The notes under the pieces were generated by a model that saw only the letters and a list, made by a program, of their open reading frames with translations, searched no databases and was not told the DNA's origin. The position numbers were made by a program, and so were the translations under genes. Positions 1 through 64,000 of a DNA stretch of 64,000 bases are shown piece after piece (positions within the stretch are counted from its first letter, which is position 1; each line of letters opens with the position of its first letter). The stretch lies in the IMG/VR virus record IMGVR_UViG_3300050120_000230, positions 248,001 through 312,000 of that record, one strand, 5' to 3'.

Positions 1-2
1 CT

Positions 3-236
3 CTTGCGTTCAAGCTGGTGTTCGGTTTCCGGCAGGCGCTCGATGGCGCCGTGCGGCGATTGTCGCCCAAAGAGATCGCCGATCACGCCTACGATCTCGC
101 GCAATCCTTCTCGAAGTATTATGCGAACACGCAGATCGGAGAATCACCGTCGAGGGTGGCCCTCTCTGCCAAGGTGTTGGCCCAACTGGAATGCTGCTTG
201 GGTCTGATGGGTATCGATATCCCCGAGCGGATGTGA
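3..236 (+). CDS. argS: Arginyl-tRNA synthetase, C-terminal DALR anticodon-binding domain (5' truncated by window)
   Basis: Frame open from nt 3; AYDLAQSFSKYY...RVAL...CLGLMGIDIPERM matches the ArgRS C-terminal pattern ending LLGI.xPERM. Confidence 0.85.
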   Translation, partial: LAFKLVFGFRQALDGAVRRLSPKEIADHAYDLAQSFSKYYANTQIGESPSRVALSAKVLAQLECCLGLMGIDIPERM

Positions 237-496
237 TGCGCTGGTTCTGGGAAATGCTCTATCGCCGCCAAGCGGTAGAGGTTGTCCTTGATCGAGATTG
301 CATCAGAGTTCTCGGCGGTGATGGTCCCACGACCTTGGCCAGACTACGAGATGTCGAGCGCGAATGGTGTCGTCACAACGTTCGCAGGCCATTCGGTCTA
401 TATTGCCGATGGCGAGGCGTAGGGGGCGGATACCATGCGTATCTGTGGTTCATTGAGCCGAAAGATGCTGCACTCTTCAAAATGTTTCAAACGTGA
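236..496 (+). CDS. DAxxFK[LM]xW-family small protein
   Basis: Start overlaps the argS stop (TGATG); ends DAALFKMFQT. Confidence 0.7.
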   Translation: MRWFWEMLYRRQAVEVVLDRDCIRVLGGDGPTTLARLRDVEREWCRHNVRRPFGLYCRWRGVGGGYHAYLWFIEPKDAALFKMFQT

Positions 497-502
497 CGTG
501 TC

Positions 503-509
503 CTAAATA
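503..509 (+). promoter_or_regulatory. T4-like late promoter CTAAATA, 4 nt before ATG 514
   Basis: The same motif precedes many structural and CTS-bearing genes. Confidence 0.7.
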
Positions 510-513
510 GTGG

Positions 514-1650
514 ATGCGTGAGTTCATCAATCTCCTAGAGCAAGCCGACAACGTCACGCTCTATCGCGGCGACAGCGGCCCTGTGGAGAAGTTCGAACTG
601 GCCAAGACCGATTCAGGAGCTTTGCTCGGCATCGGCATCTATCTCACCGATAGCCCGGAAGTGGCTGGCGACTATACCGTCAAGGGTTCCCAAGACATCG
701 CCTATCCGTCAGGGCGCCGGGGCGAAGACAATTCGTTCAACGATCCGAAGCAATTGACCGCTGGGTATCTGCGGAAACTCATGAACGATGCTGGTTTCCA
801 ACAGCAAATGGACGACACGAAAAATCAGTGGCAGGACAAATATTACAGCCTGTCGCGAGATATCGATTGGACCGACCATGAACGTGCTCGTAAGGAGCGC
901 GACGAAATGCAAGCCAAGTTCCAAGCGGACTATCAGGTCGTCCGATCCAAGATGATCCGCGCCGCCGTGGCCAAGGCCAAGGCACAGTTCAAGGCGATTC
1001 GACCGAACCTACGGATGGTCAAGCTGACCACTGGGGAATACATCTTCACGAAAGTTGGCCGGGCGGCCAGCATCGCGAAGTTTATCGTGCCTACGGCCTA
1101 CCTCGAACGATGCCTTCATGCTGAGCGGCCTCTGCCTGATGATCTTCTTCCGATCATGAAAGCGGCTTTCGCTCGTGTGGCTCATGACAAAAACCCCGAT
1201 CAAAAATGGGACCTACGGGTTCGGAATCCCAAGGGGAACAACGGCGACGAAGACATTGGCCTTTCATTCGATGAGTTCATCGCAGGCTTTCGTAAAGCGG
1301 GCGCTCGCTACGCGTGGACGGACGAAGTTCGTGGCGGCAAGGGTGAGAACCCTTCGCTCGACATCCTCTGGAACGGCACGCACAGCGGCTATCACGTCTT
1401 CCAGAACAAAGAAGCACAAGAGACCCTCATGCATGAACTCATGGCCATGGGCTACGTCGGCTACGCCTACGACGGCGGCGTTCGTCTAGCTGGCACCGGT
1501 GCTCGTGGTGGCGGTGGCATTCGTCACAACGCCTACGTTCTTTGGGACGAAAATGCCGTTCATTCTTTCCGCGTCGAGGGCGGCGGGGTGACTGATGACG
1601 AAGTCGGTGACTTGGAAAAAGGTATCAAGGCAGCAAAAGTCCTGCGTTAA
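514..1650 (+). CDS. Putative virion-packaged ADP-ribosyltransferase-like protein (ART-PolyVal-like) with insertion
   Basis: N-terminus MREFINLLE; LYRGD...GIYLTDSPEVAGDY...GYAY...YVLWD motifs. Confidence 0.55.
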   Translation: MREFINLLEQADNVTLYRGDSGPVEKFELAKTDSGALLGIGIYLTDSPEVAGDYTVKGSQDIAYPSGRRGEDNSFNDPKQLTAGYLRKLMNDAGFQQQMDDTKNQWQDKYYSLSRDIDWTDHERARKERDEMQAKFQADYQVVRSKMIRAAVAKAKAQFKAIRPNLRMVKLTTGEYIFTKVGRAASIAKFIVPTAYLERCLHAERPLPDDLLPIMKAAFARVAHDKNPDQKWDLRVRNPKGNNGDEDIGLSFDEFIAGFRKAGARYAWTDEVRGGKGENPSLDILWNGTHSGYHVFQNKEAQETLMHELMAMGYVGYAYDGGVRLAGTGARGGGGIRHNAYVLWDENAVHSFRVEGGGVTDDEVGDLEKGIKAAKVLR

Positions 1651-1664
1651 ACACTAAATAGTTC

Positions 1665-2063
1665 ATGTTTTCGATGCGTGAACTGATGTTGATGGTCGAA
1701 ACCGAGCGTCCGAGAGAAGGGCCGCCGGTTCCCGACACGTTGTTCCATGGCACCGGTGAAGAAGCGTGGAATAGCATCCAAGAGAGCGACACCATGTATT
1801 CGTCGGATCACAGAGACGAAGACGCTATTTCCTTCACCACCGATTGGCACACTGCAAATCGCTTCGCACAAGCCGTAGCCAAGCGAGAGGGCGGCGCCGG
1901 AGTCATCATCGAGTTCAACGGTGACGATCTGGCTCGCAAGTTCAACGTCGAGCCATTTTCAGATAGTGGGCTGGTTCACGCCGAACAAGAATGGCTAGTC
2001 AAGGTTGGCAGCATCACACAGGTCACCCGCTATATCATTGGCGTGGAAAAGGTGTCCGCGTAG
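1665..2063 (+). CDS. Putative ADP-ribosyltransferase-fold protein with capsid-targeting-like N-terminus
   Basis: CTAAATA at 1654; LFHGT...SFTTD...A..FA...EQEWLV. Confidence 0.55.
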   Translation: MFSMRELMLMVETERPREGPPVPDTLFHGTGEEAWNSIQESDTMYSSDHRDEDAISFTTDWHTANRFAQAVAKREGGAGVIIEFNGDDLARKFNVEPFSDSGLVHAEQEWLVKVGSITQVTRYIIGVEKVSA

Positions 2064-2286
2064 GCGTAGTCATCAGATGAACAGTGACGCGGGCACGCAC
2101 GGCTTCGTGTCGTTGGTGATGTTCGGTGGGCGTCATTCTTGCCGCCTGATATTCAAGTTCTTGTAGGTCTTCTTGCTTCAAAACAACTTCGAAACCCCAG
2201 TCTTCTAGTTTTTCATGGATCATTTGCAGCAAGGTAGTCTTGCCAGCAGCATTCGGACCACGGATGTCGATGACAATTTCGTTCAT
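2035..2286 (-). CDS. Small protein with Walker A-like motif
   Basis: GPNAAGKTT near the N-terminus. Confidence 0.5.
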   Translation of the reverse strand: MNEIVIDIRGPNAAGKTTLLQMIHEKLEDWGFEVVLKQEDLQELEYQAARMTPTEHHQRHEAVRARVTVHLMTTPTRTPFPRQ

Positions 2287-2348
2287 TTTGCTTGACCAAC
2301 TCAGAATGTGGGATATCTTCAGGGCATAGGAACCAAGGAGATTATCCC

Positions 2349-2741
2349 ATGACCGAGGCGACCAGAACAGCGAAACTTGTTTGGGGTGAACCCGGTACGG
2401 GCAAATCGGAAATGGTCCGCCGCGTCATGGAGGCTCAAGCCGACGCCGAGGCGGTAGCGAAAGTGCCGCTCATCGACGTTCGACTGTCCAAGATGGACCC
2501 CGAAACGCTCGCCGCCGCCTGCCCGGCAGTTCCCGTCATCGCCACCGAAGCCAAGGATCACATCCTTCACGCCGCCTTCAAGTCCGGCAACGGCCGCCGC
2601 GTCACGCACGACTTTCCGATCACCGAATTCCAAGCCAACGATACGGCGGCCCGCGCCTCCGCGATCAGCAACGCCAGCGCCTACGGCTTTGGCCGGGGCT
2701 ACAAGATGCTGGTGAACTGGACGATCAAGAAAGCCAAGTGA
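2349..2741 (+). CDS. Hypothetical protein with an AAA-ATPase-like N-terminal fragment
   Basis: VWGEPGTGKSEMV...LIDVRLSKMDP; downstream of promoter TTGACC at 2292. Confidence 0.55.
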   Translation: MTEATRTAKLVWGEPGTGKSEMVRRVMEAQADAEAVAKVPLIDVRLSKMDPETLAAACPAVPVIATEAKDHILHAAFKSGNGRRVTHDFPITEFQANDTAARASAISNASAYGFGRGYKMLVNWTIKKAK

Positions 2742-2887
2742 TGCTATCTCGCTTCTTCAGGAAGTTCGGCTACGAGCGCGCCGTTTCGATTCTCTCGATC
2801 ATAGCCGCCGTGGGCGCCATAGTGTTTGCCGCCTTGGCCATGTTCTTCCTGAACCTGTTTGAGAAAATGGTGTCGGGGCTGGGATGA
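2741..2887 (+). CDS. 48-aa single-pass membrane protein (absent from ORF track)
   Basis: MLSRFFRKFGYERAVSILSIIAAVGAIVFAALAMFFLNLFEKMVSGLG; start overlaps the upstream stop and stop overlaps the next start. Confidence 0.6.
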   Translation: MLSRFFRKFGYERAVSILSIIAAVGAIVFAALAMFFLNLFEKMVSGLG

Positions 2888-3192
2888 TCCATCTCGTCTC
2901 TACATCAAGCGAAGCGGATCAACTTGGGCGAAGGATTCCTCGCTCCACGGCTACACACGCGGCCCTCGAACTGATTCAACGTGTTCGAGGTAACGAGCGA
3001 GAAATACCGCTACTGTTTGGTCTCGACACGTCTCACGCAATTCTGAAGCCGTGGCGAATACAGGGTATAGCGGCATCGTTGCATACCGCAGAGTGGCAGT
3101 TTATCTGGGAATCTATTGGCTTCCTACTCATCGGTGACTTAGAGGCGTTTGAGCGAGATTGTCTCTATATCAAACTGGCGTTGGACACGTAG
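2884..3192 (+). CDS. Hypothetical protein
   Basis: ATGA overlap with the upstream ORF. Confidence 0.55.
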   Translation: MIHLVSTSSEADQLGRRIPRSTATHAALELIQRVRGNEREIPLLFGLDTSHAILKPWRIQGIAASLHTAEWQFIWESIGFLLIGDLEAFERDCLYIKLALDT

Positions 3193-3752
3193 CCCAAGAG
3201 AGTGCGAATCGCCTGTTTGCCATTGGGTAGCAGCTTGCGGCTACCAATTCCTGCCCAGACGCCGTGCGGCTTAGGCACATCGGTGACCGCAAGCCACCCG
3301 TCTTCACCGGCCCACATAAACCAAGCTCCCGTGATCTGATCGAAGACGTAGGCTTCACATGCCTCTCCATCAAATCGGTCGATGAACATCTGAACGGCCC
3401 AAGATGTGCCACCGGTTACGATGCCGTCCTCGAAGCTTGCCACGGCGTAGACGCGCTCCGCGTCTTTGACCTGATACCAGTTTCGCCGCAGCAAATTCTT
3501 GACGAACAGACTCTTGGGCGGGAACCAGCGTTTAATGCCCTTGCTAGCGGCCTTGCAGGGGCCGTCAGCGGCCTCAAGCTGTTCTGGGGTCAACACCACT
3601 AGCTCAGCCTCCGGGGCCGCTGAGCGGTGTCCTGAGAAGCTAAAATGGACAACCATGTGACCGATCATGCCAGCGCACATGCCCCATTGTAGATCAGCGC
3701 CTTCGGCGCCGCCACTCAGGCAGATGTCATCTAGGTTCGAAGTCGTAGTCAT
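3165..3752 (-). CDS. SLOG/YspA-like nucleotide-binding protein
   Basis: CLSGGAEGADLQW glycine-rich motif; GGTSWAVQM; GIGSR. Confidence 0.55.
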   Translation of the reverse strand: MTTTSNLDDICLSGGAEGADLQWGMCAGMIGHMVVHFSFSGHRSAAPEAELVVLTPEQLEAADGPCKAASKGIKRWFPPKSLFVKNLLRRNWYQVKDAERVYAVASFEDGIVTGGTSWAVQMFIDRFDGEACEAYVFDQITGAWFMWAGEDGWLAVTDVPKPHGVWAGIGSRKLLPNGKQAIRTLLGYVSNASLI

Positions 3753-4035
3753 AGGTCACGGTTACCAGCCCTCTAGCACAATTATCCGAGATAATCCAGT
3801 CGTAATAGACCATCTTGAATAGTGTTGCGTCAGCAAGACTCTTAAAAGAAAGGAAGACGAGGGTCGTTTGTTTCGTCCAACCGTCATTGTCCGGTTTGCC
3901 ATAGCCAGTTTTGGCTTTGGCTTTTATTCTGAAGTTGCAATTGGTGTTGAGCCACAGGATCATTTCATCGATCCATTCAGCAAACTTGGTGTCCTCGCTC
4001 GGCCCATCTAGATAGAACTTTGACCATTGGGTCAT
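3727..4035 (-). CDS. DAxxFK[LM]xW-family protein
   Basis: DATLFKMVYY. Confidence 0.7.
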   Translation of the reverse strand: MTQWSKFYLDGPSEDTKFAEWIDEMILWLNTNCNFRIKAKAKTGYGKPDNDGWTKQTTLVFLSFKSLADATLFKMVYYDWIISDNCARGLVTVTYDYDFEPR

Positions 4036-4547
4036 AGGAGAGCACGGCGCGTATTTTCTAGCATTTGCTCCGTCACCATTTGCTTCAGGATTTGACGTTT
4101 CGCTCTACGCTTTTGTTTGCTGCCTCGCGGCGCCTTTCGATATCGCACACGAAGCGCAAAAATCGCGGCCGTAGGTCCGGTCATCGGTTGCACGCCACAA
4201 ATGTCATAAGCGATGACATTCGGCATAGCACGGCGAACGAGCGAGATAAGAACGCGATTGAGTTTCTGTTCGTCGGTGATGATCTCCCCAGAGAAGAACA
4301 GCTTGAACAGAGTGGCGTCACGATTCGAGCGGAACTTCACCTGAATGAACGACGGCCATTTGAACTGTTCCCACGTCTGGCCGCCGCCAGAACTGCCGAT
4401 CTTCGCGACCTTGGCCGTCTTCGTTTTGTTGGCGCGCAACCATTCTTCAATGCGGTCGTGCATTTCGCGAAATTGATCGACGATTGCGTTCGCCGATGAA
4501 TTGGGACGCAGATCGGGCCGGAGGCAGAAAGTGGACCACTTGGACAT
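4032..4547 (-). CDS. DAxxFKL-family domain fused to a major-capsid (gp23) Gol-like segment
   Basis: DATLFKLFF followed by VLISLVRRAMPNVIAYDICGVQPMTGPTAAIFALRVRY. Confidence 0.75.
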   Translation of the reverse strand: MSKWSTFCLRPDLRPNSSANAIVDQFREMHDRIEEWLRANKTKTAKVAKIGSSGGGQTWEQFKWPSFIQVKFRSNRDATLFKLFFSGEIITDEQKLNRVLISLVRRAMPNVIAYDICGVQPMTGPTAAIFALRVRYRKAPRGSKQKRRAKRQILKQMVTEQMLENTRRALL

Positions 4548-4552
4548 TTGGT

Positions 4553-5113
4553 TTACGATGTCACGAAATTGAACGGAGCGCAAACGCCTCCGCTGAACTC
4601 GGCCGCTGCCTCAAGTGCCGCTTCAAGTCGCCATTTCGGCTTCAGGTTGGCATGAGTTCCGGTCGTGTAGAGCGAACCAAGCGCGTAGCTTTCTCCGCAG
4701 CCCACAGCAGCATACTCCATGAGATTTTCGCCGACTTGAAAATCTGCATCGATCTGGAAGAGGCGGCCCTGAGTCCCAACGAGGAAACAACCGCCGGTTT
4801 CTTCGTTGGAATCGATACGGCTGAAACCATGTTCTTTGAATGATTTTCGCAAGGCCGTAATGAACTCCCGCACCATGAACTCCATCAGCGGGTCATCGGT
4901 CTTGGCTTTATCGAAATCTTCGAACTTCGGTGGCTTGAAGTCATATTGAAGAATCTGACCCATCCGAAACGACGAGGTGAAGCCCATCGCGAAGTCCCCA
5001 TTGGTGAAAACCTTCTTGTCTTTGCGGATGACGATGTCGAGGCCAGACACACCGGCGCTGTCGCCTGCTAGATGCGTCTTACCCTTGTGGGCGATCCCAA
5101 CAATGCAAGTCAT
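4553..5113 (-). CDS. HslV/proteasome-type Ntn (Thr) protease
   Basis: Starts MTCIVG (N-terminal Thr nucleophile); AGDS; AVGCGESYALG. Confidence 0.75.
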   Translation of the reverse strand: MTCIVGIAHKGKTHLAGDSAGVSGLDIVIRKDKKVFTNGDFAMGFTSSFRMGQILQYDFKPPKFEDFDKAKTDDPLMEFMVREFITALRKSFKEHGFSRIDSNEETGGCFLVGTQGRLFQIDADFQVGENLMEYAAVGCGESYALGSLYTTGTHANLKPKWRLEAALEAAAEFSGGVCAPFNFVTS

Positions 5114-5122
5114 GAGGAACTC

Positions 5123-5776
5123 TTACAGGCAGACGCGGAGGACTTCCGCGTGAAGATGGGCGATGCTGAGATCATTGCTGATGGTCTCGTCGAGCGGGGC
5201 GCCGATCCATGCCCATTCCGACTCATGGATGTTATATTGCGTCTCCATGTGCCAACGCGCGACTTGTGCCGTTCCAACACCGGGAAGCGATCCACCGTGA
5301 CCGTTGGCGATCTTGGCACACTCGAACCACTCCGGTTCAGGGCCACGCTTTACGCGAACGACCTTGCCACCAAATTTTCGACCGAGATCAAGTTCGTTCG
5401 GGAACCTGCCGTCGCACAGGACGACGCTCGCATCTTCGGAAAGAAGACTGATCTTCCGTTCGATGTTCAGAATCCAAAGGTCCATGTTGAAGTGCTGGCG
5501 GAACACATTGGTCCCGACCAACTGCATAGCCAGACGTGGGGTAAAGTTCGGGATATTAAGTTTGTCGGACCACCACTGGTCCACAGTCTCGCGCCATGCT
5601 CGGCTTTCGCCGGTGTCTCCTTCCAGCAAGGCCCGCTCCCAGCAAAAGATGGAAGCCAAGGCATCCTTCAAGCTTTCTGCGAAGCTGAAGTTCTTGTATC
5701 CGTAGTTCTCTACTAGAAACCTACCGGCAGTGTCCTTGCCACTACCTTTGAACCCCACCAAAGCGACCAAATTCAT
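5123..5776 (-). CDS. Deoxynucleoside monophosphate kinase (T4 gp1-like)
   Basis: GFKGSGKDT, FAESLKDA, TPRLAMQLVGT, DGRFPNE, HESEW. Confidence 0.9.
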   Translation of the reverse strand: MNLVALVGFKGSGKDTAGRFLVENYGYKNFSFAESLKDALASIFCWERALLEGDTGESRAWRETVDQWWSDKLNIPNFTPRLAMQLVGTNVFRQHFNMDLWILNIERKISLLSEDASVVLCDGRFPNELDLGRKFGGKVVRVKRGPEPEWFECAKIANGHGGSLPGVGTAQVARWHMETQYNIHESEWAWIGAPLDETISNDLSIAHLHAEVLRVCL

Positions 5777-5797
5777 TTCGAGAAATACCCATATGCA

Positions 5798-6346
5798 TTA
5801 AGTATTCCTCACTTTAACCAAGCCCTTTGGGAATGTCATTATTCCGAGCGCATAGGGGATGTTCTTTTCGCTGTAGCCATTCCAAACCCGAGGAATCTCG
5901 AAGTTCATCGTGATCCACATGCGGTAACGCTCTGCATCTTCTTCATTTCGGAAAGCAGCGTTGTTGATTTGCGAATCTGACCCGATGCCGTGAGCGTTGT
6001 AGACATCAAGTTCGATGCCCCGCCCCTCATAGTTTCCGCAAAATATGGAGATATCTGGACTGATTTCGTAGAGCGGATTGATGGATTTGAACCCGGCGCC
6101 GCTGTTTCGCATGATAAAGCCACCCACTTCATGGGGCGTCAGGTGCGTCATTCGGGCAAAGTCACGAAACCCTTCTGCTCTACCAAAAGTACCGGGTCTG
6201 CGGATGTTGACTTCTTGGCCCACGAACCAGACGGTTTGTCCAAGCATGGTCTTCATCTCCATCAGCGTAGAGATGCGACCGTGGGCTTGGTCGAGACAAT
6301 ATTCAGGCGGGTGGATCATGGAATATTTTGTATAGCACCATGTCAC
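5798..6346 (-). CDS. Hypothetical protein
   Basis: Part of a packed minus-strand gene run. Confidence 0.55.
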   Translation of the reverse strand: MTWCYTKYSMIHPPEYCLDQAHGRISTLMEMKTMLGQTVWFVGQEVNIRRPGTFGRAEGFRDFARMTHLTPHEVGGFIMRNSGAGFKSINPLYEISPDISIFCGNYEGRGIELDVYNAHGIGSDSQINNAAFRNEEDAERYRMWITMNFEIPRVWNGYSEKNIPYALGIMTFPKGLVKVRNT

Positions 6347-6644
6347 GCTCGCTGGCGAATTGTAGACCGTAGCGATAGCAATTCCGCCCGCCGCCTACCC
6401 AAAACACGCGCACAACTTTGAAGCCGTCTGCCAAGTTGTCACAACACCAGCCGAGATGCTCGGGTGCGATATGAAAGGAATGGGGGTAGGTCATGCCTTT
6501 GCTTTTCTCGCCGGATGTGCGGCGATATCGCTTGGCAAGCCAGAGCACCATCGGTGGACAGTCGCGATCCGAGGCAACCGGCACGTCGTCGAACAATACG
6601 TTCGCGTTGAAGATGTCCCGCACCATCCCCAGATTTTTAGTCAT
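6303..6644 (-). CDS. DAxxFK[LM]xW-family protein
   Basis: WCCDNL...F.SERDMVLYKIFH. Confidence 0.65.
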   Translation of the reverse strand: MTKNLGMVRDIFNANVLFDDVPVASDRDCPPMVLWLAKRYRRTSGEKSKGMTYPHSFHIAPEHLGWCCDNLADGFKVVRVFWVGGGRNCYRYGLQFASERDMVLYKIFHDPPA

Positions 6645-6976
6645 CGGAAAGCGCGGGGCACCGGAGTTGTGGCATCATGCAGAACGACCGCCAGACGCGT
6701 CAGGCCGACCCACGCAAGGAACTGCATGAGCGGATGCCCCACGATGTTGTGGAACGCCCACGCGCCCTTCTTCCACTTCAGACGACGACCTTCCACGGCA
6801 CTGGGTTTGAATGCCCAAATCGCCTCGATTGCATCGAAGCCCATGGCTTTGAACGTCTCACCATCATTGGTCACGATATCGACTTCAGCGTGTTCGATGG
6901 AGCCGATGTCGATCCGCTTGATATGGTGCAGGGGGATGAGTTGATCCCCGGCTTTCAGCGCGAGAGGCCGCCACAT
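6641..6976 (-). CDS. Hypothetical protein
   Basis: Overlapping gene run. Confidence 0.55.
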   Translation of the reverse strand: MWRPLALKAGDQLIPLHHIKRIDIGSIEHAEVDIVTNDGETFKAMGFDAIEAIWAFKPSAVEGRRLKWKKGAWAFHNIVGHPLMQFLAWVGLTRLAVVLHDATTPVPRAFR

Positions 6977-6977
6977 C

Positions 6978-7235
6978 TCAGGAAAACCGAGACTGGCGCC
7001 AGTTGAACCGTTCGCACACGAAGAAGCGCCCCTCCGTCACGCAAACCCACGCCCATGCCCCGTAGCTGGCGGCCAGCAGGAAACAGTCGAAGGCGACTTG
7101 CCAACCCGGAGGATGAGGTCGATCAAAAATTAGCGAGAGCGGAACGAGCAGCGAGAGAATGACGCTCATCTGCGCGGAGTAGAAATAGGCGAAACGATAC
7201 ATCAGTGTTGCTCTTTGCTGTATTTCACGAGCCAT
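6978..7235 (-). CDS. Small membrane protein
   Basis: Two hydrophobic segments. Confidence 0.5.
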   Translation of the reverse strand: MAREIQQRATLMYRFAYFYSAQMSVILSLLVPLSLIFDRPHPPGWQVAFDCFLLAASYGAWAWVCVTEGRFFVCERFNWRQSRFS

Positions 7236-7567
7236 TCAGGAGGCGGACTTGGAACTGACGGTGCCCGGAGACGCAAACTGGCCGAAGGATAGAACGAAAC
7301 CACCACGTTTGCATCATTTTCGTCTTCGCAATAGATCGTGAAATAGGCCGTCGTATCGGTCATCTGATCTTCATGGGCCAGCAGTACCCACACCCGCTTC
7401 TGAGTGAGCATCACGACTTCGCTGATGACTTGGTCCCATGTCGCTTGATAATCATCGTATTTTTCTTGAGTGACGGCGATGTCAGCACACGCCCACTGCG
7501 TCATCAACCGCATGACTTCGAAGCCACCGATTTCTTCAAGATCATGTTGGGACAGGTTGTAGCCCAT
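7202..7567 (-). CDS. Hypothetical protein
   Basis: Overlapping gene run. Confidence 0.55.
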   Translation of the reverse strand: MGYNLSQHDLEEIGGFEVMRLMTQWACADIAVTQEKYDDYQATWDQVISEVVMLTQKRVWVLLAHEDQMTDTTAYFTIYCEDENDANVVVSFYPSASLRLRAPSVPSPPPEWLVKYSKEQH

Positions 7568-8070
7568 CAGGCGATCATTTTCGTTTCTTCGATCAGATCG
7601 TTCAGGTGGTTGACAATCTGGTAGAGTTGAACGCTGAGATTTAACATCTGGTGGAAATCAGAAACCACGAACACGTTCGGCATCGGGTTGGCTGCGAGGT
7701 GAGCGGAGACCAACGTCCGCGCTCGCAGGCTTTCTTTGTAGGCCGTCTGATCGGCCTTCAGCGCCTCGTCGAGATCGGGGACGATCATGACAATCACGAA
7801 CCGAGTGGAGTTGCTCTGCACAGCTTGGAGGATCGAGAAACCAGTCTCCGCGAGCGAGCCGGTGCCGTAGGTTTCGCTGGTCACCGGGAACAGAATGATC
7901 TCGTCCCGCTTCAGATGTTGGGCCTCAATATCCGCCAATTCCGGCGACCAGTTCTCGACTTGCGGATTGAAATAGTTGATCCCCAATTTGGAATACTGAC
8001 GGATGAAATCTGCCCGCCAAGTGCTGGTGCCGCATGTTCCGAACAGACCAATGCATCCGATATTTTTCAT
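7567..8070 (-). CDS. Nucleoside 2-deoxyribosyltransferase-like protein
   Basis: GLFGTCG.STWR...YFNPQVENW...E.....ILFPVTSETYGTGSLAETG. Confidence 0.75.
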   Translation of the reverse strand: MKNIGCIGLFGTCGTSTWRADFIRQYSKLGINYFNPQVENWSPELADIEAQHLKRDEIILFPVTSETYGTGSLAETGFSILQAVQSNSTRFVIVMIVPDLDEALKADQTAYKESLRARTLVSAHLAANPMPNVFVVSDFHQMLNLSVQLYQIVNHLNDLIEETKMIA

Positions 8071-8414
8071 GGCGTTCGCGGCGGCTGCACGGCTGGCATA
8101 GGGACGCTCGCGTTGAACGGCGGGAACATGGATTCGCCTGCATCCATTCTCGCTTTCGATTCGCGCTGACGAAGTTCAGAGCGCATCCAGCGGGGAATAA
8201 CGAGCAGGACGCCAAGCGCCATGATAATCGTGATGGCGAAAACGCCGCCCAGAACCACCATGTCGTTAATACGATGCTCACCCAGAGCGGCCACGGCGAA
8301 GACGGCCGCAATGCAGCCGTAGCAGAACCATGGAGCGATTCGCTGAGCCTTTGTCGGCGGGGGAAGCGGGGGCGCCTTACCCGTGAACATTTCGCTGAGT
8401 TCTTCTGGGGTCAT
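8067..8414 (-). CDS. Membrane protein
   Basis: Two TM-like segments. Confidence 0.55.
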   Translation of the reverse strand: MTPEELSEMFTGKAPPLPPPTKAQRIAPWFCYGCIAAVFAVAALGEHRINDMVVLGGVFAITIIMALGVLLVIPRWMRSELRQRESKARMDAGESMFPPFNASVPMPAVQPPRTP

Positions 8415-9721
8415 GCAACCATGCCGCCCGTTTTCTTTTCGAGATCGAAGTTCGCATTGATGAACTCGATCACGTCGTTCGCGGGCGTATGGCGAGAGAA
8501 AACGATGTTCGGCCCGTGACCATCGAGCATGACGACCTTCATGTCTCGGCGATAGTTCACGGCCGACAGGTTGCGGCTGGTGTTCTGACCGCATTGGTGA
8601 CTGCCACACTCGTTCTCCCATTGCGACGCCACGGGCACGGCGTCGGGATGATTTTCACGCAGGGGCGAATGGAAGTGGACGATGCAGTCCAATTCGGGAT
8701 GTTCACGGAACACGACGCGTTGCGATTGGCCGCCGACCGAAGGCTTCGCGCCGTAGGCGATCACCTTGTTGTCGCCTTCGTATTCGACCAGCACGAGACC
8801 TTCCTTGGAAAGTTCGTTGAAGTTCCGCTTACGCTTGGACGTGATGATCCGGCCTTCGTCCAGCTTCACAGCGAAGTGCCCAGCGGTGACCCCTCGGAAC
8901 GGCTTGTAGGCGCCTCGTTCGATGCAGTAGTCCACGACGGCACGAAGGTTCTCGGGGATCATCGGCGAATCCCACGAAACCGAATCGCCCTCGACGACGG
9001 TCGAGCGGGTGTAGGTGTTCTCGATCCGACTCCTGACCATCTTGGCCAGAGCCGCGAGGACTTCGGCGCGGTCGGTTGTCTCCGAATAGCGGGTTTCTTC
9101 CGGCGCCACGATCATGTTGTTGCGGGTGACCGTGTCATTGGCCAGCACGAGGTTCAGACTGTCGCGCTTCAGCATGTCGAGCGCGATGCGGTATTGTTCG
9201 TCGGACGTTGCATCCGTAGTGGTTTTGAAACCGACGACGAAGATGTCCTTGCGCTCTTTCCTGATCTTGCCGATCAGCTTGGAAGCTGGTTGGAGGGTGA
9301 GCATCTGAGTGCCATCAGATGTCTTGAGACGAGGGGCGTGCGGGCCGGATGCAATGTTGGCCGGAGGGCCTTCACCTCGAATATGGGCAAGATGTTTGTC
9401 TTCCCACTCCTGATCCATTGTCTGGACCACACTGCCAGTATAATCACAGAGGGCCGCGTTCAGGATGATGCAACGCGTGTCCGGGTCGGCGACGAGCTTT
9501 TCCAGCAGCGTCGAAACGTCGGCGTTGGTGACCAGAGGACTGCGGTAGTCCGCCATCTTCGTCAGATGCAGGTTCACGTCGTAGTCGTGTGGGTCGCCGA
9601 TATGCGGAGCGAGGTGCTCATGTAGCGCACGAGCAGAGTTACCGAAAGCGGGCGCGGCGAGGGCCAGATGGTTGCGAACGTAGTTGAAAGTTCCGCCGCC
9701 GATGATGTGGATTTTCTTCAC
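8411..9721 (-). CDS. CoaB-like (DFP C-terminal) domain fused to a class II aldolase/adducin-like domain
   Basis: IIGGGT, ILNAALCDY, VVGFKTT, LVLAND (CoaB-like); GHFAVK..IITSKR, IVHFH, VMLDGHG (aldolase II-like). Confidence 0.7.
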   Translation of the reverse strand: MKKIHIIGGGTFNYVRNHLALAAPAFGNSARALHEHLAPHIGDPHDYDVNLHLTKMADYRSPLVTNADVSTLLEKLVADPDTRCIILNAALCDYTGSVVQTMDQEWEDKHLAHIRGEGPPANIASGPHAPRLKTSDGTQMLTLQPASKLIGKIRKERKDIFVVGFKTTTDATSDEQYRIALDMLKRDSLNLVLANDTVTRNNMIVAPEETRYSETTDRAEVLAALAKMVRSRIENTYTRSTVVEGDSVSWDSPMIPENLRAVVDYCIERGAYKPFRGVTAGHFAVKLDEGRIITSKRKRNFNELSKEGLVLVEYEGDNKVIAYGAKPSVGGQSQRVVFREHPELDCIVHFHSPLRENHPDAVPVASQWENECGSHQCGQNTSRNLSAVNYRRDMKVVMLDGHGPNIVFSRHTPANDVIEFINANFDLEKKTGGMVA

Positions 9722-10233
9722 GAGGGTTCTTTCATGAGCTTGGCGATGGCTGCTTTTTCCTTCGCCTGCAAGTCGTGTTCTTGTGAAATGTTTACGCGCT
9801 CGCGCCACCGCATGAACGCATTGAAGATGATGACTTGAGCCACGGTCGTGTTCGTGTTTCCGTTCTCACGACGAAATCCGGGCATGTCCGTTCCATCGAC
9901 CTTGACAGAAATAGATCGAATTTCAACCGGACTGTTGCCGATTGGATCGGCCCCGACGAAGATATTGATGCCGAGTTTATCGTTCCCAATTCCGAATGTT
10001 TCTTCTTTCCAATCCGCAGGATGGGCGTCAAGAAGGTCCGATATTTTCTGCGCGAGTTGATTTGCGGTCGCCTCTTGCATCGTAGGGGGCACGGGGACTT
10101 CCGCTTGATGGTGAGGCGTCATACCAATCCACACCGCATAACCTACCGCACAGACCAAAGCCACGATCCCACACGTTTGCAGGATGAGCTTGAACATCGG
10201 GCTGGGTTTAGGGAACTCGCGGATGATCTTCAT
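9718..10233 (-). CDS. Membrane-anchored protein
   Basis: N-terminal TM helix. Confidence 0.6.
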   Translation of the reverse strand: MKIIREFPKPSPMFKLILQTCGIVALVCAVGYAVWIGMTPHHQAEVPVPPTMQEATANQLAQKISDLLDAHPADWKEETFGIGNDKLGINIFVGADPIGNSPVEIRSISVKVDGTDMPGFRRENGNTNTTVAQVIIFNAFMRWRERVNISQEHDLQAKEKAAIAKLMKEPS

Positions 10234-11231
10234 GGCATCAGGGGGAACTTACCGACGAACGGGCGGGCTTCGCCCTTCTTGGCGAACACGTAGGCACAAG
10301 TGTCGAGCGGGATGAGATGGAAGCTGGCGCCGTCGCGCAGCGGATAGCTCGGATCATGCGTGACGCCCGTATGCAGTCCAGCCGCATCGGCGGTCTCGAC
10401 GGCGTCACGCATTTCGCTCTCGGTCACCGAGAGGACGATGCAAGTCCCGAAGCCATAGGCGGCGGTCTCCCACGAATCCAAAAGGTCTTCCAGCGCGTCG
10501 CCGAGTTGATTCGGGACGGTTTCCCCCGCTTTCTTGCGGGCCTCAAACACCATCTGGTTGGCGGCGTGGGTGCCTTGCGCGACGGCTTTGCCCGCGTTCA
10601 TCGACGCGAGATCGTTCCGCATCAGAATGTAGAGATACGGTTCGGCATCCTGCGAATCGTCCACTTTGGGGTTCAGGGTTGCCCAGAGCGCCGTCACGGC
10701 GGGATCGAGGCTGTCACCGAACATCTTGTGCGCTTTGTGGGCGCGGACGAACGTCGAAGCCGATTCGACCAGATCAGGTTCACTGGCAATCTGGCCTTCG
10801 GTTTCTTCCAACAGGGCATCACGCAGGTTGTGCACTGCCTCTTCGATCAGGTCTTTGTCGCCACCCTTAACGATGTCAACGACCGACCTTAGACGGCCGC
10901 GAAGAGATTGCGGATTTTCGGCCGCCCACTCCGCAGGCGTGATGACGCTTTCCGGGGGTTGCGGAAGATCGGCCGCCATCGCCAAGGCGATTTCTTCCTT
11001 CAGCCCGTTGATTGCCGCTTCCACATCCGTGCGATTCGGGCGGGTCTTCGACGACACGTTGGAGTAAATGGCCAGTGCCGAATAGAGGTTCTGTTCGACC
11101 GGGCTCCGTGTCTCGCGAACATCTTGTTCCGAAAGGCGATATTGCCGGAAAATGGACAGGAGGTTCACGCCAGCGAGTGCATCGGACAGGAACATCCGGG
11201 TCGCGACGATAACATCGGTGAAAGAAGTCAT
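10230..11231 (-). CDS. Peptidyl-tRNA hydrolase 2 (Pth2) domain with long unknown N-terminal extension
   Basis: YLYILMRNDLASMNAGKAVAQGTHA...FGTCIVL...HDPSY...DTCAYVF. Confidence 0.75.
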   Translation of the reverse strand: MTSFTDVIVATRMFLSDALAGVNLLSIFRQYRLSEQDVRETRSPVEQNLYSALAIYSNVSSKTRPNRTDVEAAINGLKEEIALAMAADLPQPPESVITPAEWAAENPQSLRGRLRSVVDIVKGGDKDLIEEAVHNLRDALLEETEGQIASEPDLVESASTFVRAHKAHKMFGDSLDPAVTALWATLNPKVDDSQDAEPYLYILMRNDLASMNAGKAVAQGTHAANQMVFEARKKAGETVPNQLGDALEDLLDSWETAAYGFGTCIVLSVTESEMRDAVETADAAGLHTGVTHDPSYPLRDGASFHLIPLDTCAYVFAKKGEARPFVGKFPLMP

Positions 11232-11279
11232 TGGATGCCCCTCAGTGAGCAACCAGAATAACTCGTAAACGAGATCAGG

Positions 11280-11543
11280 TCAACGTTTTCTACGCCGTGC
11301 CAACCAATGCGGGCGATGAGGGTGATGGAAGTATTGCCAGACTTTCAGGCAGCCCCAAATTCCTTCCAGAAGACCGAAGGGCCACGCACCTTGCATGAAC
11401 CCATAGGCCGCCCCCGCCCAGCAAGAAAAGGCGAACACCATGGTGAAACGATAGTGTCGTTTCTCAACCATATCGCTGAACATCATCGCACTCACCGCCA
11501 ACAGACCGAAGATAGTCAGCAGATCGACGTGCGGAATGCTCAT
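11280..11543 (-). CDS. Small multi-pass membrane protein
   Basis: Three hydrophobic segments. Confidence 0.6.
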   Translation of the reverse strand: MSIPHVDLLTIFGLLAVSAMMFSDMVEKRHYRFTMVFAFSCWAGAAYGFMQGAWPFGLLEGIWGCLKVWQYFHHPHRPHWLARRRKR

Positions 11544-12094
11544 TTTTCTCTAACCTTGTGGTGGTCCACGGACAGATAGCTGGGTTGTTTGCGTAGATAG
11601 CGGCGGATTTCTTCCAGTGTTACTGGTTTCAACCCCATGTTGTCTACCCCCACATCACACGATTGATCTGTGCCGGGCAGCGATCCATGCGAGTGCCCGT
11701 AGAGCATGATCGCACCTCTGTGACTTTTGTTCCACACGCGCATGGAGTAATGGCACAGGACGATGAACTGCCCATCGAGATTGATCTCAAGATAGGGCTG
11801 GGACGATGTCCACTCGGGGAGTTGGCGAACCTGATTGCTGTCGTGGTTGCCCCAAATCAAGTGCTTCCGGCCGTTCAGCCGAGACAGAATTTGCGGCGCC
11901 GGAGTCTTACCCATGGCGAAGTCGCCAAGGTGGTAGATGTCATCGTCTTGATCGACGGCGGCATTCCAGTTTGCGATGAGGGTCTCGTCCATTTGGACGA
12001 TGGTGTCGAACGGGCGGTTCGAATAGTTCTTGCCCTCGTTCGTCATGTTGCGATGGCCGAAATGCGTATCGCTAGTAAACAGTGTCTTTTTCAT
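11540..12094 (-). CDS. Calcineurin-like metallophosphoesterase
   Basis: SDTHFGH, HLGDF, GNHD, LCHY, GHSHG. Confidence 0.9.
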   Translation of the reverse strand: MKKTLFTSDTHFGHRNMTNEGKNYSNRPFDTIVQMDETLIANWNAAVDQDDDIYHLGDFAMGKTPAPQILSRLNGRKHLIWGNHDSNQVRQLPEWTSSQPYLEINLDGQFIVLCHYSMRVWNKSHRGAIMLYGHSHGSLPGTDQSCDVGVDNMGLKPVTLEEIRRYLRKQPSYLSVDHHKVREK

Positions 12095-12128
12095 AATGAC
12101 ACTATATATCCAGAAAACTAGGCAATAG

Positions 12129-12452
12129 TCAATCTACAGCGGCGAGCCTCTCCGCAAAATGCATTTTGAAAATCACCGCATCGGTTTCTCTCGGGAAAGA
12201 AATGGCTACGTAGGAATGCGCGTTTCCCCACTCTTTCTTTGCATGAGTAGTCACCAATGTGAAATCATGCTCCATGTTATAGGTCCGCAAGAATTCACGG
12301 AGGCCCGACCACTCTTCATCCATCATTCGACTCAGCGAAACCACTTCGTAGACCGTCATAGGTCTAGTAAAGATGGTCCCTTGTTTTGTGGAATTCAGCT
12401 CATCGATGGTTAATGTGGCAGAAAACAACCTGAACTCAGTCTTCAACTTCAA
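12129..12452 (-). CDS. DAxxFK[LM]xW-family protein
   Basis: DAVIFKMHF. Confidence 0.65.
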   Translation of the reverse strand: MKLKTEFRLFSATLTIDELNSTKQGTIFTRPMTVYEVVSLSRMMDEEWSGLREFLRTYNMEHDFTLVTTHAKKEWGNAHSYVAISFPRETDAVIFKMHFAERLAAVD

Positions 12453-12897
12453 GACCTTTCATGACGGACAATTGCCCCTTCTCTGGGATCGGGCCGTCGA
12501 TGTCGAGCACTGTCACCACCATGGCTTGGCTCGTCTTATCGGCACGGTTGCGTCCTCGGATCACGATGACGGCTTTTTCTTCCTGAGAGATAATCACATC
12601 GTGGTCATCGTTTGGATCATATCGCCCGGCCGCCATAGCGCGGATGCGATCACGGACAGATTGTAGGTCCACGCCGTCGATGCGTTCAAGCCATCGGACA
12701 ATGGCATGGTCACTCACCATCAGGTCTTCAGGTGTGGTTTCGCTTTGTCGAATGGCGCCGTTCACAGCTTCGAACCGCGCAGCCATCATCTTTTGATCGC
12801 GAATCAAGCCGCGATTGGCCAAGGTCAACTCTTCCCTGATCCGATACAATTCGTTCAATGGAAGTCCGGCCAAGATCAAGGGATTGTTCTGCGACAT
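12436..12897 (-). CDS. Hypothetical protein
   Basis: VSDHAIVRWLER motif; downstream of TTGACG early promoter. Confidence 0.6.
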   Translation of the reverse strand: MSQNNPLILAGLPLNELYRIREELTLANRGLIRDQKMMAARFEAVNGAIRQSETTPEDLMVSDHAIVRWLERIDGVDLQSVRDRIRAMAAGRYDPNDDHDVIISQEEKAVIVIRGRNRADKTSQAMVVTVLDIDGPIPEKGQLSVMKGLEVED

Positions 12898-12937
12898 ACC
12901 TCCAATGTGGAGTGTCGGGTAGTTTTCGTCAACCAGA

Positions 12938-13543
12938 TTAGCGAATCTGTTCCACGCCGATGATATTCACCGGAGAGTTTTCGCGGATGCGAATTTCTTT
13001 TTCGTCTTCATAGTCAGGCATTATGTTCATCGCCAGCGTCGTGGTCCAATCCACTACCGACATGTTGACCTCGGCGGCGATCCGCCATTTGACGTTGCCT
13101 TCACTGAAATCGCCCCAGTGAGCATCAGCAGCATTCTTGTCCCATGACCAATAGATGCCGGGATGACGGGCATCTGGTTTCCAATCGGCCGGAGCGGTGA
13201 TGACACGATAAAGGGTGGCGTTGCCAGACGCGTCGAACAGGTGAGCGAAATTCCCCCAAGCATCCCAGAGACGTTCTTCGACCCAACCCTTAAACCAATG
13301 TGTGAACTCAGGCGTGTTGGTGTCTACCGCGCTCGTGTCTGATCCATCGAAATTATCGTGATTGATTTCGATTTCGTGCTCACGAGCGTAGGCGTATTTC
13401 ACGCTCGCGGCGCCACCAGCCTCGGTGCTCCAATCCATGTCGTTGTAGACCAGATTGAAAACGGCCTTGGCATCGACCAAGTGATTCGGCGTGGGAAGTT
13501 CCTCGGCCAACAAATTCTCGACGAGGTTGATGAAATCACGCAT
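12938..13543 (-). CDS. Putative ADP-ribosyltransferase-fold protein with capsid-targeting-like N-terminus
   Basis: MRDFINLVE; LYRVI...GIYWSWD...EKEIRI (R-S-E-like); CTAAATA 4 nt upstream. Confidence 0.55.
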   Translation of the reverse strand: MRDFINLVENLLAEELPTPNHLVDAKAVFNLVYNDMDWSTEAGGAASVKYAYAREHEIEINHDNFDGSDTSAVDTNTPEFTHWFKGWVEERLWDAWGNFAHLFDASGNATLYRVITAPADWKPDARHPGIYWSWDKNAADAHWGDFSEGNVKWRIAAEVNMSVVDWTTTLAMNIMPDYEDEKEIRIRENSPVNIIGVEQIR

Positions 13544-13550
13544 CCGATAT

Positions 13551-14189
13551 TTAGGCGGTGGCAGGTTCCATATGACCGTGCATCGCTTCGATCAATTCGA
13601 TCTGCGTCCGCAGCATGTGCTTGATGTTCTCGTAGGCGAGCGCCTGATGCGGGAAATTGCGGCGTGCGGCCTTCAGCATCGGGAAGAACAGCTTCTCCGC
13701 TTCGCTGATGTAGGACTTCTGCTTGGCCAACGTGAAAACGCCCACCATGGATTGCAGATTGTGGATGCGGTCGCAGCCCTTGGCGATGCTGGCGATCTCA
13801 TCCTCGCCCATGGCGGCGAACAGCTTCGCTTCGTCCTTCTTGGCTCCGCGCCATTCCTTGGTCATGTTCTCGACCGCGCGACTGACACGTTCGGCGAAAG
13901 CTAGATCGGTGGCGAACAGCGACCGAACCTCCGCATCAGTGATGTGGTAATCCTCGCGCACGTCGTGCAGGAAAATCGTGGTGATAATCTCTTCACGGTA
14001 GCGCAGGTTGGGGAGCGTCAGCGCATACAGCGCGATGCTGATCTGGTGATCGAACTCCGGCGTGAAGCCGTCTTTGCGCGTGCCGGTGTGGTGCTTCGCG
14101 GCAAACTCCATCGCCACGAGGGCGTGGTAGTATCCGGCGCCTGCGAGATACTGTCGGAGCGTGAGTGCTTTCTTCTTGAATTTGTCCAT
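13551..14189 (-). CDS. RelA/SpoT-type HD domain hydrolase (Mesh1/SAH-like)
   Basis: FAAKHHTGTRKDG.TP...H, LHDVRED, V..MTK, KGCDRIHNL. Confidence 0.8.
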   Translation of the reverse strand: MDKFKKKALTLRQYLAGAGYYHALVAMEFAAKHHTGTRKDGFTPEFDHQISIALYALTLPNLRYREEIITTIFLHDVREDYHITDAEVRSLFATDLAFAERVSRAVENMTKEWRGAKKDEAKLFAAMGEDEIASIAKGCDRIHNLQSMVGVFTLAKQKSYISEAEKLFFPMLKAARRNFPHQALAYENIKHMLRTQIELIEAMHGHMEPATA

Positions 14190-14229
14190 ACCTACAGTGT
14201 GCCTGCAAGTAACCGGTTGGTCAACCAAA

Positions 14230-14529
14230 TCAGGAGACGGCCAGTTTCAAGGCGATCACGTCGTTCTTGTAGAGTTCGAAGTCACCGTAGAACGCGATGC
14301 TGTCTTTGCCACGAGGCAACCATCGAACCTGCCAAGTCCAAGTCGTGTGCGTGATCGGGTCGTCGGGCAAGAAACGCATCAAGTTCTTCGTGAACTCGTC
14401 GCCGTAGTATCGTTCTTTATTCGCCCACAGCCGGATGCCCAAAATGGTGATAGGCATCCCGACGCTACTCATGAACGGGTCCACATAATAGTGGATTTCG
14501 TCGAGCGTTCGCCGATCCAAGAAATCCAT
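14230..14529 (-). CDS. GD..F..D-x-x-x-K[LM] subfamily protein
   Basis: FYGDFELYKNDVIALKL. Confidence 0.6.
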   Translation of the reverse strand: MDFLDRRTLDEIHYYVDPFMSSVGMPITILGIRLWANKERYYGDEFTKNLMRFLPDDPITHTTWTWQVRWLPRGKDSIAFYGDFELYKNDVIALKLAVS

Positions 14530-15068
14530 CAGCGCGACTTGAGGCGCTCGACGATCTTGTAGTGGGTCTGGACGATTCGGCTCAACGTTTCATCATCGGT
14601 CAGCTTGCGGAACGAACGAGCATGGTAATCCTCATCTGGGATCACCGCTGTCAGAAACGCCATGATGTCGGCGGGTGTGTCAGGGTGTGAGGCGATCACG
14701 TTGAAGCGATCCACTGCCAATTGTTCCCCAAGATGGAACACAGCCGCGCAGGAGGACAGGTCCACAATGACCTTGTCCATCTCCGACCAGTAAATGCTTT
14801 CGGGCTGTTCGTCTTCGGTCGATAGGCCGCGTTTGTTCAGCAGTTCGACCAGCAGATCGCTGTGCCTCAGTTCATCGAAGGCGGTAGCCCGGAGCACGGT
14901 CTCGGCCGCGATATTTCCACCGGCCCATTGCTCGATGGCCGAGAGATTGTCGGCGTAGCCGCTGTATTCGGTCTTCTGAAGTTTTTGCAGCCAGCGCGCC
15001 ATGCGCTCTTCGTCAGCGAGGTTTCGTTCCCACCAGCGGAGGGCGAAGTCTGTGTCGAACTTTTCCAT
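14529..15068 (-). CDS. Ferritin-like diiron protein
   Basis: Repeated E...DExxH pattern: DELRH, GEQLA, DEDYH. Confidence 0.75.
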   Translation of the reverse strand: MEKFDTDFALRWWERNLADEERMARWLQKLQKTEYSGYADNLSAIEQWAGGNIAAETVLRATAFDELRHSDLLVELLNKRGLSTEDEQPESIYWSEMDKVIVDLSSCAAVFHLGEQLAVDRFNVIASHPDTPADIMAFLTAVIPDEDYHARSFRKLTDDETLSRIVQTHYKIVERLKSR

Positions 15069-15099
15069 AGGCTCAATCTGCAAAATTAAGCCGAAGTCG

Positions 15100-15684
15100 T
15101 CAACCAGTTTGGAACCGCGTCCGGGTAGAGCCCCATCCATCTCTGTCAGGAGCGTAAGGATCGACGATCACGAACTGATCGCCACGCTTCATGATGTTAC
15201 CCGAGTTCAAGTCCACCCAGCAGCCACCTTTCTGCGAATGAAGTTCCTGCAACGTATCTAGAAATAGTTGTTGCTCGGGCGAGAAATCCCATTGCTCGAA
15301 ATCAGCCTGTGGCTTGGAAGCAATGGACACCAACGTGTGCAGTCCGGCCGCTCTCTGCTCTTCAGAAGTGGTCTCTGACAACCGCTCGATGCGGATCATC
15401 CGCGCTTTTTCATTCAGTCGCACACCGTTGCCCCTGAACCGAGGCAAACAGGGATTGTTCCGGTGGGCTTTGCAGAATGAAATGAAACGGTCGTAGCATT
15501 CGTCATTGTAGACTTTGACGACTTCGTTGACGCGCGGGTTTTCGAAGACGAGACTAAACTCGCCACCACTGAGCATCGAGAAACCGAGGGTCTCCATGTA
15601 ATCTTCCAACTGTTCGACCGTCTCGATAGGACGAGAGGTGTGGACCTTAGCCCCGGCCAGTTCGAAAATCTCGTGAGAGCGCAT
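15100..15684 (-). CDS. Protein kinase-fold protein (T7 gp0.7-like) with capsid-targeting-like N-terminus
   Basis: SGGEFSLVF, VVKV, DLNSGNIM, IVDP; MRSHEIFE; CTAAATA upstream. Confidence 0.7.
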   Translation of the reverse strand: MRSHEIFELAGAKVHTSRPIETVEQLEDYMETLGFSMLSGGEFSLVFENPRVNEVVKVYNDECYDRFISFCKAHRNNPCLPRFRGNGVRLNEKARMIRIERLSETTSEEQRAAGLHTLVSIASKPQADFEQWDFSPEQQLFLDTLQELHSQKGGCWVDLNSGNIMKRGDQFVIVDPYAPDRDGWGSTRTRFQTG

Positions 15685-15691
15685 CCCCTAT

Positions 15692-15964
15692 TTAGGAGAG
15701 GAACATCTTCAGAATGGTCAAGTCATGCTGCATACGGTCAAGGTCGCCGTTCTGTCTGACTATCCCGCTTGGATTCCACTCCATGCTCCACACGCGGCCG
15801 ACCTGTCCATCGTCGTAGCGCATCAGGAACCAGTGCGTCTTACCCTGATGCGACGCTGAGCAGGCCCACATGACGATACCTTCAAGCTTGGCCTCGCCAC
15901 CCGCCGACAGTTCTCGCAGATTCTTCCACGCGACCTTGGCGGTCTCTAGTTGAGACTCGCTCAC
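15692..15964 (-). CDS. GD..F..D subfamily protein
   Basis: NGDLDRMQHDLTILKMF. Confidence 0.6.
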   Translation of the reverse strand: MSESQLETAKVAWKNLRELSAGGEAKLEGIVMWACSASHQGKTHWFLMRYDDGQVGRVWSMEWNPSGIVRQNGDLDRMQHDLTILKMFLS

Positions 15965-16260
15965 GTCCGGCCCGTGAATTCTTCGTTGAACCTTTCAGGC
16001 GGAACGGTGCTCCACCGAGTCCCCCACCGGCCATCGCGGGTGACTTGGAACATCGTTGGGAGTTTCACGAATTCCTCGAACAATTGCCACTTCATATCCG
16101 TTCGATCTTGCCCTCGGAAACGCTCGTCATCTGTCGTCAGGATCGTGGTGACGTATTCGAGCGTGCATCCTAGATGCCGGTGAACACCGCTCATCTTGGC
16201 CATAAGCTCGGCCTTCTCGATCACGAGAACGGCCGCCGCGAGCGTTTCCGGTTCGAGCAT
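15961..16260 (-). CDS. Hypothetical protein
   Basis: Overlapping gene run. Confidence 0.5.
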   Translation of the reverse strand: MLEPETLAAAVLVIEKAELMAKMSGVHRHLGCTLEYVTTILTTDDERFRGQDRTDMKWQLFEEFVKLPTMFQVTRDGRWGTRWSTVPPERFNEEFTGRT

Positions 16261-16695
16261 TCAGGCAACCGTGACGAACGTCAAGCCGGGTTCGTTCGCG
16301 AACTCGGCGTAGTCGTGCAGGTAACCGTCCGTGACGACGATGGCCTTGTCGGCGCCGGAAGCGCGGAAGTCGGCGACGATCTTGTAGAGCATCGACGGGC
16401 CGTCGCACCGATCAAACAGCGTTTCGATCTTGCTGTGGCGGAAGTAGCCAATCGTGCGAACGTCGTAGCTGAAAGTCTTCAGCACAGCGAACGGCTTGTT
16501 GATCGTCTGAAGCTTCTGGATCATCTTCGTCCGAACAGAATCGACGCTGATGCTTCCCGATGTATCGACGTAGATGGTGGTCTTCTGACCAAGCGTCGCG
16601 GCGATGAAGAGCACGGCGAACGTGAGCACCAGAAGAATGACGACGCAAGAAATGGTCATCGTGAGTTGGGGATGGGCGGATGCAAAAGCGATCAT
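16261..16695 (-). CDS. Membrane-anchored truncated vWA-domain protein
   Basis: N-terminal TM; YVDTSGSIS (MIDAS DxSxS), VVTDGY. Confidence 0.65.
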   Translation of the reverse strand: MIAFASAHPQLTMTISCVVILLVLTFAVLFIAATLGQKTTIYVDTSGSISVDSVRTKMIQKLQTINKPFAVLKTFSYDVRTIGYFRHSKIETLFDRCDGPSMLYKIVADFRASGADKAIVVTDGYLHDYAEFANEPGLTFVTVA

Positions 16696-16710
16696 GTGTG
16701 CGTCTCCTGT

Positions 16711-16962
16711 TCAGAGGTTGGGTTCGGCGCGGACGATGTCCATCAGTTCGCGCATCCGGGTCGGGTTGTTGAGTTGCACCCGCTTGCCGCCGGACTTCAC
16801 GTAGAAGTCCACGCCGTTGGCGTTCTTTTCCCGAGCGAACTTGGCCCGGTTCCGAAGCAGATGGAGGTAGGCGGACTCGATGTCGCCGAAACTGTCGGAA
16901 TGCTCATTGTGGGTGAGACCATCCGTGCCGCCGTAGCTGAAATATGCCGCGAAAGTCGCCAT
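16711..16962 (-). CDS. Hypothetical protein
   Basis: Follows early promoter TTGACG-N16-TACTCT (minus strand, near 17000-17025). Confidence 0.55.
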   Translation of the reverse strand: MATFAAYFSYGGTDGLTHNEHSDSFGDIESAYLHLLRNRAKFAREKNANGVDFYVKSGGKRVQLNNPTRMRELMDIVRAEPNL

Positions 16963-17027
16963 GGAATGTGCCTCCGACAGTTGAACTTACCATCAGAGTA
17001 ACATTGAACCGGAACTCGTCAACAATA

Positions 17028-17324
17028 TTACGCCCAAAACAGCTTGAAGAGCAGCGCGTCATCCTCGGACTCAAAATAGAAGATGAACGTGAAACGGTCT
17101 TCGGGCGTCCCTAAACGCTCGGACGTGTCATAGAACACCACATGCTTGAGTTTTTTGTTGCACCACTTCACGAAACCCGTTTGGAAAATCTTCAGTTCCC
17201 AGAGTGATCCTTTCCGATCAGGATGACGTAGGCGAACTGTGGGGACCATGACATAGTGTAGGCCGCGCACTTCATCCTCGCTCGGATGCTGGTATCTAAG
17301 CGGCGATTTCCGGCGAGTTCTCAT
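17028..17324 (-). CDS. DAxxFK[LM]xW-family protein
   Basis: DALLFKLFWA. Confidence 0.7.
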   Translation of the reverse strand: MRTRRKSPLRYQHPSEDEVRGLHYVMVPTVRLRHPDRKGSLWELKIFQTGFVKWCNKKLKHVVFYDTSERLGTPEDRFTFIFYFESEDDALLFKLFWA

Positions 17325-17342
17325 CCCCTCAATATACTTGAA

Positions 17343-17372
17343 TTGACTTCATCGTCCAGAGGGGTCTAAATA
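17343..17372 (+). promoter_or_regulatory. Hybrid promoter TTGACT-N17-CTAAATA for the release factor gene
   Basis: TTGACT 17343-17348; CTAAATA 17366-17372. Confidence 0.55.
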
Positions 17373-17440
17373 GCTGTAGCCCAAATATGGGCTAAAATCG
17401 AAAAGTCACCCATTTTAGGGCGACAACAAAGGAACGTATC

Positions 17441-18139
17441 ATGAAAAGGATTCTGGAAATCCGCTCCGCTGAAGGCGGCGCCGATTCTCAACTGTTCGTC
17501 CGCGATCTCTCGGACGCCTATCTTCGCCTGTTCGCCCGCAAGGGTTGAAAGTCCCGCGTCGTAAGGGAACGCCCATCTGACGCGGGCATAAGCGAGATCG
17601 CCTTCGAAATCGAAGGCAAGGGTCTCGAACCTCTCAAAAATGAAATCGGCGGACACCGCATTCAGCGTGTCCCTCCCACCGAAAGGCGCGGCCGTGTCCA
17701 CACGAGCACCGTGACCGTTGCTGTCATGGATGCGGATGTTACGATGCTGTCCACCTTTTCGGCGCGGGGGGCTGGCGATTTCCGAATCGAATGGTTTTCC
17801 GGTTCGGGAGCAGGAGGCCAGCACCGTAACAAACATCAGAACTCATGTCGGGTGCATCATGTTCCCAGCGGCATGTCCGAAGCCCGCCAAGGTCGCAAGC
17901 GCGAGGCAAACCTCAAAGATGCTATGGATGGTTTGACCAAGGCGCTCGACGCCGCTCAGCGAGGTGAACTCGGTGCGGTTGTCTCGACGGAACGCAAGGG
18001 TCAAGTCGGAAGTGGTATGCGAGGCGATAAGACCGTGACTATTCGTTTCCAAGACGATAAAGTCGCGCACCACATGACCGGCAAGACGATGTCCGCGACC
18101 CGCTACATGAAAGGGTTCATGGACGAGGTTTGGAGCTAA
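17441..18139 (+). CDS. prfA-like: RF1-like peptide chain release factor (lacks domain 1) with in-frame UGA at codon 36
   Basis: MKRILEIRSAEGG...FARKG*KSR...GGHRIQRVPPTERRGRVHTSTVTVAV...GAGGQHRNK; TGA at 17546-17548; the ORF track reports only 17711-18139. Confidence 0.85.
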
Positions 18140-18143
18140 GCCC

Positions 18144-18401
18144 GTGAAAGAGACGTATCGTTTCAACAACGGTGAACACACCATCGAGCCGGGCAAAACC
18201 CGCGTCTCGGCGGTGCGTGTCATATCCAATGAAGATTGGAAAACGGCGATGGCCCATGGCCAACGTAGCTTCGAAGTCGGAGAGCAAGCAACGCTCTCCG
18301 ATGCCATCGTCAATTTCTATGGCTCATACGCCAGAGTTCAATTCGATAACGTGGACTTCAGCGTCTACGTCAAATGGTCTGATCTCAACTGGGTCGGCTG
18401 A
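18144..18401 (+). CDS. Hypothetical protein
   Basis: Co-directional gene run. Confidence 0.55.
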   Translation: MKETYRFNNGEHTIEPGKTRVSAVRVISNEDWKTAMAHGQRSFEVGEQATLSDAIVNFYGSYARVQFDNVDFSVYVKWSDLNWVG

Positions 18402-18784
18402 TGACAACCATAAAGAAACTATCGAACCCCGTATTCCTCATCGAGACGACTCTCACGAACATCGTCTCACAATGGTTCCATGGCCAATATTGGAATGAGG
18501 AAACGAAACTTCGGGTGTCTTTGAATGCACCCGTGCACCCTAAAGACTACGATGGCTTCGATAAGCCCGGTTACGATTGGAAGGGTTGGACCATCGTCGG
18601 TCAGACGCCACTCAAGCCACAAGATCGCGGCTATGCCGGACCCACGAGCACCTACACAAGAGAAGGAACCGTGGGTTCTATTCGCGTCTACAACAGCGGA
18701 GAGATTATGCTCTTCATTCAAGAAGAGTATGGCTACATGTTTGACGACGCCATGGCGATCTATCGAAAGATGGAACGCTCTTAG
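18401..18784 (+). CDS. Hypothetical protein
   Basis: TGATG overlap. Confidence 0.55.
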   Translation: MTTIKKLSNPVFLIETTLTNIVSQWFHGQYWNEETKLRVSLNAPVHPKDYDGFDKPGYDWKGWTIVGQTPLKPQDRGYAGPTSTYTREGTVGSIRVYNSGEIMLFIQEEYGYMFDDAMAIYRKMERS

Positions 18785-19401
18785 ATCGGGCTACACGAGT
18801 AGACGAGACGGAGCCTTGCTTTGAAGGCGCCCAACACATTGTGCCACTCACCGTTCTTGAACGAGATGGCGTGCGGCCAGCCGCCCGCATGAATCTGTGC
18901 GATGAGCACAGCATTGGGATCATTTTCCTTGAGCCACACTTGAGCTTGCCGGACGTTCATCGGCGTCATCATCCATGGCATCTTGTAGTAGCCGTCCATT
19001 TTCCAGCCAAGTTCACGCATGATCGCTGATTTGTGTGCGGCGTTGAGGCCGTAGCGGCTGAAATAGGGCTTCGCCACTTCGAAGACTTCTTCCCACGTTT
19101 TTCCGGTGACTTCGGCCATGGCGATCACCGCACAGCTACCGATGTCGCGAGCTTGCTCGGGGGTATAGCTGCCTTGATTTCGATCCCGGCCGCCGCCTTC
19201 TTCGAGCTTGCTGATGCGGGGCTTGAAGAGCTTCTGATCGCCCTTGGTGGTCTTGAGGACCGGCTGATTGTGATCGTCCTTCGTGAACCCCTTGACGATG
19301 GCCTTGCGGTTCTTGAACTTACCCACCTTCACTTCATCACCGACTTCGATGGTCGGAAGTTCGAGGCTCTCGATTTCGGTCATGATCTCGTGGGCACGCA
19401 T
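18781..19401 (-). CDS. Bipartite protein: small beta domain plus putative papain-like (C39-like) peptidase; capsid-targeting-like N-terminus
   Basis: MRAHEIMTE; SCAVIAMAEVTG...GWPHAISF. Confidence 0.5.
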   Translation of the reverse strand: MRAHEIMTEIESLELPTIEVGDEVKVGKFKNRKAIVKGFTKDDHNQPVLKTTKGDQKLFKPRISKLEEGGGRDRNQGSYTPEQARDIGSCAVIAMAEVTGKTWEEVFEVAKPYFSRYGLNAAHKSAIMRELGWKMDGYYKMPWMMTPMNVRQAQVWLKENDPNAVLIAQIHAGGWPHAISFKNGEWHNVLGAFKARLRLVYSCSPI

Positions 19402-19405
19402 CCGA

Positions 19406-19422
19406 TATTTAGTCCCTAAATA
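19406..19422. promoter_or_regulatory. Back-to-back late promoters (TATTTAG / CTAAATA)
   Basis: 19406-19412 on minus and 19416-19422 on plus; each 4-5 nt from a start codon. Confidence 0.7.
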
Positions 19423-19427
19423 GCCTC

Positions 19428-20036
19428 GTGCGTATTTTTCAACTCTTCGAGGCGGCGAGTTTGCCCATGGACCCGGAATCTCGGTTCCGCCGGGCCGAAG
19501 AGCTTGGTTTCACCGTCAAAGCGTTCCATGGCACCGGAGCAGACTTCCATTCGTTCTCGCTGGCCAAAGGTAAGCCTGCGCGCGGTGGTGGCTACGCCCC
19601 GATGTTCTCGAACGTCCCCGGCGAGGCTGGCGGCTACGCCAACAAGATCAAGGGTCATGTTCTTCCCGTTCTGCTGAGAATGCAGCGGCCGATGGAAATC
19701 AGTCACCTCAAGAAACCCGGCATGGACAAGCTGCTCGCCGGTGTCCCTTCACGATGGGATGACGGCGCCAAGAGTACCCGAGACGTGATGGATTCGGTGT
19801 GGAAATACTGGTTCGACAAACTGGGTGACCAAAAGAAAGCATGGACCGAAGTGTATCGCCACTTCGCCGCGCTGGGATACGACAGTTTCGTGTTCGCCGA
19901 CATCGAGCGCGACTATCCCGATGGCGCCACGGATTCGTTGCACACGAAGTTCGTCATCTTCGATCCAAAAAATGTTCGTTCGATTTTTGCGGCATTCGAT
20001 CCCAGCAAGGCGAACTCCGCGAACCTGCTGGCTTAG
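19428..20036 (+). CDS. ART-PolyVal-like ADP-ribosyltransferase domain protein with capsid-targeting-like N-terminus
   Basis: MRIFQLFEA; AFHGT..F..F...MFS...A.GYA...VLPVLL...GYDS...IFDPKNVRSIFAAFDP. Confidence 0.65.
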   Translation: MRIFQLFEAASLPMDPESRFRRAEELGFTVKAFHGTGADFHSFSLAKGKPARGGGYAPMFSNVPGEAGGYANKIKGHVLPVLLRMQRPMEISHLKKPGMDKLLAGVPSRWDDGAKSTRDVMDSVWKYWFDKLGDQKKAWTEVYRHFAALGYDSFVFADIERDYPDGATDSLHTKFVIFDPKNVRSIFAAFDPSKANSANLLA

Positions 20037-20578
20037 CCGTGCATCATCTTGAAGACGGCCGCTGCCTGCATATCGTCGAACGAGAAAATCAAAGTCCCGT
20101 CTCGACCTTGCCACCTACGACGATTCGTCCGCAATTTCATCGACCATACTTTGGCGTTTGATTGGGTCTCGACCCACTCCGCGATTTCATCCAAATCGGC
20201 CGCCTTCGCTTCGGCAACTTCCACCTCAAACTCTTGCGGCTCCATACTGAACCTAACCGTGAATTTTTCGGGCACCGCTATCCAACAGTCCGCAGCATCG
20301 GGTTCGTCGGCCGCCGTGACCAATCGGAACATGTAGACAGGTTCTTCGTCGCGTTTTTTCGCATAGCCTTTGCCAACGACGTTCAGGAACACCGGGATGG
20401 AAGACATGCGCTCGTATTCGGCTTCCTCGGCCTTTCGCTCGGCGACCGCATTTTTGTAAGCCGGGGTCTCCTGTAGCTCTGCCATGGCGGATTGCATGGG
20501 AGTGAGTTTATATCGGTCTGTGCGGCTTTTGTTGCATAGGTCGGCTCGCATCTGAGCGGCCTCTTCTTCCTCGGTCAT
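20033..20578 (-). CDS. DAxxFK[LM]xW-family protein
   Basis: W.E...W...FSFDDMQAAAVFKMMHG. Confidence 0.65.
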   Translation of the reverse strand: MTEEEEAAQMRADLCNKSRTDRYKLTPMQSAMAELQETPAYKNAVAERKAEEAEYERMSSIPVFLNVVGKGYAKKRDEEPVYMFRLVTAADEPDAADCWIAVPEKFTVRFSMEPQEFEVEVAEAKAADLDEIAEWVETQSNAKVWSMKLRTNRRRWQGRDGTLIFSFDDMQAAAVFKMMHG

Positions 20579-20753
20579 TTGGCGGCGCCTTTCATTAACA
20601 CCACATATTTATTTCGGCCGCCTGTCACGTTTGCCGAATCTCGCCTCCTTAAAGATAGGAGCGCAACCAAACGCGTTTCTCACACACCGTAAATGTGTGT
20701 GGCCCTTATCGTTTTGCGCGCTCTGGTTATTCATCATCAGAAGGAGACGAATC

Positions 20754-20963
20754 ATGGGACAAATGCTGATCTTCCCCGAGTGGGCTTTCAAGGTGTCGAA
20801 TGCCGAGATGCTCATCATGCTCAAGGCGCTCGGTGGCCGCCTTCGAAATGACGACGAGATCGCCGAAGCGAAGGAACTGGGTGACAAGCTCACTCGCAGT
20901 CGCATCTCTGAGTTGGAGCATGTGACCACCCACCTCAAGAAGTCGATGGAGGAAAGTAGTTGA
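20754..20963 (+). CDS. Hypothetical protein
   Basis: SD AAGGAG upstream. Confidence 0.6.
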   Translation: MGQMLIFPEWAFKVSNAEMLIMLKALGGRLRNDDEIAEAKELGDKLTRSRISELEHVTTHLKKSMEESS

Positions 20964-20989
20964 CGAGAGCTAAACTCTCGGACTAAATA
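20960..20989 (+). promoter_or_regulatory. Hybrid promoter TTGACG-N17-CTAAATA with inverted repeat CGAGAG-ctaaa-CTCTCG in the spacer
   Basis: Directly visible; predicted TSS at or near ATG 20995. Confidence 0.6.
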
Positions 20990-20994
20990 GGAGG

Positions 20995-21036
20995 ATGAGA
21001 ATGACGGTCACCACGCGAACAACGACCACCGGCTGA
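20995..21036 (+). CDS. Thr-rich leader peptide MRMTVTTRTTTTG (putative attenuator uORF)
   Basis: 7 of 13 codons are Thr; stop codon inside a hairpin; 34 nt upstream of tRNA-Thr genes. Confidence 0.7.
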   Translation: MRMTVTTRTTTTG

Positions 21037-21070
21037 GCCCCTGCAAGGGTTTCAGTCGTAGAGGTTGCGC

Positions 21071-21153
21071 GCCACGGTGGCTCAGCGGCGACAGCGCGTC
21101 ATTCGTAATGACGAATACAAACACCGGGGGTTCGAGTCCCTCCCGTGGCACCA
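21071..21153 (+). tRNA. tRNA-Thr(CGT), enlarged variable loop, encoded CCA
   Basis: Acceptor GCCACGG/CCGTGGC; anticodon stem CGTCA/TGACG, loop TT-CGT-AA; T-loop TTCGAGT. Confidence 0.85.
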
Positions 21154-21171
21154 ACCTCTCATCCTCCATAT

Positions 21172-21335
21172 GCCGGTTTAGCTCAGTTGGTAGAGCAGTG
21201 GTTTTGTTTCCGTGGCGGGTAATAGCCTCGGGTCGAGCGATCTTCGGATCGCTCCCTTTGAAGGACAGAGAGCCTAAAGCTCACAAGTCCAAGGAAAACC
21301 GAAGGTCGCGGGTTCGAGTCCTGCAACCGGCACCA
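21172..21335 (+). tRNA. tRNA-Thr(TGT) interrupted by an 88-nt insert (21208-21295) directly after the anticodon
   Basis: Exons GCCGGTT...GTGGTTT-TGT and AA-ACCGA-AGGTC-GCGGG-TTCGAGT-CCTGC-AACCGGC-ACCA rebuild a canonical tRNA. Confidence 0.8.
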
Positions 21336-21541
21336 TTTTACCAGCTTTCGCCAGCAGCAATATCTTGTCGTGCAGATCGAAATGCAAAAAAACGTGGATA
21401 AATAATACCTGAAAGTCCCCACCCAAAGATGGACAAGACTCTTCAGGGAACATGATGGGGCCTATGACAGTCCTATTTAGTTTGTTCCCACACGCCAGTC
21501 ATGGCCAAACCCCAACAAACCAAAATTAAGGAACACACATT

Positions 21542-21961
21542 ATGGGAATATTACCCCCAAAATTACTGCCGCAACTGCCCAAACTTCCACCACTCGCCCC
21601 CGGCTTGACGCCCGACAGTGCCATGTTGCCGCCCGGCCTTAGAGCAATCTTTGACTCCAAGCCCAACTCTTTGTTGGAAAAACTCAGTCTTGGAGTCCAA
21701 GCACCCAAGGACGGTTTTTTCGGTAGCGATTTTCAAGCCCTTTTGAAACGCGAGACAGTTTTGAGCAAAATGTCATTTGCTCCTCCTCCTCTTGCTCCTC
21801 TCGCCCCTCCACCTCGCTCACCTCAAATCATCTACTCTCACGAATACACCCGCATCGACATAGATACTATACGAGTTACTATAACGATGCAGTGTGGTGG
21901 AAAAGTCATCCATGTGGAAAGCGAAACAGTTGATCTTCGAGAACTCAACTGGGTATCGTAA
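21542..21961 (+). CDS. Proline-rich hypothetical protein
   Basis: SD AAGGA; multiple PP/PPP motifs. Confidence 0.5.
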   Translation: MGILPPKLLPQLPKLPPLAPGLTPDSAMLPPGLRAIFDSKPNSLLEKLSLGVQAPKDGFFGSDFQALLKRETVLSKMSFAPPPLAPLAPPPRSPQIIYSHEYTRIDIDTIRVTITMQCGGKVIHVESETVDLRELNWVS

Positions 21962-21999
21962 GATAAACCAGACACCGCGCCTTTGGTAGGGCGCGGTGT

Positions 22000-23760
22000 T
22001 CACCTTCGAATGCCGTGCTTCTCGATGTAAGCCGGGATGCCCGGCCGCAATTCGATCATGTGCTTGTAGCTCATGTGCTGTTCGAAATACTCGGCGTAGG
22101 TAGCTGCGTCTCTCATCGGCAAAGACTTGAACGCCATGTCGAACGCTTTGATGTTGTGGTTCATGAGTGTCGTGAGGAAGCGTGACCAGTTCATGCCGGT
22201 GTCAGCTTCGCTCTTGTAAGACATCACGAAATATTTGTAGAGCAACTTGGGTGAGATGTTCTGCGGCGAGCGCGAACCGAATGCCATCACTTCCCTTGTG
22301 AAAGCTTGGATATCATGCGTCATCGCCCAATCAACCAGTTCGTCATTGGCCGCCCGCCCGTGATGGTTCTGCCCAATGACCTTACCGATGTAGCTGGGAT
22401 CGTTTTTCATGATCGTGATGAGTGCCTCGGTTGAGAACGGCACCTTATCGAAGTAGTAGGCGAACTTCGTGGCGTTCTCGTTGAGATAGGCAAGAACTCC
22501 GGGGCGAACGATCTCGGCATGTAGGAACTTTTCGAGTGAGTCCGGGTGCTGTTTCAGAAGAGCTACGAGTTTTTCGTCCGTCATGGGCATCCAACGGATG
22601 AGTCCGATGTAGCCGAAGTAGACGAACTCTATCCAATGCTTCTCGAAAAATTCCTGCGTTCCCTTCGGTAGAATGTCGAACGGGATCAGATGCGGCATCG
22701 ACGACAGGTTCTTTTTCATCACGTCTTCCGCGAGCCCGGCCGCAACTTTTCCGGCCTTCAAATCGCGCATGAACATGCCGGGATTTTCCGAGTAGATTTG
22801 GACGTAACCGCGTTCGCTTTGCACATCGGCGCGATTGTCTACGACTTCCAACACCCGCAGATTTTCTTTCGAGAAGAAGACCGCCTGTGTGGGTTCATTT
22901 TCATGGATGATGCCCCTGTCAGTCGGATCGACCACACCGGAGTATCCGAGCGCACGAAACAGCTTCGACCATTGAGCGCGGACGGTGGCTTTCGCTGCTT
23001 CGACGATCACACTCTCGCTGGTGTATTCGTCTTCTTCGGCCTCATCGTCGTGATCTTCCCAATCATCGTCTTCATCATCGTCGGGCACGAAGTCGTCTTC
23101 ATATTCTTCGTCCTCATCGTCGTCTTCGCCATATTTGATCTCGACGAAATCGCGAGCGTCGGGATTGCCATGAACGCCGTTGGCGATATTGGTCAAATAC
23201 ATCGCAGCGATGCGGGTCACGTTCCAGAAAGCGCCAGCAGTCGATTGAACCAGTGCATGTCGTTCGGCACGGTCCACGTCGATGCGGATGTGCAAACCTT
23301 GGTGATCCATAATAGTCTGGATTTTTTCAACATCTGCTCGCATATCGGCGCGGCTGTAGGTGGACAGGTCGAGTATCTTGCCGCCTGCACGGAAGACCTG
23401 AATGTAAGGCTCGTTGCCTGCGAAAGGCACGACGCCTTTTTCTTTGATGACGTAATCGACCGGATAGGAATAGATGCCAATCGGGGTGTCGTATTGTGAT
23501 TTCGGATTGATACCGAACTTCGTGCCGCGAACGTTGTGGGCACCCTTCTTCGAACTTACGCCGCCTTTGAAGGCAGTATCGGCGCGTAGCTTGTTGCCAT
23601 GACTGGCGACGCCAACATCAGAGACGTAGCTGACGAACACGTCTGTCTGTCCCGCATATTTGGACAATTCCTCTACGGTCGAACGCTTCGGCGCCAACCC
23701 GCCTGCTCGGCGCTTCTCACTGAGGAGAGAACGGTTGTTGAAAAGTTCGACCAGACGCAT
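22000..23760 (-). CDS. Large capsid-targeted-type protein with central Asp/Glu tract
   Basis: MRLVELF...LLSE; ATAAATA 4 nt upstream; DDDEDEEYEDD... tract. Confidence 0.75.
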   Translation of the reverse strand: MRLVELFNNRSLLSEKRRAGGLAPKRSTVEELSKYAGQTDVFVSYVSDVGVASHGNKLRADTAFKGGVSSKKGAHNVRGTKFGINPKSQYDTPIGIYSYPVDYVIKEKGVVPFAGNEPYIQVFRAGGKILDLSTYSRADMRADVEKIQTIMDHQGLHIRIDVDRAERHALVQSTAGAFWNVTRIAAMYLTNIANGVHGNPDARDFVEIKYGEDDDEDEEYEDDFVPDDDEDDDWEDHDDEAEEDEYTSESVIVEAAKATVRAQWSKLFRALGYSGVVDPTDRGIIHENEPTQAVFFSKENLRVLEVVDNRADVQSERGYVQIYSENPGMFMRDLKAGKVAAGLAEDVMKKNLSSMPHLIPFDILPKGTQEFFEKHWIEFVYFGYIGLIRWMPMTDEKLVALLKQHPDSLEKFLHAEIVRPGVLAYLNENATKFAYYFDKVPFSTEALITIMKNDPSYIGKVIGQNHHGRAANDELVDWAMTHDIQAFTREVMAFGSRSPQNISPKLLYKYFVMSYKSEADTGMNWSRFLTTLMNHNIKAFDMAFKSLPMRDAATYAEYFEQHMSYKHMIELRPGIPAYIEKHGIRR

Positions 23761-23805
23761 CCGATATTTATGTGCGTTTCGACCGGCATCTGTTAGGATT
23801 CAAAA

Positions 23806-24069
23806 ATGAGCTTTTGGCAACTCGCGAAAGAAGAATTCGCCTACGTGAACCGGTCCTATTGGATGCCGTTCACGTTCACATGGGTGCTGTGCACCAAGGG
23901 TTGGCCAGCGGCGAAGAAGCACTTTCTCGACGCATGGAACGCTCAGAGCCCGTTGCTGCGGAATCGCGAGCATCCTACACCGCCGGAAGGCTATGTGGAT
24001 GGGTGGGGCGTGGACAAGGACGACATCAAAGTTCCACCCATCGTCGTGAAGGTCCCTAAGCGACCTTGA
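23806..24069 (+). CDS. Hypothetical protein
   Basis: SD-like AGGA upstream. Confidence 0.5.
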   Translation: MSFWQLAKEEFAYVNRSYWMPFTFTWVLCTKGWPAAKKHFLDAWNAQSPLLRNREHPTPPEGYVDGWGVDKDDIKVPPIVVKVPKRP

Positions 24070-24559
24070 GCTTCGTCTTTTTTGGCATCCGCGCCGACAC
24101 CGGCATCGCCGCTTCCAACTTCCAGACTTGTTCGAGCGTGCATCCATTCATGCGCGGGCCGAAATAGCTCCGCACGAAATTGGCTCGATGAGCGATGGCT
24201 TGCCCTTCGTCGGCCGAAATGTGCTCAACCAGTATGTTCCTGAAATCGTTACCCGGCATACAAAGGAAGAAGCCGTTGTCATCGCGGAATAACGTCCAGT
24301 CGAACATCATGCTGGGAGTGGACAGCTTCAGATGTAGGTTCCGCTCGACATAGCGACTGGCGTGCATGATTGCATCATGCTTGGAAAGTCCGAAATAATC
24401 TATGGGTGTCGGTAAGCCCATCGAGTCCATCGCGACGGCCACGTAACCGTTCCCAGTTGGATGCACGTCCAACCTGAGAATGTTAGTTCCGTTTTCGGTG
24501 GCGATGTAAATCGGTTCGCCCATAACGTCACTGGCCCCCGACGACTCGAACGACGACAT
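24056..24559 (-). CDS. Hypothetical protein
   Basis: Minus-strand gene run. Confidence 0.55.
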   Translation of the reverse strand: MSSFESSGASDVMGEPIYIATENGTNILRLDVHPTGNGYVAVAMDSMGLPTPIDYFGLSKHDAIMHASRYVERNLHLKLSTPSMMFDWTLFRDDNGFFLCMPGNDFRNILVEHISADEGQAIAHRANFVRSYFGPRMNGCTLEQVWKLEAAMPVSARMPKKTKLKVA

Positions 24560-24815
24560 CGCCTTCGTTTTGATTGTCGCGAATGTGCGGGAGGGCGCCC
24601 AAGCCCTGACCCGGAAGGAACTCGCCTTCCTTCATGCCGACGATCCGAAAATCGCAGTCGTTGTTGCCGAACGGAATGCGCTTCACCCGCTCCAACGCCA
24701 TGGTGGGATCGCTATCTCCGATCTCGATTTCGACTGTAACCAAATAGCTCTTAAGCATCTGATCTCCCAACGTGCCTTGACACGCAGAAAATACCTTAGA
24801 AGCAAGAACCGTCAA
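24528..24815 (-). CDS. Hypothetical protein
   Basis: Minus-strand gene run. Confidence 0.45.
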   Translation of the reverse strand: MTVLASKVFSACQGTLGDQMLKSYLVTVEIEIGDSDPTMALERVKRIPFGNNDCDFRIVGMKEGEFLPGQGLGALPHIRDNQNEGDVVVRVVGGQ

Positions 24816-24821
24816 TGATAT

Positions 24822-25229
24822 TCAGCCAATCCACCGGAGCTTGAAGTAGAGAGCGTCATTAGACGTGGCGAACTCAACCGTATAGCGCACCATTTCTTCT
24901 TGGGTGGCGTGATAATATTCGGCGTGGCGGCGCGGATAGGCCACGTTGCCTTTCAGATTTTCCATGCACCATTCTTTGACCGGCGCCTTCAGTTTCACGC
25001 GCCATTGTTCGCGCAAGATCGAAGTCGGGATCGGCGACGATATGTCGAGAATGTCTTCGGCTTGATCCGGTGGAACGAAGATGCGGTGCGTCTTGACTTG
25101 AACGTTTAGCGGAAAGGACACGATCTTCGATTTGTCATCGTCCAGAAACCGAATCATCGTATCACTCGGAAAGTCGCTCATGCTCAGCAGACTTTTGATC
25201 GTGATTTTTTCGACTGTCATGACCACCAT
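24822..25229 (-). CDS. DAxxFK[LM]xW-family protein (tandem array, member 8)
   Basis: DALYFKLRWIG. Confidence 0.75.
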   Translation of the reverse strand: MVVMTVEKITIKSLLSMSDFPSDTMIRFLDDDKSKIVSFPLNVQVKTHRIFVPPDQAEDILDISSPIPTSILREQWRVKLKAPVKEWCMENLKGNVAYPRRHAEYYHATQEEMVRYTVEFATSNDALYFKLRWIG

Positions 25230-25531
25230 CGCATCTTGAAGTGAATCGCTGACATCTCATCCATGAACCAGATCGCGTTGACCGGATCGTCTTGGTTGAT
25301 GATTCTCGGCATCGGAATATGTTCCATGCAATCGTATCGAAATCCGGCCGGAATGTAGTGGAAGCCCACTGCACCTTTCACGTTGTCGTCCATCCATGCG
25401 AGCACGTCATCACGAAGGCGTTGGACGGTCTTTCCGCCCTCGTGGGTTCTCACGACCAGATCGTTTGGTATCAGGCAGCGGATAGCAGTTTCTATTTCAT
25501 CTACGCTCGGCCAGCGATTCTCAACCATCAT
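25217..25531 (-). CDS. DAxxFK[LM]xW-family protein (array member 7)
   Basis: SAIHFKMRWWS. Confidence 0.75.
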   Translation of the reverse strand: MMVENRWPSVDEIETAIRCLIPNDLVVRTHEGGKTVQRLRDDVLAWMDDNVKGAVGFHYIPAGFRYDCMEHIPMPRIINQDDPVNAIWFMDEMSAIHFKMRWWS

Positions 25532-25742
25532 GCTTATCTCCCCAACGTAGCTTGAAATGGAGATAGTCTTCGTCGCATTTGAAGGTGATGATGCAGACGG
25601 TGTTGAAGAAATCCATACCCCAGTGCCACTCGTCGCGCATGTTCAGTTTCAGCCACGCGAGAACCTCTGGCGAAGGCCGCCAAGTGTCGTATTTGGTGAA
25701 TACCGAATGTTCTTGGGAAATGGTGATACAACCGCCAGACAT
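25521..25742 (-). CDS. DAxxFK[LM]xW-family protein (array member 6)
   Basis: DYLHFKLRWG; start overlaps upstream TGA. Confidence 0.7.
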   Translation of the reverse strand: MSGGCITISQEHSVFTKYDTWRPSPEVLAWLKLNMRDEWHWGMDFFNTVCIITFKCDEDYLHFKLRWGDKHDG

Positions 25743-25996
25743 CAGAACCACTTCAGCTTGAAATAAATCGCATCCTTGGTTCGCATCGTAACGGCTGGAT
25801 TTCCGACCATCATCTTTGTGCCAAGTTGACCCACCAGCATGAAAGCCTGTGGCGCCAGTTTCCAATATTTGATGCGTTCAGCCCTACACCATTCGTCCAC
25901 GTCAGAACGCAAGAAAATATCATACACGCGAAACCACGATTTGCTAAGACCTTCTATCACCAATTCTCTGGGCAATTCGAAGCGTTCGCGTTTCAT
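25742..25996 (-). CDS. DAxxFK[LM]xW-family protein (array member 5)
   Basis: MKRERFE...DAIYFKLKWF. Confidence 0.7.
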   Translation of the reverse strand: MKRERFELPRELVIEGLSKSWFRVYDIFLRSDVDEWCRAERIKYWKLAPQAFMLVGQLGTKMMVGNPAVTMRTKDAIYFKLKWF

Positions 25997-26220
25997 AGCC
26001 ATCGCATCTTGAACATCAAAGCATCGTTGTCGTTGGCAAATTCGATCTCGAACGGCAGCGCGTAGTCTTTGCGTTCGGAGGACGATTTCCACGACAGATA
26101 AAAATCCTGCACCAACTCTTCGCGGCACCAAGCATCCATTTCATCCAACAGACGAACCTCAGCCAGAACGCGAGTATCATCTCGGATGAATTGAATGGGA
26201 ACAGGGACGATCATGCCCAT
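25993..26220 (-). CDS. DAxxFK[LM]xW-family protein (array member 4)
   Basis: DALMFKMRWL. Confidence 0.75.
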   Translation of the reverse strand: MGMIVPVPIQFIRDDTRVLAEVRLLDEMDAWCREELVQDFYLSWKSSSERKDYALPFEIEFANDNDALMFKMRWL

Positions 26221-26477
26221 TATCCCTCTTCTCCCCAGAACATTTTGAACAGCACCGCATCGGTGTCTTTTGCGAAACTCGCCTCCGCAGTCACCGGCCG
26301 ATTGATGCTAAATCGCGCGGTGCAATCGTTCGGATCACCCTTGCGATGCACTCGCCATTTTCCCTTTAGATTTTTCGCGACCCAAGACAGCACGTCTTTT
26401 CGGAAACGATATCGGCCGTCGCGGATTTCGGCCACGCCGTATGGGACTGAGATGGTGGCCTTCATCTTCATAGCCAT
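26220..26477 (-). CDS. DAxxFK[LM]xW-family protein (array member 3)
   Basis: DAVLFKMFWG. Confidence 0.75.
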   Translation of the reverse strand: MAMKMKATISVPYGVAEIRDGRYRFRKDVLSWVAKNLKGKWRVHRKGDPNDCTARFSINRPVTAEASFAKDTDAVLFKMFWGEEG

Positions 26478-26788
26478 CGCATCTTGAAGGCCAACGCCGC
26501 CGCGTCCGTTCTGAATCGAAAATAAGGCTGGCGATCATCGTCTAGGAAACAGCGAATGTTTCCTCCGATCATTTCCTTCGCCCATTGTTCGATTTCTGGC
26601 GCGGGCAGCCAAATTGACGGCCGCGACCACCATCCGGCCTGCATTCCGGCCGGTCCCGCCGCCCCCCGCGTGAACCACGCCAGTGGATTATGTTCCAACC
26701 CAGCAGAGGGTTTTATCGGCAGTTCGATCATGATCGAAAAACCGAAATTAGCCCAATCACCGGCGAATTCTTCTTCAGTCATAGCCAT
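26468..26788 (-). CDS. DAxxFK[LM]xW-family protein (array member 2)
   Basis: AALAFKMRWL. Confidence 0.75.
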   Translation of the reverse strand: MAMTEEEFAGDWANFGFSIMIELPIKPSAGLEHNPLAWFTRGAAGPAGMQAGWWSRPSIWLPAPEIEQWAKEMIGGNIRCFLDDDRQPYFRFRTDAAALAFKMRWL

Positions 26789-27054
26789 CGCATCTTGAAC
26801 AGCAGCATGTCGGAATCGGTTTCAAACGAGAACGTGAATTCGTAGAGGCCATCTCGGTCGAATGGGTAGGGTGCGGGAAGTTGAGCACTGGTGATTTCCC
26901 ATCCCGCGTGAAGGTTCTCCTCACACCAGACGCGGACATCGCGGCGGATCACGGTGAAGGCATGGGCCGCCTCACGATCATCGCACCAATCTATGTCCAC
27001 GCCGACTATGCCAAGGTACTCAGGCGGGGCGGCCAAACTGAACTCTGAACCCAT
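26779..27054 (-). CDS. DAxxFK[LM]xW-family protein (array member 1)
   Basis: DMLLFKMRWL. Confidence 0.75.
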   Translation of the reverse strand: MGSEFSLAAPPEYLGIVGVDIDWCDDREAAHAFTVIRRDVRVWCEENLHAGWEITSAQLPAPYPFDRDGLYEFTFSFETDSDMLLFKMRWL

Positions 27055-27100
27055 GATTAAGGGTCTAGCATAGCCCGATTTTTTCGTCTACCAAAGTGGA

Positions 27101-27727
27101 ATGGAATCCTCGGGTGGCCTGACGGCCGAACACATTGCCGGGATGTTTCGGCATTTCGAAGAGCACGGCGACGCCACGATAGGTGGGGTGGCGTTGACGC
27201 TGAGTGATCTGGGGAAATACCACGAGCCCTCGCTCGATCCACTCGATATCGACACCGGGATGTGGGTTGCCCGGCAAGGCTCTCGCAAATGGGAAACTCA
27301 CCGAATGGAGATCGGCGCCGGAGCGTGGCGCTTGGCATTTATCAGTTCTGTCAATCCCATACAAATGCAGATGGGTAAGTCCTATTGGGATGGCAAATCA
27401 TATCGTCGTGTTGAGCATGTCGAGGTGTATGGCGATCTCGAACGGTTCAAACACGATGCCACCTTGATCTTGCTATTTGCATCAGAGTGGATGCCCGATC
27501 CTGATCCTCATCCATGGGACCTATCATCGTTCAAAGGTGGTATTGGTTTTTCTTCGGGACGAAGCCTTGGAAAAAGCAGCATCACCAAATCCACCATGAT
27601 GTCTCTTCAACAAATTGGGCGGTCACAAAGAGCCGTGCAAGCAGCAACCGGTGTGCCTGCGATCTTCGTGGACACTGAGGCCAGTTATGACCGTAAAATG
27701 TTCCTGACGGTCATCAAGAACCGTTGA
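27101..27727 (+). CDS. GD..F..D subfamily protein with RecA-like C-terminal fragment
   Basis: YGDLERFKHDATLILLF, then GRSLGKSS...AIFVDTEASYD. Confidence 0.6.
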   Translation: MESSGGLTAEHIAGMFRHFEEHGDATIGGVALTLSDLGKYHEPSLDPLDIDTGMWVARQGSRKWETHRMEIGAGAWRLAFISSVNPIQMQMGKSYWDGKSYRRVEHVEVYGDLERFKHDATLILLFASEWMPDPDPHPWDLSSFKGGIGFSSGRSLGKSSITKSTMMSLQQIGRSQRAVQAATGVPAIFVDTEASYDRKMFLTVIKNR

Positions 27728-27797
27728 TCCATTATTGTTGACGGAATCTGGATCGGCTGTATTCTCATCTCAACACTGCAACAGCAGGAGATGGCAC

Positions 27798-28121
27798 ATG
27801 ACTCCGCAAGAGATTTACGAAGAAGCCGAACAATCCGCCGCCGACGCGTTTCGTCTCGCGATGATCGAGCACGATCCGATGGGTGGTCTTTGTGGCACGG
27901 CGTGGATCGTGGTCCGCCCGGCGCGGGGTCCGTTCATCAGCTATCTGAAGAGCAAGGGCATCGGTGAAACCGGCGTCTACGGTGGCTGGGAGATCACGGT
28001 GGCCACGCCCCCGGAATATCGTGGCCAGAACAGCGACATCAAGGAAGCCGGTGTCCGTGCCTTCGCCCGTGTGCTGAAGGAAAACGGCCTGAAGGCGGCC
28101 GTCTGCACGAGACTCACCTAA
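27798..28121 (+). CDS. Hypothetical protein
   Basis: SD AGGAG; early promoter TTGACG-N16-TATTCT near 27738. Confidence 0.7.
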   Translation: MTPQEIYEEAEQSAADAFRLAMIEHDPMGGLCGTAWIVVRPARGPFISYLKSKGIGETGVYGGWEITVATPPEYRGQNSDIKEAGVRAFARVLKENGLKAAVCTRLT

Positions 28122-28483
28122 TGAGCCGCGCCAAGGACATCGCCGCCAACCCGGCGAAACAATTGATCTCCGCCAAGATCGAGCACTCGTATCTCGATCT
28201 CGAAGGCAGCCTCGATTCGGCCATCGAGGAACTGCAACGGGAGAAGGCGGAATATGAAGGCAAGGGCTTCACCGGCCTGAACCTGCAAAGCATCCGCGAC
28301 TGTAGCTGCTACGGTCACTGCGATTGCGGCCCGCGCTTGCGGTTGTTCGGCTCGCGTCTGGAAACGAACGACGAGTTCGCCAAGCGCGTCGAACTCGAAG
28401 AGCAACGGGCGGCTGCCATTGAAGCCCGTGACCGCGCCGAGTTCGAACGTCTGTCGAAGCAGTTCGGCAAGCCCGCCATCTAA
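28121..28483 (+). CDS. Hypothetical protein (CSCYGHCDC motif)
   Basis: TAATG overlap. Confidence 0.65.
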   Translation: MSRAKDIAANPAKQLISAKIEHSYLDLEGSLDSAIEELQREKAEYEGKGFTGLNLQSIRDCSCYGHCDCGPRLRLFGSRLETNDEFAKRVELEEQRAAAIEARDRAEFERLSKQFGKPAI

Positions 28484-28486
28484 CCA

Positions 28487-28729
28487 ATGGCGGCCGACTT
28501 TCACATCAAAAAGCACCATGCCGCAGAGATGGAAGAGCGTCGGCGCCAATTCCCGTACTCGTTCAGGATGAGCACGGTTGTTGGCCCGAGGAAGTTCGCG
28601 ACGAAGGCCGAAGTCATGCAGTGCCGCGCGTTCTTTGAAGGCCAGAAAGTTCTCGTCAATAAGAACACCGCGTACTTCGTCAGAGTGGAAGATGCTATTT
28701 TCTTCAAGATGGGGATGTGGCTGACATGA
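28487..28729 (+). CDS. DAxxFK[LM]xW-family protein
   Basis: DAIFFKMGMW. Confidence 0.7.
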   Translation: MAADFHIKKHHAAEMEERRRQFPYSFRMSTVVGPRKFATKAEVMQCRAFFEGQKVLVNKNTAYFVRVEDAIFFKMGMWLT

Positions 28730-29121
28730 TCCGGGTCGGTGGCATTCTGCTCCAAGACGTGCTTGATCTAGGGAGCAAAGTCTTTGTCGATGGTGGGCAC
28801 GATCCTGAACGGAGCGGGGAGCTTGGTCTCACCGTGGGAGACGAGATTTCTGCTCTCACCATTGCGGTCGCTGGTGCGAAGTTCACCCACGATATTGTCG
28901 GTGGTCCGGCTGTTACGCGCTATGTTCTCTATGGGCGTCGGTGGCGGATTTGGGTCGAACTGCACAACGGGCAATTGAGCCCGAGAGACCCTGAAAACAT
29001 AGAACCCACGCTACTCCGAAAAGCGCGTGGGTTCTACAGATTGAGCGATTACGATTTCCAAGGTAATCCTTGGGATTTCGAAAGAGACATGACCATCGGT
29101 CGGATGGCCGGTCTCGTTTAG
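28717..29121 (+). CDS. GD..F..D subfamily protein
   Basis: FQGNPWDFERDMTIGRM. Confidence 0.6.
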   Translation: MADMIRVGGILLQDVLDLGSKVFVDGGHDPERSGELGLTVGDEISALTIAVAGAKFTHDIVGGPAVTRYVLYGRRWRIWVELHNGQLSPRDPENIEPTLLRKARGFYRLSDYDFQGNPWDFERDMTIGRMAGLV

Positions 29122-29396
29122 GTGCGCTTGTTACGCCAGAAGTTGCCCGTGGCGGCGAGGTGATAGCTGGTCTTGCTATCCTTGCTCACGACGGTGAACC
29201 AACCATCTTTGGTAAGTTCGTCCACGGCGGCGGCGAACATCTGGTCATCGGGACCACGACCGGAAGCAGCTAGAACAGCCGTGCCATCCTTCGATGAGTT
29301 GATGAGGTCTGCAACCTGAGTGAGGATCGAGTCCTTATAGTCCTCGAACTTGGTCATCGGCGGCGGGGTAGGAGTAGGGGTGGGGTTATTCGGCAT
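29118..29396 (-). CDS. Hypothetical protein, Pro/Thr-rich N-terminus
   Basis: SD GAGG; downstream of the gp13-like gene. Confidence 0.6.
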   Translation of the reverse strand: MPNNPTPTPTPPPMTKFEDYKDSILTQVADLINSSKDGTAVLAASGRGPDDQMFAAAVDELTKDGWFTVVSKDSKTSYHLAATGNFWRNKRT

Positions 29397-29422
29397 GAAA
29401 AATCCTCAAAATATGTTAAAAA

Positions 29423-30187
29423 TCAACCGATGATGAACCCGTAGCCCTCATTTTGATCGATGAGGTTCTTCAGTTCGTCTTCGAGTTTGTCCATCTCTGC
29501 CTGAGCTTCGTTCTTGAGAGCGTCGCCGTTCAGAGTAATGCCGCCTTGGGGACCAGCCAGAGATGCGAACTTGCTGCGGGCTTGGCCGAGCAGCATCTTC
29601 GAATTGGCGATGGCCATGCTACGCAGCCACGGCTTGGCGTAGACATCGTTCAACAGAACTTCTTCCGGGCGGGCGTTGAAGCAATGCAGGCCCACTTGTT
29701 CCACGGCGCCGAAGCGGCGGTGGAAGGTGATGCGCTTGGACGAAGAGTCCCATGTGAACTGCACGTCGCGGCCGAACATGCGGCCGATCAGCGATTGATA
29801 CTGCATGGCGAAGTCGTAGGTCGCCAGCAGACCCGCACCCGTCGTGCCCAATTGGGCCGGGTTCTGAATCATGTAGATGTTGTTCGTGAACGCGAGACTG
29901 AACGGGTCGATGGTCGAACCACCGGAGCTACCGTTCACGCGGCGATAGACGGAGCGCACTTCCTGCACTTCCGGGGGCAAGGTGTAGATCGCCACATCCG
30001 GCTGTACGTCGAGGAACACGAAACTTTCTTCGATGGCGTTACCCGAACGCTGCCGATAGCGGTCAAGCGTCACGGTGATGGCGTAGTTGTATTCTTTTTC
30101 CTCAAGTTCAACCTCCATCATCGTGCCACCGAGAGCGATCTCGATTTCTTCGATGAGGCGTTGACGAGCAGTTTGTTCGGCGGCCAT
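29423..30187 (-). CDS. Neck protein, T4 gp13-like
   Basis: LG...EVEL...Y...Y; KPWLRSMAIA..K.LLGQARSKF..L.GP.GGITLNG..L..EA..E...LE.EL. Confidence 0.85.
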   Translation of the reverse strand: MAAEQTARQRLIEEIEIALGGTMMEVELEEKEYNYAITVTLDRYRQRSGNAIEESFVFLDVQPDVAIYTLPPEVQEVRSVYRRVNGSSGGSTIDPFSLAFTNNIYMIQNPAQLGTTGAGLLATYDFAMQYQSLIGRMFGRDVQFTWDSSSKRITFHRRFGAVEQVGLHCFNARPEEVLLNDVYAKPWLRSMAIANSKMLLGQARSKFASLAGPQGGITLNGDALKNEAQAEMDKLEDELKNLIDQNEGYGFIIG

Positions 30188-30444
30188 GAGGACATCCTTA
30201 GAGGAGTTGCCCAGTATTTATCCGTGTGGCATACTCGTTCTTTAGGATTTAAGGACGGAGCGAGTAATGGGTTGGCGAGATTTGCCAAAGCTGACCATTT
30301 TGCCCGGCCACCCGGTTCCTCGGGAACCTATTTCAGCCGATACCATCTACATGCGCGGCCAGAAAATGAGCGCAGTCCGCCTCGGACAAGAATGGGAGAA
30401 TCGCAAGCTAAGTCTGGGTGTGCCCCGCCTCAATAAATAGGTGC

Positions 30445-31524
30445 ATGGGTCGTCAAATCTCAATCTGGAACAGTGGTCGTAAGGGTCTCGACTACAAATA
30501 CATTGATCGCATAATTTCTTCGTTCTTTGGAGCTTCCGGCACTGCGGTCTACGTTCACCGCTATTTGGGTGTCTACGATCAGACCGCCAATGGGATCGCG
30601 AACGCGGCCGTCATGGATGGCGGGATCACCAGCATCCAAGACCCGCTGTTCCTTGAGAACCGCGACCGCAAATATGATACGACGATCATCGAACTGCGTG
30701 GCATCTACAACGTGGCCGACGTGGACTTTGACATGCGTCAGTTCGGCTTGTTCCTTCAGAACGATACGATTTTTCTGGAAGTGCACATCAACGACATGGT
30801 CGCCATGTGCGGCCGACGTATCATTCCCGGTGACGTTCTAGAATTGCCGCACCAGCGCGACGACACCATTCCGGGTGATGCCCCGGCTATCAACAAGTTC
30901 TACGTCGTGGAAGACGCCAATCGCGCCTCTGACGGCTATTCGTCCACATGGTTTCCCCATATCTGGCGCCTGAAGTGCACGCCGATGACGGGCGGCCAAG
31001 AGTATGCCGATATTCTGTCTCAGCAGCAGACCGATCCGTTCGGTCTCAACGACGTGGGCACGCTGAACGATCTGCTGACCACTATTGGGATCGAACAGGA
31101 CATCAACAATTCTATCGTCGATGCCGCTATCGCCAACTTCAAGAACCGCAACTTTGAGACCCAGCAATTCTGGATCATGCCGGGCACCGAACTTGATGAT
31201 GAATTGCCGTGGATTTTCGCTGGTGACGGCATCCCGCCGAATGGCGAAGGCAAGCCCCTTCAGTCCGGTATGAGCTTCCCGGTGAGCCCGGCCGTTGGTG
31301 ACTATTTCCTTCGTATGGACTACACCCCGTCTACCCTGTTCCGCAGGGTTGAACACGGCTGGCAAATCCAAGAAGTGAACTACCGTCAGCAGCAATGGAC
31401 GGCAGCCCACCGCTTGCTATATGATTTCATCAACAACGACAAGATTTCGGATTTCAAGGACGGCACGAGTGCCCCCGAGAAACAAGCGTTGTCCACAGCA
31501 GTCAAAGCTCGCGCGGATTTCTAA
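30445..31524 (+). CDS. Head completion/neck protein, T4 gp14-like
   Basis: IQDPLFLENRDRKYD...YNV.D.DFD..QFGLFLQND.IF...GDVLELPH...W.PH.WR.KC.PM...QEY; ATAAATA 5 nt upstream. Confidence 0.8.
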   Translation: MGRQISIWNSGRKGLDYKYIDRIISSFFGASGTAVYVHRYLGVYDQTANGIANAAVMDGGITSIQDPLFLENRDRKYDTTIIELRGIYNVADVDFDMRQFGLFLQNDTIFLEVHINDMVAMCGRRIIPGDVLELPHQRDDTIPGDAPAINKFYVVEDANRASDGYSSTWFPHIWRLKCTPMTGGQEYADILSQQQTDPFGLNDVGTLNDLLTTIGIEQDINNSIVDAAIANFKNRNFETQQFWIMPGTELDDELPWIFAGDGIPPNGEGKPLQSGMSFPVSPAVGDYFLRMDYTPSTLFRRVEHGWQIQEVNYRQQQWTAAHRLLYDFINNDKISDFKDGTSAPEKQALSTAVKARADF

Positions 31525-31525
31525 G

Positions 31526-31723
31526 ATGGATTTTTTCAGAATGGTGTGTGCCGGGGCTTGGGTCTCCGTGCTGCCTCTGGACGTTGAGGCGAATTGGCTG
31601 GGCATTCCAAACTGGTGGAATTCTCCGCACCAAATGATCCTGTCATTGTTGGTCGGTCTCGGCCTAGCGTGGGCCGTCCACGGAGACGAAAAATGGGCAC
31701 TCAGCCGCACCGACCATGACTGA
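31526..31723 (+). CDS. Small two-TM membrane protein
   Basis: Hydrophobic segments; coupled to flanking genes. Confidence 0.5.
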   Translation: MDFFRMVCAGAWVSVLPLDVEANWLGIPNWWNSPHQMILSLLVGLGLAWAVHGDEKWALSRTDHD

Positions 31724-32297
31724 TCTCGTAAGCATCCCCGGCCGAGATATCGTCGCCTTACTGCGCGCAGAGGCGAAACGGAAGCCTGCCATCGCCGAAC
31801 TCATGGATGCCGCATCGGACATGACTGATGCGGAGATCGACGCTCTAAAAGTCCCGCTCCCGTGGTATCGCAAGGCGCTGAAGAAGTGCCGGGATATGCA
31901 GATTTCGTCTGACACGACTGCACGGGTGAGCGCCATCATCGCCAACTCTGTTGTGGAAGTTAAGCTCAACAACGTCGATGGCACCATGCGACGCTATACC
32001 GGCGATACTCAGTTCATCTCCGTGGCGCGGGGCGGGGATGTCGAGATCAAATCCGGCACCCTGATTTGGTTTCCCATGGGTGGTGGCGTCTGGGTAGATA
32101 CGCTGTTTTCCGCAAGCATCGACCCTCGGCTAGGTCTCTCTGAATATGTCGGAGATATTGACCGCCAAGGCTACATCAACGCACGCGCAGCGCAGAGGGC
32201 GGGTAATGCTCCGGCTGACATACAGGGAACGGTTGTTGATGGTGTGGGGCCAGCCGAATCAAGCGTGAAACCGTTGTTCACGATCCATCGCCACTAG
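31716..32297 (+). CDS. Hypothetical protein
   Basis: Co-directional run. Confidence 0.65.
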   Translation: MTDLVSIPGRDIVALLRAEAKRKPAIAELMDAASDMTDAEIDALKVPLPWYRKALKKCRDMQISSDTTARVSAIIANSVVEVKLNNVDGTMRRYTGDTQFISVARGGDVEIKSGTLIWFPMGGGVWVDTLFSASIDPRLGLSEYVGDIDRQGYINARAAQRAGNAPADIQGTVVDGVGPAESSVKPLFTIHRH

Positions 32298-32301
32298 GCG
32301 A

Positions 32302-32937
32302 TCAGAGGAACTCTTTGATGATGTAGTTCCCTGCGAACACAGGGGCCGCACCATACGTGAACGACTGGGATTTGTTCACGAACCAATTTCCCGCCGACAC
32401 TCCAATCCTCGCTGAGTAGGTAACCGCAGCGTTAGTCGCCGGGGAGTCCATAACTTCGATAGCCATGAAGCTCGGAATGTTCTGGGTTGTGGTGAGTGTC
32501 GCGGTGAATTGGTCGATGGTCTGGATTCGAAGACCGATCAACGTCGTATTGCGAAAAATACCGCAAGTGATGTAGGCGCCGGAAGTGCTCACGTCGATCA
32601 GAAAGTTGAGACTGATTTGAACGATGCTTGTTGCAAATGCAGGTGTGTAGGACTGCGTCATGATTTGCGTGCCTGACGCAGAGGTGATCGCCGTGTTCGA
32701 GTTGGTGATGGTCGTCGAGCCGGTCTGAGCAGCAATGCTTCCGAACACTGGCTTGATGTCGGCAGTCATCGGCAACCAAACGCCGTTGATGCACCCTTCG
32801 AAATTATTGATTGTAGTATTGTAGCGGAACGTGCCCGCGTTTGCTGTCGGACGTGTTGAAGTAGGCCCAGAGCCAACCACAATATAGGAATTGGCTATCT
32901 GTGTAATGCTGCCTTCGTTTATTGTACCTTCACGCAT
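32302..32937 (-). CDS. Putative virion/tail-fibre-related protein (Thr/Ser-rich beta domain)
   Basis: Late promoter 4 nt upstream; G.T..RP....G..RYNTT.N.FEG...G.W motif typical of fibre repeats. Confidence 0.6.
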   Translation of the reverse strand: MREGTINEGSITQIANSYIVVGSGPTSTRPTANAGTFRYNTTINNFEGCINGVWLPMTADIKPVFGSIAAQTGSTTITNSNTAITSASGTQIMTQSYTPAFATSIVQISLNFLIDVSTSGAYITCGIFRNTTLIGLRIQTIDQFTATLTTTQNIPSFMAIEVMDSPATNAAVTYSARIGVSAGNWFVNKSQSFTYGAAPVFAGNYIIKEFL

Positions 32938-32941
32938 ACCG

Positions 32942-32961
32942 TATTTAGTTCCTCCTAAATA
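32942..32961. promoter_or_regulatory. Back-to-back late promoters (TATTTAG 32942-32948 minus; CTAAATA 32955-32961 plus)
   Basis: Directly visible between divergent genes. Confidence 0.7.
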
Positions 32962-32988
32962 CCCAAAACTACTTGGGGGAACTCTGGT

Positions 32989-33627
32989 ATGGACGTTCTT
33001 GGTATTCAAAATAGGTTGGTGGCAGCAGGCTTCAGTCCCGGCAAGGTCGATGGAGACATTGGCCCGAACACTTACACCGCGATCATCAATTACGCTGCGA
33101 AGAAAGATTTGGGCGCGCTATCGGTGCTGCTTGGCCGGGCCATGGCATCCGATTTCCCGAAATATGGGATCGTCACGCCTCTACGGATCGCGCACTTCAT
33201 CGCGCAGGCATGTCACGAGACCGGCGGGTTCCACTACCTGAGCGAACTGGGGTCGGGCAAAGACACCAACCACGACGGGTATGACGACTACCTGCAACAC
33301 TACGATTTTCGCAAAGACCTTGGCGATAGCCATGTGGGCGACGGTGACAAATATCGCGGGCGTGGGCTGTTCCAGATCACAGGCATCTTCAACTATACCG
33401 TCTATGGCACACGGATCGGCGTGAACTTGTTGGCCAACCCGGCACAAGCCGCACAGCCCGAGATCGCAACGCTTACCGCGTGCCTCTTCTGGTCAGATCG
33501 CAAGCTGAACAACTATGCTGACGCCGACGACGTGACGACGATCACCAAGAAGATCAACGGCGGCCTGAACGGTCTAGTTGATCGTCAGACCATCACCTAT
33601 CGAATGAAGGTCTTGCTCGGCGCCTAA
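32989..33627 (+). CDS. Endolysin: peptidoglycan-binding domain plus GH19 catalytic domain
   Basis: LQ..L...GF.PG.VDG..GP.T; AHFIAQACHETGGF; YRGRGLFQITG..NY; INGG.NGL..R. Confidence 0.9.
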   Translation: MDVLGIQNRLVAAGFSPGKVDGDIGPNTYTAIINYAAKKDLGALSVLLGRAMASDFPKYGIVTPLRIAHFIAQACHETGGFHYLSELGSGKDTNHDGYDDYLQHYDFRKDLGDSHVGDGDKYRGRGLFQITGIFNYTVYGTRIGVNLLANPAQAAQPEIATLTACLFWSDRKLNNYADADDVTTITKKINGGLNGLVDRQTITYRMKVLLGA

Positions 33628-34262
33628 CCGTTCAGGTGAGACATCATCGTGTCGAGCGGCAACGTCGCCGACACTTTGGTCAAATCGGTCAGCGTTTTTT
33701 GATCGTCCCGGTGAAACTCCGGGTTGTGAACGAACATCTGCTTGGCCTTGGCGTGCGTGAGACCCAGAAGGCGGGCTTCGGCCTCACTGAGCTTCGACAT
33801 GGCGCTCATCCGCAGGAACTCGTTGACCGCCTGATCGTCGTGGAACAGAGACAAGGTCAGGTCTTCGACTTGCATCTTGTAGCTGACGATCCGCAGGGTT
33901 TCCGGGCGGACGCTGTCTTCCCACGGAATGGCGTTGTCGATAACGACGCGCTTCCAGATGTCCAGAAGGTTTTCGGCTTCCTCGACACCAAACACACATG
34001 GCGAGTTGTAGCAGTCGAGGCAATGTTGATTGACACGAACGTAGGTCCATTGGCCGTCGTGACGTTGCACCACAAACGTCAGATAGTCCTTGTCCGGGTT
34101 CGTCGCGACAGTCGCCCCGCCGTAAGAGCCGTGGCCGTTCACCGAGGATGGGGAACATGTCTGGTTCATATTCTGGTGGGCTTGGGCGCGGCTGCCTCTG
34201 GGAACACTGAAATGCTTCGGCCGGACGGCGCGCGCCACTTTCTTTTGGGTTTTCATTCTCAC
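33624..34262 (-). CDS. Hypothetical protein
   Basis: ORF with plausible coding composition. Confidence 0.65.
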   Translation of the reverse strand: MRMKTQKKVARAVRPKHFSVPRGSRAQAHQNMNQTCSPSSVNGHGSYGGATVATNPDKDYLTFVVQRHDGQWTYVRVNQHCLDCYNSPCVFGVEEAENLLDIWKRVVIDNAIPWEDSVRPETLRIVSYKMQVEDLTLSLFHDDQAVNEFLRMSAMSKLSEAEARLLGLTHAKAKQMFVHNPEFHRDDQKTLTDLTKVSATLPLDTMMSHLNG

Positions 34263-34368
34263 AACATCTCTTCGCTATGCATTTGATGTCAATATTTTCG
34301 TGTGGGGACAAAAACAACAACGGTCCCTTCACCGCTAAATAAAGCACATATACTATAGGCGTTGCAAA

Positions 34369-35697
34369 ATGATTCAGGGGCTCGACTACTTCTACGACCG
34401 TCAACAGCCGCGCTTTCTTGAACAGATCGTGCGAGCATTCTCGGGCTTCCAGTATATGGCTGGCAGTCGTGCCGGTTTGCCGCCTGCATTGCAGATGGTC
34501 CCTTGCCGATTGGCTTCCACGAACAACGTGGTCGCCAACATCATGAAAAATCAGTCGGAGAACACGCTCCTGACTGTGCCCATGATTACCGTGTGGCAGA
34601 CCAACATCACCGGCAGCACCGACCGTTTGCAGAACCGAAACCACATCGACACCCGCCAGATCGTCGAACGGGCCATCGATCCGAATACCGGGCAATACAC
34701 GGCCGCTCGCGGCCAGAGCTACACCCTCGAACGCATCATGCCCCTGCCGTTCGACATGAACGTTCAGGTCGATATTTGGACTTCCAACTTGGACCAGAAA
34801 TACCAGTTGGAGGAACAAATCCTCACGATCATGTGGCCGAACTTCAACATCCAAAACAGCGACAACGCGCTCGACTGGACGGCCCTCACTGAGGTTCGGA
34901 TTACGGACATCACCCACACGTCGCGCTCGATCCCAATTGGAACATCGGACGAGATCGACATCATGACGCTGCAACTCGAAGTTCCGATCTGGCTCTCGCC
35001 GCCTGCCAAGATTCGTCAGCAGAACCTCATCGAGCAAATCGTCACCAACATCAACGACACCAGCCCGTTGCCCGGCGTCCTTTCCGATGCGGCAAACCCC
35101 GGCACACTGTTGACCCAAAACATCGTCACGCCCGGCAACCATTACATCAAGGTCGATGGTGACGAGATCACGCTGCTCGGCCCGGATGGCGAGCATGAGC
35201 CGCTTCCTTGGCAACCGCTGCTGGACCTTTATGGTTTCCTACGACCCGCCATGAGCCAACTCTATCTGCGGAAAACTTCCGACATCGAAGGACCGTCGAT
35301 TATCGGCGTCCTGCAAGCGTCGGGCGATCCTACGAAGCTACTTTGGCAGATCGACCCCGACACGCTCCCGGCGAACACCCTCGATCCCGTGGATGCCGTG
35401 ATCGATCCCATGCGAACGTTCCCCGGTGACGGTCTTGCTGCTCCGGCCGAAGGGGTTCGCTACCTGCTCATCAATGAGATGGGACCGAGCGTCGCTTGGG
35501 GTCCAATCACCGCACGCTACGGCGATATCATCGAGTTCCATTCCGGCGAATGGGTCGTGGATTTCGCATCGGTGGGGCAAGGCGTTCAGCACGTCACCAA
35601 TCTGCACACCGGCCGCCAACTTCGCTGGACCGGAGATGACTGGGTTCTGGCTATCGACGGGACGTTTGGCCCCGGCTACTGGCGGCTGGCGGTTTAA
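34369..35697 (+). CDS. Tail sheath stabiliser/terminator, T4 gp15-like, with C-terminal extension
   Basis: YFYD.Q..RF..Q..R.FS.F; LTVPMI; ER.MP.PF....VDIWTSNLDQK.QL.EQIL; PIWLSPPAK; CTAAATA at 34335. Confidence 0.85.
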   Translation: MIQGLDYFYDRQQPRFLEQIVRAFSGFQYMAGSRAGLPPALQMVPCRLASTNNVVANIMKNQSENTLLTVPMITVWQTNITGSTDRLQNRNHIDTRQIVERAIDPNTGQYTAARGQSYTLERIMPLPFDMNVQVDIWTSNLDQKYQLEEQILTIMWPNFNIQNSDNALDWTALTEVRITDITHTSRSIPIGTSDEIDIMTLQLEVPIWLSPPAKIRQQNLIEQIVTNINDTSPLPGVLSDAANPGTLLTQNIVTPGNHYIKVDGDEITLLGPDGEHEPLPWQPLLDLYGFLRPAMSQLYLRKTSDIEGPSIIGVLQASGDPTKLLWQIDPDTLPANTLDPVDAVIDPMRTFPGDGLAAPAEGVRYLLINEMGPSVAWGPITARYGDIIEFHSGEWVVDFASVGQGVQHVTNLHTGRQLRWTGDDWVLAIDGTFGPGYWRLAV

Positions 35698-35960
35698 GCG
35701 GCTTCCAGCACTCGCCACGTCCGGCGGGTGTAGACGGCATACCCTTGCTTGCGGGCGCGCTGCATTAGGCGATTCGCCACTTCCTGCCTGATCCACAGAT
35801 CGTTGGGCTCGAACCCGGCCCGACCCATGGCGGCGGCCACATCCATGTTGGTGAAATCACCGCGCATGGCGCCGATCCCGGCGTCGATCACTTGGCTGGA
35901 AACGATCTTGCCTTCGACTGTCATGGGTGCGTTCAGCATTTTCCCCTCCATCTGGATCAA
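35694..35960 (-). CDS. Hypothetical protein
   Basis: Early promoter TTGACG-N16-TATTTT (minus strand, near 35970-35997). Confidence 0.6.
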   Translation of the reverse strand: MIQMEGKMLNAPMTVEGKIVSSQVIDAGIGAMRGDFTNMDVAAAMGRAGFEPNDLWIRQEVANRLMQRARKQGYAVYTRRTWRVLEAA

Positions 35961-36008
35961 CTATAAGGGAAAATACCACCAATGTGGATTCCGTCAACAA
36001 AACTCGTC

Positions 36009-36359
36009 TCAGGAATAGACACCAATATCCCACCGCCAGTAGTGATCGCCGAAACTACTCGGACCACCTTCGATCAGTCTGATTCTAGCGGACGCCAAAG
36101 ACGACGGATGACGAACATCCGCACTGCTCCGGCCATTGTCTTCGATGTTCCAACCCTCGATCATCAGCAAAGCAAGCAGACGACTGCGGCAATCGAGGAC
36201 GGTGTCGTAATCCTCGCCTTCAACGATGATGGCGTATTTGTTAACCGAGTAACGGTTCCCCAGCGGGTCATCATGCATGACCACATCGGCATCGCCGATG
36301 ACCTCGCGGGCCTTCGACCATAACCGTCTGCTCAGTTTTTTTCTCTGCGTCTCGGACAT
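36009..36359 (-). CDS. Hypothetical protein
   Basis: ORF. Confidence 0.55.
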   Translation of the reverse strand: MSETQRKKLSRRLWSKAREVIGDADVVMHDDPLGNRYSVNKYAIIVEGEDYDTVLDCRSRLLALLMIEGWNIEDNGRSSADVRHPSSLASARIRLIEGGPSSFGDHYWRWDIGVYS

Positions 36360-36439
36360 GTCTATACTTTACCGCAGGGAGTTTGGTTGACCAAACGAAT
36401 ATTTCGAGTAGATTGGCATCTTCAATTTGAGGAAATCGC

Positions 36440-37522
36440 ATGGACGTTGGCACCCGCGTGAAGATCGTTGCGAAGCAATCTTCGTGGAACCGTGCGATGT
36501 CCGCCGAACCCCACGTCGGTCTGACCGGAATCGTCTCCGAGGAATCGACCACTCCGGTGGGCAAGGTTTGCGTTGAGTTCGACGCATGGAAACTCGGCTA
36601 CGAGGGCGATGAACCCATCCGATTGTTTATCGAAACGAACACTCTCGAAGCGTGGTCACTGCTTGATGAGTTCGTGCGTCGGGCCATGCTGACTCACCCG
36701 TCGATCTATCCCAATCGTGCGCGGGTTCTCACCCACTGCTATCTCACTCTCGGCAACGGTGTCGATTGGCAAGAGGATGGCACACTGTCCTTGGACAACT
36801 ATGACGAGGTGATGGATTACAGCGATCTGGACGAACGTCTGGAACGCTGGCACCCCGAGGCCATGAAGGATCGTGAGGCGGGAAAACCGCTGAAGCCCTA
36901 CATGATCGACATGCTCGCGCAAGCCGAGGCGGACATCGTCAAGGAACGAGCGAAACGCGCCGAGACAGCGCGCAACATCTACGAACTCGCCAGCAAGCGT
37001 GCGACGGATTTTCGCTTCGTGTATGACAAGGTGAAAAGCTTCACGGCCGACAACGTCGAGGAAACGCACGGCGGCCACTACGAAGAAGCAAAGAACATCG
37101 TCGGCTATATCGAAAGTGGCTACCTCACAATCGCCAACATGCCCGACCGTGTTGAACAATCGTTCTTCATGGGCGCCCTTGACTTGATCGAGGCTGTCGT
37201 CCGCAGTCAACCGGATGGCGATCCCCATGCCGTCACACTGAAGGATTTTGCGACATTGCTCACCAAGACGCACACGACCTATGACGGCGGGGCGCCGAAA
37301 GCACGAGAACCCGTGGTCGTCCCCGCATCGGATGGGCCGCCGACGATTAGCCTCCGTGAATCCGATCCGGGTGGCCATGTCTGCGTGCTGGCGAACGGAA
37401 CCGAGGTGCGTCGGTTCAGCGAGTATCAACGCGCGGCCTTGTACGCCCAACGAACCTACAATCTGTCCGACGCGGAGTTGATGGCGATCTACCACGACTA
37501 CCGCGAAGACTACGACGCGTAA
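36440..37522 (+). CDS. Hypothetical protein
   Basis: Early promoter TTGACC-N16-TAGATT at 36387; SD GAGGA. Confidence 0.75.
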   Translation: MDVGTRVKIVAKQSSWNRAMSAEPHVGLTGIVSEESTTPVGKVCVEFDAWKLGYEGDEPIRLFIETNTLEAWSLLDEFVRRAMLTHPSIYPNRARVLTHCYLTLGNGVDWQEDGTLSLDNYDEVMDYSDLDERLERWHPEAMKDREAGKPLKPYMIDMLAQAEADIVKERAKRAETARNIYELASKRATDFRFVYDKVKSFTADNVEETHGGHYEEAKNIVGYIESGYLTIANMPDRVEQSFFMGALDLIEAVVRSQPDGDPHAVTLKDFATLLTKTHTTYDGGAPKAREPVVVPASDGPPTISLRESDPGGHVCVLANGTEVRRFSEYQRAALYAQRTYNLSDAELMAIYHDYREDYDA

Positions 37523-37531
37523 GGGAACACC

Positions 37532-39298
37532 ATGGCCAGCACCGATATCAAGCAAATCCTGACGGATCACTATCGCAACGCGACCGATCAGTATCCCGAC
37601 GACTGGAAGCGCGTGTCGAAGAAGGTCTACAAGGCCATCAACGGCAGCAAGATCGAGGTGCGCGAGTTCAGCAGCGCCATCCTGAAGATTCAGGTCGTGA
37701 CTATCGAGATCGATGGCAAGGTCGGCATCGTGGAGACCGAGGCGGCGCTGATCGCCTTCGCCGTTTCCTTGGGCGATTCTGCTGCTGACGCTGCGACCAA
37801 GGTGGCGGCGCTCGGCCTGACGTTCGGTGGTGCACCGGTGACGAAGCAGCCGCAAATCACCCAAGAAGACTTGGATACGGTTCGGGCCGAACTTAACGCT
37901 ATCGCTTCCCCCGCGAAGGCGGCTCCCAAAGCCCCCGCCACACCCAAGACGCCGAACAAGAAAGCCCTGATGAAGAAGGGCACCAAGTGGCGCGTCACGC
38001 AAGACTGCGTCATCCACGGTTGGGTGGACAATCCCGCCTACTACGTCGAGATGCGACGCCTCGATGCCGCGCACATCAGCGGCCAACCGCGTGTGGATGC
38101 TCTCCAAAAAGTCGGCAAGCACATGAAGATCGAAGTGGCCAAGCTGAAGGCTGGAACCGTGCTGACGGTTACCGGCAAGCTGGTCGCCGACTTGAACAAC
38201 AGCGTGTGGTTCAATGGCGGTCAGAAGACCGAAGGCAACGGTCACGGCGTGCCGTTTTCGTTCAAGCTCGGCGACAACGAGCTTCTGAACGCCAAGGTCC
38301 ACCGGCCGGTCTTCGCAGGGCATCAGCCCTACCTTCAGCCGGGCGAAGCGATCATCACGGGCGACGATGTCATCGCTGTGTTGGGTTACAAGTTCGTCGA
38401 ACAATTTCTGGAACAGGAAGGCGAGGCAGCCGAGCAGTATATCTACCTGCTCCGCAACAAGACCACCGGCCTGTTCTACAAGATGATCCGACACGATATG
38501 AAGCAATACATCCACGCTCCCGAGTGGGATGCGTGGACTGACGCGCGAGAAAAGGCTTTCCCGCGACAAGTCTCGTCGCAAGCTGAATCCGCACGCTGGA
38601 CTCAGTGGCATAAGGACAACAAGTTCGAGGGCAAAACCGGCCACTATGCGCTGAAGGCCGTCAAAGATGATGCCGAATATTTCGAATGGGAGGCCAAAGT
38701 CACCAAGGCCAAGCAATACGCCGACATGGGAAAGATGAAGACTTCGATTCTCAACTTCATCGGCTATCACAATGGCTTGGAAGAACCGACTCATGAATCC
38801 GGGTCGTGGGTCGAAAACATTCGCTCCGGTGATGGAGACGAAGTGGGCTACCCGTTCCTGTCCGGCTTCGAAGCCGTCAAGATGGAAAAGTTCTCCAAGC
38901 GCGAAATCGAGATCATCGATCTTCAAAGTTGGTATGAGCGAACCATCCGTCTGCGGAGGATCACGGCCACCTACGGTTCATCGGTTCGCAGCCTCTACAA
39001 CAAGCTCGACAAGGCCAGCGAGATCGACGCGTGGCCCTATGTCGTCGTGTTCAGGAGCGGCAAGAAGGATCGCTGGGACGAAACCATCGATCTGACGCCG
39101 GAGCAGACGGCTTCCATCGACGACACCATCGTGCAGCTTGGTGGATCGCCGAAGAAGGTGAAACGCGCCAAGGCGTTCGGCAGTCTCGCCGTGGCTGTTG
39201 ACAGTCTGTCGTTCGGCTTCGGCCTCAAGATGGGCGCGGATGACACCACGTCCGCCATCATCGAACTGAAGACCATGCAGGAGATGGTTCAGGAGTGA
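37532..39298 (+). CDS. Large hypothetical protein containing a TGLF[WY]-family module
   Basis: YLLRNKTTGLFY; strong phage codon bias. Confidence 0.8.
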   Translation: MASTDIKQILTDHYRNATDQYPDDWKRVSKKVYKAINGSKIEVREFSSAILKIQVVTIEIDGKVGIVETEAALIAFAVSLGDSAADAATKVAALGLTFGGAPVTKQPQITQEDLDTVRAELNAIASPAKAAPKAPATPKTPNKKALMKKGTKWRVTQDCVIHGWVDNPAYYVEMRRLDAAHISGQPRVDALQKVGKHMKIEVAKLKAGTVLTVTGKLVADLNNSVWFNGGQKTEGNGHGVPFSFKLGDNELLNAKVHRPVFAGHQPYLQPGEAIITGDDVIAVLGYKFVEQFLEQEGEAAEQYIYLLRNKTTGLFYKMIRHDMKQYIHAPEWDAWTDAREKAFPRQVSSQAESARWTQWHKDNKFEGKTGHYALKAVKDDAEYFEWEAKVTKAKQYADMGKMKTSILNFIGYHNGLEEPTHESGSWVENIRSGDGDEVGYPFLSGFEAVKMEKFSKREIEIIDLQSWYERTIRLRRITATYGSSVRSLYNKLDKASEIDAWPYVVVFRSGKKDRWDETIDLTPEQTASIDDTIVQLGGSPKKVKRAKAFGSLAVAVDSLSFGFGLKMGADDTTSAIIELKTMQEMVQE

Positions 39299-39768
39299 TC
39301 GAACCCAATATCCATGGCGTGCCCGCGCAGACGATCATGATCGTCTGTGAGCGCATCCATGTGCTTGGCCATATCATTCGACGACACCCGACTTTACACG
39401 CGCTCGAAATCATGGGGGTTAAGTTCCTCTTTGAAGAAAATGCGATCCAGCGCGGTTACCAGAACATGCGCGAAATACATCTGCGCGGAGAAGACTGGGA
39501 AGTTTGGATGCGGAGCATTCGCTTCGTCCCAGAATACGAACCGGTCGAATGGAACGTCAAAGCCGGAGCTACCACTTCATGGCCCAAGCCGCGAAAAGCC
39601 AAAGCCCTCCCCGATGACGTTGTGCGCTGGGGCCGAGAAGCATACTATCAAATCAACGGTCTTCGTTTCGACGGCGACGAAGAGACGTTCAAGAAGAACA
39701 TGGTCATAGCCAAGATGCTCGGCGATCTCGCCGACTGGCAACATGCTCTTGACGCGTTCAAAAGTTGA
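39295..39768 (+). CDS. GD..F..D subfamily protein
   Basis: FDGDEETFKKNMVIAKML. Confidence 0.65.
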   Translation: MIEPNIHGVPAQTIMIVCERIHVLGHIIRRHPTLHALEIMGVKFLFEENAIQRGYQNMREIHLRGEDWEVWMRSIRFVPEYEPVEWNVKAGATTSWPKPRKAKALPDDVVRWGREAYYQINGLRFDGDEETFKKNMVIAKMLGDLADWQHALDAFKS

Positions 39769-39804
39769 CTTCTGTCATTTGGTTGACTAAATCTAAATTA
39801 CTCT

Positions 39805-39897
39805 CTGAGTGGCCGCGCGGCGCGAAGGGAGCCTAAAGAACACGGCGCCGCTGGTTCCGGCCGGGTTGGATTCCCGGTGATCCGGCGGCGTCGTCAC
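39805..39897 (+). ncRNA. GC-rich structured element of unknown class upstream of valS
   Basis: Stems CGGCGC/GCGCCG and CCGGG-TTGGATT-CCCGG within a longer CGCTGG/CCGGCG helix. Confidence 0.35.
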
Positions 39898-39940
39898 TAA
39901 ATACGCACTTAATCGCCATACCGTAGGAGGATAGGCAAAT

Positions 39941-41422
39941 GTGGGACGTAAGCAGCTAACGAAGACCTTCGATCATCGCACCGAAGAGTCCTCGATCTAT
40001 CAGAATTGGGAGACTAGCGGTGCGTTCGCCCCTCGCGGCGACGGTCCTGCTTATTTTCTCCCAATGCCACCGCCGAATATCACCGGCATCTTGCACATGG
40101 GGCACGCACTTTTCGCGACCCTGCAAGACATCTCGACCCGCTATCATCGCATGAAAGGGGACGCCACGTTGTGGCTGCCGGGAAGCGACCATGCGGGCCT
40201 CGCAACGCAAGACAAGCTCGATGCTCTCATGATCGAGCAAGGGCTCGACCCTAACGGTCCAGAGTTCGATGCGTTCGCGGAAACCTACAAGCTCAGCCTG
40301 CAAGGCACGATCATGAAACAGCTTCGAAGCTGTGGTGCATCGTGTGATTGGTCCCGCGAGACGTTCACGCTCGACGACCGCTACTCCAACGCCGTCCAGA
40401 CGGCTTGGAAAAAGTGCAACGACGCTGGCCTGACCTACGCCAAGGAAGGTGAACTCTTCATCAACATGGAGCCATTGGCCAAGCGTCTGCTTGACCATCT
40501 CGATGCTGGTGATCTGAAGATCATTCCGGCCGGTGGAGAAGGAACTCTGCGGAACTTCCTGACCAAGATCGAGCCATGGAACATCAGTCGTAAAATCCGC
40601 TGGGGTCACAAAATCCCCGGATGGTTCCACGACGGGCACAACATGGTCTTCGATACATGGTTCTCGTCGGCACTCTGGCCGTTCGCCACGCTTGGTTGGC
40701 CAGACGACACCGAAGACATGCAGCGATTCTACCCGGCGGCCATGATCGAAACGGCTGACGACATTCTGTTCTTCTGGTGTGCGCGGATGCTCATGATGGG
40801 CCTCCTGCTCACCGACCGTCTGCCGTTCGACACGATCTTCCTGCACGGTTTGATCCGTGACAAGCACGGAAAGAAGATGTCGAAATCGGCTGGCAACGGC
40901 ATCGACCCACTCGACATCATCGAACGTTACGGCGCCGACAGTATGCGGTTTGCCTTGGCCGAAGCTGCCACGCCCGGTCAAGACATGAGGATGTGGGACG
41001 ACAAGTTCCAAGCAGGCAAAGCTCTGCGGACGAAACTGTGGAACGCCGCTCGATATTCCTTGGCCCATTACGAACGCCTAGGAAGCCCGCAGGAGCCCTT
41101 TAAGCCCTCGAAGCACTACGACGACGTTGAGATGGAAAAGAGGCTCACAGCGGCTCACAGGGACGCTACAGAGGCATTTGAAGAGCTACGTTACCACGAG
41201 GCTGCTCATGGGATCAGAAAGTTCATCTTCGAAGACTTGTGTGGCTGGTATATCGAGGCCACGAAGAGCCGTCTATACGACGAAGATGACCAAGATGCTC
41301 TTCAAACCCTGATGTGGGCTCTGGATGGCACGTTGAAGATGCTTCATCCGATCATGCCGTTCATCACTGAGCGCATTCGTGAGGCATATTCGGGCACGCC
41401 GCTCATCACAGATGCGTGGTAG
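39941..41422 (+). CDS. valS: Minimal valyl-tRNA synthetase (no CP1 editing domain, no C-terminal coiled coil)
   Basis: PPPNITGILHMGH, GSDHAGLATQ, WNISR..RWGH.IP, VFDTWFSSALWPF, KMSKS, YG.D..RF, LHP.MPFITE. Confidence 0.95.
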   Translation: MGRKQLTKTFDHRTEESSIYQNWETSGAFAPRGDGPAYFLPMPPPNITGILHMGHALFATLQDISTRYHRMKGDATLWLPGSDHAGLATQDKLDALMIEQGLDPNGPEFDAFAETYKLSLQGTIMKQLRSCGASCDWSRETFTLDDRYSNAVQTAWKKCNDAGLTYAKEGELFINMEPLAKRLLDHLDAGDLKIIPAGGEGTLRNFLTKIEPWNISRKIRWGHKIPGWFHDGHNMVFDTWFSSALWPFATLGWPDDTEDMQRFYPAAMIETADDILFFWCARMLMMGLLLTDRLPFDTIFLHGLIRDKHGKKMSKSAGNGIDPLDIIERYGADSMRFALAEAATPGQDMRMWDDKFQAGKALRTKLWNAARYSLAHYERLGSPQEPFKPSKHYDDVEMEKRLTAAHRDATEAFEELRYHEAAHGIRKFIFEDLCGWYIEATKSRLYDEDDQDALQTLMWALDGTLKMLHPIMPFITERIREAYSGTPLITDAW

Positions 41423-41708
41423 CCGAAAACGTTGTGGCAAGGGCGGCGAATCTAGGTCAAGGTTCGCCGTCCAACCACGGGAGGCATCATTGGGTAGGCC
41501 ACAGGATACCGGGTTCTTCGCAAGCCGAGACGATCTCGTTCGAGCAATCTGGGACCTACATTTTGAGGGCCTGTCGCAAGGACAAATCCGCGAACGCTGT
41601 GGCGTGAGCCAGCGCGTCTACACGCAGGCCCGCGCTGAGGCAGTCGTGTCGTTCGAACCTACCCGAGAACAAATGATCCGCCTGCAAAGTGCGCTCAAGG
41701 GCGCCTAA
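41379..41708 (+). CDS. Small HTH-like protein
   Basis: GLSQGQIRERCGVSQR; start uncertain. Confidence 0.45.
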   Translation: MRHIRARRSSQMRGSRKRCGKGGESRSRFAVQPREASLGRPQDTGFFASRDDLVRAIWDLHFEGLSQGQIRERCGVSQRVYTQARAEAVVSFEPTREQMIRLQSALKGA

Positions 41709-41726
41709 TGAAACGTTGTGCGCTCT

Positions 41727-42002
41727 TCAGAGCGTAAGGAACATTTTCGCGAAGACAGCATCGGCCGGGACCTTGCATCCCACGATGTATTCGTAGTTCA
41801 CCGAATGCATGGTGCAGAATGTCCAATCGTTCGTCATGAATGGCGCGACTGCATCTGGAAAATCAGAAGGTTTGATTTTCGAAGAGATCGTGACCGTGCA
41901 TGGGAAACCATTGTCGATCATGTATTGGAGACGTTCATCCCAATCGGCGTGTTTCTGGTAATACTCACCAGCCCATTCGCTTAGAGGAATGCACCTACTC
42001 AA
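41727..42002 (-). CDS. DAxxFK[LM]xW-family protein
   Basis: DAVFAKMFL. Confidence 0.65.
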   Translation of the reverse strand: MSRCIPLSEWAGEYYQKHADWDERLQYMIDNGFPCTVTISSKIKPSDFPDAVAPFMTNDWTFCTMHSVNYEYIVGCKVPADAVFAKMFLTL

Positions 42003-42262
42003 AACCAGAACAACTTGAACATAGTTGCATCGGTCTCACTGACCGTTTCGAATGTCGGCTTGTAGCCTATGCCAGAATACCAACTGGCATTCATGTTCTC
42101 AATGCACCAGTCCCATGTTTCATGGGCCATGAAGTAGCCGTCGTTCTGGTTGCCCTCAACGAGATGGCGAGGCAAGTCGATCTTATATACGACAGGTTTC
42201 GTCGATTGGATCAGTTCGACCCAATTGTTCAAGCCACAGTAAGATTTACCGAGAGCAATCAT
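41999..42262 (-). CDS. DAxxFK[LM]xW-family protein
   Basis: WCIEN...DATMFKLFWF. Confidence 0.75.
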   Translation of the reverse strand: MIALGKSYCGLNNWVELIQSTKPVVYKIDLPRHLVEGNQNDGYFMAHETWDWCIENMNASWYSGIGYKPTFETVSETDATMFKLFWF

Positions 42263-42576
42263 AGCCAGAACGTCTTGAAGAGCACGGCGTCGCGCTCGTT
42301 GAATAGTTGAAAATGGATATACGTCTTGGGACGGGGCTCATAGTGACAGACGTTCACCAGTCCTTCTCTATTTTCCATGAGCCAGTCATAGGCATCTTGT
42401 GCTCGCCCACTGAACATGTTCGGCCCGAAGTCATAGGACGCGCGCTTCGGTGTGGCAGCCGTTCGAAGCTTCAGGCCAAACGTCGCCACGGTCACGTTGC
42501 AGAGTTCAATGATCTCTGGCGCGGGCTCATTAGCACCATCGCCCCATCCGAAAGGAAACACCGGCCTCACATCCAC
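42259..42576 (-). CDS. DAxxFK[LM]xW-family protein
   Basis: DAVLFKTFWL. Confidence 0.75.
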   Translation of the reverse strand: MDVRPVFPFGWGDGANEPAPEIIELCNVTVATFGLKLRTAATPKRASYDFGPNMFSGRAQDAYDWLMENREGLVNVCHYEPRPKTYIHFQLFNERDAVLFKTFWL

Positions 42577-42830
42577 ATCAACTTGAACTGCAAGGCATCG
42601 CGATAATTGGGAATGCCCAGATAGAAAACATCTGCATTTGAATTCGGGTAAAACAGGTCCGCAAAATTTGCCTTTGCCCAGTTGAATGCGGCTTCCGCCT
42701 TTGGCTCCCAGTTATAGACTGCCACCGGCGCGTCGCAACATTGAATGGCTTCTCGTTGCAACGCAAATACCCAGCCCGCCGCAACTTCGACCGGCCCAGA
42801 GATTTCCAAAATCGGGTCAGAGATTTCCAT
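42567..42830 (-). CDS. DAxxFK[LM]xW-family protein
   Basis: DALQFKLMWM. Confidence 0.75.
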   Translation of the reverse strand: MEISDPILEISGPVEVAAGWVFALQREAIQCCDAPVAVYNWEPKAEAAFNWAKANFADLFYPNSNADVFYLGIPNYRDALQFKLMWM

Positions 42831-42907
42831 TAACGAAGCCTAACACGGTCGAGAGTGGTTCGCCAAAATTTCGTTGACCATTTTACCCAGCCTGCTACCA
42901 TCTCAGG

Positions 42908-43591
42908 ATGGACAAGAAGTCGATCATCATCACGGAAGAAAGGTCGGTCACTGCGGGTTCGGAATACCTCCGCAAGACCAGAGTCAGCCGCGTCAACACT
43001 TGCTGGAAGATCGTGGACACCGAAACCGGATTGTTCTGGAACGGATACAATGCCCAGTGCAATCACGTCGTTGGTACGCGTTTCGAACGGCGTTCATCGC
43101 TCGACGATGCCGTGAAATACTGCATCTTGCATGGTGGATTTCCGAAGACGTGGGACGTGGTCGAAGTTCGTCTCAGCGAGACTGAGATGGGGCGCCTGCG
43201 TGGCGAGGACGTGGTCATCGACTACCAGATCGAGACCGAACTTCCGAAAATCCTGAAGCAACGATTCTCTTGCAACGAAACTGAGACAGGACACGGCGTG
43301 ACCCTGTTTCGGCGGATGCGTCGCAAGGGTGAGTTCGATGCGTGTCCGTTCATTGGCCTGCGCTCTGGGAAATATACCCATAGCTGGCCTACCTTCAAAT
43401 CCGCCCTGAAGGGCGTAACCGGCGATCTCACGGGTAGATTGCAAGCCGAGACCGGTGGTTGGGTTCTGTTCGCCGACAAGGAAGCTGCGACGATGGCGAG
43501 GTTGACCGACACGCTGAAGGGCGTGGGGGAAATCAAAGAACTCAAGATCGCATTCTCGCGCGCCATCGGTCTCCCGGTGGATCGAATCTGA
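42908..43591 (+). CDS. TGLFW-family protein 1
   Basis: WKIVDTETGLFW. Confidence 0.7.
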   Translation: MDKKSIIITEERSVTAGSEYLRKTRVSRVNTCWKIVDTETGLFWNGYNAQCNHVVGTRFERRSSLDDAVKYCILHGGFPKTWDVVEVRLSETEMGRLRGEDVVIDYQIETELPKILKQRFSCNETETGHGVTLFRRMRRKGEFDACPFIGLRSGKYTHSWPTFKSALKGVTGDLTGRLQAETGGWVLFADKEAATMARLTDTLKGVGEIKELKIAFSRAIGLPVDRI

Positions 43592-44292
43592 TGAAGTCTG
43601 TCGCCGTAGATTTTGAAGACGGCATGACGCCCGCGAAACCGCGCGCTTACAAGACCGTGCGGCCGGTGAACAAATCCATGTTCAAGTTGCGCGATCCCAA
43701 GACCGGTCTGTTCTGGGGCGTCTCGTCCTCCAAGACGCCGATGTTCAACAATATCGGGAAAAGTTGGAGCACGCGCAAGTCGGCTATGCGGAACTGGGCC
43801 GAATACAATTTCGAGGGTATGCTCGCCTCTGACAATCGCGCGCCGCTTGAACTCGCTGTGTTCGAAGTGACGACCGTCGAACAGAACGTCATTCCGGTCT
43901 GTGACATTTCCATGGAAAGAGTGGCCAAGGTGGAAGCGGTTCTCGGTAAGAATGCCGGGCACTATGGGATGATCGAGTTCCTGAAGAACATTGCTCGGGA
44001 AAACAAGTTCAACGCGGCCTACGTCATCGACGCAGAGGGAAACCGTGAGTTCGCCACGCCGTCTCCCGTCCCGGCCAATATCAAGTTCCGGGACAATCTA
44101 CAGCGTTCTTCCGGGCTATCTACCGATCAGTCTACCTATTTGCTTCTTGCGCTCGAATCCTTTACTGATCTCGCGTTCATGAGAATGGCAATCAGTGAGA
44201 ATATTGTTGCCATCTATGACATTGATGAGATCATCGCCCGGTATGATGGTGGCGAGCGCCATGACCGGAAGAAAAGAGGAGATGCGTTTTGA
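43591..44292 (+). CDS. TGLFW-family protein 2
   Basis: FKLRDPKTGLFW. Confidence 0.7.
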   Translation: MKSVAVDFEDGMTPAKPRAYKTVRPVNKSMFKLRDPKTGLFWGVSSSKTPMFNNIGKSWSTRKSAMRNWAEYNFEGMLASDNRAPLELAVFEVTTVEQNVIPVCDISMERVAKVEAVLGKNAGHYGMIEFLKNIARENKFNAAYVIDAEGNREFATPSPVPANIKFRDNLQRSSGLSTDQSTYLLLALESFTDLAFMRMAISENIVAIYDIDEIIARYDGGERHDRKKRGDAF

Positions 44293-44906
44293 AAAAGAAA
44301 AAAGCCCCTGACGCGTCGAATCCTAACTCGGAACCACGCCTCTTCAAGTTCATCGACGAAGCCACGAATCTGTTCTGGACCGGCAAACTCAAGGCCGGTG
44401 GCTCGGACGCGCTGTTCGGAGAGCGCGGGATGGAGTTTCGTTCGCGCACGGCCGCCGAGGAAGCATTCTGTAACTACGAGGTGACCCGGCTCGGGATGCC
44501 CGACCTGAACTTGCCCGAAGTCAAGATGCTGGTGTTCAAAGTTGAACTGATCGAACTCGACCGGCGGTCGTTCGATCTGGCGCCTTCGGCTGTTCGTCTC
44601 ACCCGCTTTGCCATGACGCATGGCAAGCAAGATCGTCTGGTCGGATTCGTTCGTGCGCTGAGTGAGCGCGGTGCGGGCGACTTCATGGACTTTCGCTACA
44701 TCGTCGCCCGCAGTCCGGCAGCCACATTCGATCTCGCCGCCTTGACGAATGCCGTGCTGTCGTCGCGCAAGAGCGGCAAGAAACTGATCGCCATTCGATC
44801 CGACGCGGACCTTCTCTATCTCCGCATGTCGCTCGGCGAGGGTTTTGTCACGGCCTACGACCTCGACACGGCCGCACAGGTGGCCAAGAAGGAAGAGCAC
44901 GCGTGA
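44289..44906 (+). CDS. TGLFW-family protein 3
   Basis: FKFIDEATNLFW. Confidence 0.7.
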   Translation: MKKKKAPDASNPNSEPRLFKFIDEATNLFWTGKLKAGGSDALFGERGMEFRSRTAAEEAFCNYEVTRLGMPDLNLPEVKMLVFKVELIELDRRSFDLAPSAVRLTRFAMTHGKQDRLVGFVRALSERGAGDFMDFRYIVARSPAATFDLAALTNAVLSSRKSGKKLIAIRSDADLLYLRMSLGEGFVTAYDLDTAAQVAKKEEHA

Positions 44907-45103
44907 CTGCACAACTGACCGTCGTCCCGTCAGCCACGAAGCCCATCAACTCGATGCGCGACTGGTTGGATCAGCAGACGACAGAAGCGTTGGTGTCGGT
45001 GCGCGAATCGGTGATCGGTGATGAACGGCGGGAGATCGATTTGGAGATCACCCGCAGAGAAATCGCCAAAGAACCCGTGCGGAAGGGGCTCAATGTATAT
45101 TGA
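44903..45103 (+). CDS. Hypothetical protein
   Basis: GTGA overlap. Confidence 0.55.
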   Translation: MTAQLTVVPSATKPINSMRDWLDQQTTEALVSVRESVIGDERREIDLEITRREIAKEPVRKGLNVY

Positions 45104-45827
45104 GTCGTTCTCGTATCGGGGTTGGCGTGGGGCTGGCTTCAAGTTCAAGTTCACCAAAGGCGTAAACGTCTTGGTGGGGATGAACGGCTGCGGCAAAACC
45201 AACTCTGCCGAACTGTTGGCGATTCTTGTGGGTCACAAAGACGCGCACAAACTGTTGCGCGAAGACGACCAACTCAAATACGCCAAGATCGTCGTCGGCG
45301 AAGACGTGGGACCGTCTGCTACGCAGCGATACGTTTTGGAACTGAAGGACGGCATCGACCTTGAGAAAATCAACGCCTTCAAGGACTGTTTACCAACACT
45401 GACCAGTTTCGTGCTTCAGCAAGACGATCTGCGGGATGATCGGTTCGTGACGGCTAGGCGCGAGCCGGTTGAATGCCAAAAAGACATGCTGGAATGGCTC
45501 CGCGCGCACGATCTCGATCTGCGGCTCTACGTCAAGGATGGTGAGTACGCGACATTGCTGGTTAGCGAGACCGGCGCGCAACGCTATCTGATGACCGTGG
45601 GGATGCGGCGGGCGCCGAGCGCAACGCCGATGATCGTCGAGCATCCCGAGCGCAGCCTCCACATCATGCTGCGGAGGCGGATTGCCGATTACTATCGCGA
45701 GAGCAACGATCAGCAAGTCATCTTGACGACGCATGACCCGGAAGTGCTTAGCATGGTAGACAGTGCTCGATGGGGCACATACCACGATTGTGCCATCGAC
45801 ATGTCGGACAAGAAAATCAGATGGTAA
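45093..45827 (+). CDS. Compact ABC/AAA_15-21-type ATPase (OLD/AbiEii-like ATPase fold)
   Basis: GVNVLVGMNGCGKTN; IVEHPERSLH; QVILTTHDP. Confidence 0.75.
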   Translation: MYIESFSYRGWRGAGFKFKFTKGVNVLVGMNGCGKTNSAELLAILVGHKDAHKLLREDDQLKYAKIVVGEDVGPSATQRYVLELKDGIDLEKINAFKDCLPTLTSFVLQQDDLRDDRFVTARREPVECQKDMLEWLRAHDLDLRLYVKDGEYATLLVSETGAQRYLMTVGMRRAPSATPMIVEHPERSLHIMLRRRIADYYRESNDQQVILTTHDPEVLSMVDSARWGTYHDCAIDMSDKKIRW

Positions 45828-46285
45828 CGGTCAAGGACTTGTCTAATCTTCTCGATACGCTGGTCGTCGATGACACGCGCTCGATCATTCTCGTTCCAAA
45901 GCAAACGCCGAATCACCTAGACTCAGCGCACTCCATCCCACCGGAATATTTGTGGATGATTCCGTTGTCGGCGGCTGGACACTACATCATCCACGACCAC
46001 GCCAAAGAACCAGAGGGCATACAAGCATTTGAGCATTGTAGGTCACCGATCATTCAATACGATTTGTATGATGACCGTAGCTTCAGCTACCAGCGCACTC
46101 GTCTCCACGACATGGGCATGACACAGTGGTGCGAAGAAACCCTTCGCGGCCACTACATCGTGCGTAAGAACTATGAGGCGGTTTTGCCGCCGCCGAGCGT
46201 CAAAACGATCATCGAAGTCTGGTTCGATGACCCAGTGGACGCCGTGGTTTTCAAGATGCGATGGAAGGGCAACCCATGCGAATAG
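45821..46285 (+). CDS. DAxxFK[LM]xW-family protein
   Basis: WCEE...DAVVFKMRWK. Confidence 0.7.
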   Translation: MVTVKDLSNLLDTLVVDDTRSIILVPKQTPNHLDSAHSIPPEYLWMIPLSAAGHYIIHDHAKEPEGIQAFEHCRSPIIQYDLYDDRSFSYQRTRLHDMGMTQWCEETLRGHYIVRKNYEAVLPPPSVKTIIEVWFDDPVDAVVFKMRWKGNPCE

Positions 46286-46578
46286 AGGATCGCCCGAACA
46301 TCGCTCTTTCGCATCTTGACCTTCAAGATGGCAGGCACGAGGACATCAGCGATCTGCCTATCGTCGTCGTGCCGTTGAAAAACGTCTGTATTTCTGGTGG
46401 CAGCCTTGCATTGGCGCCCGAGACTAGGCATTGGCTAATTGCCAACGTCGGCCACCAATATCGTGGCGAGCAGATTTCGTGCTGGGATTATATCCTCGCA
46501 GAGAGCGCCACCGGGCTCGCGACGTTTCGGTTCAAAGACGTAACGCACGCCACCTTGTTCAAAATGTTCTTCTCATGA
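46276..46578 (+). CDS. DAxxFK[LM]xW-family protein
   Basis: HATLFKMFFS. Confidence 0.7.
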   Translation: MRIEDRPNIALSHLDLQDGRHEDISDLPIVVVPLKNVCISGGSLALAPETRHWLIANVGHQYRGEQISCWDYILAESATGLATFRFKDVTHATLFKMFFS

Positions 46579-46832
46579 GTTCCGATCTGGATCGCGTGGC
46601 CGAATTGAACACGTTGATGAAGATGTTCGGCATCGACGGGAAAGTCATGTTTTTCCCAAAAAACTCGCTGCCCTTTCATCTCCAAGGGATTTTTCACGGC
46701 GTGCATCAGGGAACCTCACGTAACTCGGTGGCCGAGATCGAACAGTTCGTGCAAGACCTCATCAACGAGGACAAGGCGCCGGGCTTGGGCGTGCAACTGC
46801 AAACGACCATCGCCAAGCGTGCTGCGAAATGA
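46575..46832 (+). CDS. ELNxLxKMF-family protein 1
   Basis: RVAELNTLMKMFG. Confidence 0.7.
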   Translation: MSSDLDRVAELNTLMKMFGIDGKVMFFPKNSLPFHLQGIFHGVHQGTSRNSVAEIEQFVQDLINEDKAPGLGVQLQTTIAKRAAK

Positions 46833-47074
46833 TCCGCGATGATTATTACCGCGATGTGTGCCCGCGCATTGGTAAGCTCAACGTGCTCCTTAAGCTCTAC
46901 GATCTTGGGGAGATCACGGTTGGGATGACGGCCGACTATCGCCAGCAATTCACTCATCGAATTGGGGCACCCGAGCACGAGAATTACACGGTGCGCTGGA
47001 CGCTGGATTCCATCGAACACCACGTCAATCTGCTGATCGGCATAAAACAGCGAAGGATTGCAAGTGGCGAGTAG
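46829..47074 (+). CDS. ELNxLxKMF-family protein 2
   Basis: RIGKLNVLLKLYD. Confidence 0.7.
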   Translation: MIRDDYYRDVCPRIGKLNVLLKLYDLGEITVGMTADYRQQFTHRIGAPEHENYTVRWTLDSIEHHVNLLIGIKQRRIASGE

Positions 47075-47408
47075 CGAACTCGGCGCGGCGCTCGAACGTC
47101 TTGGTGTTGAGCCGAAAGCGCATCTCGGTGGTTATCGCACGACGCTTGAGCGGTTCGACCACATCAACACGCTCTTCAAAATGTTCGGCATAAAGGCCGA
47201 AGCCGGTATCCGCGCGCCAATGCCGTTTGACGACTATCGATATTTCAACATCATCGTCGAGATCACAACGGTGCACGACAGTGGCACGCAGATCACCCGC
47301 ATGGGCTATCCCTTCAAGACGACCAATGAGCTTGCGGCCTTCGCCGACACTCTGATCCGGCGCGCTCAGGGCCTAGAACCAGAAATCGAAGAGTGGCGCC
47401 ATGCGTGA
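47064..47408 (+). CDS. ELNxLxKMF-family protein 3
   Basis: RFDHINTLFKMFG. Confidence 0.7.
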   Translation: MASSELGAALERLGVEPKAHLGGYRTTLERFDHINTLFKMFGIKAEAGIRAPMPFDDYRYFNIIVEITTVHDSGTQITRMGYPFKTTNELAAFADTLIRRAQGLEPEIEEWRHA

Positions 47409-47595
47409 TGATCGCATGGACGAATTGAACACCCTATTGAAGACGTTCGATACGGGTCTAAGCGTCGAGCCGTTTTCAGGCGGGTATCCGCCGACCAGCT
47501 ATGCCCTGCTCGAAGACAAGTTGATCGTCTTCATCGGCGCTTTTGAGGCAGTCGAGAAAATGGGGCACAGCCGAATGACAGAGCAAAACCAGTGA
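47401..47595 (+). CDS. ELNxLxKMF-family protein 4
   Basis: RMDELNTLLKTFD. Confidence 0.7.
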   Translation: MRDDRMDELNTLLKTFDTGLSVEPFSGGYPPTSYALLEDKLIVFIGAFEAVEKMGHSRMTEQNQ

Positions 47596-47891
47596 AGCGG
47601 ATGTCGATCACCGAGCGGGATGCCGAGATCAAGGCGCTCAACGTTCTTTTCAAGATGTTCGACATCCACGCCGTGGCTCATTACGACGAGGGTAAACCGA
47701 ACAGCAATGCCGGATGCTGGCGGCCGTATCCCTTTCGGATAGGGACCTTCGAGACGACCGAAGGGACTGGTGCTCGTGCCGGATCGTTGCGCGAAAAGAT
47801 GACAACGAAATACATGTTCTATTCGCTGCAAGAACTCATCAAACAGGTCCATATCATGGTCAGCGAACATCAAACGAAAGAAGTCGCGTGA
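47592..47891 (+). CDS. ELNxLxKMF-family protein 5
   Basis: EIKALNVLFKMFD. Confidence 0.7.
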   Translation: MKRMSITERDAEIKALNVLFKMFDIHAVAHYDEGKPNSNAGCWRPYPFRIGTFETTEGTGARAGSLREKMTTKYMFYSLQELIKQVHIMVSEHQTKEVA

Positions 47892-48175
47892 CCTGTCCAA
47901 TTCGTTCGGCAAAAGCGAAAGAAGCGTGGGCGAGGCGGCGGCAGAGAAACGACCGCTGCGACGAGTTGAACACGCTGCTGAAGATGTTCGACCTGAACTT
48001 CGTGACCGGCTATGCCGACCGTGAGCGGCGAATGTCGAAACAGGAGTTCAACGACTATCGCTATCGGCTATATGGCATGGGTCCGGCCATTTCGATGGAA
48101 TACTTCCACACGCTCGAAGACCTCACACGGCGAGTGAACGTGCTTATCGGAGAGGTGTCCGGTGTCCGAGTTTGA
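47888..48175 (+). CDS. ELNxLxKMF-family protein 6
   Basis: RCDELNTLLKMFD. Confidence 0.7.
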   Translation: MTCPIRSAKAKEAWARRRQRNDRCDELNTLLKMFDLNFVTGYADRERRMSKQEFNDYRYRLYGMGPAISMEYFHTLEDLTRRVNVLIGEVSGVRV

Positions 48176-48575
48176 ACACGAGCTTGCGAAGCTGCAAACA
48201 GTCTTTGATACACGAGCACACGAACTCGAAGAGCTTGGGAAACTGCAAGTCACTTTGAAGATGGCTGGCAAGGCGGGCGATGTCGCCCATTACAAATATG
48301 GGCCGGGCTTCGTCTTCCGATGCTGGTGGCAAACAGGCAGCGGTGGCAGGGGATTCGAAGAAGACGAGTATTTCGAGGAACTAGATGAACTGAAGAAGCG
48401 CGTTCACGCTATCGCCACCGGTCACATCGCGGCGAGGGCCGACCCGAAAACAAATTCCATCGACGAGACGGCTATTGAGCCGCTTTTTGTCTCAAGTTCA
48501 CGCTGGGCGCCTTTCGCCGAACTGAACATCCAACGCGCAATGCAGAAGCACAAACGTGACAACGGAGGAATATAA
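48162..48575 (+). CDS. ELNxLxKMF-family protein 7 (divergent)
   Basis: LGKLQVTLKMAG. Confidence 0.6.
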   Translation: MSEFEHELAKLQTVFDTRAHELEELGKLQVTLKMAGKAGDVAHYKYGPGFVFRCWWQTGSGGRGFEEDEYFEELDELKKRVHAIATGHIAARADPKTNSIDETAIEPLFVSSSRWAPFAELNIQRAMQKHKRDNGGI

Positions 48576-48807
48576 AATCTGGGCCGCCGTGACCCATGAC
48601 CGCGTCGAGGGATTGCGCGTCTTGGTGAAGTTGTTCGGCGGCAAACTGCACTTAGGATTCCACGACGTTTGGGTCACGCCTAACGGCCCGGTGTGGCGAC
48701 AGTTCTTTTCCGCTGTCGGAACAAACCTCACTACTTTCGACACTTTCGAAGAGCTTGAGACTCACGTCAAAACGACCCTCGCTGAAAAACTTGATGTCGT
48801 TGACTAA
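48556..48807 (+). CDS. ELNxLxKMF-family protein 8 (divergent)
   Basis: RVEGLRVLVKLFG. Confidence 0.6.
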   Translation: MTTEEYKIWAAVTHDRVEGLRVLVKLFGGKLHLGFHDVWVTPNGPVWRQFFSAVGTNLTTFDTFEELETHVKTTLAEKLDVVD

Positions 48808-48843
48808 ATAAATGTTGACGGGCCGATTCCGGTCCTTCATAAA
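48804..48843 (+). promoter_or_regulatory. Late motif CTAAATA (48804) plus TTGACG (48815)-N17-CATAAA promoter with a spacer hairpin
   Basis: Directly visible upstream of the leader ORF and tRNA cluster. Confidence 0.5.
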
Positions 48844-48852
48844 GAACATACT

Positions 48853-48984
48853 ATGACAAACGCACGCACCATTTTCGGAACCGCCAACGCGCCCCTCGGG
48901 CGCGATTGCGGCGATATGGGCGGTCGGGGCGAACGAGAACTTCGCGCCGGGATGGTTCGTCATGGTGTTCTGACCAGCTTCTAA
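48853..48984 (+). CDS. 43-aa Gly/Asp/Glu-enriched leader peptide (putative attenuator uORF)
   Basis: MTNARTIFGTANAPLGRDCGDMGGRGERELRAGMVRHGVLTSF; absent from ORF track. Confidence 0.55.
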   Translation: MTNARTIFGTANAPLGRDCGDMGGRGERELRAGMVRHGVLTSF

Positions 48985-49015
48985 AAGCAGTCACTCCCCC
49001 AAAAATCGAAACCGT

Positions 49016-49047
49016 TCCGGCGACCAGTGGAAATCCCACTGGCCGGA
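49016..49047 (+). promoter_or_regulatory. Strong hairpin between the leader ORF and the first tRNA
   Basis: TCCGG-cga-CCAGTGG-aaatc-CCACTGG-CCGGA; no poly-T tail. Confidence 0.6.
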
Positions 49048-49072
49048 CGATTGTCCAACTTCAAATGACAAT

Positions 49073-49148
49073 GGAGCGGTAGCTCAGTGGTAGCAGCGCC
49101 GGTTTGTCAGGCCGAAGGTCGCGGGTTCGATCCCCGTCCGCTTCGCCA
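49073..49148 (+). tRNA. tRNA-Asp(GTC), encoded CCA
   Basis: GGAGCGG/CCGCTTC; loop TT-GTC-AG. Confidence 0.9.
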
Positions 49149-49173
49149 TTTCATTTGAAGCTAGGTGATTTGA

Positions 49174-49245
49174 GCGGCTGTAGCTCAGTGGTAGAGCATC
49201 TCGTTGCCAACGAGAATGTCGCGGGTTCGAATCCCGCCAGCCGCT
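49174..49245 (+). tRNA. tRNA-Gly(GCC), no encoded CCA, flanked by a 13-bp inverted repeat
   Basis: GCGGCTG/CAGCCGC, U73; TCTCG-TTGCCAA-CGAGA. Confidence 0.9.
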
Positions 49246-49281
49246 CAAATCACCTAGAAGGCAATCCTCCGAGACCTTTAC

Positions 49282-49355
49282 GGAGCGTTCGACTATGGGT
49301 AAGTCATCACCCTTTCAAGGTGAGGTAGCGGGTTCGAGCCCCGCACGCTCTACCA
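49282..49355 (+). tRNA. tRNA-Glu(TTC), encoded CCA
   Basis: TCACC-CTTTCAA-GGTGA. Confidence 0.9.
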
Positions 49356-49357
49356 AT

Positions 49358-49431
49358 GGACCGTTCGTCTATGGGTAGGACACCACGTTCTCAGCGTGGG
49401 GGAAGGGGTTCAAGCCCCCTACGGTCTACCA
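49358..49431 (+). tRNA. tRNA-Glu(CTC), encoded CCA
   Basis: CCACG-TTCTCAG-CGTGG. Confidence 0.9.
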
Positions 49432-49468
49432 ATCTCAGCTTCGGTTGAGACGATCTTTGAAACTATAT

Positions 49469-49540
49469 GCGGGCGTAACTCAGCGGTAGAGTGTCAGCCT
49501 TCCAAGCTGTTCGTCGCAGGTTCGATCCCTGTCGCCCGCT
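49469..49540 (+). tRNA. tRNA-Gly(TCC), no encoded CCA
   Basis: GCGGGCG/CGCCCGC, U73; TCAGC-CTTCCAA-GCTGT. Confidence 0.9.
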
Positions 49541-49549
49541 CACTTTCAT

Positions 49550-49621
49550 GCAATCTTCGTCTATCGGCTAAGACGCCTTGCTTTCCGGCAGGAAAGAGCA
49601 GTTCGATTCTGCTAGGTTGCT
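49550..49621 (+). tRNA. Atypical tRNA-Gly-like gene with non-canonical (6- or 8-nt) anticodon loop
   Basis: GCAATCT/AGGTTGC plus U73; T arm AGCAG-TTCGATT-CTGCT; CTTGC-TTTCCG-GCAGG. Confidence 0.6.
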
Positions 49622-49623
49622 AC

Positions 49624-49911
49624 CTACATCCATTTCAGCTTGAACAACGTCGCGTCATTCAATGACTCGAAGTGCAGAAGGAAAGCGAACTCAAGGCCGC
49701 CTTCCTCTTCCCGCGAGACTTGCAGCGAGAGATAGACATCTTCGAGCATCGTCTCCCGAAGCCACGTCTTGATGTCAGGATTGAAAGCGGTGATCTCGGA
49801 ATCGCTCAGGCCGCCATCCACACAAAACGGCGAATCGCACGGCAACTCGACGCGGATCAGATCATTCACGATCTGCGGTGGGTGCGGATGTTTGATGAAC
49901 AGTTCGGCCAT
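49624..49911 (-). CDS. DAxxFK[LM]xW-family protein
   Basis: DATLFKLKWM. Confidence 0.75.
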   Translation of the reverse strand: MAELFIKHPHPPQIVNDLIRVELPCDSPFCVDGGLSDSEITAFNPDIKTWLRETMLEDVYLSLQVSREEEGGLEFAFLLHFESLNDATLFKLKWM

Positions 49912-49931
49912 GACGATCCTAAATAAAGTCG

Positions 49932-50471
49932 ATGTTTACTTTCAAGATCACCGGACTGCAAGACGCTCTCGATCTTCTCGACATGGGTTGGCCGACCAAA
50001 ACCGTGACCGTCATCCAACGTGGCGCCAACGTTTACCCGAGAGACGACACGCACATCGTCGTCGCGATGAGCGACGTGGGCGATCCGAAGATGAGCCCGG
50101 ATGCACCTCATCCGAGGCACCTTCGTTCGATCCTTGCACACACGGCCAACCTCACCGATCAGGATATGCTTCTGGTGAACTGCTGGGCGGGCCAGAGCCG
50201 TTCTACGGCCGCCGCGCTGGCAATCCTCATCCAACACGGTTGCACCCCACAGGAGGCTTTAGACCGCGTTGTGGATGAACGTCCAGTCGCGCTGCCGAAC
50301 GTCCTGTTCGTGAAGCACATCGACAAATATTTCGGGCTGAAAGGTGAACTGAACAAGATCGTCAAGGCGTTCATCAGGTCCGAACTCGCGAAACCTTATA
50401 TCAGGAACACCACACCGTCTGCGGAAAGCGTAGACGAGATGAAACGATTGATGTCGCTGTTCGGTGATTAG
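49932..50471 (+). CDS. Cys-based protein tyrosine phosphatase-like protein
   Basis: LVNCWAGQSRSTAAA (CX5R); CTAAATA at 49919. Confidence 0.85.
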   Translation: MFTFKITGLQDALDLLDMGWPTKTVTVIQRGANVYPRDDTHIVVAMSDVGDPKMSPDAPHPRHLRSILAHTANLTDQDMLLVNCWAGQSRSTAAALAILIQHGCTPQEALDRVVDERPVALPNVLFVKHIDKYFGLKGELNKIVKAFIRSELAKPYIRNTTPSAESVDEMKRLMSLFGD

Positions 50472-50878
50472 TCGTTGAGGGGCTTGCCCCAGCGAGCGAA
50501 GTTTTCGAACGCTGAGTGATCTTCGTAATCGGCCGCGTCTCTCGGATCGGGCATCCGAGTGTGCTGCATGTTGGCCGGAGCTTCCGCCATCAACTTTTTC
50601 ATCTGATCGTCCGGCTCGCCACCTTCATAGCGGCTAACGCTGTGGCCGCCGGGATTGGCAAAATTCATCGCAAGGTGTGCGCGAGCCATGGCGTAAGAAT
50701 CGAACGGGCCGAAGCAACGTGCGCTGTCGCGCCAATCCCAGCGATTGCCATAATCGTCTTCGAGAAGCGAATACCAGACACCCGGTGCGACTTCTTCGAA
50801 CGAGCACTCAAGGCCAGTGCTTTCGGTGAGGTTCTCGGCGCCCTCTGTGATGAGGGTCAAAGCTTTGCGGATGTCCAT
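50468..50878 (-). CDS. Capsid-targeted-type hypothetical protein
   Basis: MDIRKALTLITEGAENLTES; CTAAATA 4 nt upstream. Confidence 0.7.
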   Translation of the reverse strand: MDIRKALTLITEGAENLTESTGLECSFEEVAPGVWYSLLEDDYGNRWDWRDSARCFGPFDSYAMARAHLAMNFANPGGHSVSRYEGGEPDDQMKKLMAEAPANMQHTRMPDPRDAADYEDHSAFENFARWGKPLND

Positions 50879-50931
50879 CAGGTATTTAGCAATTCGGTTG
50901 ACGAAATCAACCGATCCGTTAGGTTTGAACG

Positions 50932-51237
50932 ATGCACAAGAAGGTGGAAACTCGGATGATCCGCGTGAAACTGCTCGCCGCTTTGAAGGAGCAGCGAGAT
51001 TGGAAAATCGAGAACTCAAATCGAATTCACCGATCCGATGGTCTGTGGGTTGAGAGAATTAGTGGAGAGCATTCCACCACGTTCTCCATCGGGTCTGCCG
51101 ATATCGGCGTGCCGCAAGCTTATATCGAGGCCGATTCGGAATTGATCGCCGCCTATACCCATGTGGTTGACTTGGGCATCGGCACGGACCCGGCACGTCG
51201 TCCGATCCTTGGGTTGCTAGGAATCGAAATCCCTTGA
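50932..51237 (+). CDS. Hypothetical protein
   Basis: Early promoter TTGACG-N16-TAGGTT near 50898. Confidence 0.55.
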   Translation: MHKKVETRMIRVKLLAALKEQRDWKIENSNRIHRSDGLWVERISGEHSTTFSIGSADIGVPQAYIEADSELIAAYTHVVDLGIGTDPARRPILGLLGIEIP

Positions 51238-51662
51238 CCTCCTATCAACTGCTCAAAGAGTATAAGGGCCTAGAGCCCTTCGCTGTATTCCACCCGATCA
51301 TGTGGACGAAGACTGACGACGATCTGTGCATAGGGGATCATGAACGCCGTATTCGTGAACTGTTGATGTGGCTCAATGACCGAAACGCACCATATCAAAT
51401 CATCATCAAAGAAGAACTGAAACCCGTAGAAAATTTCGACGGATACAACGGCTATCAATCCTACCGGCATTATCACAACAATTACGAACTCGTCGTCGAA
51501 GACGATGACGCCGTAGTATTGATGAAACTTTTCTTCGAAGATTTCGTGCCATTCCCGATTACACCCGAACCTGTTGTGGTTGTTGAAACTTCCACTCCTA
51601 TTACGGAGCCACCGCCAGAAAATTTCTTCGCCTTCTGGCTGAAGAGATTGGGATTTGGTTGA
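51234..51662 (+). CDS. DAxxFK[LM]xW-family protein (divergent)
   Basis: DDAVVLMKLFF. Confidence 0.6.
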   Translation: MTSYQLLKEYKGLEPFAVFHPIMWTKTDDDLCIGDHERRIRELLMWLNDRNAPYQIIIKEELKPVENFDGYNGYQSYRHYHNNYELVVEDDDAVVLMKLFFEDFVPFPITPEPVVVVETSTPITEPPPENFFAFWLKRLGFG

Positions 51663-51712
51663 CGAAAACTGGTTCGATGATAGGTTGTGTGTAGACTTCA
51701 AAGGAGTGGCAC

Positions 51713-51961
51713 ATGGCGCGTTATCAGAACTCAGAAAATTGCGCGCTGACCGGTGTTAGCGGCGCGGAACTGATCCGCCGCTCCGGCGACTGCCAACCCA
51801 TCGGCGAAATCTACAAGGGCCAAGACGGCTGGAAATCCTACGCGGGCTACGAGCTTCCGGCCGAGTTCCGGGGAACGTGGGACCTGCGGGTCGATGCGAT
51901 CTTCGCCATCAACGAGGCCGACCGTCTGCAAAATCGGGGGACCTACTATGGCGCGATCTGA
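51713..51961 (+). CDS. Hypothetical protein
   Basis: Early promoter at 51659; SD AAGGAG. Confidence 0.7.
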   Translation: MARYQNSENCALTGVSGAELIRRSGDCQPIGEIYKGQDGWKSYAGYELPAEFRGTWDLRVDAIFAINEADRLQNRGTYYGAI

Positions 51962-52190
51962 CCTGACCCCCGACTATGTCGATTTCGGCGACCACGTTCG
52001 CAACGCCGGACTTGGTCAGTGCCAGTACGTTTCGCGCTACGTTGGCGGGCGCCATGGCTACCCGGATTTTGGCGAGGGTCTGCGCTTCCAAGGCGATCCC
52101 ATCGACTATCATTTCCTCGAAATCCACAAGGATGACGTGGACACTTTCATCGAACGCGTGAAAGAGCATCTGCATCGGCGCGGGTTCTGA
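51948..52190 (+). CDS. Hypothetical protein
   Basis: Co-directional run. Confidence 0.65.
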
Positions 52191-52198
52191 GAAACAAC

Positions 52199-54136
52199 AT
52201 GACCGAACCCTACGATCACGCGACCGTCGAGCAGAAATGGCGCCAGTTCTGGGCGAAATCACGCCTGTTCGATCAGGCGCTCGCAAGCCGGACGAAGACG
52301 AAATACTACGTGCTGGAAATGTTCCCGTATCCCTCGGGTCGCATCCACATGGGGCATGTCCGCAACTACGCCATCGGCGACGTGCTGGCGCGCTACAAGC
52401 GCAGCCAAGGCTTCAACGTGCTTCATCCCATGGGCTGGGACGGCTTCGGCCTGCCCGCTGAGAACGCGGCCATTGAAAATGGCACGCACCCTGCGGACTG
52501 GACGTTCGCCAACATCGCCGCCATGCGTGAGCAATTGAAGCGTCTGGGCTTGTCCGTGGACTGGACGCGCGAAATCGCGACTTGTGACCCGGCGTACTAC
52601 GGTGAGCAGCAAAAACTCTTCCTGCGGCTGCTGTCCGCTGGTCTCGCCTATCGCAAAGAAAGCGAAGTCAACTGGGACACCGTGGACAACACTGTGCTGG
52701 CCAACGAACAGGTCATCGACGGTAAGGGCTGGCGCTCGGGTGCACCTGTCGAGAAGCGGATGCTGACCCAGTGGTTCTTCCGAATCACCAACTACGCCGA
52801 TGAACTGCTGGACGGTTTGAAGACCCTGTCGAACTGGCCGGAGAAGGTCAAGACGATGCAGCAAAACTGGATCGGCAAGGACGAAGACGGCAACACGATG
52901 CTGCGCGACTGGGGCGTGTCTCGGCAGCGGTATTGGGGTTGCCCGATCCCGGTGATCCATTGCACCGAGTGCGGCATCGTCCCGGCCGAAACGCCGGTGA
53001 TCCTGCCAAAAGATGTGGACTTCACAATCCCCGGCAACCCGCTGGCCAACCATCCGACGTGGAAACACGTCGCGTGCCCGACGTGCGGCGAGGATGCGAC
53101 GCGTGAGACCGACACCATGGACACGTTCGTGGACTCGTCGTGGTATTTCGCCCGCTTCGTCAGCGCCGACCCCGCGAACCCGATCTGCGATGCGGGCATC
53201 GATCATTGGATGCCGGTCGATCAATATGTCGGTGGTATCGAACACGCCATCCTGCATCTGCTGTATGCCCGGTTCTTCACCAAAGCGTTGCGCGACACGG
53301 GCTGTTGGCGAGTGGACGAACCATTCACCGGGCTGTTCACGCAAGGCATGGTCACGCACAAGACCTATCGAACCGTGATCGGCAAGGAATGGGTCTACCC
53401 GGAAGAAGTGACCCTCAACAGCGACGGCGTCACGGCCAAGATGACCGCCACCGGACTTCACGTCGAAATCGGCGCGGCCGAGAAGATGTCGAAGAGCAAG
53501 AAAAACGTCGTCAGTCCTGACGCGATCTTCGACAAGTATGGCGTCGATGCCGCCCGCCTGTTCGTGCTGTCAGACAGCCCGCCGGAGCGCGATTTCGTGT
53601 GGTCCGAAGCTGGTGTCAAAGGCGCCGCAGGATTCATCCAGAAAGTCTGGAACGTCATCAACGAACCCGATGGCGTGCCGGACCAAACCAACATCATCCT
53701 GACCCACCAGACGATCAAGGACGTGACCGATTGTCTGGACAACTTCAAGTTCAACAAAGCGGTCAGTCTCCTGCATGTTTTCGTAGCCGGGATCACCGGT
53801 AAGGCCGACGTGGCGACCAAGAAAATTCTGATCCAACTGATCTCGCCGATGACGCCACATCTGGCCGAAGAGGCATGGCACGATCTCAAGGGTTGCTACT
53901 CCATCGTGGATGAACCGTGGCCGACGTTCAATCCCGCTCTGTTGGTGCCGCCGAACGTCACCATGCCGGTGTCGGTGAACGGCAAGCGCCGCAGCGAGAT
54001 CGTTGTCCCGCTGGATCACGCCGACGACTTGGTCATCGCCATTGCGACGGCTGATCCCGAAGTCATGCGCTTCATCGGCGATGGTGTGAAGAAAGCCATC
54101 GTCGTCAAGAACCGCATCGTAAATCTGGTGGTGTGA
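52199..54136 (+). CDS. leuS: Leucyl-tRNA synthetase lacking the CP1 editing domain
   Basis: [89 protein letters not shown]. Confidence 0.97.
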
Positions 54137-54417
54137 TGATCTACGAACTTCGCGCCACAGGTAAGCGCATTCGTTTCTTGGATGTGTCGATTGGCAACCC
54201 ATTCGCCAAGCATGGCGCGATCTGGGTTCGCACGAGCTACGACGCGGCGACCAAGGTCGCGTCCAGCGGTCACCATGCGTCCTGCTGCAACTTCGTCATC
54301 GATCCAGAGGACGAGTGGGTTGAAGTCGTTAACGTCGTGATCGATGGCGATGAAATTGGCCCGAAGCATGGACCGACGTTGAGCCCCGAACAAATCGAAA
54401 CGTTCCCCGCACTATGA
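54133..54417 (+). CDS. Hypothetical protein
   Basis: Coupled to the leuS stop. Confidence 0.6.
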
Positions 54418-54755
54418 CGCGCGTCTGGAAGCCAGTTCCGATCCAATTCCAAGATACGCTGTTTCGGATGGATTTGATAATTCGGAATAACACTGATCCG
54501 TCGTTGGATGGCATGTTCGTATACCATTTCGGTGAAGTGAAAGTGGTCATTCGACCGATCTATCACCATCTGCATTATATCGCCGGTCGCAGCCAATGGC
54601 ATCCGCAACGGATAAGTTTTCCCGACTGGCAAGTACGGTGGGAATGGACAGATTCGCCCACCAAACATCGATCCAGCGTGCGATATCTGGCGCGCAGCGA
54701 ATCGCTCATGATTCGTGACCTGACGATGGTCAAACTGTCGGCGGAATTCGAATGA
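54414..54755 (+). CDS. RDxTxxK[LM] subfamily protein
   Basis: IRDLTMVKL. Confidence 0.6.
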   Translation: MTRVWKPVPIQFQDTLFRMDLIIRNNTDPSLDGMFVYHFGEVKVVIRPIYHHLHYIAGRSQWHPQRISFPDWQVRWEWTDSPTKHRSSVRYLARSESLMIRDLTMVKLSAEFE

Positions 54756-55231
54756 GACGTTCTCGCCTCAAACAGGCAGCGCCGGGCCTCTACCCTGAGA
54801 ACACACCGGGGTATAAAAAGCCGCCGCCGGAGCCCAAGATCATCCGTGGTGTGCCCGCTGAGTTCGCCATCAAGGTTGTGGATCACATTCTTCGTTGGGG
54901 TGATCCAACCGGCAAGACCTATGCGGCCGGGCGAGCCGACTATGGCGGTCAGGAAGAACGACACGAGCCGATCCGGTTCGCCAATCTAGGAGGCGTACTG
55001 TTCGATTGCTACATGGTGCCGAGCTTCGGAATGCACCATCGCGTCTATCTCTCTGGTCCAACGTGGTCTTGCACGCTGTTCGTCGAGCACTGGATGATGG
55101 GCGGGGCGGATTGCCATATGATCTTTGGCAAATATTTTGCAGTGGCGGACTACGAGATGAGGAACAAGCGGGGCTGGCTCATGGATATGACCATCGCCCG
55201 TATGATGGTAGCGGACTGGGCTCGTGGTTGA
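54752..55231 (+). CDS. RDMTIARM subfamily protein
   Basis: KYFAVADY...GWLMDMTIARM. Confidence 0.65.
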   Translation: MRRSRLKQAAPGLYPENTPGYKKPPPEPKIIRGVPAEFAIKVVDHILRWGDPTGKTYAAGRADYGGQEERHEPIRFANLGGVLFDCYMVPSFGMHHRVYLSGPTWSCTLFVEHWMMGGADCHMIFGKYFAVADYEMRNKRGWLMDMTIARMMVADWARG

Positions 55232-55625
55232 TCGCCCACGCCTTTTCACAATAGCCGGTGTGCCCGTCTCTCTTGTGTTCGATTTCGCAGTGGGCGGGTA
55301 TTGTATCGGGCTGCCTATCAATCACGAAAGAGTAGACCGCCAAAAACTTATGGTGGGGAACCCTCAGAAAACAGTTGTTACTCAGTTCAAGGTCGGGAAC
55401 ATGAAGTTCATCACCTTTTCCGAGTCACCATACAACGAAGATCATCGCCTTCACCTCTCTACAAGTCACTGGACTTGTGAAGTAAAAATGCGACAAGTGG
55501 CGGGAAACGGATTCGTATTCTGGGACAAATACTACGCAGTTCACGACTATACCGTTACCGACGAACAAGGATGGTTGCGCGATATGACTATCGCACGTAT
55601 GCTATCTGACGAATGGATGGAATAG
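55224..55625 (+). CDS. RDMTIARM subfamily protein
   Basis: KYYAVHDY...GWLRDMTIARM. Confidence 0.65.
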   Translation: MVDRPRLFTIAGVPVSLVFDFAVGGYCIGLPINHERVDRQKLMVGNPQKTVVTQFKVGNMKFITFSESPYNEDHRLHLSTSHWTCEVKMRQVAGNGFVFWDKYYAVHDYTVTDEQGWLRDMTIARMLSDEWME

Positions 55626-55627
55626 GA

Positions 55628-56221
55628 ATGGCCCTCGACCGTAACCAAGACGTGACAAACGACGACATCTTGGCGATGCTCGGTGGCGAACTGCTGCCCG
55701 CTGATATTCATGAACGCCGTGCCGCGAAGCAGCGCCAGAAAGCCATGGGCCGCCGCCAACGCGAGATCGAAGCAGAGCTTGCAAAATTCTCGACCGGCAA
55801 GCTTCTGAAAATGCGGAATCACAATTTCTCCGGCGATGTCGTGTTTCTTGACGGTGACGAATATCGTCGGGGACGCAACGCAGACTATCGGTCTGAGGCT
55901 GCCACGCAAGCCGAATACGATGAGCAGCTTGCCCGCCGCAACGCGCTCTATGCCGTGCTATCTCGTCGTCCACACGTCCCCAACAAGATCGAGGGACACA
56001 ACGCTCGCAAGCAGGCAGCGACAGAGCATCACGGACCCAAGAAGACCGGTGGCCGCCGATCAAAGTTTTCCACCGAACCGGCGAAGAAAAGTGCCCGGCG
56101 ACTGGAACAGGATGAACGGAAGTTTGACCGATGGTTCGCGGCCGAATGCAAGACAAATCCGAGCATGGCGAACAGTCGCAATTTCTGGCGGCGGATGTTC
56201 AAGCTTGGCTACTATGGCTGA
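55628..56221 (+). CDS. HHGP-family paralog 1
   Basis: VTNDDILAMLGGELLP...HVPNK...ATEHHGP. Confidence 0.7.
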   Translation: MALDRNQDVTNDDILAMLGGELLPADIHERRAAKQRQKAMGRRQREIEAELAKFSTGKLLKMRNHNFSGDVVFLDGDEYRRGRNADYRSEAATQAEYDEQLARRNALYAVLSRRPHVPNKIEGHNARKQAATEHHGPKKTGGRRSKFSTEPAKKSARRLEQDERKFDRWFAAECKTNPSMANSRNFWRRMFKLGYYG

Positions 56222-56609
56222 ATATCATCCGCTCGACAAAGAGCGTCCCACCACAGATGTGACGAACGAAGAGTTGATGCAAATCCTCTCGGGCGAAATC
56301 TTGCCTCGGGATGTTCACTGGCAGCGTTGGCAAAAAGAACGTGTCAAGAGGATGAAGGCTGCGCGCCTCGATTTCACGGGTCATCTGAAAACGTTTCATA
56401 CTCGCGAACTGATGCAAATGCATCGCGACGGTAGCATTCAGGGGTGGGCCAATTTCGGCATTCTCGCCGAGGTGAGTTATAGCGAAAAAATCGAAACCAT
56501 GGTGCGAGCGGAACTCGCGACTCGTGAGCACATTCCGAACAAAACCGAAGCCAAGGCACTGCGGAGGGCCGCCGCCACGAAGCATCATGGCCCTAGGAAG
56601 CGCGCATGA
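56214..56609 (+). CDS. HHGP-family paralog 2
   Basis: VTNEELMQILSGEILP...HIPNK...ATKHHGP. Confidence 0.7.
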   Translation: MAEYHPLDKERPTTDVTNEELMQILSGEILPRDVHWQRWQKERVKRMKAARLDFTGHLKTFHTRELMQMHRDGSIQGWANFGILAEVSYSEKIETMVRAELATREHIPNKTEAKALRRAAATKHHGPRKRA

Positions 56610-56956
56610 CGGCTAGCGCAATGAACACGGCTGCAATTTTGAAGATGGCTGCGAAAATACATCTCAACAGTCACTATCCGAAAATGTCCCAACGCTTCGC
56701 GCCAATCTATGGCGCCGCCACGAATTATCTGGAAGACCGGCGGCCGGACATCACGGAATATTCGTCGGCGGGCTACCGTCTGTTCATCCTGAAAACGGAT
56801 GGAGAAACTCCTTCCCCTCGCGCGGCCGAAGCCGTGCAATGGCTCAGCGACAACAAGATCGTCCATGAGTATGAATTCCAGCTTACGCGGAACTCGATTT
56901 GGATTAGGTTCCCTCGTGGAGAAGACGCCGCCCTGTTCAAATTGTTTTGGATGTGA
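56606..56956 (+). CDS. DAxxFK[LM]xW-family protein
   Basis: DAALFKLFWM. Confidence 0.75.
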   Translation: MTASAMNTAAILKMAAKIHLNSHYPKMSQRFAPIYGAATNYLEDRRPDITEYSSAGYRLFILKTDGETPSPRAAEAVQWLSDNKIVHEYEFQLTRNSIWIRFPRGEDAALFKLFWM

Positions 56957-56959
56957 GCC

Positions 56960-57160
56960 ATGCGCTTGAAAAACGCCCGCCGCCGCACAGCTAACGATGC
57001 GAGGATCATGTCGATCTGGGATGACGTGACCGACGAGTTCGACGACAAGTCCACCGAGTTCTGCATCCAGATGACTGCCGACCGCGCCATAGTGGACTAT
57101 GGTCGCGTTGTCGATGCACTGTCCCGCCAAGCCACCCAAAAGGAAACGACCAATGCGTGA
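56960..57160 (+). CDS. Hypothetical protein
   Basis: Co-directional run. Confidence 0.55.
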   Translation: MRLKNARRRTANDARIMSIWDDVTDEFDDKSTEFCIQMTADRAIVDYGRVVDALSRQATQKETTNA

Positions 57161-57413
57161 TCGCGGCCTCGTTCATTTCAGCCACCTGACGGTGCTTGCC
57201 GACTGGGCAAAAGCGCGAGGCTGGAAAGAAGAACCGGTGAAAGACACCTACGAGGTTCTGCGACTCCGAAGCGGCAAACAGTGCGCTATTTTCCACAAGA
57301 AACACGCCGCCCAAGAACATCTGACGGTGTGGGGCGACAGCGAAAAACTCGCGCGACAATTCATGCGCTGGCACAGAGAGCAAGAAGCTACCCCGCTGGA
57401 AGCAAACTCGTAA
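57153..57413 (+). CDS. Hypothetical protein
   Basis: Co-directional run. Confidence 0.6.
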   Translation: MRDRGLVHFSHLTVLADWAKARGWKEEPVKDTYEVLRLRSGKQCAIFHKKHAAQEHLTVWGDSEKLARQFMRWHREQEATPLEANS

Positions 57414-57455
57414 ACGAAAGTTGACGCTGGCGCGGTGGCGGTCTATTTTATACCC

Positions 57456-57659
57456 ATGAATGATCGCATCCATGGCTGGCTCGACGAGCACGAGTTGCTG
57501 AAGTTCCTTTTCGTCATGGTGCTCGCAATGGGGCTCAGCGTGTTTACATCGACATGGATGATCCAGCACGCCAAATGGGGCGTTGTCGCCTATCTTCTGG
57601 TGTGTATGTGGTTCGTCATCTCGCGCATGATCTACCTGCGTAAGGGCGGCGCCCTGTGA
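57456..57659 (+). CDS. Small two-TM membrane protein
   Basis: Hydrophobic segments; TTGACG promoter at 57422. Confidence 0.6.
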   Translation: MNDRIHGWLDEHELLKFLFVMVLAMGLSVFTSTWMIQHAKWGVVAYLLVCMWFVISRMIYLRKGGAL

Positions 57660-58033
57660 CCATCACGTCCGATGAAATTCGGGCGTTGTGCGACCGGGTG
57701 AAGGCCGCCGGAACGAAGATGGGACGCGTTTACTACGCGACACTGTCATCGGGCCTAGAGTTTCGCATCTACTGCACAGAAGAGAAAAAATCCGCTGATC
57801 GTTCCACGGTCATCGAAGGCCCGACACAGGCGTGGTTCCTCATTGTGAAGAACTGGCAGTTCTCGTGGGTGGGTTTGAGGATCGTCTCCACCGAGCGCGA
57901 AATGATCGCGATGTTTAGTGATGATCTGACGTTCGAAATCCGTGGCGACACCGAGCAGTTTTTGCAGGACATGGCTCTGTGCAGAATGTTCGATGATTTG
58001 TCTCCCAACAACGATGTGAGGATGGCGGCATGA
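57656..58033 (+). CDS. GD..F..D subfamily protein
   Basis: IRGDTEQFLQDMALCRMF. Confidence 0.65.
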   Translation: MTITSDEIRALCDRVKAAGTKMGRVYYATLSSGLEFRIYCTEEKKSADRSTVIEGPTQAWFLIVKNWQFSWVGLRIVSTEREMIAMFSDDLTFEIRGDTEQFLQDMALCRMFDDLSPNNDVRMAA

Positions 58034-58221
58034 AGCTCGTGGTTGGGGCGCTAACGCCTCGTGATGACGGCCGGTTCTACATCCCAATTGTGGTGATGGA
58101 ACCGCGCGATCATTCGCCGATCCTCGCCCGCGTTGCGTCTGATGCGTTCGGCGGTGATGCGGATGCCGCGACTGCTTTCGCGAAACAACTCACCGACTGC
58201 TACAACGCGTTCAATGGATAA
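58030..58221 (+). CDS. Hypothetical protein
   Basis: ATGA overlap. Confidence 0.55.
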   Translation: MKLVVGALTPRDDGRFYIPIVVMEPRDHSPILARVASDAFGGDADAATAFAKQLTDCYNAFNG

Positions 58222-58591
58222 CTTTCATCTCGATATCACCGCCAAAGGCGACCGTCTTCTCGAAGACGCGATGATGATTGCCTTCACGCGCGGAGACGGC
58301 AAGCCCACGACGGCTGAAGGTTATTTGGTGGACCCCGAAAAGGGTCTCATCTTTTTCTGGTATACGACCCTCGACAAAGGGGTCATCAAGCTACCCTTCA
58401 AGCTCGATTCGACCGGTGCTGCGGACTTTGCCAGACGATGGTTGGCCGAGCAGGACTACGGTAAAGAGCCGGGTCATGACGGCAGCAACTCCAAGGGTTG
58501 GCGGCTCTACAATACGAAGTGGAGCCGTGTTGATGACTATCAAGGAAGCATCATTGCTGTCCTGCCGAACTGGGCATGGCACGGCAAATAG
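58214..58591 (+). CDS. Hypothetical protein
   Basis: A..WL....Y...P.HDGSN.KGWRLY. Confidence 0.7.
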   Translation: MDNFHLDITAKGDRLLEDAMMIAFTRGDGKPTTAEGYLVDPEKGLIFFWYTTLDKGVIKLPFKLDSTGAADFARRWLAEQDYGKEPGHDGSNSKGWRLYNTKWSRVDDYQGSIIAVLPNWAWHGK

Positions 58592-58651
58592 TATTTGGTT
58601 GACCAATTCCAAATGCCGACTATCCTCTGACTAATGTAATCGGAGGCATCC

Positions 58652-58915
58652 ATGGACGACTCGAACTACATCGCCGAATATCCCAAGTGGACCACCGGGG
58701 CGTTCATGATCGGCATGGGCGTGCTTGGCGGCAGCTTCGTGGCGGTGATGACCGCGACCACCAGTGGCCTGCGGATCGTGGAAGCCGTTATATGCGGCAT
58801 CGATCTGATCGTCGCCGTGGCGCTGCCCACCATCGTTCGCTATCGTTTCCGCAAGAAGGCTCGCGCCCAGTTCGCGGCCAACGGCGGCGATCCCTCCAAG
58901 CTGCATTTCTTCTAG
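58652..58915 (+). CDS. Two-TM membrane protein
   Basis: Early promoter TTGACC-N16-TATCCT at 58599; SD GGAGG. Confidence 0.7.
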   Translation: MDDSNYIAEYPKWTTGAFMIGMGVLGGSFVAVMTATTSGLRIVEAVICGIDLIVAVALPTIVRYRFRKKARAQFAANGGDPSKLHFF

Positions 58916-58924
58916 GAGGGGTCC

Positions 58925-59266
58925 ATGAGCTACGCGATCAACTTCTTCGGCTGGAACAACACCGAGGGCCACGATAAGGTCTGGGGCTACGTGACCATTG
59001 GCGAAGGCTCGACGGCCGAGCTTTACAATTTCTGGGGCAAGCGCGGGAAGCGTCTGGCCTTCAAGAAGTTCCCCACCGGCTACGGGTCGGCGTTTGAACT
59101 CTCCAAGCTTTCGAAGAAGAAAGCCGAGAAGGGATATCAGGAGTATTCGGTCGCCGAGATCGACAAGGTATGCGAGGGTTTCATCGATCAGTTCGAGAAG
59201 GAACTGACGTTGGCCAAACTCTTCGACAACTTCCGGGGGCGACCGGTTGAAGGTGGATATTCGTGA
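58925..59266 (+). CDS. WGR-like domain protein
   Basis: HDKVWG...FWGKRGK...KK..KGY. Confidence 0.65.
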   Translation: MSYAINFFGWNNTEGHDKVWGYVTIGEGSTAELYNFWGKRGKRLAFKKFPTGYGSAFELSKLSKKKAEKGYQEYSVAEIDKVCEGFIDQFEKELTLAKLFDNFRGRPVEGGYS

Positions 59267-59436
59267 CGAGCAGGACTGTCGCGCTGAACGACAAGGAATA
59301 CACCATTCGTATCAATTCTGACGGCCGACCTGTGGGGATCGTGGTCGCAGTGAAACCAAGCGCCAAGATGGGCGCCCATACTCGTCGGGTAGACGTGCGC
59401 GGCACCCTTGGGCGCGAAGTGCTGAAACTGATCTAA
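59263..59436 (+). CDS. 57-aa hypothetical protein (absent from ORF track)
   Basis: GTGA and TAATG overlaps with both neighbours. Confidence 0.55.
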   Translation: MTSRTVALNDKEYTIRINSDGRPVGIVVAVKPSAKMGAHTRRVDVRGTLGREVLKLI

Positions 59437-59879
59437 TGGGCGCGCAAGAACTCTGGAAGCTGGCCAACAATTTCGACGACTTGGGCGTGGTGACATCGAA
59501 GCCGCGTATCGGCTCCATTGGCTCGCGTTGCGAGCACCATTACGTCACGCACATTCGCGACAGTGGCGATGCGGCGGCCTATGCCGACATGACCTTCCTG
59601 ACGGCGATGGATATCTTCCAGCGCATCCAGCGATTCGAAGTTCGCGACGAACGCAATCGTCTCGCGCTCGAACTGCTCAAAGCATCATCGAAATGCGAGT
59701 GCAACGTTCTGCGTCTTTGGACGCCGAGGGGCAACCCGAACGACTCCAAGGGCACCTACGTTTTTCCGAAGACCGAACACGACGCGGCGGTGTTCGCGAT
59801 CTTCTTCAATGAGACCGACCCGGCGATCTGGCGGCACGAACGTATCGGTGAACCGAGGATGTTCTTTTTCAACCAATGA
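59436..59879 (+). CDS. Hypothetical protein
   Basis: DAAVFAIFF, a degenerate family motif. Confidence 0.6.
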   Translation: MGAQELWKLANNFDDLGVVTSKPRIGSIGSRCEHHYVTHIRDSGDAAAYADMTFLTAMDIFQRIQRFEVRDERNRLALELLKASSKCECNVLRLWTPRGNPNDSKGTYVFPKTEHDAAVFAIFFNETDPAIWRHERIGEPRMFFFNQ

Positions 59880-60157
59880 CTTTCGTGCTAAGTAGGCCGA
59901 TGGATATTCGTTGTTCCCCTCGTGACTCGACCAACCAACAGGAAGACGCCTTTCTGATTGAGGGACCGTGGGCAGAAATTGCCTACGTCCTGAAATGGAT
60001 CGCGGCGAACTGTTCGACGGTATGGGAAAGCAATTTCATTCCGAATGGGAATTACGGGCCGGGAAATGTCTCCTACAACGTCAAGTTCAAGGATGAACGT
60101 GACGCTATTTTCTTCAAGATGATGTGGCATGGGCATAGTTTCTCGGAAGTTGCGTGA
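59876..60157 (+). CDS. DAxxFK[LM]xW-family protein
   Basis: DAIFFKMMWH. Confidence 0.75.
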   Translation: MTFVLSRPMDIRCSPRDSTNQQEDAFLIEGPWAEIAYVLKWIAANCSTVWESNFIPNGNYGPGNVSYNVKFKDERDAIFFKMMWHGHSFSEVA

Positions 60158-60422
60158 CGCATTCCTGAAGCCGGAATGGCAGTTCGTGGAAGGCAATAAG
60201 ATGCCTAGCGCGTGGGAGGATGAACCTCCGGCGTGCGGTGGCCTATGCTACCTCGAAGATGAAGTTGCCCAATGGTGCAGGGAGAACTACACCAAGCCTC
60301 CCACAATCTGGTTCCTCGATCTGACCGACTATGACAAGTGGGTTCAGAATTGGTTGATCGATTTTCGCTCCGAGGCCGACGCCCTGCTCTTCAAAATGCG
60401 ATGGAGTGATTATCGGCGGTAA
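60129..60422 (+). CDS. DAxxFK[LM]xW-family protein
   Basis: WCREN...DALLFKMRWS; start uncertain (60129 or 60201). Confidence 0.7.
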   Translation: MGIVSRKLRDAFLKPEWQFVEGNKMPSAWEDEPPACGGLCYLEDEVAQWCRENYTKPPTIWFLDLTDYDKWVQNWLIDFRSEADALLFKMRWSDYRR

Positions 60423-60461
60423 TTTGGTTGACCAATTCAACTATCGAGATATCATTACCGT

Positions 60462-60812
60462 ATGACATACAGCGTTCACCTGACCAAGTTCCGCGATCTC
60501 GATGGCAACAATCCGTTGCGAGGTGGCGGGCTTTTGCTGATCCGGCTTATTCGCGCCCTTGCCCCGGAGCTTTCGCTCAAAGAGTCAGGCGAGATCGTTC
60601 GAGGCCAATTTCCGCAACGGGTCACCGTCGTCGATACCTTGGCCAAAGCTACCGAAATCGTTGAGCGCCTCTACGTTTATGGGTGCATCACGAAGGTCAC
60701 CGACCTTTCTACCAGCAAAGTGGTGATGGATAGCACCGATGGGCTGCCTCGCGGTGCGGTAGCGGCACGACAAGCTGAAGCTCTTACGGAGTGGCAACTC
60801 CTGTCAACGTAG
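60462..60812 (+). CDS. Hypothetical protein
   Basis: Early promoter TTGACC-N16-TATCAT at 60428; weak resemblance to ribosomal L7/L12 C-terminal domain (LIKLIR...LSLKES..IV), not asserted. Confidence 0.6.
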   Translation: MTYSVHLTKFRDLDGNNPLRGGGLLLIRLIRALAPELSLKESGEIVRGQFPQRVTVVDTLAKATEIVERLYVYGCITKVTDLSTSKVVMDSTDGLPRGAVAARQAEALTEWQLLST

Positions 60813-60878
60813 CGATGATAACTGTCGAGTTCCGGCGACAGGAGAGCTTCGCGTGCGATCCTCGCCGCCTCTTGCTTC

Positions 60879-61649
60879 GTGCTGTTCTCGCACGGCGAAG
60901 CGGCTACACCGAAGCATAACCGTAAGAACGCGGATGCGACGAGACGTTATCAGGAGCTTATGGAACGGCAGGGCGAGTTCGTGGAATGGTGCAAGACCAA
61001 TCTGCGCGGCCTCTATCGCATTCGCACCGATGTGCAGGCGAGCATCTACATCTGCACCACTCTGGAAATCACCAACGACATCGACGCTCTCTGTGTGAAG
61101 ATGTGGTGGCAAGATGATTTCGATGAGTCCAAAGACAACGTCATCATCGGCAAATCGCACGACGAGTGGTTGTGGGCGCCGCCGTCGCGTCTGTTCGGCG
61201 ACAACGAGCCATCGTTGGCCCTCGAAATCGACAAGCAAGGCCAATGGGGCAACAGTGGCTTCGTCAAGCGGGGACCTCTCATGCATCCGAGCGGTGTCCC
61301 CTACACCTTCGCTGAAGGCGTTCAAACTGGGCTCGCGGGTGATCCCTACTTCACGCCGACCATCGAGACGAAAGATCGTCTGCTGGCGCTGGCGCCGACC
61401 GAAGAGCAACGCGAAATCTTCATCAAATACTGCTCGGACTACGTGATGGTCCATGCGTTGAGCGAGCCCATCACCGACACCATTGTGGATGACGTGATCT
61501 TCGACGCCATCGTTTCCGTCGATGACGACAAGGCTGAAGCCTTCGAGACGATCTGGGCCAGCGCCTTCCAGCGTTTCCGGCGAGACAACCTGATGACTTC
61601 GGCCCTCAGCAAACTGGCCGTGGCTCATGTGACAAGGCCGGTGTCCTAA
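60879..61649 (+). CDS. DAxxFK[LM]xW-like N-terminal domain fused to an unknown domain
   Basis: EWCKTNL.G.Y...DALCVKMWW. Confidence 0.65.
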   Translation: MLFSHGEAATPKHNRKNADATRRYQELMERQGEFVEWCKTNLRGLYRIRTDVQASIYICTTLEITNDIDALCVKMWWQDDFDESKDNVIIGKSHDEWLWAPPSRLFGDNEPSLALEIDKQGQWGNSGFVKRGPLMHPSGVPYTFAEGVQTGLAGDPYFTPTIETKDRLLALAPTEEQREIFIKYCSDYVMVHALSEPITDTIVDDVIFDAIVSVDDDKAEAFETIWASAFQRFRRDNLMTSALSKLAVAHVTRPVS

Positions 61650-61656
61650 ATATTGG

Positions 61657-62229
61657 ATGCCGACCCTGCTAGAAATGTTTGGAATTACCGAGGCCGTCCG
61701 GTCGGGGCTGCTCTATCATGGCACCGACGCGGACAATGCCGAAGAAATCCTGACCACGGATCGTCTGACAGCTTCGACACCTCATAACGCAAAACCGCTT
61801 CGGGTCGTGAAAGGGATCAATCGCGAAGTGCCGATTGGTTTCCGCAAGCATGAGATCGAGCGATTCGACAATGTCTATGGCGTGTCAATGACTCGCGATC
61901 CGAACTTTGCTCGCCGGTGGAAAAGCGGTCAGGGCATCGTGTTCTGTTTGTCCGAAGAAAAACTTCGCCACAATTATCGAATCTTGCCGATCAACTACTA
62001 TGGCGACCGCTCCGAGTCGGAAGAGTTTGTGGTCGGTCCAATTCAACCCGTCTCGCGTTATCTTGTGTCCATCGAAGTCTCTACTTCTGTGATGCAGGAA
62101 ATGATCGATGACAATGAAATCTGGCCGCCGGGCGAGGGTCGATATTCGAAACTGGTGGAGCATCCGTTGCTTCGCGTGAACGGCCAGCGATGGGATTCCA
62201 GAACCGGGATCGTGTCCCGCGCGGCCTAG
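61657..62229 (+). CDS. Putative ADP-ribosyltransferase-fold protein with capsid-targeting-like N-terminus
   Basis: MPTLLEMFGITEA; LYHGT...VSMTRD..FA...ESEEFV; CTAAATA at 61646. Confidence 0.55.
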   Translation: MPTLLEMFGITEAVRSGLLYHGTDADNAEEILTTDRLTASTPHNAKPLRVVKGINREVPIGFRKHEIERFDNVYGVSMTRDPNFARRWKSGQGIVFCLSEEKLRHNYRILPINYYGDRSESEEFVVGPIQPVSRYLVSIEVSTSVMQEMIDDNEIWPPGEGRYSKLVEHPLLRVNGQRWDSRTGIVSRAA

Positions 62230-62906
62230 CTATACTGCTCAGGCTGATCGACTACGAACCATTCGGCCTGCGGCCCGCTCATATGGCTTTCGTCGGTCAT
62301 TCGCATCCGCCACTTCAAAATATCTTCGAGCGCCACTCCCTGAATAGGACGGTTGATCTCCAAGACGACGCCGGTGCGTTCCGCGAAGTTCTCGGCCGTG
62401 CCGCGATTGGCAGACCATGAATGGAAGCCACGCTTGTTGCTTCGTTCCTGACGGAACGGTTGCTGGCCGCGATAGAGATGTTTTGTCACCAACGGGTGGA
62501 TGCGTTTCAAGATCGCAAGGAAACGAGCCGAGAGATCGAGATTTTCTTCTGCGTGATCGGCATTCCAAGTCCAACCTCGCAGGAAGCCGATCAGACCATC
62601 ATCCGCCGCAATGAGCGCGCAAGCTGTCTCGTAGCTTACGGGCCTGTCGCTTTGACGTAGGGCTGGGAGGGCTGCGATGAGTTTGTCTATGGCTCTACCT
62701 TCTGCTCGACGAAGGACACCCCGGACGCGCTCGCTCTCGATTTTTTTCAGGGCTCCATCCACGCCGCCACCCAAGCGGATGTAGAAAGCGACATCGTCCG
62801 GCGACAGCGGGTATTTTGCGAAACGATCAGCATCTTGCGGCTCGATCCCGAATGCCTTGTAGGCATCGTAATCCACCGCCTCGTTGATGATCTCGAACCA
62901 ACGCAC
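62226..62906 (-). CDS. Putative R-S-E type ADP-ribosyltransferase with capsid-targeting-like N-terminus
   Basis: MRWFEIINEA; LYRG...FHSWS...TA..FA...QAEWFV. Confidence 0.6.
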   Translation of the reverse strand: MRWFEIINEAVDYDAYKAFGIEPQDADRFAKYPLSPDDVAFYIRLGGGVDGALKKIESERVRGVLRRAEGRAIDKLIAALPALRQSDRPVSYETACALIAADDGLIGFLRGWTWNADHAEENLDLSARFLAILKRIHPLVTKHLYRGQQPFRQERSNKRGFHSWSANRGTAENFAERTGVVLEINRPIQGVALEDILKWRMRMTDESHMSGPQAEWFVVDQPEQYS

Positions 62907-62913
62907 TGGGGTC

Positions 62914-63999
62914 TTAGGATTCTTTGGTGCTCTCAAGCACGAACTGGCAGGAGCCCGAGTTCGAATCGCCTTCCTTGCCATCCCATTCCGCGAAATTGCC
63001 GCAGGCAAGCCAGAGGATGCGCTTGGCAAGTTCTTCGTCGGTGGAGTTCTTCAGTTCGTCGCGCGACCATGACCCATATCCGGCGAGGCAGTGAATGGCT
63101 TTGGCGCGATCCACAGTGAAGTTCAGCTTATCGACCCAGTAGCTAACGGCCTCATCGGCATCGCCCGGCTGGCTGCAATCGTGAATGCACTCTTCCGGCA
63201 GTTCGTCGATGTCCAGCACGTAATCAACGTGCACACCACCGCCGCCCTCACCGTCTTCATCCAATTCGCGATGCGCGGGGAACTCTCGTTCAAAATTGGC
63301 GCGCATCTGGGCAAGCGCCTCTTCGGCCGCTGCCGTCTCTTCGTCGCTCAATTCATGATGCGGGAAACGAGCCATAGGATCGCGCCCGGCTCGAATATCG
63401 GAGATCAATTCGGCAATACCCTCTTGCGGGCCACCACCGGCTTTGTAGCCAGCGAGATGTTCTTGTTCTTCGTCGCTATAGGGCGGGGCGCCATCTTCAT
63501 ACACACCTTCGTCCACCATCGCGTCCGCATCCTTGTGACAGATGTAGTCGATCACGTCGCCGCCACGGGCGGTGCCGCCGTGAAGATCATAGCTCCAAGT
63601 GAAGCGCGGGTCTTCCCCTTCTCCATCTTCATGGCGAGCCACGTCAACGACGTAGTAGGGAGCGATTTTCTCAACCCATGCATCCGCTGCGGCCTTCTCT
63701 TCGGGTTCGAGGCCAGAGTCATCACCATTGACCAGATAACTCGCCCAATAGGCGGGGCCGACAATCCGCTCAACTTCAGGAGCAGCTTCGTCGAGTTCGG
63801 ACGCCGTGCTCAGATGATCGGCATACATTTTGTCGAGATGATTTTCGTCTTCATCGACACCAACTTGGTGCATTTCACGGTGGTCGGGCATACGTTCGCC
63901 GTATGCTGCTTGGTTTGCTTCTTCTTCAGTGGGAGCATGACCTTGCCCCACGATGTGGCCGTTGACGGAGCGGGTCCAGAACCATTCACCCGAGCCCAG
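62914..63999 (-). CDS. Acidic multi-module protein with repeated [LVI]xE linkers (5' end beyond window)
   Basis: Frame open to the window edge; SELDEAA, AMVDEGV, RELDEDG, FVLES. Confidence 0.75.
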   Translation of the reverse strand: MGSGEWFWTRSVNGHIVGQGHAPTEEEANQAAYGERMPDHREMHQVGVDEDENHLDKMYADHLSTASELDEAAPEVERIVGPAYWASYLVNGDDSGLEPEEKAAADAWVEKIAPYYVVDVARHEDGEGEDPRFTWSYDLHGGTARGGDVIDYICHKDADAMVDEGVYEDGAPPYSDEEQEHLAGYKAGGGPQEGIAELISDIRAGRDPMARFPHHELSDEETAAAEEALAQMRANFEREFPAHRELDEDGEGGGGVHVDYVLDIDELPEECIHDCSQPGDADEAVSYWVDKLNFTVDRAKAIHCLAGYGSWSRDELKNSTDEELAKRILWLACGNFAEWDGKEGDSNSGSCQFVLESTKES

Positions 64000-64000
64000 T

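What the first reader, a model, noticed from the sequence alone, without database searches (positions are those of the whole stretch)
17343..54136. Candidate system: a self-sensing translation back-up, with each phage component gated by the step it supplies
Seen: (a) a Thr-rich leader ORF immediately before two tRNA-Thr genes; (b) a Gly/Asp/Glu-rich leader ORF before the Asp/Gly/Glu tRNA cluster; (c) an RF1-type release factor that needs UGA readthrough. All three loci have a TTGAC box plus a late-type CTAAATA motif and nearby hairpins. Established: amino-acid attenuators use cognate-codon leaders; RF2 is autoregulated by stop-codon bypass; several anti-phage systems cleave tRNAs or otherwise block translation. 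Inference: the phage may monitor depletion of particular charged tRNAs or of termination activity and switch on replacements only on demand, for example as a counter-defence. Minimal ArgRS/ValRS/LeuRS, Pth2 and a ppGpp-hydrolase-like gene fit the same theme. I do not know of this layout being described for phage tRNA operons, but cannot check the literature.
Basis: partly seen in the sequence, partly recalled or inferred. Interest (0 to 1): 0.92.

Follow-up and report, generated by a model that had tools for sequence, protein, structure and literature searches.

The report
Phage release factor gated by UGA
In an uncultured giant phage, a shortened release-factor gene can be made in full only by reading through a conserved internal UGA stop codon, and a tiny threonine-codon ORF sits before its threonine tRNA genes, but the three loci are not shown to form one self-sensing system.

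Summary
The window is part of a 415-kb uncultured jumbo phage distantly related to Atu_ph07 and Phosso.

(c) Confirmed and strong. An RF1-type release factor gene without domain 1 (17441-18139) has an in-frame TGA (17546-17548) where homologues have Trp. The TGA is present in every one of 13 related lineages I checked (40-82% identity); one carries it at a different codon. TGA is otherwise the phage's main true stop, so this is gene-specific read-through, not code 4. A covarying stem follows the TGA.

(a) Real but unproven. A 13-codon ORF with 7 Thr codons starts 5 nt after a promoter-like CTAAATA, 34 nt before tRNA-Thr(CGU). Its core recurs in two other phages. No terminator follows it, and six tRNA-Thr loci in other relatives (20 tRNA units in all) lack such an ORF.

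(b) Not supported. The Asp/Gly/Glu "leader" is not enriched against real-protein composition, has no coding signal and no relatives.

The shared TTGAC/CTAAATA motifs are generic: 17 CTAAATA copies in the window. The sensor codon (UGA, read by RF2) does not match the RF1-type activity supplied.

Verdict: no unified system. One apparently undescribed recoding site, one intriguing mini-ORF, and an 88-nt mobile-looking insertion in tRNA-Thr(UGU).

The parts
17343..17372 (+). TTGAC-N18-CTAAATA promoter-like site upstream of the RF gene. A 68-nt leader with a small hairpin follows.
   Evidence: One of three such bipartite sites in the window.
17441..17545 (+). RF gene, first 35 codons (start of PCRF domain 2).
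   Evidence: Pfam PCRF positions 103-134, E = 6e-6. Best NCBIfam match is prfA.
17546..17548 (+). In-frame TGA recoding site in the context GGT-TGA-AAG, aligned with the Trp of the RF1 'GW' motif.
   Evidence: TGA is found in 13 related lineages. One homologue (L031) has TGG.
17549..18139 (+). RF gene, remaining 196 codons plus the TAA stop. Holds the rest of PCRF, the P-P-T (PxT) motif, GGQ and the RF-1 domain.
   Evidence: RF1 structures match at 1e-26, RF2 at 3e-12.
17553..17586 (+). Stem-loop starting 5 nt after the TGA: 8-bp stem 17553-17560 with 17579-17586.
   Evidence: Fold z = -2.96. Across 11 homologues 72.7% of cells pair against 64.3% in shuffles (0 of 500), with compensatory G-C to A-U changes at two pairs.
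20960..20989 (+). TTGAC-N18-CTAAATA promoter-like site of the tRNA-Thr unit.
   Evidence: The relative L012 has the same layout.
20995..21036 (+). 13-codon Thr-rich mini-ORF. Its ATG lies 5 nt after CTAAATA, so it is probably leaderless. Conserved core at 21013-21024.
   Evidence: Homologous ORFs occur in L012 and L010/L028.
21030..21058 (+). Hairpin that encloses the mini-ORF stop codon. No U-tract follows it.
   Evidence: The equivalent hairpin in L012 shows one compensatory change. It is not terminator-like.
21071..21153 (+). tRNA-Thr(CGU) with a 12-nt variable region.
21172..21335 (+). tRNA-Thr(UGU) interrupted by an 88-nt insertion (21208-21295) after U36.
48804..48819 (+). CTAAATA followed by TTGAC, upstream of the Asp/Gly/Glu tRNA cluster.
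48853..48984 (+). Most likely not a functional leader.
49073..49621 (+). tRNA cluster: Asp(GUC), Gly(GCC), Glu(UUC), Glu(CUC), Gly(UCC), plus an odd tRNA-like gene with a 6-nt anticodon loop.

Best explanation
The span is not one system. It holds three separate transcription units in the translation-gene neighbourhood of a jumbo phage. Each starts at the phage's commonest promoter-like motif, CTAAATA. That motif usually sits 4-6 nt before a start codon, which implies leaderless or near-leaderless mRNAs.

(1) Release factor. This is an RF1-derived factor without domain 1. It keeps the RF1 reading-head residues and GGQ. Its codon 36 is a conserved UGA where homologues encode Trp.
- Shown: the frame is continuous across the stop. 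The UGA is conserved over wide divergence, and a covarying stem lies 5 nt downstream. The base after UGA is always A or C. UGA is a true stop elsewhere in the phage.
- Inferred: the full-length factor is made only when a near-cognate tRNA, most likely tRNA-Trp, beats RF2 at this UGA. Output would then rise as RF2 termination capacity falls. An RF1-type factor could relieve RF2 indirectly by taking over UAA stops.

(2) Thr mini-ORF. This is a conserved, probably translated 5'-terminal ORF with four consecutive Thr codons just upstream of a hairpin and tRNA-Thr(CGU).
- Inferred, weakly: a ribosome slowed at these codons would keep the hairpin and the leader/pre-tRNA pairings open. That could change processing or read-through of the tRNA-Thr precursor. 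It is not a classical terminator-based attenuator.

(3) The Asp/Gly/Glu 'leader' is most likely a chance ORF.
For: Identity of the phage.

Generic motif.

Release factor:
- Domain continuity. The prfA model scores 5e-39, prfB 2e-16 and prfH 3e-9. The alignment to E. coli RF1 shows the Q-R-V-P-x-T...H-T and GGQ residues kept.
- In-frame TGA in L005-L010, L029/L030, L033-L035 and L040-L042.
- L010 has its TGA about 11 codons further along, an independent position.
- L031 has TGG at the site.
- Of the best 120 short homologues, 105 are called only from downstream of the site. Three of the four 'full-length' calls I checked turned out to contain TGA.
- TGA ends 59 of 103 gene calls in the window. 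No other coding-TGA-coding junction that is not a plain gene boundary exists there.
- Stem statistics and compensatory pairs.
- The base after TGA is A in 11 lineages and C in 2. The terminal stop is TAA in 11 of 13.
- A 2016 review states that no RF gene with an in-frame stop read through in the same frame was known in bacteria (PMC5009743).

Thr ORF:
-.
- The conserved core sits at codons 7-10 in all three phages.
- In L010 the ORF also holds Pro and Trp codons and precedes tRNA-Pro, tRNA-Thr and tRNA-Trp.
- The hairpin shows a compensatory change.
Against: - There are no expression data, and the phage is uncultured.
- The amino acid inserted at UGA is unknown. Only one homologue with a sense codon (TGG) was verified at the DNA level.
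- The downstream stem is absent or different in several lineages (L009, L010, L029, L033, L034).
- The sensing logic is inference. A conserved leaky stop could simply set a low constitutive level.
- The three Thr ORFs share one ancestry, so they count as one evolutionary observation.
- The conserved core is identical at synonymous sites. That fits an RNA- or DNA-level role as well as a coding one.
- No terminator follows the ORF.
- Six related tRNA-Thr loci do without it: L016, L026, L031, L041 and L044, plus the stand-alone Thr of L011.
Confidence: 0.6

Rival explanations
1. All three loci belong to one self-sensing back-up. Each is switched on by depletion of the very activity it supplies, possibly as a counter-defence against tRNA- or translation-targeting host systems.
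For: The Thr ORF with cognate codons before tRNA-Thr is real and conserved. The RF gene needs stop-codon bypass. The RF gene and a tRNA-Thr unit are neighbours in several relatives.
Against: The shared motifs are generic. The Asp/Gly/Glu leader is not significant. There are no terminators. 20 other tRNA units in RF-bearing relatives have no cognate-rich leader, six of them tRNA-Thr loci. UGA is an RF2 codon while the factor is RF1-type. No defence or anti-defence link was found.
Confidence: 0.08
2. The Thr mini-ORF is a by-product. The ATG belongs to the promoter and initiation region that this phage uses everywhere. The C/A-rich, G-poor stretch is kept for an RNA- or DNA-level reason, such as an unstructured segment, part of a processing stem, or a binding site. 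It merely reads as Thr in one of three frames.
For: The core is identical at synonymous positions in the window and L012. It sits at a fixed distance from the promoter in all three phages. The 5' end pairs with the spacer after tRNA-Thr(CGU) in both folds, like a processing stem. Three other tRNAs here have complementary flanks. Relatives drive tRNA-Thr from the same promoter type without any such ORF.
Against: The ORF keeps its start, frame and stop in three phages whose RF proteins are only 40-82% identical. The ACG to ACA change in L010 is synonymous. The L010 ORF gains Pro and Trp codons where tRNA-Pro and tRNA-Trp join the operon. The ATG context matches that of real genes.
Confidence: 0.4
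3. The RF UGA does not sense anything. It only holds expression of a potentially harmful domain-1-less factor at a low fixed level. Alternatively it delays expression until a phage-encoded UGA-reading tRNA, encoded elsewhere in the 415-kb genome, appears.
For: The leaky-type context is conserved. TGA-recoded phages are known to pair RF1 with a suppressor tRNA and TrpRS (bioRxiv 10.1101/2021.08.26.457843). In L010 a tRNA-Trp lies 1.3 kb downstream of the RF gene.
Against: No suppressor tRNA and no other recoded gene lies in the 64-kb window. The L010 tRNA-Trp has a normal CCA anticodon and a 5-bp anticodon stem (read). Low expression could be reached more simply. UGA arose at two independent positions in the family, which suggests that a link to termination is itself selected.
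Confidence: 0.3
4. The RF gene is a pseudogene or an assembly error, or the phage uses genetic code 4.
For: Gene callers split the gene, or call it in code 4 on short contigs.
Against: The same TGA occurs in 13 independent assemblies with both halves under purifying selection. TGA ends 57% of the gene calls in the window, including overlapping ATGA junctions. There are no other in-frame TGAs.
Confidence: 0.02

Closest known systems
RF2 (prfB) autoregulatory recoding
   Same: An early in-frame UGA in a class I release factor gene. The yield of full-length factor depends on how well that UGA is terminated.
   Different: prfB uses a +1 frameshift, and the stop is cognate to the factor it encodes. 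Here the frame is unchanged (read-through) and the factor is RF1-type, so the stop is read by another factor. PMC5009743 says no bacterial RF gene with same-frame read-through was known.
Giant-virus release factor gene needing read-through and frameshifting (cited in PMC5009743)
   Same: A virus-encoded release factor whose synthesis requires stop-codon read-through.
   Different: That is a eukaryote-type factor in an amoeba virus. This is a bacterial RF1-type factor lacking domain 1, in phages.
Leaky UGA of RNA phage Q-beta (A1 protein), read by tRNA-Trp (from memory)
   Same: UGA followed by A, decoded at low frequency by a near-cognate tRNA to give a longer product.
   Different: Q-beta makes a C-terminal extension of a functional coat protein. 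Here the pre-stop product is a 35-residue fragment that is unlikely to be functional.
Code-change module of TGA-recoded Jade phages: RF1, suppressor tRNA and TrpRS
   Same: A phage-encoded RF1 associated with UGA decoded as Trp.
   Different: In those phages the module is written in standard code and many late genes carry TGA. Here only the RF gene carries it, and TGA is the main stop.
Leader-peptide transcription attenuators (thrL, trpL, hisL)
   Same: A short ORF with a run of codons cognate to the regulated pathway, lying directly upstream.
   Different: No intrinsic terminator or alternative terminator/antiterminator pairing. The downstream genes are tRNAs, not biosynthetic or synthetase genes. 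The ORF is probably leaderless.
PrfH and ArfB (short GGQ factors)
   Same: Small RF-like proteins lacking domain 1.
   Different: The phage protein keeps the RF1 codon-reading motifs and scores far below the PrfH cut-off (36.7 against 166.65 bits). No RtcB partner was seen nearby.

Membership tests
Peptide chain release factor 1 (prfA) | PCRF and RF-1 domains with PxT and GGQ motifs | tested here: met
   P-P-T and GGQ are present. RF1 structures match at E = 1e-26, RF2 at 3e-12.
Peptide chain release factor 1 (prfA) | Full length with N-terminal domain 1, and a score above the NCBIfam equivalog cut-off | tested here: not met
   The match starts at model position 107 of 347. The score is 134 bits against a cut-off of 400.
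RF2-type autoregulatory recoding | In-frame UGA early in the gene | tested here: met
   Codon 36.
RF2-type autoregulatory recoding | +1 frameshift at the stop | tested here: not met
   The domains continue in the same frame.
RF2-type autoregulatory recoding | The stop codon is read by the factor the gene encodes | tested here: not met
   The reading head is RF1-type by sequence. Actual specificity has not been assayed.
Programmed stop-codon read-through | Stop conserved among diverged homologues, with both flanks coding | tested here: met
   13 lineages.
Programmed stop-codon read-through | Conserved context or downstream structure | tested here: inconclusive
   The base after TGA is A or C in 13 of 13 lineages. 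The stem is supported in one sub-lineage but is not universal.
Programmed stop-codon read-through | Full-length product made in vivo | not testable with these tools
   Needs a reporter assay or proteomics.
Stop-codon-reassigned (code 4) phage | Many genes with in-frame TGA, and TGA not used as a stop | tested here: not met
Leader-peptide transcription attenuator | Short ORF with a run of cognate codons | tested here: met
   Met for the Thr ORF. Not met for the Asp/Gly/Glu ORF.
Leader-peptide transcription attenuator | Intrinsic terminator between the leader and the regulated genes, with a competing antiterminator | tested here: not met
   No terminator-like site. The hairpin lacks a U-tract.
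Leader-peptide transcription attenuator | Leader conserved wherever the regulated genes occur in relatives | tested here: not met
   Present in 3 related phages. Absent at six other tRNA-Thr loci and 14 further tRNA units.
PrfH | Score above the family cut-off and an RtcB partner | tested here: not met
   36.7 bits against 166.65. Neighbouring genes gave no RtcB hit.

The most novel reading that the evidence does not exclude
Two separate translation-status sensors exist in this phage lineage.

(i) A family of phage RF1-type factors, with thousands of metagenomic members, is synthesised only by read-through of a conserved UGA. The phage would thereby read out the host's RF2 termination capacity and respond with extra release activity. 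This would be the first same-frame read-through control of a bacterial-type release factor.

(ii) A leaderless Thr-codon mini-ORF couples ribosome speed on Thr codons to the maturation or read-through of phage tRNA-Thr precursors. This would be the first leader-peptide control of a tRNA operon.
Probability: 0.15. Interest if true: 0.88.

Novelty: new variant of a known kind. Interest (0 to 1): 0.62.

Why it matters
Recoding in release factor genes is the textbook case of translational autoregulation, but it is known only as the RF2 frameshift.

A large, conserved family of phage RF1-type genes that need UGA read-through would add a second, cross-wired design. It would also show that phages tune termination, not only tRNA supply.

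There is a practical consequence for annotation. These genes are split or truncated in almost all automated gene calls: 105 of the best 120 homologues.

The Thr mini-ORF, if functional, would extend leader-peptide sensing from biosynthetic operons to tRNA genes.

The 88-nt insertion in tRNA-Thr is far shorter than any known bacterial tRNA intron, and it comes and goes between close relatives. It could be a new kind of small intron.

Tried and rejected
- **Code 4 for the phage.** Rejected: TGA ends 59 of 103 gene calls, and no other coding-TGA-coding junction exists.
- **Pseudogene or assembly error.** Rejected by conservation.
- **Internal re-initiation after the TGA.** In the window there is no in-frame start between the TGA and the PxT motif (read directly).
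- **Odd tRNA at 49550-49621 as a UGA suppressor.** Rejected: its loop reads UUUCCG, with no UCA.
- **Classical attenuator.** No terminator found.
- **More relatives of the Thr locus.** Neighbour-protein scans of viral and metagenome contigs found only one other contig. Two DNA-pattern scans did no better. A protein search on the upstream gene gave two contigs with a different gene order.
- **Relatives of the Asp cluster.** None found.
- **Known RNA family for the insertion or the leader.** None in Rfam. No GenBank phage matches the insertion.
- **ArgRS.** Not found in any ORF I scanned.
- **Literature.** Seven searches found no description of the RF read-through, of a tRNA-operon leader peptide, or of the insertion. 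Subscription-only papers are not covered.


Full report
**Source and setting.** The window is bases 248001-312000 of IMGVR_UViG_3300050120_000230, a 415,409-bp viral contig. Its tail-sheath-stabiliser homologue is about 40% identical to those of Sinorhizobium phage Phosso and Agrobacterium phage Atu_ph07. GC content is about 55%. It is therefore an uncultured jumbo myovirus, probably of an alphaproteobacterium.

**The shared motifs are generic.** CTAAATA occurs 17 times in the window against 1.4 expected.
- In 11 of the 17 cases an ATG or GTG that opens a real-looking gene follows 4-6 nt later.
- In four others a normal leader of 27-68 nt follows.
- Three sites have TTGAC 18 nt upstream: the RF gene, the Thr unit, and a gene at 15684 on the minus strand.
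- From memory, CTAAAT resembles the alphaproteobacterial sigma-70 -10 box. I read the motif as a promoter that often yields leaderless mRNAs.

Sharing this motif says only that each locus starts a transcription unit.

**Release factor: what the gene is.** The gene runs from 17441 to 18139 with TGA at 17546-17548.
- The Pfam PCRF model continues across the stop, covering positions 103-134 before it and 138-194 after it. An RF-1 domain follows.
- The protein is closest to RF1: prfA 5e-39, prfB 2e-16, prfH 3e-9. RF1 structures match at 1e-26 and RF2 at 3e-12.
- It keeps Q-R-V-P-P-T...H-T and GGQ, aligned to the E. coli RF1 reading head.
- It lacks domain 1.

**Release factor: the in-frame stop is conserved.**
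- Relatives at 82, 71, 54 and 50% identity have TGA at the same codon. A 40% relative has TGA about 11 codons further on.
- Seven more lineages taken from a protein search also have it.
- Of the best 120 short homologues, out of 4,856 hits, 105 are called only from downstream of the site. Three of the four 'full-length' entries I checked proved to be code-4 calls that contain TGA.
- One AT-rich relative has TGG, so the site encodes Trp.
- Only three weak hits fell in 185,579 representative bacterial and archaeal genomes, all of them MAG contigs. The family is essentially a phage family.

**Release factor: not a code change.** TGA ends 59 of 103 gene calls in the window. No other coding-TGA-coding junction exists there apart from plain gene boundaries.

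**Release factor: signals around the stop.**
- The usual context is GGY-TGA-AAG. The next base is A in 11 lineages and C in 2, never U or G. From memory, those are the weak termination contexts in E. coli.
- The gene's own terminal stop is TAA in 11 of 13.
- An 8-bp stem starts 5 nt after the TGA, with fold z = -2.96.
- Between the window and L007 the stem codons are invariant, while five of the six loop codons carry synonymous changes.
- Over 11 homologues 72.7% of cells pair, against 64.3 +/- 2.1% in shuffles (0 of 500). G-C to A-U compensations occur at two pairs.
- Other lineages have different hairpins or none.

**Release factor: mechanism.** I infer read-through by a near-cognate tRNA, most likely tRNA-Trp, in competition with RF2. 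Because the factor is RF1-type, this is not self-sensing. A plausible logic is that poor UGA termination raises the supply of a factor that takes over UAA stops and so frees RF2. A fixed low expression level, or timing by a suppressor tRNA encoded elsewhere, cannot be excluded.

A 2016 review states that no bacterial RF gene with same-frame read-through was known, and cites a giant-virus case as the nearest parallel. Papers on huge phages and on recoded phages report phage release factors but not this feature.

**Thr unit: what is there.** After TTGAC-N18-CTAAATA the ATG at 20995 opens a 13-codon ORF with 7 Thr codons, four of them consecutive.
- Only 1 of 280 comparable small ORFs in the window is as rich in any such residue.
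- The 59-kb relative contig has the same promoter, spacing, ORF length and R-T-T-T-T end before tRNA-Thr(CGU) and tRNA-Thr(UGU).
- A distant relative (L010/L028) has a 17-codon ORF with the same core at the same codon positions. It holds 4 Thr, 2 Pro and 1 Trp and ends 10 nt before tRNA-Pro, tRNA-Thr and tRNA-Trp.

**Thr unit: what argues against a regulator.**
- The three ORFs are homologous, so they form one evolutionary observation.
- The core is identical at synonymous sites in the two closer phages.
- No terminator-like site follows. The hairpin that encloses the stop codon has no U-tract, although it keeps a compensatory change.
- The 5' end of the transcript pairs with the spacer after the first tRNA in both phages, like a processing stem.
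- Six other tRNA-Thr loci in related or RF-bearing phages have no such ORF. One of them uses the same TTGAC-N18-CTAAATA promoter. So do 14 further tRNA units in relatives.

I rate a real ribosome-mediated role at about 0.3. If real, it would act on precursor folding, processing or read-through rather than by classical attenuation.

**Asp/Gly/Glu unit.** The first ORF after CTAAATA is 14 codons long with one cognate codon. The 43-codon ORF has 12 of 42 cognate codons, against 20.8% in the phage's own proteins. It has no runs, a coding score near zero, no terminator after it, and no relatives to compare. It is not supported.

- ValRS (493 aa) and LeuRS (645 aa) are real and short. The model coordinates indicate loss of the editing domain.
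- A Pth2 domain and an HD_4 (ppGpp-hydrolase-type) domain exist at 10230-11252 and 13551-14228.
- No ArgRS was found.

This is a translation-gene neighbourhood. That is already known for huge phages.

**Verdict.** The conserved UGA read-through site in a large family of phage RF1-type genes is the solid result, and I found no description of it. The Thr mini-ORF is an open lead, and the tRNA-Thr insertion deserves its own follow-up.

Noticed in passing
window 21172-21335 (insertion 21208-21295); L016 5308-5473 (minus strand); L043 1-160: tRNA-Thr(UGU) carries an 88-nt structured insertion right after the anticodon. Homologous insertions sit at the same site in two other jumbo-phage contigs. Close relatives of two carriers (L012 and L044) have the uninterrupted tRNA, so it looks like a mobile intron. 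A conserved 3' module and a variable hairpin show covarying pairs. It is far too short for a group I intron. It has no Rfam hit and no GenBank phage match.
   Followed up: partly
window, 17 sites, for example 503, 1654, 13548, 15689, 19406, 19416, 61646: CTAAATA is 12-fold over-represented. It usually lies exactly 4 nt before the ATG of real genes, which suggests that many mRNAs of this phage are leaderless.
   Followed up: partly
window 21049-21175, 49051-49170, 49152-49268: tRNA-Thr(CGU), tRNA-Asp and tRNA-Gly(GCC) are flanked by 8-13-nt complementary sequences that lengthen the acceptor stem. They could be processing stems. Shuffles reach the observed length in 23, 4 and 0 of 500 trials.
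   Followed up: partly
window 49550-49621: A tRNA-like gene with good acceptor, D and T arms but a 6-nt anticodon loop (UUUCCG) and a bulged anticodon stem. ARAGORN cannot name it and Rfam misses it.
   Followed up: no
window 24822-26788 and 42259-46578, several small genes: A family of small paralogous proteins of about 100 residues, each ending in a motif like F-K-(L/M)-R-W.
   Followed up: no
window 39941-41422 and 52199-54136: ValRS and LeuRS are much shorter than the cellular enzymes. The model coordinates skip the CP1 editing domain, so these enzymes may not proofread.
   Followed up: no
window 514-1650, 19428-20036; L033: Genes with the ART-PolyVal (ADP-ribosyltransferase) domain lie next to the RF gene here and in a distant relative.
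   Followed up: no
L029/L030 (GCA_023667605.1, a 1.97-Mb contig) and L033 (a 1.14-Mb contig): The split RF gene, with phage-like neighbours, also lies on megabase-sized contigs of NCBI assemblies. These could be integrated elements, very large phages or chimeric assemblies.
   Followed up: no

Follow-up and report, generated by a model that had tools for sequence, protein, structure and literature searches.

Can a full-length release factor be made from a phage gene whose reading frame is interrupted by a stop codon? This question was raised by a gene in a 64,000-nt stretch of DNA (hereafter the window), which covers positions 248,001 to 312,000 of the 415,409-bp IMG/VR contig IMGVR_UViG_3300050120_000230, a huge phage. 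A sequence-only reading of the window had noted an RF1-like frame broken by a single TGA at the conserved Trp codon, and proposed that programmed readthrough makes synthesis of the factor dependent on RF2 shortage or inhibition. We examined the anatomy of the gene, the conservation of the TGA among related genes, the genetic code of the phage, the context of the stop codon and the relationship of the family to known recoded release-factor genes.

Organization of the RF1-like gene

The observation was confirmed. The plus-strand frame opening at ATG 17441 runs to TAA 18137–18139 and contains only one internal stop, TGA at 17546–17548, with EIRSAEGG encoded before it and HRIQRVPPTE..GRVHTS and GGQ encoded after it. 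The mechanical ORF list gives only GTG 17711–18139 (142 aa), and the 5′ 270 nt are missed, as the sequence-only reading had also stated. The features of the locus are as follows:

17431–17435 (+), Shine–Dalgarno-like AAGGA, with 5 nt between it and the start codon
17441–17545 (+), ORF part 1, 35 codons, encoding a beta strand and the helix with the GGxD tip of RF1 domain 2
17546–17548 (+), in-frame UGA at the conserved Trp codon (codon 36), the proposed readthrough site, in the context GGT TGA A
17549–18136 (+), ORF part 2, 196 codons, encoding the rest of domain 2 and then domains 3 and 4 of RF1
17553–17586 (+), predicted hairpin with a 9-bp outer stem, starting 4 nt after the stop codon, a candidate readthrough stimulator
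17600–17617 (+), second small predicted hairpin, with weaker support
17672–17680 (+), PPT tripeptide (residues 78–80), the PxT codon-recognition motif of RF1
17813–17821 (+), GGQ motif (residues 125–127) of peptidyl-tRNA hydrolysis
18137–18139 (+), true terminator, TAA

To identify the product, we compared both pieces with Pfam and NCBIfam profiles. Pfam gave PCRF and RF-1 domains, and the prfA profiles matched the 196-aa C piece at 1e-36 to 1e-39. On the RF1 profile NF001859, the 35-aa N piece matched positions 107–136 and the C piece positions 147–334, collinearly and without an indel, placing the TGA at profile position 139. In the alignment of P0001 (a homologue with 71 % identity) with Thermotoga maritima RF1, ‘RKGW’ falls onto ‘RKGW’, and the canonical RF1 genes among the fetched loci (L numbers) that show this stretch, such as L124, L132, L139, L144, L150, L153, L155 and L156, all have W there. 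The AlphaFold (AF2) model of P0001 (pLDDT 89) superposed on ribosome-bound RF1 with a TM of 0.84–0.87. In contrast, nothing corresponding to the N-terminal domain 1 (about 105 residues) is encoded: the protein starts at RF1 position about 107–112, and upstream lie only a 116-nt intergenic stretch and a divergent minus-strand ORF. The scores on the prfA equivalog (NF001859/TIGR00019), 134 + 23 bits, were below the cut-off of 400. The gene is a paralogue of RF1, not prfA, and its product would consist of RF1 domains 2–4.

Genetic code of the phage

One explanation for an in-frame TGA is genome-wide reassignment of UGA to Trp (code 4), or a late code switch as in recoded gut phages. P0001 had been called as a 233-aa protein with W by a pipeline that used code 4, although the codon in its DNA is TGA, and TGA-recoded phages that carry RF1 are known (bioRxiv 10.1101/2021.08.26.457843). 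The window has 55 % GC. A crude comparison of ORF lengths by stop codon was uninformative, because TGA is the commonest off-frame stop at this GC content, and we therefore analysed stop usage and coding potential. Genes of the window with the typical codon-position GC pattern end in TGA, often overlapping the next start as ATGA or GTGA. A class-I aminoacyl-tRNA synthetase gene of the Ile/Leu/Val/Met type (52199–54136, plus strand, 645 aa), near the tRNA cluster at 49073–49541, is intact and ends in TGA. The coding-potential scan found no other gene in the window convincingly interrupted by TGA, although it did not flag the RF gene either, the first part of which is short. Its two hits came from three minus-strand ORFs at 15961–16962, which lie in one frame and are separated only by TGA (16261–16263 and 16711–16713) with coding-like sequence on both sides; as an ATG follows at once or after 15 nt, they are probably just adjacent genes. 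The 275-aa plus-strand ORF at 16174–17001 looks like their antisense shadow.

No tRNA with anticodon UCA was found among the seven tRNA-like genes of the window, nor in 60 related loci. We also checked, as a possible UGA suppressor, the tRNA-like cloverleaf at 49550–49621 (plus strand) at the end of the tRNA cluster, which ARAGORN calls ‘tRNA-???’ and which gave no Rfam hit. Its acceptor, D and T arms fold, but a 6-bp stem with a 4-nt loop replaces the anticodon arm, and it has neither a UCA anticodon nor a normal anticodon loop. Neighbour families in related phages likewise end in TGA, for example 43 of 57 in one family. These results contradict a code change, which we regard as very unlikely.

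Conservation of the internal TGA

To test whether the TGA is an error or a mark of a pseudogene, as the sequence-only reading had allowed, we collected related genes. A tblastn search of the GenBank ‘phages’ collection gave only distant RF1 hits (≤39 % identity) and no annotated close relative. A protein search with the C piece returned 4936 hits, and most of the best ones are 140–195 aa rather than about 232 aa, indicating that other pipelines truncate these genes too. For example, the chromosomal copy in Jiella sp. LLJ827 (L081; protein P0099) is named ‘peptide chain release factor-like protein’ by NCBI and is annotated as only 167 aa starting from an internal Met, so that the TGA-interrupted 5′ part is missed.

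We fetched DNA for 80 viral and 80 genomic loci. In all 86 loci where the N piece is recognizable in the same frame, the codon is TGA; the other Trp codons of these genes are TGG (189 codons), and 11 of these genes end in TGA. After further pattern scans, the set held 146 distinct genes, of which 139 have exactly one internal stop, always TGA, and 135 have it at the Trp column. Among these 135, the terminator is TAA in 120, TGA in 14 and TAG in 1. The seven uninterrupted genes are three canonical RF1 genes, three Myxococcales genes with Tyr at the site, and one phage gene with a true TGG (L161). Scans of the whole viral collection with a family-specific pattern gave at least 120 hits ending in TGA, two ending in TGG and none ending in TAA or TAG. 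The two TGG genes, L164:9670–9838 (−) and L165:2664–2830 (+), carry an in-frame TGA followed by C four codons further on, and L137 (a betaproteobacterial MAG) has its TGA 14 codons later. Selection therefore keeps an early UGA as such, not merely one mutated codon.

Synonymous sites are saturated across the family (pS about 0.8), and the presence of the same TGA in 135 of 146 such genes is far beyond chance. Both flanks are nevertheless under purifying selection, with dN/dS of 0.14 upstream and 0.20 downstream of the TGA. Although a single TGG-to-TGA transition would produce such an interruption in one sequence, the same codon in 135 distinct genes from independent samples refutes a sequencing error or pseudogene. 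The two conditions set beforehand as refuting, that homologues have TGG or that the downstream half shows relaxed selection, were not fulfilled.

Context of the stop codon and predicted RNA structure

The two parts of the gene lie in one frame, so that passage of the stop would be readthrough and not frameshifting. The first in-frame start after the TGA is scattered from 4 to 157 codons downstream and no start codon is conserved, which argues against a split gene or re-initiation after the stop. The context of the stop is biased: the preceding codon is a Gly codon, GGY, in 95 % of genes, and the following base is A in 77 %, G in 13 %, C in 10 % and U in 0 %. An A after a UGA favours its reading.

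RNAalifold on a mixed 41-sequence MAFFT alignment predicted no consensus structure, and structure appeared only after splitting the sequences by linker length. Folding energy along the genes dips most strongly in windows starting 0 to 21 nt from the TGA. For the gene in the window, the 90-nt stretch has a fold z-score of −3.4. In its subclade of 14 sequences, the first helix has 76.8 % of cells paired, with 5 of 8 pairs changed on both sides, and the second has 63 %; the covariation score for both hairpins together is 0.298, against at most 0.18 for slid controls. In the largest subclade, a longer helix starts 7 nt after the stop, with double changes twice as frequent as in shuffles. We consider this structural evidence moderate, because the helices differ between subclades, only 61–77 % of cells are paired, and relatedness inflates such scores.

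A hairpin after a UGA would also be expected of a bacterial SECIS element. However, uninterrupted relatives have Trp or Tyr at the site, never Cys, the stop can sit at a Val/Leu position, and an Rfam scan at the gathering threshold, without a direct comparison of the hairpin with SECIS models, gave no match. Selenocysteine insertion, like a two-piece protein made by re-initiation, appears very unlikely.

A sister clade with a prfB-like cassette

In 53 genomic loci, mostly of Myxococcota (within L094–L160, for example L100, L108 and L151), the N part ends in CTT TGA (38 loci) or CTT TAG (15 loci) and the C part continues in the +1 frame. GGAGG lies three bases upstream of the CTT in about half of them (26 loci), and the base after the stop is C or G. 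This is the prfB cassette, and its CTT codon aligns with the Trp/UGA column. In a tree rooted on canonical RF1, the short factors form one group (support 100), which splits into a frameshift clade and a readthrough clade (support 99), with occasional switches between the two modes and at least nine UGA/UAG switches. UAA is used in neither clade (139 and 53 genes). These observations indicate that recoding at a stop read by a single release factor is a family trait. The sequence-only reading had missed this clade, as well as its UAG stops, which show that RF2 sensing cannot be the whole logic of the family.

Predicted function and gene neighbourhood

In the readthrough clade, PPT is kept in 131 of 139 genes, GGQ in 138 of 139 and GGxD in 139 of 139. 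The PxT motif, the Gln three residues before it and the Thr of the GRVHT stretch are of the RF1 type, which predicts recognition of UAA/UAG. We therefore expect, from motifs alone, that the factor would act at stop codons with RF1-like specificity and, without domain 1, probably without RF3. In related phages, the gene commonly lies within large tRNA arrays next to phage tmRNA genes (L039, L058, L178, L182, L192, L200, L201, L228 and others), with an IF1-like ORF at L057:2428–2643, a PTH2 gene near P0064 (another protein of the search) and a tRNA with anticodon CUA at L228:4784–4859. This setting suggests a role in keeping termination or ribosome rescue going during infection.

The sequence-only reading had likened the protein to the rescue factor PrfH, but this is a resemblance only. 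The PrfH profile (TIGR03072) scored 36.7 bits against a cut-off of 166.65, and none of the ten ORFs scanned against Pfam around the gene hit an RNA-ligase (RtcB) family. Near the gene in the window are an ADP-ribosyltransferase of the ART-PolyVal family (19428–20036, plus strand) 1.3 kb downstream, and a Ser/Thr-kinase-like ORF (15100–15684, minus strand) and a rubrerythrin-like ORF (14529–15140, minus strand) upstream. Neighbourhood clustering found no partner gene shared by the whole family: the most widespread neighbour families in related phage loci look, from sequence motifs only, like a phosphatase, a small ORF and a metallophosphoesterase, none of which is in the window, and the frameshift clade has no conserved neighbour.

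Interpretation and regulatory logic

Taken together, the most likely explanation, in which we have fairly good confidence, is programmed UGA readthrough. In this view, most ribosomes terminate at codon 36, while a fraction decode the UGA, most probably with near-cognate Trp-tRNA(CCA), which would restore the ancestral Trp, and go on to make the 232-residue factor. The GGY codon in the P site, the A (never U) after the stop and the hairpin starting 4–7 nt downstream probably favour this event. UGA readthrough in Escherichia coli is set by competition between Trp-tRNA and RF2, and rises with tRNA-Trp (PMC10570021). As Trp is also the residue at this site in the uninterrupted phage gene L161 and in canonical RF1, its insertion by near-cognate tRNA-Trp is the most economical inference. 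Because UGA is cleared only by RF2, output would be kept low and should rise when RF2 activity falls or tRNA-Trp supply rises. Our analysis establishes the interruption, its conservation, selection on both sides of it, the standard use of TGA as a stop elsewhere, and RF1 motifs with a predicted RF1 fold; that readthrough occurs, that Trp is inserted, that yield depends on RF2 and tRNA-Trp, and that the product releases peptides at UAA/UAG are inferred from sequence, in the absence of expression, proteomic or reporter data. The interpretation in the sequence-only reading was thus partly supported: the selected TGA, the RF1-type motifs and the lack of domain 1 held, whereas dependence on RF2 shortage remains an inference from the established competition, and a fixed attenuator or dependence on phage tRNA-Trp fits that point equally well.

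As a fixed attenuator, the UGA would only throttle synthesis of a factor harmful in excess (an RF without domain 1) to a few per cent of initiations. Overexpressed RF2 without its frameshift is toxic (PMC12421855), the stop can move by 4 or 14 codons and still be kept, suggesting that what matters is a leaky stop early in the gene, and either stop codon serves in the sister clade. However, a weak Shine–Dalgarno sequence or promoter would do the same more cheaply, and the absence of UAA, together with the exclusive use of TGA in the readthrough clade, points to a stop read by a single RF, which is inherently responsive to that RF. On balance we consider this alternative unlikely.

Alternatively, the UGA may be decoded by a phage-encoded tRNA, a tRNA-Trp variant or a suppressor, so that the factor appears only once the tRNA set of the phage is expressed. 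Besides the tRNA arrays, 12 tRNA-Trp(CCA) genes lie near the short RF gene in phages, and five of these (L235:1970–2043, L240:8305–8381, L164:2587–2661, L241:11336–11410 and L167:11706–11779) have, by a positional test only, a non-pairing 27:43 position that would give a 4-bp anticodon stem, a feature reported to enhance UGA reading (PMC13092985). In contrast, the 64-kb window has no tRNA-Trp, although a tRNA that decodes UGA cannot be excluded in the rest of the 415-kb genome. In addition, chromosomal copies exist in bacteria (Jiella, Pararhizobium, Rhodovibrio and Gemmobacter), and as many phage genes end in TGA, an efficient suppressor would be costly. This possibility also appears unlikely.

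A broader reading, about as likely as not, is that a large, undescribed family of short RF1 paralogues exists, comprising thousands of database proteins mostly mis-called as truncated ORFs, whose synthesis is gated by termination efficiency at a single codon: by in-frame UGA readthrough in phages and some alphaproteobacteria, and by a prfB-like +1 frameshift at CUU-UGA or CUU-UAG in Myxococcota and others. The phage form would then be the first natural case of the readthrough-type control that was proposed for bacterial release-factor genes before they were sequenced, and a cross-factor circuit in which RF2 activity and tRNA-Trp supply set the level of an RF1-like factor during infection. It would give a natural, compact UGA readthrough cassette for bacteria, and it makes the question of whether phages monitor or exploit host RF2 activity directly testable. 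The family points to a termination or rescue factor that phages carry together with tRNAs and tmRNA. The systematic truncation of these genes by gene callers is an annotation error that can be corrected.

Comparison with known systems

A 2016 review states that in-frame readthrough control is unknown for RF2 and RF1 genes (PMC5009743), and a 2025 survey found no programmed frameshift in prfA and no TAG in the prfB cassette (PMC12421855); the present family fills both gaps of that survey. Papers on huge phages and recoded phages mention phage RF1 and RF2 without this feature, and we found no description of the family in a literature search that did not cover most subscription journals. Programmed readthrough and recoding control of release-factor genes are each already known; what appears to be new is the inferred in-frame UGA readthrough in an RF1-type gene.

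In the prfB (RF2) autoregulatory +1 frameshift at CUU UGA C, an early stop (codon 26 there, codon 36 here) in a class-I release-factor gene must likewise be recoded, so that output depends on termination efficiency, and the sister clade has the same cassette. In the window, however, both parts are in the same frame, the codon before the stop is GGT, and the factor is RF1-type, lacks domain 1 and by motif should not read UGA, so that the site is not self-sensing as in prfB. The sister clade also uses UAG, which is never seen in prfB (PMC12421855).

The RF1 genes of TGA-recoded phages (the ‘code change module’, bioRxiv 10.1101/2021.08.26.457843) also lie near tRNAs and aminoacyl-tRNA synthetases. 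Those modules are reported as written in standard code in phages whose late genes are TGA-recoded, whereas here TGA is used as a stop and, in the window, only the RF gene convincingly carries an in-frame TGA. PrfH (RFH), of the RtcB2–PrfH ribosome repair/rescue module (PMC1586002; bioRxiv 10.1101/2025.01.09.632186), is a class-I RF homologue also without domain 1, but it differs in profile and neighbourhood as described above; here the RF1 codon-reading motif is conserved, and prfH is not known to be recoded.

In phage Qbeta, the A1 protein is made by UGA readthrough by normal Trp-tRNA in competition with RF2; context effects on UGA reading are reported by Engelberg-Kulka 1981 (cited in PMC10570021). 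Qbeta adds a C-terminal extension to a complete protein, whereas here the stop lies near the 5′ end and nothing functional is expected without readthrough. The closest analogue is the eRF1 gene of Mimivirus/Megavirus (PMC3521657), a virus-encoded termination factor whose synthesis needs recoding at internal stop codons, including a UGA readthrough. That factor is of the eukaryotic/archaeal type, in a virus of amoebae, with readthrough plus frameshift in one gene, while the factor described here is of the bacterial RF1 type, with a single inferred event, in phages and bacteria.

Follow-up and report, generated by a model that had tools for sequence, protein, structure and literature searches.

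Ribosome-mediated attenuation is known from the thr operon attenuator of enterobacteria, with its thrL leader peptide, and from the trpL, hisL, pheL and leuL class. In these systems, a short leader ORF is packed with codons for one amino acid, and the ribosome speed on those codons is read out through RNA structure overlapping the end of the ORF. The pheM-pheST attenuator of E. coli and the T-box riboswitches adjust components of the aminoacyl-tRNA supply chain (synthetases) to the charging state of the cognate tRNA; pheM does so through a leader peptide rich in Phe codons, whereas T-boxes bind the uncharged tRNA directly and need no ribosome. In tnaC, mgtL/mgtP and other uORF-Rho systems, a ribosome stalled in or at the end of a tiny ORF hides RNA that Rho or a hairpin needs and so allows read-through (a uORF example is PMC12121999). 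[quoted passage not shown]

Here, we analyzed a 64,000-nt stretch (the window) of IMGVR_UViG_3300050120_000230, a 415-kb phage contig, in which a mini-gene rich in threonine codons precedes two tRNA-Thr genes. The window has a G+C content of about 55% and encodes a tail sheath, two class-I aminoacyl-tRNA synthetases (aaRS), a release factor and at least eight tRNA genes, in addition to an interrupted one described below. No cultured close relative was found in the GenBank phage set, as tblastn with the release factor gave at most 39% identity, and the host is therefore unknown. The tRNAs most resemble those of Rhizobium and Sinorhizobium phages. The features of the locus are as follows.

20960..20988 (+), promoter-like motif: TTGACG (20960-20965), a 17-nt spacer, then CTAAAT (20983-20988); the stop codon of the upstream 69-aa gene (20754-20963) overlaps the first hexamer.
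20995..21036 (+), leader ORF of 13 codons plus TGA (21034-21036), MRMTVTTRTTTTG, with 7 Thr codons; its ATG (20995-20997) lies 7 nt after the -10 element, and the mRNA is predicted to be leaderless.
21014..21022 (+), invariant core CGCGAACAA (codons ..G CGA ACA A..), the 5' strand of a possible long-range helix, P1.
21030..21058 (+), hairpin P2, whose 5' arm contains the last sense codon and the TGA stop codon.
21059..21070 (+), leader tail, in which GGTTGCGC (21063-21070) is the possible 3' strand of P1 and abuts the tRNA 5' end.
21071..21153 (+), tRNA-Thr(CGU), 83 nt, with an unusual 13-nt variable loop.
21172..21335 (+), tRNA-Thr(UGU) interrupted by an 88-nt insert; the exons are 21172-21207 and 21296-21335, and the insert is 21208-21295, between nt 36 and 37.

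The observation held: the original prediction described a Thr-rich short ORF starting at 20995, with its stop codon in a hairpin directly upstream of a tRNA-Thr pair, and all of this was confirmed from the sequence. The ORF reads ATG AGA ATG ACG GTC ACC ACG CGA ACA ACG ACC ACC GGC TGA, and the Thr codons are ACG x3, ACA x1 and ACC x3, as had been stated. Of 722 short ATG ORFs (8-25 codons, both strands) in the window, this ORF has the highest single-amino-acid fraction. Shuffling its own nucleotides reached seven in-frame ACN codons in 5e-5 of trials, and the other two frames hold no ACN triplets. The first tRNA was called Thr(cgt) by ARAGORN, and 21071-21150 matched the Rfam tRNA family (RF00005) at 53.9 bits against a gathering score of 29. 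The second tRNA does carry the TGT anticodon that had been assigned to it; however, the insert lies directly after the anticodon, and neither ARAGORN nor Rfam called the gene, which matches only after removal of the insert. It was recognized because its exons are identical to an uninterrupted tRNA-Thr(UGU) in a relative (L052, below), and BLAST hit Rhizobium-phage tRNA-Thr in two pieces. The first protein gene follows about 200 nt after the tRNA genes.

The original interpretation, a thrL-type attenuation in which ribosome stalling remodels the leader and controls tRNA-Thr transcription or RNase P processing, was only partly supported. Conservation of the ORF had been named among the points on which it could fail, and the regions upstream of phage tRNA-Thr genes as the place to look. 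We searched for relatives by synteny. Homologues of the upstream 69-aa gene gave one related huge-phage contig with the element (L003), whereas L004-L006 from the same search lack the locus, and the downstream 139-aa gene has no homologues. Homologues of the release-factor gene, 2.6 kb upstream, gave three further contigs with the element (L052, L074 and L078), and also loci without the leader. The element lies at 6468-6543 in L003, 5235-5161 (minus strand) in L052, 6852-6923 in L074 and 12488-12560 in L078, which is identical in L079. The encoded peptides are MKSTNTTRTTTTV (L003), MSMKNTPRTTTTV (L052), MSLKHTPRTTTTV (L074) and MTYSTTTTRTIIAG (L078).

All five members share the motif TTGAC-N16/17-CTAAAT, then 6-7 variable nucleotides followed by an invariant ATGA, an ORF of 13 codons (14 in L078), a TGA inside the invariant CTGAG of the 5' arm of the hairpin, a 12-14-nt tail, and tRNA-Thr(CGU) followed by tRNA-Thr(UGU). 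The conservation of the short ORF, its Thr-codon richness, its start at the predicted transcript 5' end and its stop inside a hairpin, always directly in front of tRNA-Thr genes, fits a ribosome-sensed Thr leader. In L074, a third tRNA-Thr follows. The tRNA bodies differ between members, with an 83-nt type harboring a long variable loop and a 75-nt type; L074 carries both, and differential loss explains the pattern.

Sequence-based searches did not extend this set. The exact core was found in IMG/VR only in the source contig and L052, plus chance hits in GC-rich phages. A codon-level pattern returned 30 loci in IMG/VR, of which the only hits near tRNAs (L014 and L034) are out-of-frame inside a 232-aa gene. 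The codon-level pattern returned 10 loci in JGI metagenomes, none next to a tRNA-Thr; the small ORF MTVLATTRTTTTY in two of the loci examined (L039/L046) is followed by a PLD-like protein, without a threonine link. A structure-aware pattern in 185,579 genomes gave nine chance hits, and in BLAST against GenBank phages only tRNA pieces matched.

The Thr codons number 7, 7, 5, 5 and 6 of the 12-13 codons after the ATG, whereas the proteins of the phage contain 5.6% Thr. The shuffle p-values ranged from 5e-5 to 0.015, and ACN triplets occur 0-1 times in the other frames. With codons numbered from the invariant CGA, position -2 is Thr in all five members, spelled ACC, ACT or ACG, and position -4 is Thr in three members, spelled ACG, ACA or ACT. 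L078 replaced ACG ACC ACC by ATT ATC GCA downstream, carries Thr at positions -7 and -3, where the others have none, and is one codon longer through an in-frame 3-nt indel. Outside the Thr and Arg positions, the peptide is not conserved, as expected for a sensory leader rather than a functional peptide. However, the core CGCGAACAA, extended to 17 nt in four members, is invariant at synonymous sites too, and variable columns are not biased to third codon positions (5, 7 and 6 of 12); an RNA-level constraint thus coexists and could by itself keep some ACN triplets. Additionally, the five sequences come from one phage clade, so the link to tRNA-Thr is essentially one evolutionary event. The enriched codon family would match the downstream tRNA by chance in roughly 1 case in 16-20.

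The original prediction placed the transcription start at the ATG. This rests on the motif TTGAC-N17-CTAAAT, which ends 6 nt before the ATG and is invariant in all five leader-bearing loci while its flanks vary; ATGA is likewise an island of invariance between variable flanks. The motif recurs in the window at 17343, before the release-factor gene, and at 39765, before an aaRS gene. In related loci, it lies 9-11 nt before the mature 5' ends of Thr, Ser, Ala and Val tRNAs, a spacing that places +1 about 7 nt after CTAAAT, which is the A of the ATG in this leader. The motif resembles the Sinorhizobium sigma-70 consensus CTTGAC-N17-CTATAT, a resemblance that was not tested here. However, an E. 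coli-type sigma-70 scan did not call the site, and no RNA 5'-end data exist, so whether the transcript begins at the AUG stays a prediction from position. The AGGAGG just before the ATG of the window is not conserved in the relatives.

The hairpin P2 folded as originally described and has 9-11 bp. In the five-sequence alignment, 95.6% of cells pair, against 33-44% when the partner strand is slid, and two pairs change on both sides (CG<->AU, UA<->GU). The leaders of L003 and L052 fold far better than shuffled sequences (z = -3.45 and -3.85), whereas that of the window does not (z = -0.61). The second helix, P1, joins the middle of the ORF (around GAAC) to the last nucleotides before the tRNA, corresponding to the GTT/GCGCG with CGCG/AAC pairing of the original prediction. 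This pairing is possible in the window but no better than in shuffled tails (352 of 500 pair as well); it is convincing in L003 (12/500) and L052 (21/500), weak in L074 (74/500) and no better than shuffled in L078 (339/500), and its register differs between members. The alternative ACGAC:GUCGU pairing that had been proposed exists only in the window and is absent from L003, L052, L074 and L078. The absence of a poly-U tract was correctly stated for the window. A terminator-like, U-rich tail was called only in L078, and not in the window, L074 or L003; with the hairpin present in all five members and four of them lacking a terminator-like U-tract, the outcome speaks neither for nor against an intrinsic terminator before the tRNA genes.

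Folding with and without ribosome-occluded segments had been suggested as a check, and we performed it with a 28-nt footprint. A ribosome with the last Thr codon in its A site abolished P2 in every member. A ribosome covering the upstream Thr codons raised the probability that the last seven leader nucleotides are unpaired from 0.12-0.26 to 0.5-0.67 in four of five members. This result follows largely from the geometry and is not independent evidence. Several Thr codons lie far enough upstream that a ribosome stalled there would not reach P2.

The leader is optional. Relatives with 66-68% identical release factors have the same promoter 10-11 nt before a tRNA-Thr and no ORF, with L087-L090 carrying a tRNA-Thr(CGU)/(UGU) pair and L084 a single tRNA-Thr(UGU). 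Sinorhizobium phage Phosso has the 83-nt tRNA-Thr type behind its own promoter, also without an ORF. The leader of roughly 65 nt is therefore an addition to an otherwise sufficient expression unit, which fits a regulatory role. It is not a general device of these phages: of 20 promoter-motif sites in related loci, only the five Thr leaders have an ATG at +6/+7 followed by an ORF rich in the codons of the downstream tRNA, and in this sample the leaders of Ala, Ser and Val tRNAs do not. Since the release-factor gene has an in-frame TGA, we considered whether TGA is a sense codon here, in which case the ORF would run on; this was rejected as a genome-wide code because many long, well-formed genes end in TGA.

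Compared with thrL and its class, the locus shares the short leader ORF enriched in codons cognate to the regulated function. However, its target is a pair of tRNA genes rather than genes for amino-acid biosynthesis or charging proteins, the ORF is predicted to be leaderless, the element is phage-encoded, and the conserved structure is one hairpin with an optional enclosing helix, without a conserved set of mutually exclusive 1:2, 2:3 and 3:4 hairpins or a conserved antiterminator alternative. Sequence similarity to thrL was neither sought nor seen. Compared with the mycobacterial polycysteine ORFs, to which it is closest, the amino acid, the organisms and the sequences differ, and there is no downstream ribosome-binding site or protein gene; the structure that a stalled ribosome would block (P2, possibly P1) precedes a tRNA, and only this analogous occlusion could be modelled. 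The pheM-pheST attenuator and the T-boxes both regulate protein genes. No T-box or other cis-regulatory Rfam family appeared at E <= 1 in 20000-22500, and the leader is only 72-76 nt long. In comparison with the uORF-Rho systems, no rut site or Rho dependence has been shown here, and the untranslated stretch is short and followed by highly structured tRNA. The logic is that of leader-peptide attenuation (thrL, trpL, pheM), and full-text literature searches turned up no report of a leader peptide controlling a tRNA gene.

Our preferred explanation, held tentatively, is that the leader is a ribosome-read sensor of threonyl-tRNA supply placed in front of the phage's own tRNA-Thr genes. In this view, transcription would start at or within a base of the A of the ATG, and a 70S ribosome would load on the 5'-terminal AUG and translate 13 codons, 5-7 of which are Thr. 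The Thr run ends 0-5 nt before P2, so that a ribosome dwelling on the last Thr codons because charged tRNA-Thr is scarce would keep P2, and any pairing of the leader tail to the ORF, from forming. When the leader is not translated, or the ribosome finishes and leaves quickly, the structure would form and lower the tRNA output. The regulated step is most likely premature termination or pausing of transcription before the tRNA, hairpin-dependent where the tail is U-rich and otherwise possibly Rho-assisted on the C-rich, G-poor, unstructured ORF; as a net effect, scarce Thr-tRNA would give more tRNA-Thr and ample Thr-tRNA less. The analysis demonstrates the conserved anatomy, the Thr-codon enrichment, the hairpin covariation and the linkage to tRNA-Thr, whereas the start site, translation of the ORF, stalling, the sign of the effect and the regulated step (termination, Rho action or processing) are inferences from sequence, as no transcript, ribosome or tRNA-level data exist. 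The leader is also very short, and a ribosome must load quickly to influence a polymerase only 40-70 nt ahead.

Under this reading, which is possible but tentative, a tRNA gene would be regulated by a leader peptide written in its own codons: the phage would measure on a leaderless mini-ORF how fast ribosomes get through Thr codons and use that to set transcription or maturation of its tRNA-Thr(CGU)/(UGU) pair. This would be the first ribosome-mediated attenuator found to control a non-coding RNA gene, extending classical attenuation to an RNA product, and would give a tRNA a direct homeostatic product-feedback loop. How phages regulate the many tRNA genes they carry is largely unknown, and bacterial tRNA synthesis is generally thought to be set at the promoter (growth-rate and stringent control) and by processing. 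Such a leader would show that huge phages tune, and do not merely supplement, the host translation apparatus. The element, about 110 nt from promoter to tRNA, is self-contained, easy to test in reporter constructs, and could serve as a compact sensor of threonyl-tRNA charging.

Among the alternatives, the one that survives best, although we consider it doubtful, is a non-coding structured 5' leader, or a small RNA released by RNase P, in which P2 and the invariant core would act as a processing, stability or protein-binding element. The A/C-rich 5' half would simply be kept unstructured, and the ORF and its Thr codons would be by-products. The invariance of the core at synonymous sites and the lack of third-position bias favor this reading, the absence of in-frame stop codons in a few variable codons is not statistically remarkable, other tRNA leaders in this clade are structured and lack such ORFs, and T4-type phages co-transcribe small stable RNAs with their tRNAs. 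However, AC dinucleotides fall almost only in the frame set by the invariant ATG, Thr is kept through synonymous changes and through relocation in L078 together with an in-frame indel, the ATG sits at the predicted +1 in all five members, and the stop codon is always in the hairpin arm.

A less likely alternative keeps the Thr-sensing translated leader but places the regulated step at maturation. In the untranslated state, P1 would form directly next to the RNase P cleavage site and slow 5' processing or favor misfolding of the pre-tRNA, and a stalled ribosome would free the tail. In L003 and L052, a 6-7-bp helix ends 1-2 nt from tRNA position +1. The last leader nucleotides are freed in four of five members in the constrained folds described above, and the distance from the TCAG in the 3' arm of P2 to the GGTG near the tRNA 5' end, counted by eye, is 20 nt in all five members. 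Against this, P1 is weak or no better than shuffled tails in three of five members, its register differs, and RNase P usually acts fast and tolerates many leaders. Still less likely is a feed-forward sensor of opposite sign, in which only a ribosome translating smoothly to the UGA would cover P2 at the right moment and allow read-through, whereas stalling at the early Thr codons (positions 4-7, or 2-8 in L078) would leave P2 free and shut down tRNA-Thr synthesis, avoiding accumulation of uncharged tRNA-Thr during threonine starvation. The upstream Thr codons, which are most of those in L078, fit this reading; however, in four of five members the invariant run of four Thr codons directly abuts P2, where a stalled ribosome must block the hairpin, and known leader-peptide systems induce their target on stalling. 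A neutral remnant, a chance ORF or a Thr-rich peptide with a function of its own is very unlikely, despite the small sample and the absence of the leader from several relatives without evident consequence, because the element is conserved across phages whose release factors are only 68-82% identical, P2 shows compensatory changes, and the lack of peptide conservation outside Thr and Arg argues against a functional peptide.

The operon carries a second oddity in the insert of tRNA-Thr(UGU). A homologous 88-nt insert occupies the same site in a 561-kb phage (L100); the two share a conserved 3' domain, with one compensatory pair in it, and have different tetraloop-capped hairpins in the 5' half. 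The insert matches no Rfam family and is too short for a group I intron. The release-factor gene behind the same promoter motif (17441-18139; RF1-like PPT motif, GGQ) has an in-frame TGA at a position where intact homologues have Trp, and needs UGA read-through; together with the insert, this points to a wider phage programme of translational control. Split gene calls suggest the same feature of the release-factor gene in many relatives.

The second tRNA gene of the pair, tRNA-Thr(UGU), harbors an 88-nt, highly structured intervening sequence, which sits exactly between nt 36 and 37 of the tRNA. A homologous 88-nt insert was found at the same site in L100, an unrelated 561-kb phage contig. The positions are as follows:

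Window 21172-21335: tRNA-Thr(UGU), including the insert
Window 21208-21295: 88-nt intervening sequence
L100 5473-5310, minus strand: the corresponding locus with the homologous 88-nt insert

The two inserts share a conserved 3' domain and one compensatory pair, and they have UUCG- versus GAAA-capped hairpins. The intervening sequence matched no Rfam family and had no BLAST hit, and it is too short for a group I intron. It may represent a new small tRNA intron or ribozyme. The neighboring tRNA-Thr at 21071-21153 has an unusual 13-nt variable loop, resulting in a total length of 83 nt. This type is shared with Sinorhizobium phage Phosso and the 642-kb uncultured phage LR756502 (L048 595-677 and L049 about 601-679), where the anticodon is UGU rather than CGU.

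A phage release-factor gene, with a GGQ motif and an RF1-like PPT motif, was identified at 17441-18139 on the plus strand. The gene has an in-frame TGA at 17546-17548 (at 2359-2361 in the related huge-phage contig L003), at the position where the intact homologues P0007, P0032, P0042, and P0070 have Trp in the motif RKGWK. In many relatives, the gene calls were split into 35 aa plus about 150 aa, which suggests that the feature is widespread. Other genes end normally in TGA, so this looks like programmed read-through or autoregulation rather than a changed genetic code.

The promoter-like motif TTGAC-N17-CTAAAT recurs specifically before translation genes, namely the release factor, aaRS, and tRNAs. 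It was found at 17343, 20960, and 39765 on the plus strand of the window and at many sites in the phage loci L085, L084, L087-L088, and L076. This recurrence suggests a co-regulated translation gene set. The release-factor 5' UTR also has a conserved hairpin. Two class-I (Ile/Leu/Val/Met-type) aminoacyl-tRNA synthetase genes were located on the plus strand, at 39765-41422 and 52199-54136. The first lies about 150 nt behind the promoter motif, so it has a long untranslated leader that might itself be regulatory.

A further promoter-like sequence, TTGACG-N17-CATAAAG, was observed ahead of the tRNA cluster, in the following arrangement:

Window 48816-48984, plus strand: promoter-like sequence followed by a 43-aa ORF with a Gly/Asp/Glu/Arg-rich middle
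Window 49073-49621: tRNA cluster, with the tRNAs Asp, Gly, Glu, Glu, and Gly
Window 49550-49621, plus strand: tRNA-like gene of undetermined identity at the end of the cluster

The amino-acid match is weak, and the arrangement was not tested in relatives. The tRNA-like gene at the end of the cluster was reported by ARAGORN with an abnormal anticodon loop (tc). In L085, a related 192-kb phage contig, a tRNA with the amber-reading anticodon CUA, that is, a suppressor-type tRNA, was found at 16085-16161; it was called tRNA-Pyl.

Follow-up and report, generated by a model that had tools for sequence, protein, structure and literature searches.

Small introns in phage tRNA genes and the interrupted tRNA-Thr locus

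The closest described counterparts of the element reported here are the "enigmatic" tRNA introns of the Lak megaphages (Devoto et al. 2019, PMC6784885), which are intervening sequences of about 80-115 nt in tRNA genes of very large phages that fall into no Rfam class and are present in some genomes but absent from close relatives. One of these lies in tRNA-Thr(TGT), and the authors report that it is offset by one nucleotide from the predicted 37/38 site; read against their Table S6, this places the intron after nt 36, with TT as its first nucleotides. The Lak introns are AT-rich and carry an embedded tRNA-like element, the discriminator base of which coincides with the 3' end of the intron in three of the four printed sequences (our reading of Table S6). 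Two other kinds of tRNA intron also provide points of comparison. Bacterial and phage group I introns occur in the anticodon loops of tRNA-Leu(UAA), fMet, Ile, and Arg tRNAs, with those in fMet, Ile, and Arg tRNAs also lying 3' of the anticodon, whereas archaeal and eukaryal bulge-helix-bulge (BHB) introns are removed by EndA/Sen endonucleases together with RtcB or Trl1.

We analyzed a 64,000-nt stretch of DNA (here called the window), part of the 415-kb viral contig IMGVR_UViG_3300050120_000230 (JGI Ga0500009_000031; source sample JGI 3300050120/SRR35930614), which derives from a T4-like jumbo phage. The phage encodes a tail sheath, a tail-sheath stabilizer, a virion protein, and a gp23-like segment, together with two class I aminoacyl-tRNA synthetases, PTH2, and several tRNAs. 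Its tRNA exons resemble those of Rhizobium and Brevundimonas phages, and a sigma-70-like promoter and encoded CCA point to a bacterial host, probably an alphaproteobacterium. An initial annotation, made from the sequence alone, described a tRNA-Thr(UGU) at 21172-21335 with an 88-nt structured insert immediately 3' of the anticodon, and our analysis confirms this observation. When 21172-21207 (exon 1, 36 nt, plus strand: acceptor 5' strand, D arm, anticodon stem 5' strand, and U32-U36 including the anticodon UGU) is joined to 21296-21335 (exon 2, 40 nt, plus strand: A37, A38, anticodon stem 3' strand, variable loop, T arm, acceptor 3' strand, A73, and CCA), ARAGORN calls a canonical 76-nt tRNA-Thr(tgt), and the two exons match uninterrupted phage tRNA-Thr genes as two separate BLAST alignments. 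Default gene finders miss the gene: neither ARAGORN in bacterial mode nor Rfam calls it, and ARAGORN in intron mode misassigns it as tRNA-His.

The insertion site is fixed by a related phage (L124), whose neighboring 586-amino-acid protein is 62% identical and which has the same operon with the identical tRNA (positions 4998-5073, 76/76 nt) uninterrupted. The alignment gap is exactly 88 nt (21208-21295, plus strand), and because the insert starts with T and ends with A while the flanks are T and A, neither end can be slid, placing the insert unambiguously between nt 36 and 37. The flanks of the two loci are only 59% (upstream) and 45% (downstream) identical. An independent Logan assembly of an SRA run is identical over 6.4 kb, insert included, so the interrupted gene is not an assembly artifact.

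The interrupted gene is the second of two tRNA-Thr genes in an operon. The first, tRNA-Thr(CGU) at 21071-21153 (plus strand), has a 12-nt variable loop and is called by ARAGORN and by the Rfam tRNA model (53.9 bits). A promoter-like site, TTGACG-N17-CTAAAT, lies at 20960-20988 (plus strand) in front of the operon, with the same TTGAC-N17-CTAAAT arrangement at the same place in L124 and a similar TTGACT...GACTAAAT before the tRNA pair of a more distant phage (L145, described below). Its function is inferred, and a consensus scan did not list it, as the -10 rule of that scan requires T-A...T. Between this site and the tRNA genes, at 20995-21036 (plus strand), is a 13-codon Thr-rich mini-ORF (MRMTVTTRTTTTG, followed by a stop codon), which is context rather than part of the intron; L124 has a mini-ORF of the same length (MSMKNTPRTTTTV) with an identical 18-nt core, and the stop codon lies in the 5' arm of a hairpin in both.

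Predicted fold and conservation of the insert

In the predicted fold of the full transcript the intron forms a separate domain that leaves the acceptor, D, and T arms intact. The anticodon stem is extended by three pairs, U32-A38, U33-A37, and U34-A88 (the last intron nucleotide), formed by 21203-21205 with 21295-21297 at pair probabilities of 0.84-0.92, into a four-way junction from which three hairpins radiate. Hairpin 1 (21209-21232, intron nt 2-25; probability, 0.98) consists of two short stems around a 1x1 mismatch with a UAAU-containing loop. Hairpin 2 (21235-21254, nt 28-47; 0.99), a variable peripheral helix, has 8 bp capped by a cUUCGg tetraloop, and hairpin 3 (21255-21294, nt 48-87) has 4+4+4 bp with a 4-nt bulge (UGAA), a 3x4 internal loop (AGA/ACAA), and a CUAAA loop, its base abutting the 3' splice site. 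All three lie on the plus strand. The insert folds better than shuffled sequences (z = -3.15, 1/200). Of the structural elements in the initial annotation, the hairpins GAGCGATC-TTCG-GATCGCTC and GGAC..GAGC-CTAAA-GCTC..GTCC are present and form with a probability of >0.98 in the ensemble. The proposed closing helix, by contrast, is not supported: the complementarity TTCCGTGG/CCAAGGAA exists (7 of 8 positions), but it competes with hairpins 1 and 3 and has low probability, and in the homologous intron only 2 of 6 alignable positions pair.

First searches for relatives of the insert returned nothing. No second copy was found in the window, two word patterns scanned against IMG/VR returned only the window's own contig or chance hits, and a 20-mer from hairpin 2 and its 3' flank gave one chance hit, in Caballeronia, in 185,579 representative genomes. 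Of the other pattern scans of public collections for copies of the insert or for interrupted tRNA-Thr genes, one found only adjacent tRNA pairs, two gave chance hits, and one found nothing, although such scans miss matches that span a storage-chunk border (two of them did not return the window's own contig for this reason) and our words lay in the variable parts of the intron and so missed the family. BLAST searches of the insert and of its homologue against phage and plasmid collections, Rfam at E ≤ 10, and a full-text literature search for the hairpin 3 sequence likewise gave nothing. Similarity of the insert to the upstream promoter region scored below the shuffled null, and no second copy or hairpin-3-like element was found anywhere in 1.3 Mb of sequence examined.

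Patterns aimed at interrupted tRNA-Thr(UGU) genes did recover two other phage genes with inserts after nt 36, of 30 nt (L128) and 27 nt (L132), both with perfect exons and with U as the first intron base. Our pattern required an insert at this site that starts with T, so their position is not independent evidence. These inserts are single hairpins in which the splice sites lie across one continuous helix with a 2-bp stagger and a 2-nt 3' overhang, which is RNase III-like; the window's intron lacks this geometry, and a covariance search found no sequence shared with them.

A homologue was found with a covariance model built from the insert alone (R1) and run over all loci retrieved in this study. 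The neighboring 586-amino-acid protein had yielded nothing closer than 62% identity; of four more distant homologues of this protein, three lacked the tRNA locus and the fourth, 31% identical and from a distant T4-like phage lineage (L145), carried the intron. The R1 hit at L145 5932-6020 scores 63 bits, and a second model that includes the anticodon stem (R2) scores 70 bits. The 87-nt homologue lies at the same site inside a different tRNA-Thr(UGU) gene (L145 5898-6060), whose exons are 60/76 identical to those of the window, with different acceptor and anticodon stems. The same interrupted gene occurs in four assemblies from different samples (source samples for the L145 type: LIAN20-1 samples and SRR9061376/SRR9061317). 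A related phage (L153) has the orthologous locus with an uninterrupted tRNA, in which exon 1 is 36/36 identical and exon 2 differs only by a compensatory G49-C65/A49-U65 pair in the T stem, with an alignment gap of 87 nt. In that lineage the junction can be read as 36/37 or 37/38 because the intron begins with A, but the window fixes it at 36/37.

The two introns are 69% identical overall, but very unevenly. Hairpin 3 is 38/40 identical, and its only two changes are in unpaired positions, whereas the stretch from nt 1 to the end of hairpin 2 is 26/52 identical and the exons are 60/76 identical, which indicates selection on the intron RNA itself. The hairpin 3 core spans 21261-21282 (GGACAGAGAGCCTAAAGCTCAC, with a C/A variant). 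On the R2 alignment all 66 cells of the 34-pair structure pair, while slid controls pair at 32-47%. Five pairs carry compensatory changes (one in the anticodon stem, one in hairpin 1, and three in hairpin 2, which is a 10-bp helix with a different loop in L145), and two carry one-sided changes, including the last intron nucleotide, A in the window and G in L145, which keeps its pair with U34. RNAalifold returned the same consensus. With only two distinct sequences and an alignment fitted to the model, this covariation is supportive rather than conclusive. Both introns share a 3-nt junction strand (G35 U36/N1) that contains the inferred 5' splice site, a bipartite hairpin 1 with a 1x1 mismatch and a UAAU-containing loop, a variable hairpin 2, and a hairpin 3 joined without spacer to hairpin 2 and, through one purine, to A37. 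Both interrupted genes also keep a perfect cloverleaf, the anticodon loop UUUGUAA, and G1-C72, C2-G71, G35, and U36, which are identity elements of Escherichia coli ThrRS.

Comparison with known intron and ribozyme classes

The initial annotation's exclusion of group I and group II introns on length, of a clean BHB, and of known ribozyme cores is upheld. At 88 nt the insert is shorter than group I introns (at least about 140-200 nt; the smallest natural self-splicing forms are at least about 200 nt) and has no P3-P9 core or Rfam Intron_gpI (RF00028) hit at E ≤ 10. It shares with group I tRNA introns an anticodon-loop location in a bacterial-type tRNA gene, a U before the 5' splice site, presence/absence among relatives, and the lack of an ORF seen in some forms, but its last nucleotide is A (21295) rather than G, and only an all-wobble P1 (GUGG with UUGU) can be drawn by hand. 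Group II introns are several hundred nt long, with a 5' GUGYG, domain V, a bulged A in domain VI, and a 3' AY; the insert begins UUCCG and has no Rfam hit. Like BHB introns it is small, lacks a catalytic core, lies next to the anticodon, pairs anticodon-loop nucleotides with its 3' end, and probably depends on an endonuclease and a ligase. However, two 3-nt bulges separated by a 4-bp helix, each cut after the second bulge nucleotide, are not found: the only candidate 4-bp helix drawn by hand (U32-G35 with intron nt 83-86) has low probability, gives a 4-nt 3' bulge, places the 5' cut one nucleotide off, lacks the inner helix, and competes with hairpin 3, whose pairs have probabilities of ≥0.7. 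The host is moreover a bacterium's phage, with a sigma-70-like promoter, encoded CCA, and an alphaproteobacterial-type tRNA, and no EndA was seen in the part of the contig inspected.

No match to any self-cleaving ribozyme family (hammerhead, twister, twister-sister, pistol, hatchet, HDV-like, or hairpin) was found with Rfam 15 in permissive mode at E ≤ 10, either in the window or in L145. The element also lacks the features of a miniature transposable element (MITE) or IS200/IS605-type miniature element, being single copy in the window, without a target duplication, and with terminal complementarity that is not conserved. A solitary CRISPR repeat (RNA anti-CRISPR) was considered for hairpin 2; there was no CRISPR-DR Rfam hit and no array was found with the 20-mer, although this was one exact word, and hairpin 2 is the variable part of the family. 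RNase III-type excision fits the L128 and L132 inserts but not this intron, in which the offset is 3 nt in the favored fold, or a 1-nt 5' overhang in the fold with the closing helix. A tRNA-like fold of the insert and a kink-turn or hairpin-ribozyme reading of hairpin 3 were rejected by hand.

As in the Lak megaphages, the intervening sequence lies 3' of nt 36 of a large-phage tRNA and is polymorphic among relatives, and it begins with TT as in the Lak tRNA-Thr(TGT) intron. The 36/37 position, which the initial annotation contrasted with the canonical 37/38, is thus not an oddity. The window's intron is GC-rich, is built from three hairpins on a four-way junction, and has no tRNA-like element, as ARAGORN and the Rfam tRNA model find nothing inside 21208-21295. 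We saw no sequence similarity to the Lak introns by eye.

Possible routes of removal and implications

We conclude that the insert is an intron of a phage pre-tRNA-Thr(UGU) and belongs to a small, previously undescribed family of ORF-less structured introns between nt 36 and 37 of tRNA-Thr(UGU) genes in T4-like large phages. The analysis establishes the insertion, its exact site, the family, the conserved structure, and the intact exons, whereas the occurrence of splicing itself, the chemistry of the ends, and the enzymes are inferred from sequence alone. The initial interpretation, which offered a new mini-intron or ribozyme, a pro-tRNA activated by an endonuclease plus ligase (possibly by a host anticodon nuclease itself), or a decoy RNA, is partly supported: an absence of covarying homologues had been named in advance as grounds for rejection, and instead a homologue that keeps the structure was found, while each interrupted gene has an intronless orthologue with intact, identical or near-identical exons, which supports a new mini-intron. 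Two diverged copies in flawless tRNA genes, RNA-level covariation on the tRNA strand, and a core more conserved than the exons are what one expects of an intron removed from the RNA and are hard to reconcile with a dead gene, and we consider splicing more likely than not. Both introns might, however, have spread recently by recombination through the conserved exons, which would weaken the argument from exon conservation.

We tentatively favor a protein-dependent mechanism, in which an endonuclease of the phage or host, using hairpin 3 and the junction as its recognition element, would cut in the G35 U36/N1 strand and one nucleotide past the base of hairpin 3. The exon halves would stay held together by the tRNA body and be sealed in the anticodon loop by an RNA ligase, either RtcB or a T4-type Pnkp/Rnl1 pair. 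The known tRNA introns of this size (archaeal and eukaryal) are protein-spliced, and the invariant stems and changed unpaired positions of hairpin 3 agree with this view. Against it, no bacterial or phage endonuclease is known to excise such an intron, and no RtcB, Rnl, Pnkp, EndA, or HEPN nuclease was found among about 60 ORFs of the window or in about 30 kb of flanks, together about 94 of 415 kb. This search did recover two class I aminoacyl-tRNA synthetases, ArgRS, PTH2, an HD domain, a metallophosphoesterase, a dual-specificity phosphatase, ART-fold proteins, an Acb1-like protein, and PrkA. A weak Tpt1/KptA hit to the ORF at 1665-2063 (E = 0.007, below the Pfam cutoff) was not upheld, as the protein is a generic small ART fold.

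An autocatalytic mini-intron is a less likely alternative, in which the four-way junction and hairpin 3 would form a new small ribozyme that cleaves at both sites and perhaps religates, or in which host RtcB or phage Pnkp/Rnl1 would seal 2',3'-cyclic phosphate and 5'-OH ends; reverse splicing would explain spread without a homing endonuclease gene. Both splice sites lie at one compact junction next to a nearly invariant 40-nt element, the two intron-bearing loci share no conserved neighboring gene that could encode a dedicated splicing protein, presence/absence is seen in two lineages without any ORF in the intron, and 87-88 nt is in the range of known self-cleaving ribozymes. On the other hand, the insert matches no Rfam ribozyme at E ≤ 10, is far smaller than any known self-splicing intron, and lacks the terminal G of group I introns, changes confined to unpaired nucleotides are the reverse of what a catalytic core usually shows, and two cleavages plus a ligation are a lot to ask of 88 nt.

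It is also unlikely, though possible, that the intron is not spliced and that the chimeric RNA is itself the product, a stable tRNA scaffold processed by RNase P and 3' enzymes that displays hairpin 3 as a protein-binding or decoy module and could, for example, sequester a host factor or an anticodon nuclease. The conservation of hairpin 3 beyond that of the exons, the partly buried anticodon (U34 is paired and the loop is replaced by a junction), and the hyperstable cUUCGg hairpin, typical of a stable structural RNA, are consistent with this. However, a display scaffold has no need to keep all seven anticodon-loop nucleotides, the exact 36/37 site, or the ThrRS identity elements, all intact in both lineages, and each lineage has a relative using the same tRNA without the insert. 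Equally unlikely is a selfish or accidental insertion that spread by recombination through the conserved exons and left a young pseudogene, for which the lack of detected splicing machinery, the rarity of the element (two sequence types in all the data reached here), and possible cover by tRNA-Thr(CGU) or other tRNAs elsewhere in the genome can be cited, but against which stand the two diverged copies in flawless genes, the pairing kept through compensatory changes and the U34 pair kept through an A-to-G change, which argue for selection at the RNA level on the tRNA strand, and the absence of a target-site duplication, of terminal-repeat conservation, of a second copy in the window, and of copies in 185,579 representative genomes for a 20-mer beyond the one chance hit.

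A more speculative and doubtful possibility, not excluded by the evidence, is that these elements represent a third kind of bacterial or phage tRNA intron besides group I and group II, an ~88-nt ORF-less mobile element specific for the U36/A37 site of tRNA-Thr(UGU), whose hairpin 3 either forms a new small ribozyme with the junction or recruits a still unknown bacterial or phage RNA-splicing endonuclease. Either way, an RNA ligase would act in routine tRNA maturation in bacteria.

Protein-dependent tRNA splicing is regarded as an archaeal and eukaryal trait, and the unexplained Lak introns were reported in 2019 without a conserved RNA motif that could be tested. The present locus makes the question testable, supplying a compact 87-88-nt family with a defined consensus structure, two matched pairs of interrupted and intronless genes that fix the splice sites to the nucleotide, and a 40-nt core that is better conserved than the tRNA itself, and it also shows that default tRNA finders miss such genes in phage genomes. 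If the intron is spliced, then either there is a new small ribozyme, or bacteria or phages have an RNA-splicing endonuclease-and-ligase route, which would give a physiological job to RtcB or to phage Pnkp/Rnl; if it is not spliced, hairpin 3 on a tRNA scaffold is a new phage noncoding RNA.

Sequence context of the tRNA-Thr genes

Directly upstream of the two tRNA-Thr genes lies a 13-codon Thr-rich mini-ORF (window 20995-21036; MRMTVTTRTTTTG, followed by the stop codon), which starts 6 nt after a promoter-like TTGACG-N17-CTAAAT site (20960-20988). The related phage L124 has a mini-ORF of the same length (MSMKNTPRTTTTV, followed by the stop codon) with an identical 18-nt core, and in both phages the stop codon lies in the 5' arm of a hairpin. 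This arrangement resembles a thr-attenuator-style leader placed in front of tRNA-Thr genes, but no U-tract terminator follows.

The upstream tRNA-Thr(CGU) (window 21071-21153) has an unusual 12-nt unpaired A/C-rich variable loop (AAUACAAACACC). The same odd tRNA type, with anticodon UGU, occurs in a 642-kb uncultured phage (LR756502.1) and in Sinorhizobium phage Phosso (loci L001, 1501-1581, and L002, 1495-1577), while L124 has an ordinary tRNA-Thr(CGU) at this position. We also note that a family of 580- to 600-aa proteins with no Pfam or PHROG match lies within about 1.2 kb of the tRNA-Thr(UGU) gene in three phages, two with the intron and one without (window 22000-23760, minus strand; L124 3183-4973; and 3001-4746 of L145, from a distant T4-like phage lineage). 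More distant homologues of this protein have no tRNA nearby.

Other tRNA and protein-coding genes of the region

At the end of a cluster of Asp, Gly, Glu, Glu, and Gly tRNAs, ARAGORN called a "tRNA-???" with a two-base anticodon (window 49550-49621), which may be a tRNA with an odd anticodon loop or a decayed gene. The region carries a heavy load of translation and anti-defence genes (window 39941-41422, 52199-54136, and 10230-11252, together with 8134-9723 of locus L146 and 15421-16911 of locus L147), comprising two class I aminoacyl-tRNA synthetases, ArgRS just left of the window, a PTH2-domain protein, and an Acb1-like 496-aa protein and PrkA just right of it.

Two ORFs have an ADP-ribosyltransferase fold. 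The first (window 1665-2063, plus strand) has a weak, sub-threshold hit to Tpt1/KptA (E = 0.007), and its nearest atlas clusters are PARP-, Arr-, and Tox-ART-like; the second (19428-20036, plus strand) is ART-PolyVal. A further ORF (window 4032-4583, minus strand) matches only the first ~45 positions of the Pfam gp23 major capsid profile and positions 53 to 106 of a PHROG major head protein, and its neighbouring ORFs, an HslV-like peptidase and a DprA-like protein, are unrelated. It is probably a protein carrying a capsid-targeting or propeptide-like segment rather than a split capsid gene.

Short hairpin inserts in other phage tRNA-Thr(UGU) genes

Two unrelated phage tRNA-Thr(UGU) genes carry hairpin inserts after nt 36, of 30 nt in the phage locus L128 (2684-2787) and 27 nt in the phage locus L132 (2343-2443). 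Negative results from our pattern scans of sequence collections are slightly less complete than they look, as patterns starting at window position 21189/21190 did not return the window's own contig although the match is there; the stored contig appears to be cut at 21199/21200, where locus L127 begins, and matches across such borders are therefore lost. In both short inserts, G35 and U36 pair with the last two intron bases, so that the two splice sites lie across one helix with a 2-bp stagger and a 2-nt 3' overhang, below a 10- to 11-bp upper stem. This is RNase III-like geometry, which would leave ends suited to an Rnl-type ligase.
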